Shown here: positions 1 through 32,000 of the stretch, one piece after another
How positions within the stretch are numbered: the stretch's first letter is position 1
How the letters are laid out: each line of letters opens with the position of its first letter
From: Candidatus Nanogingivalaceae bacterium
GTDB lineage: Bacteria; Patescibacteriota; Saccharimonadia; Saccharimonadales; Saccharimonadaceae
Direction: 5' to 3'
NCBI GenBank assembly: GCA_015257795.3
Contig: CP072208.2
Span: forward strand, 600,001-632,000
Length of the DNA stretch: 32,000 nt
Notes under the pieces: model-generated
Told to the model about the DNA's origin: nothing
The model's database searches: none
Seen by the model: the letters and a program-made list of their open reading frames with translations, nothing else
Translations under genes and position numbers: made by a program

Positions 1-248
1 TTCGAACGAAATTTATCAATATCTTTCTGCTTCATTGAAAGAATATTCACGCCATCCATTAAAACTTCACCTTCTTCTGGCGCGTCCAAACCGCTCATCG
101 CGTGAATCAATGTTGATTTTCCGCTTCCCGATTTTCCAATAATCGCCACGCTTGCGCCTTTTGGAATTTTAAAACTTACATTTTTTAAAGCTTGAAAACT
201 ATTTTTCTTTTTACCGTAAGTTTTTGAAATATTTCGAACTTCAATCAT
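1..248 (-). CDS. ABC transporter ATP-binding protein, N-terminal part only (rest lies beyond the window start)
   Basis: Hand translation of the minus strand from ATG at 248 gives [66 protein letters not shown]... with Walker A GKSGSGKST. An SD GGAGCG lies at 251-257. It is absent from the ORF track because it is truncated. It sits 14 nt downstream of the PspC-domain gene on the same strand. Confidence 0.85.
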   Translation of the reverse strand, partial: MIEVRNISKTYGKKKNSFQALKNVSFKIPKGASVAIIGKSGSGKSTLIHAMSGLDAPEEGEVLMDGVNILSMKQKDIDKFRS

Positions 249-262
249 ATCGCTCCTTTTAA

Positions 263-1849
263 TTAAAATTGATCCTCATCTGGGTTTTCAAGATACAAAC
301 ACTGACCTTTTGTGTTTTCATTGAAATCATAACCATTTACTTTAACTTTTTCAGCACGCATTTTTAATCGCGTATTTTTCGAAACCACAGAATTACACTT
401 ATTTGTTTTAACGTCCGCATTTTCAACCTTGTTCAATTCCAAATTTCCACCATTACTATTTACGCTTAAGTTCTTTGCGTCAATTCCGTTCGCATAAAAA
501 TTGCTAAATTCGCCCGCGTAAACTTCTAAATTATCAATTTTTGCTGAATTTTCGAAATTAACAGACCCGTTTTTCGAAATGTCCACCTTAATTTTCTCGG
601 CATTTTTTGCAAAATATTTTACTTGCGAGCTCGATTTCAAATTAATTTCACTTAACTCTGGGCCATAAATATGAACTTCTTCCTGATTTCCGCCATAAAA
701 ATAACGCGCATTATTTGAAACTTTATTCAAATTTAGTTTTAAAGTTTCGCCATCAAAATTCATTTCAAGATTATCTTTTTCGAAATTAAAATGTGTGAAT
801 TCAATTTTTGGCTCATCCGCAATATGATAGAAAACCGCCACCGAAGAATCAACTTCTAGCTTTTTAATACTTTTCATTTTTGCAGAATCAATTTTAACTC
901 GTTCTGAAATTAAACTTTGAGAAACCCTATTATTTACTTTATCGCGCAGCAATGATGCTGAAGTAATAAATCCCATGAGTCCTACAAATGCAATCACAAC
1001 TGAAATAATCGAAACAAAGATGTCAATTTTTGTAATTTTTAGTTTGAAAAGCATTTTTGCGACAAATCCCGTGAGCAAAAGATAAGCAAAACCTAAAATA
1101 TTAGCACTAATAATTACACCTATACCGGCATCTTTAGCATTTGCAAAAGCCGCCGCGCTATAAATTTCTGAAAGCGCTAAATTTCCAAGAATTATTGCTG
1201 TAACTCCGCCCAAAAAGGCCAAAACTGCAAAAATACCAAAAATTATACCAAAAGCTTTAGCAATCTTTAAGTTTCGAAGGTGAATTTTTTCGAAATTATA
1301 TTCTTCATTTACTTCCCGAATAGAATTTGCGGTAATATTTTCGCCACGAAGTCGCAAAATGTCATTCGCATTTTTTGCTGCAGGAATAACCAAAATCGAC
1401 AAAATATAGATCGGAACTATTCCACCAAAAGTCATAAAAAACATTACAATTAACACCAAGCGAACCCAAACTACATCAATGTTTAAGTATTGGGCTAAAC
1501 CGGATGCCACGCCAGAAATCATTCCATTTTTCTCATCACGATAGAGCCTTTTTGAAATTTTCGCCGAAGATTTCTCTTCATTTTTTTCGGTAAAATCTGT
1601 ATCTTGAAAAACTTCTGGTGAACCAATTTGAGCTTCAATTTTCGAAATCTCTTTCTCGGTAATAACTCCACCTTCTTTCACTCCAAGTTCCGCCAAAATC
1701 TCAGTAATCCGAATTTCTACATCTTCAAAAATATCTTTATCGCTTGAATAAATCTTCAAATCTTTTAGGTATTTTTCTAGTTGCTTTTTTGCTGGAATTT
1801 CAATTTCATAAGGAATTTTAGCCAAATGAATTCTTGTAATTTCTTTCAT
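263..1849 (-). CDS. PspC-domain polytopic membrane protein with a DUF1700/HAAS-like N-terminus and a beta-rich C-terminal (DUF4097/DUF2807-like) domain
   Basis: 528-aa ORF. The PspC-like segment is RLYRDEKNGMISGVASGLAQYLNIDVVWVRLVLIVMFF, followed by several hydrophobic helices. The N-terminal helical region ending IGSPEVF resembles DUF1700 proteins encoded next to PadR. The C-terminal third is N/K/V-rich and repetitive. SD AAAGGAGAAAT precedes the ATG, with a 9-nt gap to padR. Confidence 0.75.
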   Translation of the reverse strand: MKEITRIHLAKIPYEIEIPAKKQLEKYLKDLKIYSSDKDIFEDVEIRITEILAELGVKEGGVITEKEISKIEAQIGSPEVFQDTDFTEKNEEKSSAKISKRLYRDEKNGMISGVASGLAQYLNIDVVWVRLVLIVMFFMTFGGIVPIYILSILVIPAAKNANDILRLRGENITANSIREVNEEYNFEKIHLRNLKIAKAFGIIFGIFAVLAFLGGVTAIILGNLALSEIYSAAAFANAKDAGIGVIISANILGFAYLLLTGFVAKMLFKLKITKIDIFVSIISVVIAFVGLMGFITSASLLRDKVNNRVSQSLISERVKIDSAKMKSIKKLEVDSSVAVFYHIADEPKIEFTHFNFEKDNLEMNFDGETLKLNLNKVSNNARYFYGGNQEEVHIYGPELSEINLKSSSQVKYFAKNAEKIKVDISKNGSVNFENSAKIDNLEVYAGEFSNFYANGIDAKNLSVNSNGGNLELNKVENADVKTNKCNSVVSKNTRLKMRAEKVKVNGYDFNENTKGQCLYLENPDEDQF

Positions 1850-1858
1850 ATTTCTCCT

Positions 1859-2200
1859 TTAAAGATTATTTATTGTTTTGGTTAGCTTTTCAATTTCTTC
1901 ACTAATATTTGCTAAAACTTTTGTACCAAAATCGGTTATTGAATAATACTTTCTTGGCGGCCCTTGCTCACTTTCTTGCCATTCGTGGCTTAATAATCCA
2001 TCTTTTTGTAATCTTGAAAGCAGTGGATAAATCGTGCCTTCAACCACAACCATTTTAGCTTCACGCAATTCCCGAATGATATCACTAGTGTAAACTGGTT
2101 TTTTTGCGCAAACTTTTAACACACAAAACGCCATAAAACCTTTTCGCATTTGGGTTGAAATTTGTGAAGCATATTTTTCAATACTTTCTTGTTCTTTCAT
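1859..2200 (-). CDS. PadR family transcriptional regulator
   Basis: 113 aa carrying the PadR winged-helix signature EGTIYPLLSRLQKDGLLSHEWQESEQGPPRKYYSITDFG. Confidence 0.9.
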   Translation of the reverse strand: MKEQESIEKYASQISTQMRKGFMAFCVLKVCAKKPVYTSDIIRELREAKMVVVEGTIYPLLSRLQKDGLLSHEWQESEQGPPRKYYSITDFGTKVLANISEEIEKLTKTINNL

Positions 2201-2206
2201 ACTTCT

Positions 2207-2235
2207 ATGTTATACAAGGTAGCTTAAAAAGTCAA
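2207..2235 (-). promoter_or_regulatory. Putative sigma70-type promoter of the padR operon (TTGACT-17-TAACAT), only 6 nt upstream of the ATG
   Basis: Minus strand reads TTGACTttttaagctaccttgtaTAACATagaagtATG. No SD is present. Confidence 0.4.
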
Positions 2236-2250
2236 GTACTTTTTTCGAAA

Positions 2251-2285
2251 AATAAAAAAGTTTGCTTGAAAACAAACTTTTTTTA
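2251..2285 (-). terminator. Rho-independent terminator downstream of galE
   Basis: Stem AAAAAGTTTG (2255-2264) pairs with CAAACTTTTT (2273-2282) around an 8-nt loop. A T-run follows on the minus strand. Confidence 0.6.
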
Positions 2286-2291
2286 AAATTT

Positions 2292-3305
2292 TTATACTAA
2301 TCCATTCGGATTTTTACTTTGCCAATTCCACGAATCTCGGCACATTTCATCGAGTGTTTTTTCAGTTTTCCAGCCAAGTTCCTTTTCAGCCTTAGCAACA
2401 TCAGCATAACAAAATGCAATATCACCCGCACGACGCGAGGTAATTTCGAAAGGAATCTTTTTACCTGAAGCCTTTTCGAAAGCACGAACTAATTCTAAAA
2501 CACTCACTCCTGAGCCTGAACCAAGATTATAAATTTTAACGCCACCGTTCTTGCGGTTATTTTCTAATGCTTTCAAATGACCTTTTGCTAAATCAACAAC
2601 ATGAATATAATCACGCACACCTGTGCCATCAGGAGTTTCATAATCATCGCCAAAAATCGAAAGTTTTTCTCGTTTTCCAATGGCAACTTGAGAAATATAC
2701 GGCATCAAATTATTCGGAATTCCTTGCGGATCTTCACCAATTAAACCACTTTCATGGGCACCAATTGGGTTGAAATATCGTAAAATCGTAATTGACCAGC
2801 GCGCATCAGCCTTCGCTAAATCTTTCAGAATATGCTCAATCACAACTTTAGTGTATCCGTAAGGATTCGTTGCTGTTTCACAAGGCATTTCTTCTCGATA
2901 AGGAACTGGATTTTTGTCACCATAAACCGTTGCGCTCGAAGAAAAAACGATATCATAAATATTAAACTCTCGCATAATTTCTAAAAGAGAAATCGTTCCT
3001 TGAATATTATTTTTATAGTATTCAAGTGGTTTTGCAACACTTTCGCCAACTGCTTTTAAACCTGCAAAATGTATCACTTGCTTAATATCATTTTCTTGAA
3101 AAATTTTTCGAAGCCCATCCTTATTTAAAATATCAACTTCGTAAAACTTAAAATCTTTACCCGAAATCTCACGAATTCGCTCTAAAGCTTTAGGTTTTGA
3201 ATTTCGAAAATTATCAATTATTATGATCTCTTCATTATTTTTAAGAAGTTCAATTGAAGTGTGAGCACCAATAAATCCTGCGCCACCAGTTACTAAAATC
3301 GCCAT
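2292..3305 (-). CDS. galE: UDP-glucose 4-epimerase
   Basis: MAILVTGGAGFIGAH Rossmann N-terminus, the YGYTK catalytic motif, and full-length GalE-like sequence. The start was moved to the ATG at 3305, which is preceded by AAAGGAAAAG; the track ORF begins 30 nt upstream. Confidence 0.9.
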   Translation of the reverse strand: MAILVTGGAGFIGAHTSIELLKNNEEIIIIDNFRNSKPKALERIREISGKDFKFYEVDILNKDGLRKIFQENDIKQVIHFAGLKAVGESVAKPLEYYKNNIQGTISLLEIMREFNIYDIVFSSSATVYGDKNPVPYREEMPCETATNPYGYTKVVIEHILKDLAKADARWSITILRYFNPIGAHESGLIGEDPQGIPNNLMPYISQVAIGKREKLSIFGDDYETPDGTGVRDYIHVVDLAKGHLKALENNRKNGGVKIYNLGSGSGVSVLELVRAFEKASGKKIPFEITSRRAGDIAFCYADVAKAEKELGWKTEKTLDEMCRDSWNWQSKNPNGLV

Positions 3306-3346
3306 CTTTTCCTTTCGTGATATAAACTTAAGCACTTTATAGCATT

Positions 3347-3375
3347 ATTATACTATTTTTCAAAAGACATAGCAA
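3347..3375 (-). promoter_or_regulatory. Putative galE promoter TTGCTA-17-TATAAT
   Basis: Minus strand reads TTGCTAtgtcttttgaaaaatagTATAAT, about 41 nt upstream of the galE ATG. Confidence 0.45.
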
Positions 3376-3381
3376 TTTATC

Positions 3382-6192
3382 CTAAAGAATATTTTTAAGA
3401 TACTTTCCCGTCCAGCTTTTTTCGACTTTCGAAACTTGCTCAGGTGTTCCGGTTGCCACAACAGTTCCACCGCCAGCACCACCTTCTGGCCCCATATCAA
3501 TTAACCAATCGGCACTTTTAACCATATCCAAATTGTGCTCAATAATCACCATTGAATTACCAGCATCAACTAAACGATTCAAAATTGAAAGCAATCTTTT
3601 CACATCCGCATTATGAAGACCAGTCGTTGGCTCATCTAAAATATACATTGTCTTTCCAGTCGAAGCACGCGCAAGCTCAGTTGCAAGCTTAATTCGTTGT
3701 GCCTCACCGCCCGAGAATGTTGTTGCAGGCTGACCAAGTTTAATGTACCCCAAACCAACTTCTTGAATCGTTTTTAATTTGCGATAAATTGCAGGGATAT
3801 TTTCGAAAAACTCTGTTGCTTCGTCAATCGTCATCTCTAAAACATCCGAAATCGTCTTTCCCTTATAAAGAATTTCTAACGCTTCCCGATTATATCGCTT
3901 GCCGTGGCAAACATCACATTCCACATAAACATCTGGTAAAAAGTGCATTTCAATCTTAATAACACCATCACCCTGACAATTCTCACAGCGACCCCCCTTA
4001 ACATTAAAACTGAACCGACCAGCTTTATATCCACGAATATTTGCTTCAGGCGTGCCAGCAAAAAGTTCACGAATTTGAGTGAAAACGCCCGTATAAGTTG
4101 CTGGATTCGAACGCGGTGTGCGACCAATTGCGCTCTGATCAATGACAATTGCTTTATCGAGTTTTTCCAAACCTAAAATTTCATCATGCGCACCAGGAAC
4201 TTCTTGTGCACGATGCTTCCGTGCTAACAATTCTTTACTTAAAATTTCATTAACTAAGGTTGACTTTCCACTTCCCGAAACACCAGAAACTACTGTCATT
4301 ACGCCTAATGGAATTTCAACATCGATATTTTTCAAATTATTTTCACGAGCGTTTTTGATTACTAACTTTTCATTCTTTTGAATTTTGCGTCGGTTTTTTG
4401 GCGTTTGAATTTTATCTTCGCCACTCAAAAACTTTCCTGTTAGTGATTTTGGATTTTTCGAAACCTCTTCAGGTGTGCCAGAAGCCACAATCATTCCACC
4501 ATTTACACCAGCACCAGGACCAACATCAACTAGCCAATCCGCCGCCCGAATAGTATCTTCATCATGCTCCACCACCAAAACAGTATTGTTTAAATCACGC
4601 AGGTTTTTTAGCGTTGCAATCAATTTATCATTATCTCGTTGATGAAGCCCAATCGAAGGCTCATCGAGGACATAAAGCACTCCTTGAAGGCCAGAACCAA
4701 TTTGTGTTGCCAAACGAATTCGCTGCGCCTCGCCACCGCTCAAAGTGTTTGCCGCGCGCGAAAGCTCCAAATAATTCAAGCCAACATTATTCATAAAGCC
4801 CAATCTCGAAGAAATTTCTTTTAGGATTTGAGTTGAAATAAACTTTTGCTGCTCGTTTAATTCTAAATTCTTAAATAGTTCAACCGCCTCGTCAATTGCA
4901 AGGTCACAAATTTCAACAATATTCAAACCAGCCACCGTCACAGCAAGAACGACTGGCTTTAAACGTTTTCCACCGCAAGTTTGGCATTTTCGAACACGCA
5001 TAAATCTTTCGATATCCTTGCGCTGGAATTCGCTATCTGTATCTCGATGGCGACGCTCCAAATTTGGAATTACGCCTTCAAAATTCATATTATAAACCCG
5101 GCCGTTCATTTCGATCGGATATTTTTCATCTGTTTTTGTGCCGTATAAAATAATTTCAATCGCTTCTTTTGAAAGCTTTTTGGTTGGAACTTTTGTTGAA
5201 AATCCATAACGTTTTGCAACTTCCTCAAGCAATTTAATTCGATAGCCCTTTTCCATCACACGATTATACGGACGAATTGCGCCTTCGGAAATCGTCAAAT
5301 TTGGTGAAAGCACTAATTCTGGGTCAATTTCCATTCGTGTTCCAAGCCCGGAACAAGTTTCACAAGCTCCTTGTGGTGCGTTAAATGAAAACAATCGTGG
5401 TTCAAGCTCAGGAATATGCTCATCTGGGTGAAGTTCACAAGCATAACGTTGTGAGAAAATTTTAACTTCGCCAGTTTCATCATCTAAAACCTCAAGAATT
5501 CCATTTGTCATATCTAGAGCCTGCTCAACACTTTGAGCTAAACGTGTCCGCATTTCTTTCGAAAGAACTAAACGATCAACTACAATTTCGATATTGTGCT
5601 TAATATTTTTTTCAAGCTCAGGGAATTCATCCAAAGCGTAAATTACACCATCAACACGAGCACGAGCAAAACCTTTTTTCGAAAATTCAACAGGAACGTG
5701 CGCAAATTCACCTTTTTTAGCTTTCGCAATTGGTGCAAGCAAAATTAATCGAGACCCTTCTTTGAGGTTCATAATTCCATCAACGATACTTTGCGGTGTA
5801 CGGCGAACCACATCTCGACCACAAATCGGACAATGCGGCGTGCCAATTCGTGCGAAAAGAAGACGCAAATAATCATAGATTTCAGTTACAGTCGCTACAG
5901 TTGAACGTGGATTTCGGCTAGTAGATTTTTGATCAATTGAAATCGCAGGGCTAAGTCCAGTAATTTGATCTACATCTGGCTTATCCATTGTGCCTAAAAA
6001 TTGTCGTGCATAAGAATTAAGGCTCTCCATATAGCGACGCTGGCCTTCCGCATAAATCGTATCAAACGCCAAACTAGACTTTCCACTACCAGAAAGCCCT
6101 GTTATTACCACTAGTTTATCGCGCGGAATCTTTAAATCTACATTTTTTAAATTATGTTCGCGCGCGCCCTTAATTTCCAAAAAATCCGCCAT
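3382..6192 (-). CDS. uvrA: Excinuclease ABC subunit A
   Basis: 936 aa. It begins [54 protein letters not shown], has two ABC ATPase modules (GLSGSGKSS and GVSGSGKST), and carries Cys-rich zinc modules. Confidence 0.97.
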
Positions 6193-6215
6193 AATTCTCC
6201 TTTATTATTCGAACT

Positions 6216-6244
6216 ATTATACCATATTTTTCGAATTCTTTCCA
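6216..6244 (-). promoter_or_regulatory. Putative uvrA promoter TGGAAA-17-TGgTATAAT (extended -10)
   Basis: Minus strand reads TGGAAAgaattcgaaaaatatggTATAATagttcgaataataaaGGAGaattATG. Confidence 0.5.
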
Positions 6245-6273
6245 GGATTACAAACTTTCAAAATTATTTCAAG

Positions 6274-6825
6274 CTATTTTTCTTCATTCAAAATTTCGCT
6301 AATTTCACTTTTCGAAAGCTTGCGCCAACGCTTTTTATCATTTTCGAAAATACTAATTTGCGAATTTTCAAAAGGAATTTTATTTGTTGCACACCATTTT
6401 TGCATTTTTGCTAAATTTTCAATATAAAAAGTAATTCCATCAAAGCCAAAATCATAATTTTTAAAATTAAGGCGTGTTTTGTTCGGATTCTTTTTTGCTG
6501 AAATCTCCACAAAATCCTTAACCGCAAAATCTGGATAGCCCAAAACCTCGCCCATCAAGCGCGTTTTTTCTTCAAGATTTTTGGCGTAATTTAGCTTTTC
6601 AGCCCTTAAATATTTCTCTAAATTTTCTCGATTTCGAAAAGCGAAAAGTCTATTTTTTGACTTTGTGCGATTTTTATCCCAAATCTTGTGCGTATAAACA
6701 TTCTTGCGAAAAAATATTTTCCAGTAAAATAACTCACGGATTTCTGTAAAGTTCGAAGTTCTAAAATCCAAAATCATTGAGCTTCGCCAGCCTTTTTGAA
6801 AGGCTTTTCGCATCTTTTTCTTCAT
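6274..6825 (-). CDS. Hypothetical, very basic soluble protein (about 183 aa)
   Basis: Long ORF with no recognisable domain and no TM segment. The track start at 6849 is TTG, so I prefer the ATG at 6825 ([13 protein letters not shown]...). A TATAAT lies 10 nt upstream and there is no SD. Confidence 0.5.
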
Positions 6826-6863
6826 CGCAACCAATATTATATATCCCAAACAGTAATATATTT

Positions 6864-7520
6864 TTATTCTTTCGGTGGCGTAGCTTTTACAAAGTTAATT
6901 TTTAGACCTTCATTTGTGAAACGTTTTTCGTAAGTGGTCATAACTTTGTAGTTTTCGTTCAAATTGCTTTCGTGAAGATCAAAACTAAGGCGTTCAATTC
7001 GCCAACCTTCCGCCACAAGTTGCTCTAAACTCCAATCGAAAAGATCTTTAGCGTCAGTTTTAAAATATAAAGCACCGTTTTCCGCTAATAATTTTGCATA
7101 AATTCGCAAAAAAGTTGGGTGAGTTAATCGGCGACCAGCATTTCGATTTCGTGGATATGGATCCGGAAATGTAACCCAAAGATATTTTACTGAATTCTCA
7201 ACGAAAGCATCAAGAAGCTGATCGGCTCGAGCCCTTAAAAAGCGAATATTTTTTATACCATCTTGTTCGGCCTTAATTGCACCTTTAACTAGCCTATCAG
7301 CTTTAACATCAACCGCTACAAAATTCTTGGTTGGATTTTTTGCCGCTAAAGCTTCGCTGAAAAATCCAGTTCCCGCCCCAATTTCAAGGTTATCAACTTC
7401 GGCGTTTTCCTTATTCCATTCGTCAAATTCAAAACAAATTGCAGAATTATTAAAAAGTGCAAATTTATAAAGTTTGCGTTTTCGAGTGATTATAAAATCT
7501 TTCGGGTTTAAAAAAGCCAT
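6864..7520 (-). CDS. trmB: tRNA (guanine46-N7)-methyltransferase
   Basis: SAM motif LEIGAGTGFF, VAVDVK, and the TrmB-typical WVTFPDPYPRNR. SD AAAGGAGAAAA. Confidence 0.9.
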   Translation of the reverse strand: MAFLNPKDFIITRKRKLYKFALFNNSAICFEFDEWNKENAEVDNLEIGAGTGFFSEALAAKNPTKNFVAVDVKADRLVKGAIKAEQDGIKNIRFLRARADQLLDAFVENSVKYLWVTFPDPYPRNRNAGRRLTHPTFLRIYAKLLAENGALYFKTDAKDLFDWSLEQLVAEGWRIERLSFDLHESNLNENYKVMTTYEKRFTNEGLKINFVKATPPKE

Positions 7521-7529
7521 TTTTCTCCT

Positions 7530-7943
7530 TTACTGATCTGTTATTTTTAAAGCTTCATCGCTAAGAGAATTCTCATTAAACTCATTTGCATGAATTTTAT
7601 TACGTGCATGCGAATAAAACAATTCAAAATTCGCCATTTCTTTATTCGAAAGTCCACCTTGCGGAGAAAAGTCTTCATCTTTCTCGAACTGCTTGCGTTT
7701 TTCTTCTTCCTTCTTCGCCTTTTTCTGAGCTTCACGCGCTTCTTGCAAAACTGGTCGACTCAAATCAAGCTGGATTGTTCCATCGGCAGTATATAGAGCT
7801 AGGCTCGCAACCACTAGAACAATTGTAATCCCCAAACTTCCAGCAATAAATATAATTAAATTCCTCGAACCGTTAACTTCTTTTTGTGGTTGTGATGATA
7901 AAGTAGTAATTTTCTTTTTAATTTTTTTCCAAAAATCATTCAT
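7530..7943 (-). CDS. Hypothetical single-pass membrane protein
   Basis: 137 aa with one TM segment (LIIFIAGSLGITIVLVVASLALY) and a charged K/E-rich region. SD AGGAG lies 7 nt upstream. The start overlaps the upstream stop (ATGAATGA). Confidence 0.6.
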   Translation of the reverse strand: MNDFWKKIKKKITTLSSQPQKEVNGSRNLIIFIAGSLGITIVLVVASLALYTADGTIQLDLSRPVLQEAREAQKKAKKEEEKRKQFEKDEDFSPQGGLSNKEMANFELFYSHARNKIHANEFNENSLSDEALKITDQ

Positions 7944-8511
7944 TTGCTGCTCCTGTTGTGTTTTTCATAACGAATTCATGAACTTGAATACCGTATTCTT
8001 CAGCAATTTCGCTTAATTTTGTCGTATTATAACTCACTTCTCGTCGCAATTTTCGAACTTTTTCAAGCTTTAAATAAAATTCTCTTGGATTTTTTGCGCA
8101 ATCTTGAGTGGTAAGTTCCGAAAGTTCGCGCTCATAATTTTGAAAATTATCCCTAAAATAACGGAAATTTTCATCAAATTCTGCTGTTAGTGAAATCAAT
8201 CCTGCATCATTTTTCTTGTTTAAAGCAATTCGGGCATTAAAATTCGACATTAACCCATTCGAAATTTTTTCGTAGTCTTTACCTAAATTAACCCGCTTTA
8301 AGGCATCTTCTGAACGTAGCTTTTTTAAATCTTTCTTTAAATCTGTGCATTTTTCACTGATTTTCGAAAGTTGCACATCTGTTGGCTTTTCTTTTGCGGC
8401 TTCTTCAGCAAAAACTGCCTTCGAAAATTGCATTACAATTAACAAACCACATAATGCAAAAACTATTAAAAATCCAGATTTTTTTCGAAAATTAACCAAT
8501 TTAGTCCTCAT
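7936..8511 (-). CDS. Hypothetical secreted or membrane-anchored alpha-helical protein
   Basis: N-terminal signal/anchor (FLIVFALCGLLIVMQFSKAVFA) followed by a helical charged domain with 2 Cys. The ATG at 8511 is preferred over the TTG at 8526. It overlaps the aspS stop by 11 nt. Confidence 0.6.
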   Translation of the reverse strand: MRTKLVNFRKKSGFLIVFALCGLLIVMQFSKAVFAEEAAKEKPTDVQLSKISEKCTDLKKDLKKLRSEDALKRVNLGKDYEKISNGLMSNFNARIALNKKNDAGLISLTAEFDENFRYFRDNFQNYERELSELTTQDCAKNPREFYLKLEKVRKLRREVSYNTTKLSEIAEEYGIQVHEFVMKNTTGAANE

Positions 8512-10267
8512 CTTCAGCGATTTCAATTTTTAATTCTTTTAATTGGTTTTCATCAACTACACTTGGCGAACTCATCATTACGTCAACACCCGAACCATTC
8601 TTAGGGAACGCCACAACTTCACGAATATTTTCTTCGTCCATCAAAATCATGAAAATTCGATCCAAACCAAATGCACAGCCCGCATGTGGTGGAGCACCAA
8701 ATTTAAAGGCGTTTAGCATTGCGCCAAATTTAGTCTCAACATATTTTTTATCATATCCAAGAAGGCCAAAAGCTTCATACATTACTTCTGGATTATGATT
8801 TCGAACAGCACCTGAGCAAATTTCATAACCATTCATCACCATGTCATACTGATCAGCTTTAATCGCCAATTTTTCAGCATCGGTTTCAGCATTTCGAAGA
8901 GCTTCAACGCCACCTTTTGGCATTGAAAATGGATTATGACCAAAGTCAACCTTCTGATTTTTCTCATCAAATTCATAGAATGGAAAATCAACAACCCAAG
9001 CCAAAGCAACTTCATCATTATTTTTTAAGTTGAAGAAAGTAGCAAATTCATTTCGAAGGCGACCCAAAACTTTATTCACAACTTCACGTTTATCTGCACC
9101 AAAGAAAATCGCATCACCATCTTCTGCGCCAGTTTCTTCTTTAATTTTCGAAAGCTCATTTTCACTCAAAAACTTCACAATTGGACTTTTTGCTTCACCT
9201 TCAGCATATGTAATATAAGCCAAACCGCCAGCACCCTCACTCTTAGCAATTTCAGTGAAGTTATCAATTTGCTTACGGCTCAAACTTGCACCATTTTTTA
9301 CACAAATCGCTTTTACACATTTGGCATTTTTAAACACACCGAATTCAGTTTCAGCCAATGCGTCATTTAAATCAATCAATTCCATTCCGAAACGCAAATC
9401 AGGCTTATCACTACCGTATTTTTCCATCGCAACTTCATAAGGAATCCGCGGAATTTCTTCGCTCAAAAGTTTCTTTCCAGCAAAATTTTTCACCAAATCT
9501 TTAATAAGAACTTCCATTTCAGCTCGAACTTCTTCACCACTTTCAACAAAAGCCTTCTCGAGGTCTAACTGATAAAAATCCCCATAAAGCCTATCCGCGC
9601 GCGGATCTTCATCACGAAAACAAGTAGCAATTTGATAGTATTTGTCAATTCCACCAACCATTAAAAGCTGTTTGAATTGCTGTGGAGCTTGCGGCAAAGC
9701 ATAGAATTTTCCAGGATGAACACGACTTGGAATTAAGAAATCACGTGCACCTTCTGGGCTAGAGTTAGCAAGAATTGGCGTTGCAATCTCAACAAATTCA
9801 TGGTTTTCCATAAATTTTCGAATTTCACGATAAAATTCTGCACGGCGACGCAACATTTTTTGCATTTTTTCACGACGCAAATCCAAGAAACGATATTTCA
9901 AACGCAATTCTTCATTTGATTTTTGACCATTATCAGAAACTGTAACAGGCAGAGGCTCACTTCGGTTTAAAATTTCAAAATCTTCAACTACCAGTTCAAT
10001 ATCGCCCGTCAAGATATGCGGATTTTTCAAGTTTTCATCTCGCTCTTTAACTACGCCAGTTGCCGAGACAACAAACTCATCCCGACATTTTTCTGCCAAC
10101 TTGAAACTATCCATAAAATCTGGTGAAATCACAAGTTGAAGTAATCCAGAATGATCACGTAAATCAATAAAAATTAAACCACCGTGATCGCGCCGAGAAT
10201 TAACCCAGCCTTTTACTGTAATTTTTTCACCCACCATATTTTTTGAATTTTTCGTAAGCGTTCGCAT
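8501..10267 (-). CDS. aspS: Aspartate--tRNA ligase (bacterial type)
   Basis: OB-fold N-terminus (GEKITVKGWVNSRRDHGGLIFIDLRD) and class II motifs (FRDEDPRADR, GLDRIFM). The start was set to the ATG at 10267, which is preceded by AGGAGAAAT. Confidence 0.95.
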   Translation of the reverse strand: MRTLTKNSKNMVGEKITVKGWVNSRRDHGGLIFIDLRDHSGLLQLVISPDFMDSFKLAEKCRDEFVVSATGVVKERDENLKNPHILTGDIELVVEDFEILNRSEPLPVTVSDNGQKSNEELRLKYRFLDLRREKMQKMLRRRAEFYREIRKFMENHEFVEIATPILANSSPEGARDFLIPSRVHPGKFYALPQAPQQFKQLLMVGGIDKYYQIATCFRDEDPRADRLYGDFYQLDLEKAFVESGEEVRAEMEVLIKDLVKNFAGKKLLSEEIPRIPYEVAMEKYGSDKPDLRFGMELIDLNDALAETEFGVFKNAKCVKAICVKNGASLSRKQIDNFTEIAKSEGAGGLAYITYAEGEAKSPIVKFLSENELSKIKEETGAEDGDAIFFGADKREVVNKVLGRLRNEFATFFNLKNNDEVALAWVVDFPFYEFDEKNQKVDFGHNPFSMPKGGVEALRNAETDAEKLAIKADQYDMVMNGYEICSGAVRNHNPEVMYEAFGLLGYDKKYVETKFGAMLNAFKFGAPPHAGCAFGLDRIFMILMDEENIREVVAFPKNGSGVDVMMSSPSVVDENQLKELKIEIAEDED

Positions 10268-10315
10268 ATTTCTCCTAATTTCTGAATTTAACTCTTTATA
10301 TTTTACCACATTTTA

Positions 10316-11215
10316 CTATTTTTTGCGAATGAAATCCGTCAAATTGACAATTCCGGCTAGATCACCATTTTTTTCAAGCAAGATTGCATAATTTTTATCT
10401 TTCGAAATCATTTTTTCGAAAGCATCTAGTGCGCTAATATCCGACTTTAATGAGAAAAAATCCTCACGCATCACTTTTTGTGCTTTTTTCGAGTCGCTCG
10501 AATCTATTTTAGTAATATCCTCTAAGAAAATTACACCTTTAACACTAGTTTCTTCTGAATCCATTACTGGAAAAATATTTTGCTTCGTCTTAAAAAGCTC
10601 ATCAATAATCAACGGCGTCAATAAATCATTTGCATGGATAATAGCCATTTTCTCGCTCGAAATACCTTCATCCAAAGCGCGCCCCTCTTTAAGCTCAAAA
10701 ATTTTTTCAATCCATTTTTGTTCATTTTTATCTAAGATTTGACGATGTTTTTCTAAAAAATGCAGAAGTTCTTCCTTGGAGTAAAAAGCCCAGGGCTGTT
10801 TCTTATTCGCCATTTTTGAAAGTCGATTTTGAATTCGCAAATTTTGTGCAAAATAAATTCCACCAAAAATTGGAATAGTTTTTCGGTTAATTTTCGAGGA
10901 AATGTTTGAAAGCACGCCACTTTTTAAAATACCTTTCGAAACTAAGAAAACTACGAAAATGATTAACGTTGCTTGATAAAAATCAACAACTTTGGCAAAT
11001 AAAACTACTGATAAAATCATTAAAGCACAGCCAAAATAGCGCAAAAAATAATTATAAACTGGAGCAAACTTCTTTTTATTGAGCATCTTTTCTGCTCGCT
11101 TATCACCCGCATCAATTCGGCGCTGAAGCTCAAATTCCGAAAAGTCAACTTCTTTTTCCTTCAACGAGAAAACAATAAGCATTAAAACTAAGAAAAATAT
11201 ACTTATTAATAGCAT
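10316..11215 (-). CDS. Membrane protein with a C-terminal CBS-domain pair
   Basis: 299 aa. The N-terminal half has 3-4 hydrophobic helices. The C-terminal half resembles tandem CBS domains (…IFPVMDSEETSVKGVIFLEDI… and …NYAILLEKNGDLAGIVNLTDFI). Confidence 0.7.
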   Translation of the reverse strand: MLLISIFFLVLMLIVFSLKEKEVDFSEFELQRRIDAGDKRAEKMLNKKKFAPVYNYFLRYFGCALMILSVVLFAKVVDFYQATLIIFVVFLVSKGILKSGVLSNISSKINRKTIPIFGGIYFAQNLRIQNRLSKMANKKQPWAFYSKEELLHFLEKHRQILDKNEQKWIEKIFELKEGRALDEGISSEKMAIIHANDLLTPLIIDELFKTKQNIFPVMDSEETSVKGVIFLEDITKIDSSDSKKAQKVMREDFFSLKSDISALDAFEKMISKDKNYAILLEKNGDLAGIVNLTDFIRKK

Positions 11216-11221
11216 ATCCTA

Positions 11222-11230
11222 ATTGTACCA
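11222..11230 (-). promoter_or_regulatory. Extended -10 element TGgTACAAT, 6 nt upstream of the ATG of the CBS-membrane gene
   Basis: Minus strand reads atggTACAATtaggatATG. A weak -35 (TTTTCA) lies 17 nt upstream. Confidence 0.4.
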
Positions 11231-11243
11231 TATTTTAGTAATT

Positions 11244-11271
11244 TTGAAAAAGCTTATTTTTATGTTAAAAT
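11244..11271 (+). promoter_or_regulatory. Putative promoter of the dsbA-like gene, TTGAAA-16-TGtTAAAAT
   Basis: Plus strand reads TTGAAAaagcttatttttatgtTAAAATggtaatagttaatgaaAGGAGattATG. Confidence 0.5.
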
Positions 11272-11295
11272 GGTAATAGTTAATGAAAGGAGATT

Positions 11296-12027
11296 ATGGC
11301 TCAAAAGAAAGATAAGGCAAAAAACCTTGCTAAATTTAAGGATTTTGTCGATGATAATAAATTTGCGATAGTTTTTAGCGTTCTAGTCGTAGCTTTTTTG
11401 GGCGGGATTATTTGGTTATCAAGTCTTGAAAAAATCGATTTAAGCAAAGTTGATATTAGTAAAGAAATTCCCGCAACTGCAGATTCTGGAAATATCGCAG
11501 AACATGTTTACTTAAAAAGCGATTCAAAGGTAACACTAGTTGAATATGGCGATTATCAATGCCCTGGATGTAAAACTGCATCAAACAGGATTAAGGCTAT
11601 TGCAGAAGAATATAAAGGTAAAATTAATTTAGTTTTTCGAAATTATCCACTAGTTTCAATACACCCAAATGCCCTAGCTGCCGCTAGCGTTGCAGAAGCC
11701 GCCGGACTTCAAGGTAAGTATTGGCAAATGCACGATTTGCTTTATGACAAACAGGATGAGTGGACATCTTCAACGGCTAATGATCGGATGGACTACTTCA
11801 TAGAGTATGCGAACGAACTTAAATTGAATATTGATCAATTTAAAAAAGATATCGAAAGCGAAAAAGTCAAAGCAAAAATTAAATACGACCAAGCTATTGG
11901 AGCAAAGGCTAAAGTTTCAGGCACGCCATCTTTTACCCTAAACGGAAAAGACCTGGACTCAAAAATCTGGGGTGACGACTCGAAACTAAAAGCTGCTTTA
12001 GACGAAGCTATAAATTCTAATAAATAA
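11296..12027 (+). CDS. DsbA-family thiol:disulfide oxidoreductase, membrane-anchored
   Basis: 243 aa with an N-terminal TM anchor, the thioredoxin-fold active site YGDYQCPGCK, and the DsbA-like GTPSFTLNG motif. SD AGGAG. Confidence 0.85.
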   Translation: MAQKKDKAKNLAKFKDFVDDNKFAIVFSVLVVAFLGGIIWLSSLEKIDLSKVDISKEIPATADSGNIAEHVYLKSDSKVTLVEYGDYQCPGCKTASNRIKAIAEEYKGKINLVFRNYPLVSIHPNALAAASVAEAAGLQGKYWQMHDLLYDKQDEWTSSTANDRMDYFIEYANELKLNIDQFKKDIESEKVKAKIKYDQAIGAKAKVSGTPSFTLNGKDLDSKIWGDDSKLKAALDEAINSNK

Positions 12028-12052
12028 TAACCAAAAATTTTTATTACAATAA

Positions 12053-12089
12053 AAATCTCACCCACAAAACGGATGAGATTTTATTTTTT
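12053..12089. terminator. Bidirectional rho-independent terminator between the dsbA-like gene and the convergent small ORF
   Basis: Stem AATCTCA(CC) at 12054-12062 pairs with (GG)aTGAGATT at 12071-12080. TTATTTTTT follows on the plus strand, and an A-run upstream gives a T-run on the minus strand. Confidence 0.65.
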
Positions 12090-12097
12090 GTCACTTT

Positions 12098-12190
12098 TTA
12101 TTGTTCAATGTAGCGTTGCCATTCAGCAGGCACCACATCCACCGCAATTATTTTCTTCCTTGAAGGAGGAAAATTGATTTTGATAGGCAT
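12098..12190 (-). CDS. Candidate small protein of 30 aa (MPIKINFPPSRKKIIAVDVVPAEWQRYIEQ), function unknown
   Basis: Hand-translated; it falls below the ORF-track size cutoff. SD AAAGGAGAACAC precedes the ATG at 12190. It has its own consensus promoter and a terminator about 17 nt after the stop. Confidence 0.4.
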   Translation of the reverse strand: MPIKINFPPSRKKIIAVDVVPAEWQRYIEQ

Positions 12191-12276
12191 GTGTTCTCCT
12201 TTTATTTGTGCAACTCACGCGCTCGACCGATATTCCTAATACTATAATTTTACGTTTTTGCGCGAGCCTATCAATC

Positions 12277-12305
12277 ATTCTATCAAAAAAAATAACAAAA
12301 GTCAA
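12277..12305 (-). promoter_or_regulatory. Near-consensus sigma70 promoter TTGACT-17-TAGAAT driving the small-ORF transcript
   Basis: Minus strand reads TTGACTtttgttattttttttgaTAGAAT. About 80 nt of leader precede the small ORF. Confidence 0.55.
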
Positions 12306-12334
12306 GAAAACACGCTATTTTTCGTTTCGCCTCC

Positions 12335-12388
12335 TAAAAAACTCTTAGCGCTTATACTTATATAATACATTATTTTATGCACAAGCGC
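12335..12388 (-). terminator. Probable terminator after the methyltransferase gene (end of the arc-linked transcription unit)
   Basis: In minus-strand RNA, GCGCUUGUGC pairs with GUAUAAGCGC (10 bp, including 2 G-U pairs), followed by UAAGAGUUUUUU. The loop is large (about 21 nt), so confidence is moderate. Confidence 0.45.
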
Positions 12389-12406
12389 AATAGTTTTTTA
12401 AACTTT

Positions 12407-12994
12407 TTATGGTTTTTTAAAAATAGCCAATGTTGCTTCAATATCTTTTGGAATATTATATTTTCTGCACCACTCGTCAACGGCCTTTGATGCTCCGGGT
12501 AACGCCTGATTACCATAATCATCAACAACGATAACCGCCCCGCTCTCAAGATTATTCCATATTAAATTAAGTGGGTCTAAAATTGAATCATAATAATCTC
12601 CGTCCAAAAAAGCAAAGCTAATTTTCGAAGGGATTTGTTCTCGCGAAATCTGATTAAACCAACCTTTTGTGATTTTTGGTATTTTTTTGACATTCGCTTT
12701 TCTTAAATTCGAAATAAGCTGTTTTTTGCTTGCACAAAGTTCGCCCTTTTTAAAATCCTCACCCAATGAATTTACGTCTTCAACGGATTTCTCCGGAAGA
12801 CCCTCAAAAGAATCATATAGCCAAAGATGCTTTTCACTGTTCCATTCCTCAATCTTTTTCGCCAAAAAAACACTAGTAGTTCCGACATAGCATCCAAATT
12901 CAACAATATCACCAAAAATTGCGCGAGTCTTTTCGAGCTCGCGCAAAATTATTTGAATTTCACGTTCATTAACTTGATCACTTAGTAGTTTCAT
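12407..12994 (-). CDS. Class I SAM-dependent methyltransferase, TylF/MycF (macrocin O-methyltransferase-like) family
   Basis: 195 aa. It shows the TylF-like blocks IVEFGCYVGTTSVFLA, LYDSFEGLPE, KGWF, and FAFLDGDYYDSILDPLNLIWNNLESGAVIVVDDYG. Confidence 0.8.
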   Translation of the reverse strand: MKLLSDQVNEREIQIILRELEKTRAIFGDIVEFGCYVGTTSVFLAKKIEEWNSEKHLWLYDSFEGLPEKSVEDVNSLGEDFKKGELCASKKQLISNLRKANVKKIPKITKGWFNQISREQIPSKISFAFLDGDYYDSILDPLNLIWNNLESGAVIVVDDYGNQALPGASKAVDEWCRKYNIPKDIEATLAIFKKP

Positions 12995-13008
12995 TAGTAT
13001 CTATTATA

Positions 13009-13434
13009 CTACGAACGTTTAATTGTACCAACTATATCGTAAATCTCATTCTCGTCAACAGGCTGAAACTCACCAGAAACCTCAACACCATTAGAGCCAG
13101 CTTCTCCGCCATAAAACTCTAATATATTGCCTCCTCCAGATATTGCATATTTTTTGCCTTTTGAATCGATAATTCCGACCTTACATTTTTGCGAAGAATC
13201 GGTCTTACCTTGCTTAGTTGATAAACAAATTAGATTTCCTGATATTGTTATTGTCTTTGAAGACTCTTCTTTTTTATTATCTTTTAGACCACGATGCGCT
13301 GAAGGTATCGTAAAATCAAGAAGTTTAACTACAAAGGCAGTTGCAAAAACTATCGCTACTAAAACTAGAATTATCAATATTGAAGTTAGTTTTTGATGGA
13401 AAGATTCTCTTTGATATTTTGAAATTTCTCTCAT
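13009..13434 (-). CDS. Hypothetical membrane-anchored small protein
   Basis: 141 aa with a single TM segment (ILIILVLVAIVFATAFVV) and a Gly/Ser/Lys-rich extracytoplasmic part with 2 Cys. It lies 4 nt after the yfcC-like stop. No SD is present. Confidence 0.55.
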   Translation of the reverse strand: MREISKYQRESFHQKLTSILIILVLVAIVFATAFVVKLLDFTIPSAHRGLKDNKKEESSKTITISGNLICLSTKQGKTDSSQKCKVGIIDSKGKKYAISGGGNILEFYGGEAGSNGVEVSGEFQPVDENEIYDIVGTIKRS

Positions 13435-13438
13435 TTTA

Positions 13439-15109
13439 TTATTTCAAGAATCCCATCACAATAATTACAACCAAACTGATAATCGTTAAGATTGCCATAA
13501 TTGGAGCAGTTCGTTTTACCCAGTTTTTATATGGCACACCAGCAAGCGCCAAACCAGCCATCAATGATGCGATCGTTGGTGCAATCATATTTAGCAATCC
13601 CGAGGCTGTCGCAAATGCAACAACAGCAATCTCTTTAGTAGAACCAGCTAAACTTGCAACAGGTGCAATAATCGGCATTGTTGCCTCCGCTAAACCTGAA
13701 GATGAAGGAATTATAAATGACATTGGAATATAGAAGATAAATGCCAAAACGCCAAATATTTGCGAAGGAACCTTGCGTAACAAGTCTTCACCCCAATAAA
13801 CAATCGTATCTTGAATTCCACCAGCACGCATCAAAACGCCAATTGCAGCAGCAACCGCAATGATTAATGCAACATTTAATAGATCAGCTGAACCTGCAAG
13901 AAAGGTATTAGTTACTGAAATATCTTCTTTTTTAAATTCTTCATAATATAGAATTTTAATAAGAACCGTCGATATCAAGAACAATGCTGAAATTTCATTA
14001 AAGTACCAACTACCGAACGCTACTGAATGTTCAAAACCGAAAACTGGTCCAACAACAGGCAAAGTTGCAAGCCATTCGTGCCATTCTTTAAAGAAAGAAA
14101 CCCCTAGATCCTCCCATGGAATCAATGACATAACCATTACAAGGAATGTAAAGCCAAAAATTCCCATAACGAATTTTCGTTCAAGAGTAAATTTTGGAAT
14201 ATTCGAAGCATCGATTGATTTAACTGCTGGTTTACCCTTTGAATCTTCAGCATAACCACCAGCTTTAACTTTTCCAGCATATCGCATCGTAAAAATGATT
14301 GAAGCGATCAAAGATACAACCAAAATAACAAATTGAGGTAAAAGAACTTTTGAAAGATCCGCCCCAGCAGCATTTGCAGCAATTCCTGTTGAGAACGGGT
14401 TAACAGTTGACGCTAAAACACCAACTCCAGCGCCCAGAACAATCACCATTACTGCGGTCATTGCATTATAGCCAGCCGCTAACATAATTGGCACAACTAA
14501 TGCATAAAAGGCCACTGCCTCCTCTTGCATACCGTAAGTTGTTCCACCAATCGCAAAGAGCGTCATTAAGACTGGAATCAACCATTTCTCTTTGCCTTTC
14601 ATCTTTTTGAGAAGCCCACCGATTGAAGCATCGAGAGCACCGGTTTTCATTACAACACCCAAAAATCCACCAAGGATTAGCACGAACACAATTACATCGA
14701 GTTTATTCACCATTCCATAAATCGGCGAAGTGAAAATATCCCAAAAACCTTGTTTTAGATTAATATAGAAATCTTTGTTATCCTTTTTGGCATTTTCGTA
14801 ATCTTTTTTAACGTTTTTATATCCTTTGCTTTCAGCATCAGAAGCCGAAATCTCATTTTTCGGATCCTTAACTTCCTCAACAACCTTCAAACGCTTTTCA
14901 GTTCTAGTATAACTTCCCGATTTAATTGAAGATTCACCTTTTTCATTAGTTGTGTATTCATATCGCCCTGACGGAATCAACCAAGTTAATCCCGCCATAA
15001 TCGCGATTATGATAAACAAAACACTAAAAGCTGAAGGTGATTTAAAAACTTTCAGTTTTTTCGAAACCTTTTTATCAGTTTTCTTTGCATCAACTTTTTT
15101 TGTAGCCAT
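13439..15109 (-). CDS. YfcC/DcuC-family (C4-dicarboxylate anaerobic carrier fold) transporter, putative arginine/ornithine antiporter
   Basis: 556 aa polytopic membrane protein with a YfcC-like sequence (…GMQEEAVAFYALVVPIMLAAGY…, …SSGLAEATMPIIAPVA…). It lies immediately downstream of arcB. Confidence 0.8.
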   Translation of the reverse strand: MATKKVDAKKTDKKVSKKLKVFKSPSAFSVLFIIIAIMAGLTWLIPSGRYEYTTNEKGESSIKSGSYTRTEKRLKVVEEVKDPKNEISASDAESKGYKNVKKDYENAKKDNKDFYINLKQGFWDIFTSPIYGMVNKLDVIVFVLILGGFLGVVMKTGALDASIGGLLKKMKGKEKWLIPVLMTLFAIGGTTYGMQEEAVAFYALVVPIMLAAGYNAMTAVMVIVLGAGVGVLASTVNPFSTGIAANAAGADLSKVLLPQFVILVVSLIASIIFTMRYAGKVKAGGYAEDSKGKPAVKSIDASNIPKFTLERKFVMGIFGFTFLVMVMSLIPWEDLGVSFFKEWHEWLATLPVVGPVFGFEHSVAFGSWYFNEISALFLISTVLIKILYYEEFKKEDISVTNTFLAGSADLLNVALIIAVAAAIGVLMRAGGIQDTIVYWGEDLLRKVPSQIFGVLAFIFYIPMSFIIPSSSGLAEATMPIIAPVASLAGSTKEIAVVAFATASGLLNMIAPTIASLMAGLALAGVPYKNWVKRTAPIMAILTIISLVVIIVMGFLK

Positions 15110-15122
15110 TTTTTCTCCTAAA

Positions 15123-16112
15123 TTACAAAGTTAAAGCCATTACCGCTTTAATTGTATGCATTCGATTTTCAGCTTCATCAAACACAATTGAAGCATTTGA
15201 GTTGAAAACCTCGTCTGTAACTTCCATTTCTTTCAAGCCATATTTTTCGAAAATTTCCTGACCGATTTTAGTGTTTAAGTCATGAAAAGCTGGCAAACAG
15301 TGCATGAATTTTACATTTGGGTTGCCCGTTGCATGAAGAAGTGCAGTATTAACTTGGAATCCTCGAAGCTGATGAATTCGCTCTTCAAATTTATCTTCTT
15401 CACCCATTGAAACCCACACGTCAGTATAGATGAAATCTGCACCATGAGCGGCACCATATAGGTCATCTGTAATTGTGATTTTCGCCCCAGTTTCATGTGC
15501 GATTTCACGACACTTTTCAACCAAAGCTTGGTCTGGATGAAGTTCATTTGGCGCAGCAATTCGAAAATCAACGCCCATTTTTGCAGCCCCGATCATTAAA
15601 CTATTCGCCATGTTATTTCGGCCATCACCAACAAAAACCAATTTAGCACCTTTCAAATAACCAAGATGTTCTTCCATAGTCATAAAGTCTGCCAAAATTT
15701 GAGTTGGGTGATATAAATCAGTCAATCCATTCCAAACTGGAACACCAGCATATTTCGCAAGTTCTTCAACGGTTGAATGAGCAAATCCACGAAATTCGAT
15801 TCCGTCAAATGATCGCCCAAGCACAATTGCCGTATCTTTAACTGACTCTTTTTTACCCATTTGAATATCATCTTTACCTAAAAATTCTGGGTGGATTCCT
15901 AAATCACGAGCCGCTACAGTAAAAGCAGTTCGAGTTCGGGTTGAAGTTTTTTCGAAAAGCAATGCAACTTGCTTGCCTTCATGAATTTTGTGTGGAATTC
16001 CAGCACGTTTTAGACGTTTGTATTCGTGCGCTGTATCAAGCATTAGTCGAATTTCTTCTGGTTTAAAATCCAAAAGCGTTAAAAAGTTTCGACTCCTTAA
16101 GTTTAGTGCCAT
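15123..16112 (-). CDS. arcB: Ornithine carbamoyltransferase (catabolic context)
   Basis: 329 aa with the carbamoyl-phosphate motif STRTR ([12 protein letters not shown]), the HPTQ motif, the ornithine-binding DVWVSMG motif, and HCLP. Confidence 0.93.
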
Positions 16113-16115
16113 TTA

Positions 16116-17366
16116 TTAAATCTCCTCTCTCCAAATTGGCATTGACATACATCGTGGACCTCCTCGACCGCGGCCAAGTTCGGCACCTTGAATTTCAATC
16201 ACTTCAACACCAGCTTCGCGTAAAGCTTTGTTTGTTACGTAGTTTCGATCATAAGTAACCACAACACCTGGTGCAATTGCTAGCGTATTTGAGCCATCGT
16301 TCCATTGCTCACGAGCAGCAGCAATCGGATCACCATCTCCACATTGAATCAAAGTTACATGGTCAAGACCAAGAACTTCTTCCAAGGTTTCTTTTAGATT
16401 TGTTCGGTGCGTAATTTTTGGCTGTCCTGGGATACCAGAATCTTCCAAAATATAAATGTTCAATTCGCCATCTTTATCTAGAATTTCAGGGTGAACTGTA
16501 AACTTATCTCGATCAATCATTGTGAAAACAGTATCGAGATGCATAAATGCATGCGAAACTGGAATCTGAATTGCCAAGATTTTATTAAAGTCTGAAAATT
16601 CAAACAATTTCGAAGCAACTTTTTCAATAGCTTCAGGAGTTGTTCGTTGCGAAACGCCAATTGCCATCACGTTCCTTGAAAGCACGAGTTCGTCGCCACC
16701 TTCCATATTAAATTTATTGTAACGGTCAAACCAAACTGGCACTTCTCCACCGGGAGTTTTGGCAGCAAAACGTGGGTGATAGCGCATGATATATTCCATG
16801 AACAAGCTCTCACGTCGACGTGCTGGATAACGCATCTTATTGATTGTCAAGCCATTTCCAACTGCTGCGGCTGGATCGCGCGTAAAATAAAGGTTTGGCA
16901 TTGGGTCAAGTAAGAATGGATAATTACTCTTAAAATAATAATTCAAATGAGTTTTCTCATCTTCTTCAGTTTTAATTTCATCCTTTTTTACTCCAGACAT
17001 AAGTTTTCGAACTAAATCGAGTGGCTCAAACTCACCTAAATAACGCATTAAAGCGTGAGTAACGTGTCGTTCTCCCTGTTTTGAGGCTCGAACAAAATCT
17101 GAAATAAAACGCCATTTAATCTCATCATTATAAAGTGATTCTGCGGCTAATTGATCAAGATAAAGAACTTCAACCCCCCGGCTGCGCAGAGTTTCTGCAA
17201 AAGCGTCATGTTCTGCTTGCGCAACTTCCAGATATGGAATATCGTCAAAAAGCAATTGTTCCAAATATTCTGGAGTAAGCCCTTCAAGTTCTTTTCCTGG
17301 TCTATGTAAAATTACGGTTTTGAGTTTTCCGATTTCACTATTCACCTGAATCGGTTTTTCACCCAT
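16116..17366 (-). CDS. arcA: Arginine deiminase
   Basis: N-terminus [23 protein letters not shown], the MHLDTVF block, and a C-terminal catalytic Cys context (GGPRCMSMP). The start was set to the ATG at 17366, after AAGGGAGGGAAT; the track ORF starts 42 nt upstream. Confidence 0.95.
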
Positions 17367-17398
17367 ATTCCCTCCCTTATTTTTATGTTTATGCTTTA

Positions 17399-17427
17399 AT
17401 TTTATCATAAAGCTTAAGTTTTATCAA
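17399..17427 (-). promoter_or_regulatory. Putative arcA promoter TTGATA-17-TAAAAT
   Basis: Minus strand reads TTGATAaaacttaagctttatgaTAAAAT, about 32 nt upstream of the arcA ATG. The -35 overlaps the palindrome ATCAA-N5-TTGAT (17423-17437). Confidence 0.5.
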
Positions 17428-17441
17428 TCAGTTTGATTTTA

Positions 17442-17470
17442 TTGACCTTTTAGTCAAAAAATGGTATAAT
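17442..17470 (+). promoter_or_regulatory. Putative promoter of the divergent Cys-rich ORF, TTGACC-17-TGgTATAAT
   Basis: Plus strand reads TTGACCttttagtcaaaaaatggTATAAT. The -35 overlaps the palindrome TTGAC-N6-GTCAA (17442-17457). Confidence 0.55.
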
Positions 17471-17503
17471 AAAAAAATCTTAGTACCTTGGAGGTGATTA
17501 ACT

Positions 17504-17821
17504 ATGGTGAAGATTAAAGCGAAACATAAGTTTCGTAAAAAAACGATCGAAATGGATATTCCAGAAAACACACTTATCCATGCTGAAAAAGGTTACGGCT
17601 GGGCGGTCCGAAGCATTTTCGAATCTTATTTACAGATATGCCACTATCAAAGAGGGAAACTTCATCCTCAAAGTATAAAATTCTGGCGAGTTGAGTCGAA
17701 AACCCCTAAGCAAACTTTCGCACACCGAACAGATAATCTTTCGGCTTGCAAAAAAGAAAATTGCTCATTTTGCAATGCTGGAAAATACGAAGAATGTCCA
17801 AATAATCGCCACAAATTATAA
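17504..17821 (+). CDS. Hypothetical basic protein with a C-terminal Cys cluster (C-X4-C-X2-C-X7-C)
   Basis: 105 aa with a strong SD (GGAGGTGATTAACT before the ATG), its own promoter and a terminator. I recognise no domain. Confidence 0.6.
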   Translation: MVKIKAKHKFRKKTIEMDIPENTLIHAEKGYGWAVRSIFESYLQICHYQRGKLHPQSIKFWRVESKTPKQTFAHRTDNLSACKKENCSFCNAGKYEECPNNRHKL

Positions 17822-17850
17822 AACCCTTCTAGAAGGGTTTTATTTCTTTT
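17818..17850. terminator. Bidirectional terminator between the Cys-rich ORF and mscS
   Basis: Perfect 8-bp stem AAACCCTT/AAGGGTTT with loop CTAG (17821-17840), flanked by T-rich runs on both strands. The mscS stop codon lies in the loop. Confidence 0.6.
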
Positions 17851-18788
17851 CCGGTTTTTTTTGCATTATTTTTATTATGTCGATTTGGTGTGTGATTTTT
17901 ATTAGTCTTGTCTTTTGCCGTAATGCGGTTTATATCGTGAATAACCATTTGTGGATATGGAAGAACAATGTCATTCTCATCAAATGCTTTTTTAATTTCA
18001 CGTCGAAAAATTCCTGCAACATCCCACTGCTTACCGGCCTTAACTCGCCCTAAACATTTTATCTCCATAGAAGAATCCAAGAATTTATTAACACGCACAA
18101 ACTCAATCGGCTCAATAATATTCTTTTTAAGCTCAGGATTTTCTAGCATTTTTCTACCAACACCGTTAATAACTTTTTCGAGAGTGTCAATATCTGTATC
18201 ATAAGAAACTCCGAACAATAGATTAACATTCGCATATTTAAACGAGAGGTTTGTTACGGCTTCGCTTGCACCATTTCGAATTGTATGAACCTTACCATCA
18301 GCATCGCGAACCTGCGTAATTCGCAGAGAGATATTTTCAACCTTACCAGAAATTAAGCGTCCGCCGACCATAATCTCAATCGTATCACCAACTCGGTATT
18401 GATTTTCACCAACAATAAAGAATCCCGCAAGAATATCACGCGTGGTTGTTTGAGCGCCAAGACCAACTACAACACCAATCAATCCAGCTCCAGTCATAAG
18501 TGAAGCCACATTAACTCCGATAGAAGAAAGAAAGTTCATTGCAGCCGTCATCCATATAACAATATCTACAGCTGTTTTAGCAATCTTTGAAATCGTTTCA
18601 TTACGTTTCAGTCGTTCTTCGGAACGTTTAATTTTTTTAGCTTTTTTTCGAATTCCAAATGCAAAATTAATAATCTTCCTTGAAAGGAAGCTAGCTAAAA
18701 TTGCTAACATTACAATTGCAAATGGCTCAAACCAGTCATAAGCCAATACGCTAGCTATAAATTTTTCAATACTCTTAAAAATATCCAT
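17829..18788 (-). CDS. Small-conductance mechanosensitive channel (MscS family)
   Basis: 319 aa with three TM helices followed by the MscS signature TGAGLIGVVVGLGAQTTTRDILAGFFIVGENQYRVGDTIEI. Confidence 0.88.
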   Translation of the reverse strand: MDIFKSIEKFIASVLAYDWFEPFAIVMLAILASFLSRKIINFAFGIRKKAKKIKRSEERLKRNETISKIAKTAVDIVIWMTAAMNFLSSIGVNVASLMTGAGLIGVVVGLGAQTTTRDILAGFFIVGENQYRVGDTIEIMVGGRLISGKVENISLRITQVRDADGKVHTIRNGASEAVTNLSFKYANVNLLFGVSYDTDIDTLEKVINGVGRKMLENPELKKNIIEPIEFVRVNKFLDSSMEIKCLGRVKAGKQWDVAGIFRREIKKAFDENDIVLPYPQMVIHDINRITAKDKTNKNHTPNRHNKNNAKKTGKEIKPF

Positions 18789-18829
18789 CTTCTTTAATTA
18801 AAGCACATGCATTTTACTTTTTCAAGATA

Positions 18830-19180
18830 TTAATACCATAAAGTTAAAATTGCATCATCTATTTTCTGTGCATTTTCAATTTGATTATTTTCTGCATAAA
18901 AATCACGTTTTTTTACTAAAAAATCATGAACTGCTTTTTCATCACCAGTTAACTCTGATCCCTGTTTTCTTATAGAAATCGAACGTGCTTCACCATTTTC
19001 AGACTTAGAAAGCTTCCCCATCAGAATTAAATTATCAATATGTTTCGAAACGGTTGCAACAGATCTATAGCCCATACCACGAGCTATTTCGCGATATGTT
19101 GGGCTATATCCAGATTCTTCAATAAAAACTTCGATAAAATTTAAGAGTTCAACCTGCTTTTTTGTTAAATTATTCGCCAT
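18830..19180 (-). CDS. LexA-type winged-helix DNA-binding domain protein lacking the S24 peptidase domain
   Basis: 116 aa. Residues 5-70 (LTKKQVELLNFIEVFIEESGYSPTYREIARGMGYRSVATVSKHIDNLILMGKL) match the LexA N-terminal domain pattern. The remaining roughly 45 aa are too short for an S24 domain and carry no Ser/Lys catalytic dyad context. The ATG overlaps the LCP gene stop by 11 nt. SD GAGGAT. Confidence 0.7.
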   Translation of the reverse strand: MANNLTKKQVELLNFIEVFIEESGYSPTYREIARGMGYRSVATVSKHIDNLILMGKLSKSENGEARSISIRKQGSELTGDEKAVHDFLVKKRDFYAENNQIENAQKIDDAILTLWY

Positions 19181-20864
19181 TATCCTCGCCTAAAATAATA
19201 ATTATATCCACACCTTCGCCATATGAAGATAACTTAGACGGAAGTTTTTCGGCTTTTGTAGAATACTTAGATTCAAGTTTTTTAACCGTATTCGGTTTTG
19301 ATTCTTGCTTAATATAATAAACTTTCGTTTTCTCATAATCATGCGTTGGAGCAGAATCAATACCCTGAATAGTATAACCTTCTTTTTCGAGCTTCTTTTG
19401 TTCTTGAGCTGCTAGTCCGGAATAATTCGTACCATTCAAAATTTTAATTTTGGCCGATTCTTTCACTATATCACCGCCTAAAGTATTTTTTGAAATATAT
19501 GCTTGAATTTCACTATAGTCAAAAAGTCCAGCTTTAGGAATAACCGCGCTAACAGATCCTACATGACCTGTTGTAAAATAGTTTCCGGACGCATCAGACT
19601 CACTCACTAGAGGCAAAGATGTCATTTTGCCGCTATTGAAGCTTTGAGCAATTTCTGAAACAGTTGTCAATTCTGAAGATTCGAATGTATGGTGAATATT
19701 TTCACCAAGCGAATTCGCAATTGATAGCAGAGTTATCGGATTCATTTTTTGCTGATTAATTTTAGCTAATGTAGCTTTTAGGATTTTTTGCTGATTTCGC
19801 TCGCGGTCAAAATTACTTCCGCTCAAACCAACTCCACCCTCAGAGCCACGCGCTCGAGAAAATGCCAAAGCAGCCGCACCATCCATATGGTAAGTTTTAC
19901 CACTCTGGTAATTGATTTTAGTAGCAACGTCATAAACTCTATTTGAGCCGTCATAAGCTTCGACCTTAACATCAATTCCACCAACAGCATTCACCGCATC
20001 AATCAAAACTTTCCAGTTTCCATGAACTACGTATTGAATATCTAGCCCAAGAATTTCTTTCACCTTTTCAGACAACACTTTTTGGCCGGCTTTCTCTGCA
20101 TCTTCTTCGCTCAAACCACTGTTTTTCGCATCATGATAACCGCATCCATAGGTTTCATTCAACTTTCCAGCAGTAGTTCCAAGCCAAGTTTTACATGTAT
20201 GTTTTACCCAAAGGTCTCTTGGTAATGAAACGGTTTTAATTTCTTTATTTTCTTGATTAACAGAAGCAACCATAATTGAGTCTGTCAATTCTTCCCCGTC
20301 CCAACCTTTTGGTGAAGTTCCAAAAATTAAAATATTGGTGCGACCATTTGAATCAGCCTTAAGTTTTTTGTTCTCAATAACACCAAGGATATTTCCATTA
20401 GTAATTTTATTTAACGTATTAAGTGTTGGATAGATTAACCATCCACCAATGACCAATAATAGTAATATAACAATAGCAAAAAATCGCTTAATTGATCGGC
20501 GTTTTTTAAACTGTTCTAAGGTTAAAGGCTTTTTGCCTTTCTTTTCTCGCTTAGCGTTATTCTTTTCGAACTTTCGAAGTAGTTTTTGATGCTTTTTTGA
20601 GGCAACTCTCTCCCTATGTTCAGCTTCTTGCAATTCTTCAATTTCTAGATTTTGCAATGCAGCTTCGATATCTTTGCCCGAATCTTTTTCATTCTTTTCA
20701 GGTTTTTTAGTTTGAACAAAATCATCAACAGAACCTCTTTTTTGAGATTTTACCACTTTTAAATCTGGTTTCTTAACTGTTTCTTTAGGGCTGTTATTTA
20801 GACTTAGAGATTCAGCCCTCCGCCTTGGCGTAAATCCGTCTATCGATCTCTGATTTTTTTTCAT
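19170..20864 (-). CDS. LytR-CpsA-Psr (LCP) family glycopolymer ligase with a C-terminal LytR_C-like domain
   Basis: Basic cytoplasmic tail, one TM segment, the LCP core TNILIFGTSPKGWDGEELTDSIMVASVNQENKEIKTVSLPRDLWV, and the C-terminal KIKILNGTNYSGLAAQEQKKLEKEGY. The ATG at 20864 is preferred over the TTG at 20876. It overlaps the upstream gene by about 53 nt. Confidence 0.88.
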   Translation of the reverse strand: MKKNQRSIDGFTPRRRAESLSLNNSPKETVKKPDLKVVKSQKRGSVDDFVQTKKPEKNEKDSGKDIEAALQNLEIEELQEAEHRERVASKKHQKLLRKFEKNNAKREKKGKKPLTLEQFKKRRSIKRFFAIVILLLLVIGGWLIYPTLNTLNKITNGNILGVIENKKLKADSNGRTNILIFGTSPKGWDGEELTDSIMVASVNQENKEIKTVSLPRDLWVKHTCKTWLGTTAGKLNETYGCGYHDAKNSGLSEEDAEKAGQKVLSEKVKEILGLDIQYVVHGNWKVLIDAVNAVGGIDVKVEAYDGSNRVYDVATKINYQSGKTYHMDGAAALAFSRARGSEGGVGLSGSNFDRERNQQKILKATLAKINQQKMNPITLLSIANSLGENIHHTFESSELTTVSEIAQSFNSGKMTSLPLVSESDASGNYFTTGHVGSVSAVIPKAGLFDYSEIQAYISKNTLGGDIVKESAKIKILNGTNYSGLAAQEQKKLEKEGYTIQGIDSAPTHDYEKTKVYYIKQESKPNTVKKLESKYSTKAEKLPSKLSSYGEGVDIIIILGEDNGE

Positions 20865-22257
20865 AAGCTCTTTCAATTATAGCAAAAATGAAAGCTAAAA
20901 TCAAATAAATATGTAGTGCATTTGGTAATCCTGAGAAGAAATACCACTGGATTAAAAATGCAAAAACTAATGCCCAAATATATTTTTTATCTTTAGCTAA
21001 TCTAATTATTGAAAACAAAATGAGAGACCAAATTAGAAAACCAAAAATACCAAGTTCTAACAAAATTGATAGAAATTCATTCTGAACAATTTCTGAAGTG
21101 TTTGCAATTTTGTGTGTAGAATTATAAATTGCAGCACCTGATCCGCCAGCGCCAACACCAAAAAACATTGCAAAAATATTTGAGCGCCAAGTTTCAACTG
21201 CTAAGTCTGACATCTTCGTTCGTTCATCTGTTGATTTTTCAACATATCCATTGAATAATGCTTTTTTTGAATACTGGATATTTTTTTGATTATTATGCTG
21301 ACTTTCGAAACCTTCAATTGCTGGCTCATTGATTTCATGATTCCCCGTTTTTTCAATTTTCGGCAAACTAATTTTACCTAAACTCATCTGGTTTATACTT
21401 TTCGAAATCGAATCATAAAAACCATCACTAATTCGCGGATTCAATTCTGTAAAAATTGCATGAAAAATCATTCCACTTAAAAAACTCGAAAGTATAAAAC
21501 TTATTGAAATTATTATATTCGAAAGTATTTTTCTTTTCGAAAATGGCTGATTAACAAAAATAAGAATTAAAATTGCAAAAAATGCCGCAAAAATTGCCCC
21601 ACGTGAAAGTGTTAAATATAACGAGAATAATAAAATCCAAAGTGTTATTTTTTCAAATTTCGAAGCTTTTTTGCTAAAAATCTTGTGAGTTAATAAAACT
21701 ATTGGCGCCAAAAGCATACTTCCAAAAAATTGCGGCTCAATCGCAAAAACACTTGGTCGCACAAACCCAAACCCCTGAGCCCTGCATCCTGCACACAACC
21801 CCCAATCTGTCCAAGCACCATAAATAACTTGAATAATTGACAAACAAGCCATTACCAAACTACTAAAAATAAAGTTTTTAGTTATCTTTTGAAAAAGTAC
21901 TCTGTTTTTCGAAAGACTTAAAATTACCAAAAAATTAAGCCATAAAACCAACCAAACTCCTGAAACTAATACCGTTCTTAGTAAATTTTGCGTATTTAAA
22001 ATTGTCAAAAAATTCCAAAACACAAAAAATCCAGTTAGCAAAACAGCGTTATTTTTTATTAATTTTTTACGGTTTTGGTAAATTGTTTTAATTCCAGCCA
22101 GAGCTAAAACAACTACATAAATTAAAGCAATCGAAAACTCTAAATTCGCACCCGCAGATTTTCCAAAATGAAAATTAGGATAATATGAAAACCACATTGC
22201 GAATGGCGCAAAAAACAAAACCTTTTCAGCAAAATTTAACTTTTTAAAATTTTCCAT
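20812..22257 (-). CDS. O-antigen ligase / Wzy-like polymerase family membrane protein
   Basis: 481 aa with about 10-12 TM helices and the Wzy_C-type motif LTLSRGAIFAAFFAILILIF. It overlaps the upstream GT4 stop by 14 nt. Confidence 0.8.
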   Translation of the reverse strand: MENFKKLNFAEKVLFFAPFAMWFSYYPNFHFGKSAGANLEFSIALIYVVVLALAGIKTIYQNRKKLIKNNAVLLTGFFVFWNFLTILNTQNLLRTVLVSGVWLVLWLNFLVILSLSKNRVLFQKITKNFIFSSLVMACLSIIQVIYGAWTDWGLCAGCRAQGFGFVRPSVFAIEPQFFGSMLLAPIVLLTHKIFSKKASKFEKITLWILLFSLYLTLSRGAIFAAFFAILILIFVNQPFSKRKILSNIIISISFILSSFLSGMIFHAIFTELNPRISDGFYDSISKSINQMSLGKISLPKIEKTGNHEINEPAIEGFESQHNNQKNIQYSKKALFNGYVEKSTDERTKMSDLAVETWRSNIFAMFFGVGAGGSGAAIYNSTHKIANTSEIVQNEFLSILLELGIFGFLIWSLILFSIIRLAKDKKYIWALVFAFLIQWYFFSGLPNALHIYLILAFIFAIIERAYEKKSEIDRRIYAKAEG

Positions 22258-23386
22258 TAAAATTCCTCTTTATCTCTTCTTCAAAATTCTTCTTAAATTC
22301 CTCTTTCGAAAATTTCTTTGCGCTTTCTGAAACTTTTTCAGCATCAAAACTTATTTTTTCGAATTTTTCAACTGCTTCTAAAATTGATGTTGAAGATTGT
22401 TCGTTAAAAAATACACCGTTCTCACCATCTTTAATATAATCTTGAGCGCCGCCTTGATTAAAAGCCAAAACTGGCGTTCCTGTAGCCAATGCTTCGATCG
22501 GTGCGATACCGAAAGGTTCTAAGCTTGGAAAAACAAAACCTTTTGCCTCAGCCACGATTTTCGAAAGTTCAAGAGGGTCACTAATTCGCGGAATAAACTC
22601 GATGTTTTTAGCGCCCCCAGCTAATTCAACCAGTTTTTGATGTTCAGCACCGCCCCCAACTAAAACTAACTTTTTGCCGTTCTTCGAAAAAGCTTCGACC
22701 GCTAAATCTAACTTCTTCCAATTCACTTGGCGCGAAGTTGTAATATAATAATCTTTTTTATTTCTTTCAAGTTTAAACTTATCAACTTCTACTGGCGGAA
22801 AAATAACACTCGCATCACGTTTGTAATATTTTGAAATTTCATCTTTCGAATAACTTGAATTCGCAATTAGAAAATCTGGCTTTTGAGCAAGCTTAAAGTC
22901 GTTTTTTCGAAGCGGATTAACTAAAATTTTAAAGAAAAAACGCACCAAAAAACTTAATTTACCAAACCCGGGATTGTTAACATAATCATCATACATTCCC
23001 CAATAATATTGAATTGGTGGACCTTGTAAATAGCTAATATGTAGCTGTTTTTTTGAAAGGTTCAGCCCCTTACTTTCAGCACAACAAATTGAAATAACAA
23101 CATCAAAATCTTTTAGCTTTTTACCTAAATTTCGAAAATATAAAACTCGTCCAACTGGTAAAATTTTGCGCATTTTTGCAGGAAAAATATTTAACCAGCC
23201 CGTTTTAACCTGCTTATCCGAAAACCAATCTACTTCTTTTTCGGAATATTGAGAAGTAAAAATTGGTGCTTCTGGAAAAATTTCCGAAACAGTTAATACG
23301 ACTTTTTCAGCTCCCCCGTAAGTCGTCAACCAATCAGTCACAATTGCAACTTTTTTACCCTTAAGCCATTTTGGATTTTTATTCAT
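22244..23386 (-). CDS. Glycosyltransferase family 4 (GT-B, retaining)
   Basis: 380 aa with the EX7E region GFVFPSLEPFGIAPIEALATGTPVLAFNQGGAQDYIKDGENGVFF. A TAATG start/stop overlap links it to the upstream gene. Confidence 0.9.
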   Translation of the reverse strand: MNKNPKWLKGKKVAIVTDWLTTYGGAEKVVLTVSEIFPEAPIFTSQYSEKEVDWFSDKQVKTGWLNIFPAKMRKILPVGRVLYFRNLGKKLKDFDVVISICCAESKGLNLSKKQLHISYLQGPPIQYYWGMYDDYVNNPGFGKLSFLVRFFFKILVNPLRKNDFKLAQKPDFLIANSSYSKDEISKYYKRDASVIFPPVEVDKFKLERNKKDYYITTSRQVNWKKLDLAVEAFSKNGKKLVLVGGGAEHQKLVELAGGAKNIEFIPRISDPLELSKIVAEAKGFVFPSLEPFGIAPIEALATGTPVLAFNQGGAQDYIKDGENGVFFNEQSSTSILEAVEKFEKISFDAEKVSESAKKFSKEEFKKNFEEEIKRNFNGKF

Positions 23387-24804
23387 TATTTTGCCCCTTT
23401 TCGAAAAATCACACTCGCAACAGTTTTAAATAAAATTTGAATATCGAAAATAATTGACCAGTTCTGCACATAGTATACATCCAAGCGACGACGTTCTTCA
23501 AAAGAAATATCACGCCGACCAGAAACCTGCGCTAAACCTGTTACTCCAGCTTTAACAGCCAGAATAACATTTTTACGATTTGATTTATTAATTTCTTGAG
23601 GAATTAACGCGCGCGGTCCAACCAAAGAAATATCTCCTCGAATAACATTGAAAAGTTGAGGGAGTTCATCTATCGAAGTTGCCCGAATAAATTTACCAAT
23701 TTTTGTAACCCGCGGATCATCATCTAACTGGTCACCGTTTTCGCGATATTTTTTCGAAAGTTCAGGTCTACCCATTTTTTCGAAAGCTTGTTCAGGAGTT
23801 AGGCCATCAAATTCAGCCTTTTGTGAGCGGAATTTATATATATAAAACTCCCGATTAAAGCGCGTTAAACGAACTTGTTTAAAAAAGATTGAATCCTTTG
23901 GTGCAGTAATCTTCATAATAATAGCTACCGTCAGCATAATTGGACTGGCCAAGATTAAACCAATCCAGCCTAAAGTTAAATCCATCAAGCGTTTCCAGAT
24001 TCGACCCATACCAAAAAGCTTCGTAACTTTAACATCGATTACCGGCAATCCACCAACAACCTCAATTGTATTAATTTGCGACAACAACCGATCTTGTTGT
24101 GGCACAAACATATACTCTAGGTGATTTTCAATTGCATAATTATAAATATCCTCACTCCTGAGAGCATCTGTTTGAATTAGGATATCTGGATCGGTTTTTA
24201 AAACCGCCTCTTTAAAACTCGAGAAGTGCCGAACGCCAGTATTCAAAGGTAAAAACGCACTTTTCGAAACCATTCCAATCGTATCATATCCAAAATCAAT
24301 ATTATCATGAAAGAATTGCGCTAAATCTGTTGAACGTGAATTTGAACCGATGATTAAAACTTTTTGCCTACCGAAACCGCTCCTAATCAAAGCTCGCCGA
24401 ATAAAACGCACAATTTCGCGACCAAGAATCATCATTAAAAAGTTAATCGGCACAAAGAAAATCGCGATTATCCGAACTGGAAAAACCTCATCACCAGTAA
24501 AGAATTCATAAGAAATCATCGCCATAATACTGATAACTGAAACGATTAGCGCTCTTCCATACTCCTTTGGTCGATAAAAAAATACCGAGCGTTCATAAAG
24601 TCCAAAAAAATAGTTAATCGCTAACCAAAGTGGCAAAAGCGAAACCGCTAGAAAAACAAAATTCCAAATATTTGGCGCAAAATAATATGCTCGTGTATCA
24701 AGATGGGTTCGTGCAAAATATGCTAGCATAAATGAGCTTACAACCGCTAGGGTATCAGAGGCTAACATAATTATGCGAACAATCGTAAGTTTGTCTCGTT
24801 TCAT
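23386..24804 (-). CDS. Polyprenyl-phosphate hexose-1-phosphate transferase (WbaP/CpsE-like initiating sugar transferase)
   Basis: 472 aa with an N-terminal 4-5 TM helices and the C-terminal bacterial sugar transferase domain (KDSIFFKQVRLTRFNREFYIYKFRS…DELPQLFNVIRGDISLVGPRA). Confidence 0.9.
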   Translation of the reverse strand: MKRDKLTIVRIIMLASDTLAVVSSFMLAYFARTHLDTRAYYFAPNIWNFVFLAVSLLPLWLAINYFFGLYERSVFFYRPKEYGRALIVSVISIMAMISYEFFTGDEVFPVRIIAIFFVPINFLMMILGREIVRFIRRALIRSGFGRQKVLIIGSNSRSTDLAQFFHDNIDFGYDTIGMVSKSAFLPLNTGVRHFSSFKEAVLKTDPDILIQTDALRSEDIYNYAIENHLEYMFVPQQDRLLSQINTIEVVGGLPVIDVKVTKLFGMGRIWKRLMDLTLGWIGLILASPIMLTVAIIMKITAPKDSIFFKQVRLTRFNREFYIYKFRSQKAEFDGLTPEQAFEKMGRPELSKKYRENGDQLDDDPRVTKIGKFIRATSIDELPQLFNVIRGDISLVGPRALIPQEINKSNRKNVILAVKAGVTGLAQVSGRRDISFEERRRLDVYYVQNWSIIFDIQILFKTVASVIFRKGAK

Positions 24805-24812
24805 ATAGTTAT

Positions 24813-24841
24813 ATAATACTATTTTTAAACGATTTTGTCCA
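24813..24841 (-). promoter_or_regulatory. Putative promoter TGGACA-17-TATTAT, 8 nt upstream of the wbaP-like ATG
   Basis: Minus strand reads TGGACAaaatcgtttaaaaatagTATTATataactatATG. No SD is present. Confidence 0.4.
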
Positions 24842-24844
24842 TTT

Positions 24845-24879
24845 TATAAAAGAAAATCGCCCATATTAAGTGGGCGATT
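24845..24879 (-). terminator. Rho-independent terminator after rfbA
   Basis: Stem AATCGCCCA (24855-24863) pairs with TGGGCGATT (24871-24879), followed on the minus strand by TTTTCTTTT. Confidence 0.7.
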
Positions 24880-24888
24880 AATACAATC

Positions 24889-25767
24889 CTAAGAGTTAAT
24901 GATTCGAAGAAGATAATTCCCATAATCATTTTTACAAAGTGGCTGTGCGAGTTTTTCAACTTCTTCCTTCGAAATCCAACCTTTTCGGAATGCGATTTCT
25001 TCCAGATTAGCAACCTGAACATTTTGCAAGCGTTGAACAGTTTCGATATACTGTGAAGCTTGCAAAAGACTCTCATGTGTTCCCGTATCAAGCCATGCAA
25101 ATCCACGACCAAGGAGTTCGACAGAAAGATGTCCACCTTTCAAAAAAACTTTATTTACATCTGTAATTTCAAGCTCTCCGCGTGGGCTAGGTTGAACCTG
25201 CTTGGCAATTTCTACAACAGAATTATTATAGAAATACAAACCTGTTGCAGCGTAATTTGACTCTGGAGATTCTGGTTTTTCCTCAAGAGATTTGACATTC
25301 ATCTCTTCATCGAAACCAATAACGCCAAAGCGCTTCGGATCTTTAACCTGATAACCAAAGATTACAGCATTAGCTTTTTTACGCTCAATTTTATTACGAG
25401 CGCTCTTGAGCTTATCTGTAAAACCTTGACCGTGAAAAACGTTATCCCCAAGAACTAGAGCAACGTCGTCACCATCAATAAAGTCTTCACCAATGATAAA
25501 TGCTTCTGCCAAGCCATTCGGCTTTTCTTGAATAGCATAGGTAATTTTTACACCGAAGCTTGAACCGTTGCCAAGCAATTCTTGAAAACGATAATTATCT
25601 TCTGGTGTTGTGATTATTAAAATATCACGAATCCCCGCCAACATTAAGATTGAAAGTGGGTAGTAAATCATTGGCTTGTCATAAATTGGCAAAAGCTGTT
25701 TACAGTTTGCCAGAGTGATTGGGTAAAGGCGTGTTCCTGAACCGCCTGCGAGTATGATTCCTTTCAT
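24889..25767 (-). CDS. rfbA: Glucose-1-phosphate thymidylyltransferase
   Basis: [19 protein letters not shown]-terminus and full-length RmlA-like sequence (…LGDNVFHG…, …[10 protein letters not shown]…). SD AAGGAGG. Confidence 0.95.
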
Positions 25768-25842
25768 ATGAGGAACCTCCTTCTTTCTAGATTTTTAACT
25801 CTTTCGAATTTTAAAGAGCTACGAGACTTACTCGTAACTCCA

Positions 25843-25871
25843 ATTATACAATATTGTTTTATTTTAGTCAA
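25843..25871 (-). promoter_or_regulatory. Consensus promoter TTGACT-17-TGTATAAT upstream of rfbA
   Basis: Minus strand reads TTGACTaaaataaaacaatattgTATAAT, followed by a leader of about 75 nt containing two hairpins (25799-25837). Confidence 0.6.
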
Positions 25872-25888
25872 ATTTATTTTAAAATATT

Positions 25889-26893
25889 TTAGCGCTTAAG
25901 CTTTAAAAATTTCTTTATTCGATTAACTTGTTTTAATGGTAGTCCGTGATAAAGAATCGATTTTAAATACTCATTTGAAACCACTTTTCTACCTTGAATT
26001 TCTCGCCGCTTTTTAAGCGATTTAGGAATCAAAAGAGTTCCCTGCCAAATTCCTTTTAGTGCAAATTTGACCCCGCCTTTCGGTATGCGATAAATCACGA
26101 AAGCCCAATAAACTGCATAGAACTTAAAAAACATTGGCAAGATCATTGGAAATGGCACGTTCTTCCAGAAAACTTGCGGCAAATTTTTAAAAACTTGATT
26201 AATTGTGAAACCCGGAATTTTCGAACTTGTCGCTGAATGTTTATGCCAAACAACTGCGGTTCGCTCATACCAAACTTTAAAACCGGCAAGCTGCATTCGC
26301 CAATCAATATCGACATCCTCATTATAAGCAAAGAAGTCTTCGTCAAAAAAACCAATCGTTTTAAAAACTTTCGTTCGGTAAAGTGTTGCTCCACCAGTTC
26401 CACCAAAAACTAATCCACTTTTAGGTGCGTTTTTCTTTGGTTCACCTTCATTGCGAAGCATCGGGATTCCCCAAGTTGAATAAACGTCGCCCGCATCATC
26501 AATAAATTTACCAGTTTTGTCTAGCATTAAACTAGTTACCGCACCAATTTCAGGAGATTTTTCAAGCGGTTTTAATAGATTTTCAAGCCATTCAGGCTCA
26601 GCGTTTGCGTCATTATTGAGTAAAACCACATTTTCGAAATTATTCTTAATTGCCCATTTAATTCCAATATTTACGCCACCAGTAAAACCAGTATTCTTCT
26701 TCTCTTTATGAAAATGAAGATTTGGCATTTCAATCTTCGAAAGCTCTTTAACAGATTCGTCTTTTGAACCATTATCGATTAAATAAATCTCGAAATCTTG
26801 AACAGTTTGTTTCGAAAGAGCTGCAAGACATTTTTGCGTATCTCGCCAACCATTAAAATTCAAAATTACAATTGCAGTCTTATTATTTCGCAT
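25889..26893 (-). CDS. Glycosyltransferase family 2 (WbbL/rhamnosyltransferase-like), with a C-terminal hydrophobic segment
   Basis: TAIVILNFNGWRDTQKCLAALSKQTVQDFEIYLIDNGSKDES, LLNNDA, and the DVDIDWR block. The start was set to the ATG at 26893 after AAGAGGTATAAAA. It overlaps the upstream gene by 11 nt. Confidence 0.85.
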   Translation of the reverse strand: MRNNKTAIVILNFNGWRDTQKCLAALSKQTVQDFEIYLIDNGSKDESVKELSKIEMPNLHFHKEKKNTGFTGGVNIGIKWAIKNNFENVVLLNNDANAEPEWLENLLKPLEKSPEIGAVTSLMLDKTGKFIDDAGDVYSTWGIPMLRNEGEPKKNAPKSGLVFGGTGGATLYRTKVFKTIGFFDEDFFAYNEDVDIDWRMQLAGFKVWYERTAVVWHKHSATSSKIPGFTINQVFKNLPQVFWKNVPFPMILPMFFKFYAVYWAFVIYRIPKGGVKFALKGIWQGTLLIPKSLKKRREIQGRKVVSNEYLKSILYHGLPLKQVNRIKKFLKLKR

Positions 26894-28691
26894 TTTTATA
26901 CCTCTTAATAACCATAAATAACCCACAAGCTAAAAAGCTTAATCCGCTCACAATCGAACCAATTTTCGTCGCTGGACTTATACCATAATAAACTTCCAAG
27001 GCGCCATTTTGTCCCGGATTAAGTTTAACCGAAACCATTCGATTTTTATTCGAATAACTAGTTTTTACAAGTTTACCATTAAGTACAGCCTTAAAACCTG
27101 GATAATAAAACATTGGAAGCTCAATTTCGGCACCATTCTTATTTTCCGAAACCGCTAAACGCATTCTCGAACCTTTTTTCTCAAATCCAGAGATTTTTGC
27201 CGAACCGGAGATTACATCAGCTTTTTGTCCCTTTTCAGAAATAGTTTTCTTAACATATCCAGCAGCGGTTGCAGAAATATCCTTTACATTCTCAACTTTT
27301 GGAAATATCGGTTGATATTCTCCCATTGCGATACTAATACCGTCGACTAAATTATAATCAACCCCAACATTCATCGGTAAAGAAACCTTCCCTGGTTCAA
27401 TTGCACTTGTTGTGATGTGGATATATGAAATCGATGCAATTGCGGCGGCAATCATTATCTCACGCTTATTTTTGAGCTTTTCACCAATAAAATACCCTGC
27501 CACAAAAGGCAAAAGAACAGATTGAATAATTAACATCCGCTGACTAAATTGCAACATACTATGAAAATTTTGAACCGCCGGGACAAATGCAAAGATTCTT
27601 GTTGAAAAAAGCACAAAAATTGCCGAAATTATAATTGACATCATTGAGAAACGGCGATAATTTTCATTTTTTATATCTTTTCGAAAAACCAAAAAACCAA
27701 TAGTTAGAACCAATAATACTGGACTTAAACCAAACACAACTGAAGCATGTCCAGCCGGTGGACGGAACATATTAGTTGGCAACCAAGCGTCAGCAGGAGT
27801 GACTTGCGATCCATTCACATAAAACCATTTTTGAAAATCAGGATTGAAAATATTGTAAATTCCTACTTCTCGAACCTCAAGAAACGGCAAAATAAAAATC
27901 GCAGAAAATCCAACGGCCAAAATTCCAGCCAAAATTAGCGAAAATAGAATTTTTGGCTTCGAAAATACCTTTCGAATATTGAAAACCACAAAAAGTGCTG
28001 CCATCGCTGCGATTAAAACGGCGGTCAAATTATGATTCATAATAATCCCGAAAGCAGAAAACGCAAGCATAAAAATACGCTTAAAATCAGTTTTACTCTC
28101 AAAAATAATCTGATAAATTGCTAGAATTATAAACGGAATGAATGCAAACGCTAAATATTCGCTAAACGAGCCGCGAGTTAGTAATTCACCCACATGAAAC
28201 GGCTCAAGTGTAAAAAATAGGGCTGTAAAAAATCCAGCTTTTTCGCTTTTAAAAATCTTTTTCGAGGCATAATACGCGCCAAAAGTTGTTGCGATTGTTG
28301 CAACCAGCATTAAAAACATTAAAGATATTTGCAAATTTGATGTAATTTTAAAGACAACCAAAACTAACCAACTCAACATTGGGCCGTAAAACAAATTTGG
28401 CGCCTGACCAAAGCCTTGAAGCTGATCAGCGTCAAGCTGGAGGAACTTTTGCCCATCATCAAAGGCAGAAATTGAAGTCGCAAATCTATATAGATGATAA
28501 TTACCATCGTGGGTTTTTATTAAATTACCTGGTCCCACATACATAAATGAGACCAGTATTAGATCAACAATGATTAAAGTTAAGAAAAATGGATTTGAGA
28601 AAAACGATTTTAAGTTTTTCCACACTTTTCTCGAGCCACTCAAAATATTTTTTGTAGATTTTTTTGAGATTTTTCTAGCATTAATTTTCAT
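26883..28691 (-). CDS. Large polytopic membrane protein, putative GT-C-fold glycosyltransferase (YfhO / PTPS-related membrane protein-like)
   Basis: 602 aa with about 12 TM helices and a soluble C-terminal domain of about 180 aa. The first extracytoplasmic loop carries THDGNYHLYRF…GQAPNLFYGPMLSW, which resembles the D-x2-FH-x2-R loop of YfhO-like proteins. The family assignment is tentative. Confidence 0.6.
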   Translation of the reverse strand: MKINARKISKKSTKNILSGSRKVWKNLKSFFSNPFFLTLIIVDLILVSFMYVGPGNLIKTHDGNYHLYRFATSISAFDDGQKFLQLDADQLQGFGQAPNLFYGPMLSWLVLVVFKITSNLQISLMFLMLVATIATTFGAYYASKKIFKSEKAGFFTALFFTLEPFHVGELLTRGSFSEYLAFAFIPFIILAIYQIIFESKTDFKRIFMLAFSAFGIIMNHNLTAVLIAAMAALFVVFNIRKVFSKPKILFSLILAGILAVGFSAIFILPFLEVREVGIYNIFNPDFQKWFYVNGSQVTPADAWLPTNMFRPPAGHASVVFGLSPVLLVLTIGFLVFRKDIKNENYRRFSMMSIIISAIFVLFSTRIFAFVPAVQNFHSMLQFSQRMLIIQSVLLPFVAGYFIGEKLKNKREIMIAAAIASISYIHITTSAIEPGKVSLPMNVGVDYNLVDGISIAMGEYQPIFPKVENVKDISATAAGYVKKTISEKGQKADVISGSAKISGFEKKGSRMRLAVSENKNGAEIELPMFYYPGFKAVLNGKLVKTSYSNKNRMVSVKLNPGQNGALEVYYGISPATKIGSIVSGLSFLACGLFMVIKRYKNAK

Positions 28692-31239
28692 TCAAAACCT
28701 TCTTAATCTCGTCAATTACAAAATATTCAGAATGCGTAGCCTTTTCAGCAATTTCTTCTGACACTTTTGACATTTTAGCGAGCTTATCGTTTGAAGTTTT
28801 TTCTAGATTTAGACTTTCTTCTATTGCATCACAAAGTGTTTGATAATCATCGTTTCGAACAGCCCAACCATTACCACCATCGATTAGTTGTTCCTCTTGA
28901 CCATAACAATCATTTCGAATAATCGGATGACCAAATGCCATACCTTCATAAACAAAAATTCCCATTGACTCATGATAAGAGTAGCAAATTGTCATATTAG
29001 CTTCTTCCACAAAATCTAGAACTTTTGCTCTCGGAATTTGTCCTACAATTTCACATTTTCCATCTAATCCCTTGGCAGAAACCTCCATTTGTTTTTTAAT
29101 ATATCCAGCTTCATCGACACCAATAAATTTCAAACTAAAATCACGATATGTTTTAGGGTTTTTCTTATAGAAATTGTTATAGAAATTCAAGAATGCATAA
29201 AGAATTGGCAACTGTCCTTTTCGGCCATCAGAAACCGCTCCAGTAACGATAAAGTCAAGTTTTTCGAAGTCTTCAGGATCTTTAACTGCAAATCGATCAC
29301 TCGGAAAATCAAATCTAAAGTTCATAACTTCCGTATTTTTATCTGTTCCGAAGAATTCTTTATAAGCTTCCGCACTGCCTTTCGATACGGCATAAAGTTT
29401 AGCTTTATTACTTTCAAGAAGTTTAACAAATTCATCCCTTGTATCCAAATCTACAAATCTTTCAGGAGTAGCTTCATGGCCATACCAATAAAAAGCATCA
29501 AGGGTATTGTTTTTAGCAGCCTGAATTGTTGAATGTGTAACAGCCCTAGAAAGTCCAAAACTATTTAGAATAACTATATCACCCTTATTGTAGTTCAACC
29601 AAAGGTTTCTATCTGTGTAAATTTCAACTTCGATACCAGCTTTCTTTAATTCTCGAACATTTTCAATATTAATTGGCGTAAAGGCAATAAATTTTAATTT
29701 TCGCCCAAGATTTTTAACCTGTTTTTGGATATCGAAAGCCAAATCCATTGCGACAAATGGAGCGCCCGTATTATCAAGTTGGTGAGATACAATAATTATC
29801 TTTGGTTTTTTATCGATATTAGAAACTGTTTTTCTCTTGATTTTTCGAACAACTTTGTCTGTTGCTATTTTATATGTTGCCGCGAATCCGTTGTTTTTGT
29901 AATATCGTAGGGCTTTACCTGTGATTCGTCGTGCTTTATTTTTAGCTCGAACAATTCTGCTTCCACTTGCATTTTGAAGCACTGGCGAATTCAGAATTTC
30001 AACTTCCTTCAAAAGCCCCGCGTCGGCAGGTTTATAACCTTTAGAAATTAGTTTACTTAGATTTTCAGTAACTTTATCCCAATAAAATAGTCTTCTAACT
30101 TTTGAAAGATTTGTTGAAACTTGTTTGAGAGTTTCTTTATCTTTCGAAATTTTAATAATCTCTTTTTCGATAGTTTTTGCATCAAGATCTGGCAAAATAT
30201 AAACCGCTTTATTTGCTTCCAAAATATCACTCATTGGGTCACCGCCGTTCGTAACAATTGGTAGGTCGGCCCAAACATAATCAACCAACCGCGTTCTCCA
30301 AGCGAGCGTATTCTCCATTCCAATATTGTTAATCAGCACTACAGCATCACTTCCAAGATACCATTCAGCCCTATCTTCAAATTTAACCCAATCAGTAATA
30401 TGAACGATTTCATCCATATTATTATTTTTAATATAGTCCATGACCTCTTCGTATCTTTTTATGAAATCTGGGTGTTGATTGAATGGATTTTTAACTCCAA
30501 CCATGATTAATTCAATTGGTGTTGTTTTATTGGCATTTTTAACAGCCTCGAGTAGATTAGTGAGATCAAACCAAGGGTAAATTCCACCAAACCACAACAG
30601 TTTGAAAGCCTTTTTATTCTTAACAAGTTTCGATACTGGATCATTCTTAGCTACCGCTTTTTCTCGATAAATACCATAAGGAACAATCTGAATTAGATCT
30701 TCATCACCATAAGTTATTGGATTTATTCGGCCAACTTGCGCCATCACGCCTGTGTAAAATTTCTTTTGAGCTTCGTTTGCACATAGCAAAATATCACCTC
30801 TTCTCAAGGCTTTTGTCCATATCTTATTTTCGAAATTAAACGCATCATATTCACGATCAAGGTTATCTGAATTTCGTGCAGACATCTCAATGTGAATAGG
30901 AACATACCCATCCAATATTAACTGCTGATCTTGACGTATATTATCAACAACTGTTTGCGTTATATCTCCAGCATTATAACTAACAAGAACTGAATCAAAT
31001 TCTTGAATTTTCTCTGCCAATGTCGATATTTCCCAAGTAGAAATTTTAATACCATTTAATTCATCCGTAAAATTATCTTGTTTAAAAACTTGGTTATATG
31101 AAACTTCAACTTCATACTTATCTTTTGAATTATTTTGAAGTCCATTCGCTAGCCCCCAAGCTCTCAATCCACCACCTTCAACATTTTTAATTTCTGGTGC
31201 TGGAACTGGACCATTCGAAATGATTAAAATTTTTTTCAT
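28681..31239 (-). CDS. Two-module glycosyltransferase (tandem GT-B/GT4-like domains)
   Basis: 852 aa. Module 1 starts MKKILIISNGPVPAP…GGGLRAWGLANGL. Module 2 starts near residue 490 (PKIIIVSHQLDNTGAPFVAMDLAF) and ends with the GT4-type block ESMGIFVYEGMAFGHPIIRNDCYGQEEQLIDGGNGW. A TAATG overlap links it to the upstream gene. SD AAGGAG. Confidence 0.85.
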   Translation of the reverse strand: MKKILIISNGPVPAPEIKNVEGGGLRAWGLANGLQNNSKDKYEVEVSYNQVFKQDNFTDELNGIKISTWEISTLAEKIQEFDSVLVSYNAGDITQTVVDNIRQDQQLILDGYVPIHIEMSARNSDNLDREYDAFNFENKIWTKALRRGDILLCANEAQKKFYTGVMAQVGRINPITYGDEDLIQIVPYGIYREKAVAKNDPVSKLVKNKKAFKLLWFGGIYPWFDLTNLLEAVKNANKTTPIELIMVGVKNPFNQHPDFIKRYEEVMDYIKNNNMDEIVHITDWVKFEDRAEWYLGSDAVVLINNIGMENTLAWRTRLVDYVWADLPIVTNGGDPMSDILEANKAVYILPDLDAKTIEKEIIKISKDKETLKQVSTNLSKVRRLFYWDKVTENLSKLISKGYKPADAGLLKEVEILNSPVLQNASGSRIVRAKNKARRITGKALRYYKNNGFAATYKIATDKVVRKIKRKTVSNIDKKPKIIIVSHQLDNTGAPFVAMDLAFDIQKQVKNLGRKLKFIAFTPINIENVRELKKAGIEVEIYTDRNLWLNYNKGDIVILNSFGLSRAVTHSTIQAAKNNTLDAFYWYGHEATPERFVDLDTRDEFVKLLESNKAKLYAVSKGSAEAYKEFFGTDKNTEVMNFRFDFPSDRFAVKDPEDFEKLDFIVTGAVSDGRKGQLPILYAFLNFYNNFYKKNPKTYRDFSLKFIGVDEAGYIKKQMEVSAKGLDGKCEIVGQIPRAKVLDFVEEANMTICYSYHESMGIFVYEGMAFGHPIIRNDCYGQEEQLIDGGNGWAVRNDDYQTLCDAIEESLNLEKTSNDKLAKMSKVSEEIAEKATHSEYFVIDEIKKVLNEN

Positions 31240-32000
31240 TATTTCTCCTTACTACTATCTTTATGAATAATCTTATGTAGACCAAACCACTTTCGGTTTT
31301 CTAGTTCTTCAATATTATTCTCTAAATTTTTTACATTATTTTCATGATGCTTAATGATTAGCCCTTGCTCATCTATAAACTTCTGTCTATCACTTAATAG
31401 CTTGTTCCGCTCTAAAATTGAAATCTCTTTTTCCGCAAGATAGTTTTCAAGTGTGGTTTGTTTTTCTAAGAGCTCCTTAATCGCCTGTAAAAAATTAACT
31501 TTTTCTTGATATTTTTGTAAAAATTTTATCTGCGTTTGAAGTAGTCGCTGGTTTCTTTCTTGAATTCTCGAAAGATCTTCTGGATGGGAGTCTGATCCTG
31601 TAGTAAACCTATATGCAACCATTGGCTCTTCTATTGTTGAAAGTTTGGTCTTAACAAATAATTCCAGTTGGATATCAAATGTATCATCAGGAGTTTTAGT
31701 ATCAAGTGTATTGTTTATTTCCTTCATTAGTTCAGTATTAACTAACCATGTTGAAGCATTTGTAAAACCTTTAGAAATTAACATCTCAGTAAAATCTTCG
31801 GGCATTTTTACAAATTTTTCAGCGAAAGACTTTTTAAAAAGAATTTCCCCTTCCTCATTCTCAGTTTGAAATTCAGTATTACACCATTTCGAATCTTTAT
31901 TACTCTCGAGAAGATCGACTTGTTTTTGTAGCTTATCTTTTTTAATCCAATAATCATCACCGTCGCACCGAGCTATATATTTGCCTCGAGCCTTATTACA
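31239..32000 (-). CDS. Glycosyltransferase family 2 with a C-terminal coiled-coil extension (5' end beyond the window)
   Basis: The reading frame stays open to the window edge. Hand translation of 31806-32000 gives …ARGKYIARCDGDDYWIKKDKLQKQVDLLESNKDSKWCNTEF…, the classic GT2 DxD region. The track ORF (M at 31805) is therefore only the C-terminal part. Nucleotides 31281-31580 encode a heptad-rich region. Confidence 0.8.
   Translation of the reverse strand, partial: CNKARGKYIARCDGDDYWIKKDKLQKQVDLLESNKDSKWCNTEFQTENEEGEILFKKSFAEKFVKMPEDFTEMLISKGFTNASTWLVNTELMKEINNTLDTKTPDDTFDIQLELFVKTKLSTIEEPMVAYRFTTGSDSHPEDLSRIQERNQRLLQTQIKFLQKYQEKVNFLQAIKELLEKQTTLENYLAEKEISILERNKLLSDRQKFIDEQGLIIKHHENNVKNLENNIEELENRKWFGLHKIIHKDSSKEK

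Follow-up and report, generated by a model that had tools for sequence, protein, structure and literature searches.

Abundance of TTCGAA

The palindrome TTCGAA is highly iterated in one clade of G6 Saccharibacteria. In the 32,000-bp stretch of DNA analysed here (the window), which matches the complete genome JB003 (oral Saccharibacteria clade G6, HMT-870) at 100% identity, an exact search found 94 copies, i.e., 2.94 per kb or one per 340 bp, and 45 copies of the octamer TTTCGAAA, each of which holds one of the 94 hexamers (Table 1). At the GC content of the window (35.56%), composition alone (order 0) predicts 10.9 hexamers and 1.1 octamers per strand. These figures agree with a preliminary description of the same DNA, in which at least 85 hexamers and about 45 octamers had been counted by hand, the GC content judged to be about 35%, and 10-15 hexamers and 1-2 octamers expected; its remark that such enrichment runs counter to the usual avoidance of restriction-type palindromes is likewise supported. 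With Markov models of higher order, the expectation per strand rose to 25, 40, 59 and 77 for the hexamer (orders 1 to 4), and from 1.1 through 4.8, 7.3, 11, 20 and 38 to 46 for the octamer (orders 0 to 6). The excess dwindles at high orders only because nested sub-words (TTTCG, TCGAA, etc.) hold the same signal. In a further null, synonymous codons were permuted inside each gene, leaving the protein sequence and codon usage unchanged. Here, 86 coding hexamers were observed against 28.1±4.8 (z=12.1), and 44 coding octamers against 9.1±2.8 (z=12.4); TTCGAA ranked first among all hexamers (z=11), and the highest-ranked octamers were TTCGAAAA and TTTCGAAA. Since the shuffles yield about one third of the observed TTCGAA count, the excess survives this null, bearing out the earlier view of an effect at the DNA level and not of a codon or amino-acid preference.

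The copies occur in all reading frames, namely TTC-GAA (18), xTT-CGA-Axx (26) and xxT-TCG-AAx (42), with 8 outside ORFs; 91% are intragenic, although the density is slightly higher in non-coding DNA (about 4 vs 2.85 per kb). About 43% of the codon positions in the window that are able to bear TTCGAA do bear it, and the occupancy of synonymously permitted positions is 41-46% in each of the three frames, compared to 0-13% in every other taxon. This equal occupancy, together with the non-coding copies, upholds the claim that the enrichment does not depend on the reading frame. No tRNA or Rfam RNA genes contributing TTCGAA were found in the window. TTCGAA is a signal in double-stranded DNA, and codon, peptide and RNA signals are excluded. 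Relative to the expectation from independent flanks of CG, the half-sites co-occur 1.95x above expectation in the hexamer and 3.4-3.9x above it in the octamer. On the + strand, the flanks of TTCGAA prefer T at -1 (81%) and -2 (58%) and A at +1 (60%), with an extended consensus of tTTTCGAAAa; T at -1 has a frequency of 0.80 within the palindrome vs 0.41 at TTCG elsewhere. The unit of the signal is the entire palindrome, implying that its putative reader is a sequence-specific protein of symmetric (dimeric) build.

Positions and spacing

The gaps between copies fit an exponential distribution (CV 0.75-1.26), the counts per 2-kb bin have a variance/mean ratio of 1.04, no clustering around gene starts was found in the window, and the density differences between genes track the number of site-permitting peptide contexts. 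The uneven density reported earlier was therefore reproduced in the local counts, with 19 copies at 20.5-24.3 kb and 7 across arc/yfcC, yet not as a meaningful unevenness, the scatter being Poisson-like. The proteins encoded in the dense stretch provide many permissive peptide contexts. The arc region was rejected as a separate island of low density, since 7 of its 19 permitted positions are filled (37%), compared to 43% overall. The copy in the spacer between the epimerase and PadR-like genes has decayed independently in two sister species, to TTTGAA in one (L001) and to TTCAAA in the other (L002).

Table 1. Coordinates of TTCGAA copies and associated features in the window.
Feature	Position	Strand	Remarks
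All TTCGAA copies (start positions)	1, 233, 378, 551, 573, 779, 1273, 1289, 1641, 2244, 2445, 2475, 3107, 3203, 3428, 3802, 4106, 4457, 4989, 5558, 5678, 6208, 6230, 6311, 6343, 6633, 6752, 7645, 8052, 8258, 8363, 8420, 8484, 8800, 8893, 9052, 9147, 9817, 10401, 10415, 10935, 11636, 12624, 12708, 14202, 15060, 15246, 15560, 15951, 16609, 17006, 17618, 18275, 18647, 19044, 19680, 20565, 20573, 21304, 21401, 21518, 21536, 21659, 21908, 22305, 22358, 22560, 22683, 22845, 22906, 23131, 23400, 23753, 23779, 24263, 24903, 24968, 25803, 26220, 26633, 26736, 26811, 27049, 27680, 27958, 27971, 28854, 28914, 29263, 29844, 30143, 30829, 31214, 31888		Exact search
Copies outside chosen gene models	1, 233, 25803, 31888		Further to the spacer copies below
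Spacer copy between epimerase gene and PadR-like gene	2244..2249		Non-coding
uvrA	3382..6192	-	7 TTCGAA (3428, 3802, 4106, 4457, 4989, 5558, 5678)
uvrA site GTT-TCG-AAA (Val-Ser-Lys)	4457..4462	-	Others V/I-A-K/R/E/D, mostly VAK
uvrA site GTT-CGA-AAA (Val-Arg-Lys)	4989..4994	-	UvrA alignment
uvrA site TTT-TCG-AAA (Phe-Ser-Lys)	5678..5683	-	Most other Saccharibacteria Y-x-R
Two non-coding copies 22 bp apart (6208-6213, 6230-6235)	6208..6235		Directly upstream of uvrA start codon
arc region (YfcC-like antiporter, ornithine carbamoyltransferase, arginine deiminase)	13439..17408	-	7 TTCGAA
Spacer copy upstream of arcA	17618..17623
Dense stretch (LytR, Wzy, glycosyltransferase, sugar-transferase genes)	20565..24268		19 TTCGAA; density covered by Poisson scatter

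Distribution among lineages

The enrichment extends beyond the window, a matter left for checking in the preliminary description: on either side, the adjoining 10 kb contain TTCGAA at 2.65-3.3 per kb, and an unlinked locus contains it at 3.4 per kb. In lineage comparisons, all based on samples of 10-30 kb and crude ORF calls, the enriched lineages, including at least five related species-level lineages, had 2.1-3.6 copies per kb, while non-enriched sister lineages were either at chance (0.37-0.51 per kb) or depleted, with a single copy in 21 kb (0.05 per kb). The same word is therefore enriched, neutral or avoided among sister lineages, and those with an identical gene order do without its enrichment. 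A non-enriched sister has 'ghost' one-off sites at shared positions and raised TTTGAA+TTCAAA, in line with a lineage-specific trait that has also been lost. TTCGAA is also under-represented in other Saccharibacteria (o/e 0.53) and in a related phage family (o/e 0.18), although these phages shun many palindromes and not TTCGAA specifically. The under-representation in other Saccharibacteria, a sister lineage and phages suggests that TTCGAA-cutting systems may circulate in the phylum.

Imprint on proteins

UvrA of the window was aligned at the codon level with those of L001, L002 and 14 other Saccharibacteria. Only one of the seven sites (4106, RSN) lies on a tripeptide invariant across Saccharibacteria, and the remaining six fall where the G6 protein departs from the 14 others. 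At site 4989, 12 of the 14 have Glu or Gln as the first residue (ERE, ERK, ERD, QRE and similar), and the site is accompanied by a radical amino-acid replacement; site 4457 was made by a change of Ala to Ser, and a comparable change, A/T to S, is seen at site 3428. In a comparison of ten genes, some single-lineage sites occupy positions at which the remaining two lineages share one state (FG to FE, VKT to VRT, IAE to ISK, FP to FE). Site-permitting peptide contexts number 6.7-8.1 per kb, while the nearest relatives without enrichment have 4.2-5.3 per kb; similarly, uptake sequences (USS/DUS) roughly double their tripeptides in proteomes (PMC2817400). Judging from these alignments, conserved proteins have changed amino acids, creating TTCGAA sites.

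Conservation and turnover

Codons within the motif are conserved more often than the same codons elsewhere (TCG.64/.39, CGA.95/.64, TTC.56/.51, GAA.92/.84; CMH p=3e-7, or p=3e-4 on a conservative count). Positional conservation of the sites is modest, being 50% vs 43% background in L001 and 71% vs 36% in L002, and polymorphism at TTCGAA within species is at background level and not reduced. Most within-species variants resemble losses, in that the motif is the commoner allele or is present in a sister species; both gains and losses are found among three species, each holding about 3 TTCGAA per kb. Turnover between strains and species is mostly to or from TTTGAA/TTCAAA. These transition neighbours are elevated (2.5-3.0 per kb vs 1.4-1.5 in relatives of the same GC). 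The TTYRAA words as a class are expanded 2.5-3x and the TTNNAA words are expanded as well, showing that the outer positions are recruited too. C-to-T polymorphism is no lower at the motif CpG (8.9%) than at other CpGs (10.7%). Overall, ordinary point mutations at any of six to eight positions, non-synonymous ones included, create TTCGAA; the sites erode by mutation, chiefly by CpG transitions to TTTGAA and TTCAAA; and site-bearing alleles are kept and fixed above the synonymous background, about 3 per kb being held across species despite turnover.

Mobile DNA and restriction-modification genes

A strain-variable prophage has 1 TTCGAA in 7.7 kb vs 3.5 per kb in its flanks (P=2e-9), which is chance level and not depletion. 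Such an effect of residence time, recent DNA being poor in sites, is known for DUS (PMC2397512). A related prophage (L172), however, has about 1.8 per kb, and small integrative elements, consisting of a serine recombinase plus Rep, are, at 2.3-4 per kb, as rich in TTCGAA as the chromosome. Mobile DNA therefore does not stand apart cleanly, and any slow process working on resident DNA would agree with these data. In the regions covered, namely the window with 10 kb to either side and about 21 kb at the PK locus, no methyltransferase, restriction-modification (R-M) gene or binding protein for TTCGAA was found. A strain-variable island contains the single R-M pair encountered, which is HpaII-like.

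Comparison with known systems

The closest analogues of TTCGAA appear to be the cyanobacterial HIP1 and DNA uptake sequences. HIP1 (GCGATCGC) and the alternative cyanobacterial palindromes are likewise short, occur at about 1 per kb or more in all reading frames and in non-coding DNA, and have in-motif codons more conserved than elsewhere (PMC5861425); their one-off variants are frequent too, the enriched palindrome, if there is one, changes from lineage to lineage, and the core resembles a methyltransferase or restriction-type site with preferred flanks. Current ideas on HIP1 function centre on methylation and natural transformation (PMC4390886, PMC5861425, bioRxiv 10.1101/2024.09.10.611283, bioRxiv 10.64898/2026.06.24.733823). 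In contrast to HIP1, TTCGAA is another, AT-rich word, found in Patescibacteria/Saccharibacteria with epibiont genomes of 0.65-0.7 Mb; its core is a hexamer with graded T/A flanks, its order-2 Markov fold is 6x (octamer) and 2.3x (hexamer) vs 15-300x for HIP1, and close relatives of the enriched G6 are neutral toward it or avoid it. The uptake sequences of Neisseriaceae (DUS) and Pasteurellaceae (USS) are similarly of the order of 1 per kb, genome-wide and lineage-restricted, accumulate in coding DNA in all frames with a shifted proteome (PMC2817400), favour poorly conserved residues, are conserved yet turning over (PMC2817400, PMC2397512, PMC3630211), are scarce in recently acquired DNA (PMC2397512), and can be explained by molecular drive via biased uptake (PMC2817400, PMC2397512, PMC3630211). 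They differ in being asymmetric words of 9-12 letters, whose readers are components of the pilus or outer membrane in diderm Proteobacteria, whereas TTCGAA is a perfect palindrome of 6-8 bp in a monoderm-like epibiont and is enriched in small mobile elements as well. RAATTY, unlike TTCGAA, is common by chance in the AT-rich genome of Campylobacter, and we know of no report of its being driven to over-representation. In Campylobacter jejuni this word is, nonetheless, a short restriction-type palindrome that is N6-adenine-methylated by the orphan methyltransferase CtsM and marks self DNA for uptake (PMC8468864, PMC10046745); known TTCGAA methyltransferases also make m6A (PMC5930826), which would be a possible parallel for G6.

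Alternative explanations

That the excess is artefactual, stemming from amino-acid composition, the usage of codons or codon pairs, low GC, T-loops of tRNAs, repeats or faulty assembly, has next to no probability. Low GC and T/A-rich codons do lift the baseline, and CGA and TCG are common codons in the window, but codon effects and chance are rejected by the codon shuffles and by same-GC relatives at 0.05 per kb; occupancy is equal across the frames, RNA genes are absent from the window, and the copies are dispersed and not within repeats. A nanopore artefact was also rejected, since the enrichment recurs in MAGs and metagenome scaffolds that were assembled independently in other studies, from other strains and from sister species. 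It is very unlikely that the sites are a side effect of a resident BstBI-type R-M system with a fully methylated chromosome, their number rising for selfish R-M benefit or some defence function. The BstBI/AsuII-type target, TT^CGAA, is a classical type II site and the identical word, and its avoidance in other Saccharibacteria, the depleted sister and the phages, next to its enriched and neutral states, fits such systems circulating. However, we know of no mechanism whereby an R-M system multiplies its own sites tenfold; avoidance is the rule and resident targets are normally under-represented, whereas TTCGAA here is 8-10x over composition. Moreover, the resident prophage is at chance level, the phages avoid many palindromes, and the G6 regions read hold no cognate genes. 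Equally improbable is that a sequence-specific bias of repair or mutation has left the sites as a neutral, functionless by-product, for instance through very-short-patch-like T:G mismatch correction in TTYRAA linked to a cytosine methyltransferase. VSP repair does shape CCWGG-related words in E. coli, and, as with Dcm/Vsr there (CCWGG vs CTWGG), site turnover consists mostly of C/T transitions at the central CpG. A ratchet was also put forward by Elhai for HIP1 (PMC4390886). Nonetheless, the T-containing neighbours are elevated and not depleted, recruitment extends to the outer positions and the flanks, sites go together with amino-acid changes, some lineage-specific sites are transversions plus several substitutions away from the state common to the other two lineages, C-to-T polymorphism at the motif CpG is not lowered, the strain-variable prophage shows no enrichment despite residing in the same cells, and known TTCGAA methyltransferases make m6A, not m5C (PMC5930826). 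The very-short-patch-like form is thus already largely refuted and repair limited to CpG transitions is rejected, while the context-specific mutational bias raised in the preliminary description is disfavoured, given that all six positions and the flanks are recruited, TTTGAA/TTCAAA are elevated, and the recently inserted prophage is not enriched.

Binding of TTCGAA by an abundant clade-specific nucleoid-associated protein or global regulator is improbable, if less so. With their gradation around a CpG step, the T/A flanks point to a dimer that reads DNA shape, and they are without the sharp edge typical of restriction sites; the half-sites are cooperative, and the non-coding density is slightly raised, including the pair upstream of uvrA; against this, most sites are intragenic, with uniform occupancy in all frames, Poisson spacing and no clustering near gene starts, and thousands of sites per 0.69-Mb genome obtained via amino-acid changes would be an extreme cost. 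A HIP1-type chromosomal function without a link to uptake, in which methylated TTCGAA serves the cell and is held by purifying selection, is possible but doubtful; it could lie in discriminating the strands during mismatch repair, for which Elhai's model calls for about one site per kb (PMC4390886), or in the organisation of the nucleoid and chromosome. A hyperabundant palindrome, frame independence and better-conserved in-motif codons are found as in HIP1 (PMC5861425), the density is of the order that Elhai predicts for methyl-directed repair (PMC4390886), and the patchy occurrence in sister lineages is in keeping with a trait that depends on a methyltransferase gene. However, selection for a chromosomal function does not predict equal enrichment of small mobile integrative elements, sister lineages of the same gene order manage without the motif, and polymorphism at the sites is not reduced.

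A putative self-DNA tag

An uptake-signal-like tag and/or a methyltransferase-linked palindrome are the ideas that fit best, and the close parallels with DUS/USS and HIP1 add support to them. We tentatively favour TTCGAA as a self-DNA tag for natural transformation, possibly via its methylation, and rate this somewhat below an even chance. Several points count against it: transformation in monoderms is generally without sequence specificity, known uptake sequences are asymmetric 9-12-mers of diderm Proteobacteria, small integrative elements are enriched too, and the sites show modest positional conservation and unreduced polymorphism within species. The fixation bias would most likely come from natural transformation, in view of the naturally competent Saccharibacteria and of comEC, which was found in the enriched clade; competence has been demonstrated experimentally in G1 Saccharibacteria (PMC10633639), and G6 is without several nucleotide-metabolism genes (PMC8386444). 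Tagged DNA fragments would be preferentially bound, taken up or recombined, the tag being possibly effective only when methylated by a BstBI-type TTCGAA methyltransferase; methylated HIP1 raises transformation (bioRxiv 10.1101/2024.09.10.611283), and Campylobacter requires methylated DNA for uptake (PMC8468864). Tagged alleles would then spread through molecular drive and/or selection for self-DNA recognition, as has been proposed for DUS/USS, methylated RAATTY in Campylobacter and, recently, HIP1. Since comEC is also present in non-enriched relatives (the depleted sister L231, and L243-L245 by blastp of ORFs), competence alone does not account for the distribution; the trait may hang on a dispensable reader gene, which would account for sister lineages that are neutral toward TTCGAA or avoid it. 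Tiny parasitic bacteria of the mouth, the G6 Saccharibacteria, carry TTCGAA throughout their genomes even where it alters the encoded proteins, and the word resembles the "self-tag" sequences by which some bacteria tell their own DNA.

Over-representation and anatomy of the palindrome

Exact counting revealed 94 copies of TTCGAA and 45 of its octamer form, TTTCGAAA, in the 32,000 bases of the window (GC 35.56%), i.e., 2.9 and 1.4 per kb, respectively, against 10.9 hexamers and 1.1 octamers expected per strand from composition alone; the over-representation, which the preliminary description had counted by hand, was thus borne out. By count, TTCGAA ranked fifth among the hexamers of the window, with only runs of T or A ahead of it. 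Markov models of orders 1, 2, 3 and 4 predicted 25, 40, 59 and 77 hexamers and 4.8, 7.3, 11 and 20 octamers per strand; at order 2, the excess was 6.2x for the octamer (45 versus 7.3) and 2.3x for the hexamer (94 versus 40), and it faded at the highest orders for the sole reason that the nested sub-words hold the identical signal. The comparison with synonymously shuffled genes, which had been suggested earlier, led to the same result: codon shuffling within each gene gave 28.1±4.8 hexamers, whereas 86 were observed in coding DNA (z=12.1), and 9.1±2.8 octamers, whereas 44 were observed (z=12.4). When all hexamers were ranked by this null, TTCGAA came out on top (z=11), followed by words that overlap it, and the octamer ranking was headed by TTCGAAAA and TTTCGAAA. 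Together, the Markov and codon-shuffle nulls rule out chance or composition as the cause of the excess.

The coding copies were spread over the three frames (TTC-GAA, 18; xTT-CGA-Axx, 26; xxT-TCG-AAx, 42), and another 8 copies lay outside ORFs. Among the positions where the window proteins would synonymously permit the motif, 86 of 199 carried it; this share, hereafter occupancy, was 0.45, 0.46 and 0.41 in the respective frames, confirming the proposed independence of reading frame and the presence of intergenic copies. It is to be noted that ORFs were crudely called, and that several contrasts in this study are based on 10-40 sites. No tRNA or Rfam RNA gene was found in the window, and therefore tRNA T-loops (GGTTCGAATCC) or other RNA genes contribute no TTCGAA and were rejected as a source.

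Given the counts of TTCG, CGAA and CG, the two half-sites co-occurred 1.95x above independence in the hexamer and 3.4-3.9x in the octamer (four separate loci), and such a 2-4x co-occurrence excludes a half-site (CpG-context) effect alone. The hexamer was preceded by T in 80% of copies, as compared to 41% for TTCG outside the palindrome, and followed by A in 60%, as compared to 39%; T was also found two bases upstream in 58%. The core TCGA, when outside TTCGAA, was not enriched (121 copies versus about 134 expected at order 1). The unit is a palindrome of 8 to 10 bp, tTTTCGAAAa, in which the information declines outward, which suggests that a symmetric protein reads it on duplex DNA. These results document a duplex-DNA signal that is recognized as a whole palindrome.

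The preliminary description had also reported an uneven density of the motif, to which no meaning could be attached: the gaps between copies were exponential (CV 0.75-1.26), and the variance/mean of counts in 2-kb bins was 1.04, i.e., Poisson-like. The unevenness therefore reflects scatter plus differences among proteins in permissive peptide contexts. The low density in the arc operon likewise gave no support for a foreign origin, its occupancy being 37% versus 43% overall.

The enrichment extends beyond the window and is limited to a clade

The genes of the window include uvrA, aspS, the arc operon, a PspC-domain protein and cell-envelope polysaccharide genes. The relatives of its UvrA placed the window within Saccharibacteria, and one of its proteins was present on many oral-metagenome contigs as well as on CP076102.2, which is 100% identical to the window over 11.8 kb. 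The record CP076102 belongs to JB003, a member of clade G6 (HMT-870) whose complete genome measures 691,584 bp; complete G6 genomes include JB001 (CP072208), JB002 (CP076101) and JB003 (CP076102). Methylation and restriction are mentioned neither in the G6 genome paper nor in the paper cited beside it, and palindromes are not mentioned in the former.

The enrichment was not limited to the window. Past its ends, the density of TTCGAA was 3.0-3.3 per kb at one end and 2.65 per kb at the opposite one; the unlinked pyruvate kinase/comEC locus of the G6 clade (PK locus) reached 3.4 per kb, and its 21 kb included 34 octamers. Comparable densities in MAGs and metagenome scaffolds that other studies had assembled independently, from other strains and species, exclude a nanopore artefact. 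In all, about 115 kb of non-redundant DNA of the enriched clade was covered.

Several features of these genomes were recorded in passing, and their coordinates are collected in the table below. Four G6-sized metagenome contigs (L265, L266, L271 and L246; BNJS/BNJT contigs of up to 697,878 bp) had 2.1-3.3 TTCGAA per kb; they show apparent frameshift errors, such that conserved genes like pyruvate kinase are not intact ORFs, and their identities in the locus table are misleadingly low. Among the chosen gene models of the window, 26 of 27 were on the minus strand, and the plus strand contained 6704 C versus 4675 G, a bias that fits a single replichore with genes co-oriented with replication. The arginine deiminase pathway was split between the window and the PK locus. 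For this GC content, the word CGCGCG was over-represented: CG flanks predict 3 copies, whereas 10 were present (z=5.9 at order 3).

Coordinates of features in the window and in retrieved loci (L-numbers)
Sequence	Positions	Feature
Window	6150-6180	One CGCGCG copy, just inside the uvrA start (GGCGCGCGCGAAC)
Window	13439-17408	arcA, ornithine carbamoyltransferase, YfcC-like antiporter
L146	11536-12471	Carbamate-kinase-like gene (AA_kinase) adjoining pyruvate kinase
L231	12516-13280	Extra 254-aa SAM-methyltransferase-like gene (PF03059 NAS, weak Methyltransf matches) between amino-acid kinase and trmD genes
L147	12740-21431	Prophage
L144/L151	3156 onward	Prophage
L145/L156		Prophage
L086	13721-20100	Integrative element, also with m5C methyltransferase (PF00145) and HpaII-like endonuclease
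L088	13721-18249	Integrative element, endonuclease truncated
L150	6045-9500	Integrative element

At the UvrA locus, the sister species L001 and L002 (about 85% DNA identity) had 2.7-3.0 TTCGAA per kb, whereas all other Saccharibacteria (UvrA identity of at most 75%) and about 60 other bacteria had at most 0.8 per kb, mostly below expectation. Occupancy of the permitted positions was 42-47% within the clade versus 0-13% elsewhere, and enriched densities of 2.1-3.6 per kb were seen at three unlinked regions, in at least five species-level lineages.

The PK locus, compared over 80 metagenome loci and several contigs, allowed a closer view of the boundary. Lineages in which pyruvate kinase was 93-100% identical to that of the enriched reference, L146, had 2.1-3.6 TTCGAA per kb, and L232 (GCA_049294455.1, 'Ca. 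Nanogingivalis sp.', GC 42%) had 2.66. In L243 and L244 (OEAS01000003.1 and ERZ773065 NODE-183), the density was 0.37-0.51 per kb, or about chance. Finally, L231 and L245 (ERZ27319162 k141_612373 and ODVC01000018.1; GC 33%, gene order unchanged) had a single TTCGAA in 21 kb versus 5-7 expected, an observed/expected ratio (o/e) of about 0.14-0.2. In a seven-protein neighbour-joining tree, drawn without bootstrap, L232 grouped with L243/L244, this group joined the L146/L238 clade, and L231/L245 fell outside. Of the ten positions at which the site is shared by the two enriched branches, seven were one substitution away from it in L243, five of these being CpG transitions, and three in L231; the sum of TTTGAA and TTCAAA was still raised in L243/L244. 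The simplest reading of these sequences would be a single origin of the enrichment followed by loss in L243/L244; alternatively, there may have been two independent gains. The enrichment has been gained and lost in a clade-specific manner.

Among the palindromes of other Saccharibacteria, TTCGAA was fifth in order of depletion (o/e 0.53), suggesting that enzymes that cut it probably circulate in the phylum. The extra SAM-methyltransferase-like gene of L231 was absent from the enriched lineages, and is probably unrelated to DNA methylation.

Sites turn over while their density is held

The window, L001 and L002, which are roughly equidistant, were compared over 11 kb. Here, 11 TTCGAA sites were present in all three species, 17 in two and 18 in one, and at some of the single-species sites the other two shared a common sequence that differed at two positions. 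All three nonetheless hold about 3 per kb, and therefore the sites turn over while the density is held. Site conservation exceeded the background in L002 (71% versus 36%) and in L001 (50% versus 43%). Where the amino acid was conserved, conservation of the codon was higher inside the motif than elsewhere for TCG (0.64 versus 0.39), CGA (0.95 versus 0.64), TTC (0.56 versus 0.51) and GAA (0.92 versus 0.84), with a CMH p of 3e-7, or 3e-4 when each species pair was counted once. The same test has been used to argue for selection on the highly iterated palindrome HIP1 of cyanobacteria (PMC5861425).

Among 10 strains of the JB003 species, which diverge by up to 3%, a segregating position fell in 25% of TTCGAA sites, equal to any hexamer, and most of the variants were TTCAAA or TTTGAA. 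These variants look like losses, since the motif was the commoner allele in most variant sites and sister species carry TTCGAA in three of the remainder. Mutation of the CpG within the motif (8.9%) was close to that of other CpGs (10.7%), and a special hyper- or hypo-mutability was rejected; the apparent general CpG excess was mostly an effect of codon position. With losses common and the motif CpG mutating like others, it follows that mutation erodes the motif and that this erosion is opposed at fixation. An MK-style contrast of polymorphism and divergence (0.83 versus 0.65) showed the expected trend, with counts too small to use. Overall, TTCGAA is created by ordinary substitutions at all positions, eroded by CpG transitions, and preferentially retained.

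The motif has left its mark on the proteins as well. In UvrA, only one of the eight motif positions fell on an invariant tripeptide; the rest differed from 14 other Saccharibacteria, and the sites were mostly at variable residues. Thus, VSK in G6 replaces V/I-A-K/R/E/D (mostly VAK) at one site and a tripeptide that varies among ITK, IAK and VAK at another; elsewhere, E/Q-R-x has become VRK and Y-x-R has become FSK. Across ten genes, L146 and L232 had 27 private TTCGAA sites each and shared 8, while L231 had none. Some of the single-lineage sites, judged where the other two lineages agree, involved FG to FE, VKT to VRT, IAE to ISK and FP to FE, and some differed from the common state by transversions and several substitutions. 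Permitting peptide contexts amounted to 6.7-8.1 per kb in enriched genomes versus 4.2-5.3 in the nearest non-enriched relatives. Compared with relatives of the same GC, the enriched genomes also had more of the TTYRAA class (6.7-8.5 versus 2.8-2.9 per kb) and of TTTGAA plus TTCAAA (2.5-3.0 versus 1.4-1.5 per kb), and the TTNNAA total was raised as well. Since both the TTYRAA total and TTTGAA plus TTCAAA are raised, a VSP-like conversion of T to C at the center alone is insufficient; VSP-like repair limited to CpG transitions was rejected on these neighbor words, the TTNNAA total and the transversions.

Mobile DNA and phages

In some strains only, a prophage with a tyrosine integrase, TerS and TerL separates the gene of the amino-acid (carbamate) kinase from trmD; it is absent from L146 and L148. 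Its GC is host-like (36%) and its TTCGAA content is at chance level, with one copy in 7.7 kb (0.13 per kb) versus 3.5 per kb in the flanks (P=2e-9); a variant carried 6 copies, and occupancy across the prophage copies was 0.03-0.13. That a strain-variable prophage is not enriched makes it unlikely that a generic cellular mutational bias acts within short times. The density in small integrative elements, which encode a serine recombinase and a Rep protein, was that of the chromosome (2.3-4.1 per kb), and a related prophage, L172, had about 1.8 per kb, both of which weaken the contrast of prophage and chromosome as a clean test of uptake. The pattern in mobile DNA fits a motif that builds up slowly in resident DNA, as uptake sequences have been described to do (PMC2817400, PMC2397512).

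The integrative elements occupy differing chromosomal sites and vary among strains; their Rep protein matched Phage_CRI or REP_ORF2-G2P. In the prophage copies, TCCGGA was apparently over-represented (13 versus 2.4 expected, over four partly redundant loci).

A phage family (L165-L230), whose TerL is 36-69% identical to that of the G6 prophage, had a TTCGAA o/e of 0.18. Many of its contigs of 17-21 kb contained no TTCGAA at all, and it very strongly avoids many 6-bp palindromes (GGATCC, o/e 0.08; GGGCCC, 0.13; AGATCT, 0.16; GCATGC, 0.23). When viral contigs were scanned for triple octamers, the densest in TTCGAA were L127 (IMGVR_UViG_3300044959_000237, a 111-kb contig; 8.0 per kb) and L140 (IMGVR_UViG_3300020567_000331; 6.3 per kb). 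Their half-sites were independent (ratios of 1.3 and 0.9), TTTGAA/TTCAAA was almost absent (6 and 10 copies), and blastn found no similarity to G6; they were therefore rejected as cases of the G6 phenomenon, and look like a different, compositional one in TTCG/CGAA-rich sequence. Both contain long overlapping ORFs on both strands, and L127 has 5 tRNA genes.

Search for a reader

The proteins of the window were scanned with Pfam and NCBIfam, and Pfam annotations were used at the flanking and unlinked loci. No TTCGAA-specific DNA methyltransferase or endonuclease was found in the window, the adjoining 10 kb at either end and about 21 kb of the PK locus, in a genome of 0.69 Mb; these scans and annotations yielded only a tRNA methyltransferase (TrmB). 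The sole restriction-modification (R-M) pair in the regions covered, HpaII-like and of the m5C type, was located on a strain-variable island. ComEC (PF03772 and DUF4131) was present in the enriched clade and also in the non-enriched sister.

Several other palindromes were strongly under-represented in the clade (window and pooled G6 loci), as counted on both strands against order-2/order-1 expectations: GTAC (22 versus 65-71), GGCC (48 versus 89-95), GATC (126 versus 194-210), CATG (98 versus 147-193), GGTACC (0 versus 5.5) and AGGCCT (1 versus 6.5). Restriction avoidance usually leaves such a signature, which is found here in a genome that enriches TTCGAA.

Discussion

TTCGAA resembles two known classes of abundant words. 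Like HIP1, it is a palindrome that exceeds about 1 per kb, lies far above the order-2 expectation, occurs in all three frames and in non-coding DNA beyond what codon usage can explain (z about 12), and is conserved in position, all four codons being more conserved inside it. It differs in that its fold-enrichment (6.2x/2.3x) is below the 15-300x reported for HIP1, and in that HIP1 is a GC-rich cyanobacterial word related to CGATCG/GATC, whereas this is an AT-rich word of Saccharibacteria G6. HIP1-type palindromes are further marked by a cognate (orphan) methyltransferase for the core and by quasi-periodic spacing over 10-90 kb; at the short range offered by a 32-kb window, the spacing of TTCGAA was exponential. 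As both phylum and word differ, TTCGAA is an analogue of HIP1 and not a family member. The DNA uptake sequences of Neisseriaceae and Pasteurellaceae (DUS/USS) are likewise lineage-restricted and on the order of 1 per kb genome-wide, as compared to 2.1-3.6 per kb in this clade. They also imprint the proteome at poorly conserved residues, with a rough doubling of the encoded tripeptides (PMC2817400), as the permitting contexts are raised here; they are rare in recently acquired DNA, for which the counterparts here diverge between the prophage (0.13 per kb) on the one hand and the small elements (2.3-4) and L172 (about 1.8) on the other; and their hosts possess competence machinery, here represented by ComEC in both the enriched clade and the non-enriched sister. 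DUS/USS are asymmetric motifs of 9-12 nt, whereas TTCGAA is perfectly palindromic over 6 to 8 (or 10) bp. Thus, being palindromic, it is not a member of DUS/USS, yet it behaves like both HIP1 and DUS/USS.

We tentatively favor, at somewhat less than even confidence, the reading that TTCGAA is a self-DNA tag in natural transformation, with a putative reader and a presumed source of bias: the tag may be methylated, and self DNA bearing it would be favored. This reading is preferred because the signature largely matches that of DUS/USS, symmetry excepted, and because Saccharibacteria are naturally competent, as shown experimentally in G1 only (PMC10633639), with comEC in the clade. G6 moreover lacks several nucleotide-metabolism genes (PMC8386444), such that DNA import should be much used. 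Methylated restriction-type palindromes also have precedent as uptake or transformation tags, namely RAATTY/CtsM in Campylobacter (PMC8468864) and methylated HIP1 (bioRxiv 10.1101/2024.09.10.611283), HIP1 having also been proposed as an uptake sequence, and m6A methyltransferases specific for TTCGAA do exist (PMC5930826). Against a self-DNA tag stand the presence of comEC in the non-enriched sister and the asymmetry of known uptake sequences. A chromosomal role of the HIP1 type, e.g., in methyl-directed repair or nucleoid organization, is the main rival, and seems rather unlikely to us.

We regard binding by a nucleoid protein or regulator as improbable. Biased repair would have to account for raised neighbor words, whereas the footprint of VSP repair is one of depleted neighbors with the central C/T alone being driven, and the erosion of the motif CpG, though opposed, proceeds as at other CpGs; this source is very unlikely. 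The excess as a by-product of an R-M system is equally hard to credit: a word 8-10x over composition is the opposite of the under-representation of a resident type II R-M target (BstBI/AsuII), which is seen instead in other Saccharibacteria and in L231/L245.

The fuller statement of the self-DNA tag, i.e., that G6 carries a genome-wide, probably methylated TTCGAA tag that would be the first uptake-signal/HIP-like system in the candidate phyla radiation, is possible, and we hold it with more reserve; it would include a second, independent origin of a HIP, with a gain and at least one loss among sisters.

To our knowledge, cyanobacteria, with HIP1, are essentially the only source of hyperabundant short palindromes described so far, and uptake sequences are known from two proteobacterial families. 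The role of HIP1 has been debated for about 30 years. Full-text literature searches outside subscription journals, in which TTCGAA or TTTCGAAA was combined with Saccharibacteria or HMT-870, gave no relevant result. TTCGAA adds a case independent of these, its bearers being ultrasmall epibionts that live in the human mouth and have genomes of 0.65-0.7 Mb, and close relatives of the same gene order show the word in three states, namely about 10x enrichment, neutrality and avoidance. Given these three sister states and the roughly 700 genes of each genome, comparative genomics of gene presence and absence could therefore name the gene of the putative reader, and nanopore data for checking methylation of TTCGAA are already available for the three complete genomes. 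TTCGAA density further provides a simple marker, both for binning and for estimating the age of foreign DNA within G6 genomes. If transformation is indeed biased to tagged or methylated DNA, TTCGAA-bearing or pre-methylated constructs may be key to the genetics of the uncultured G6.
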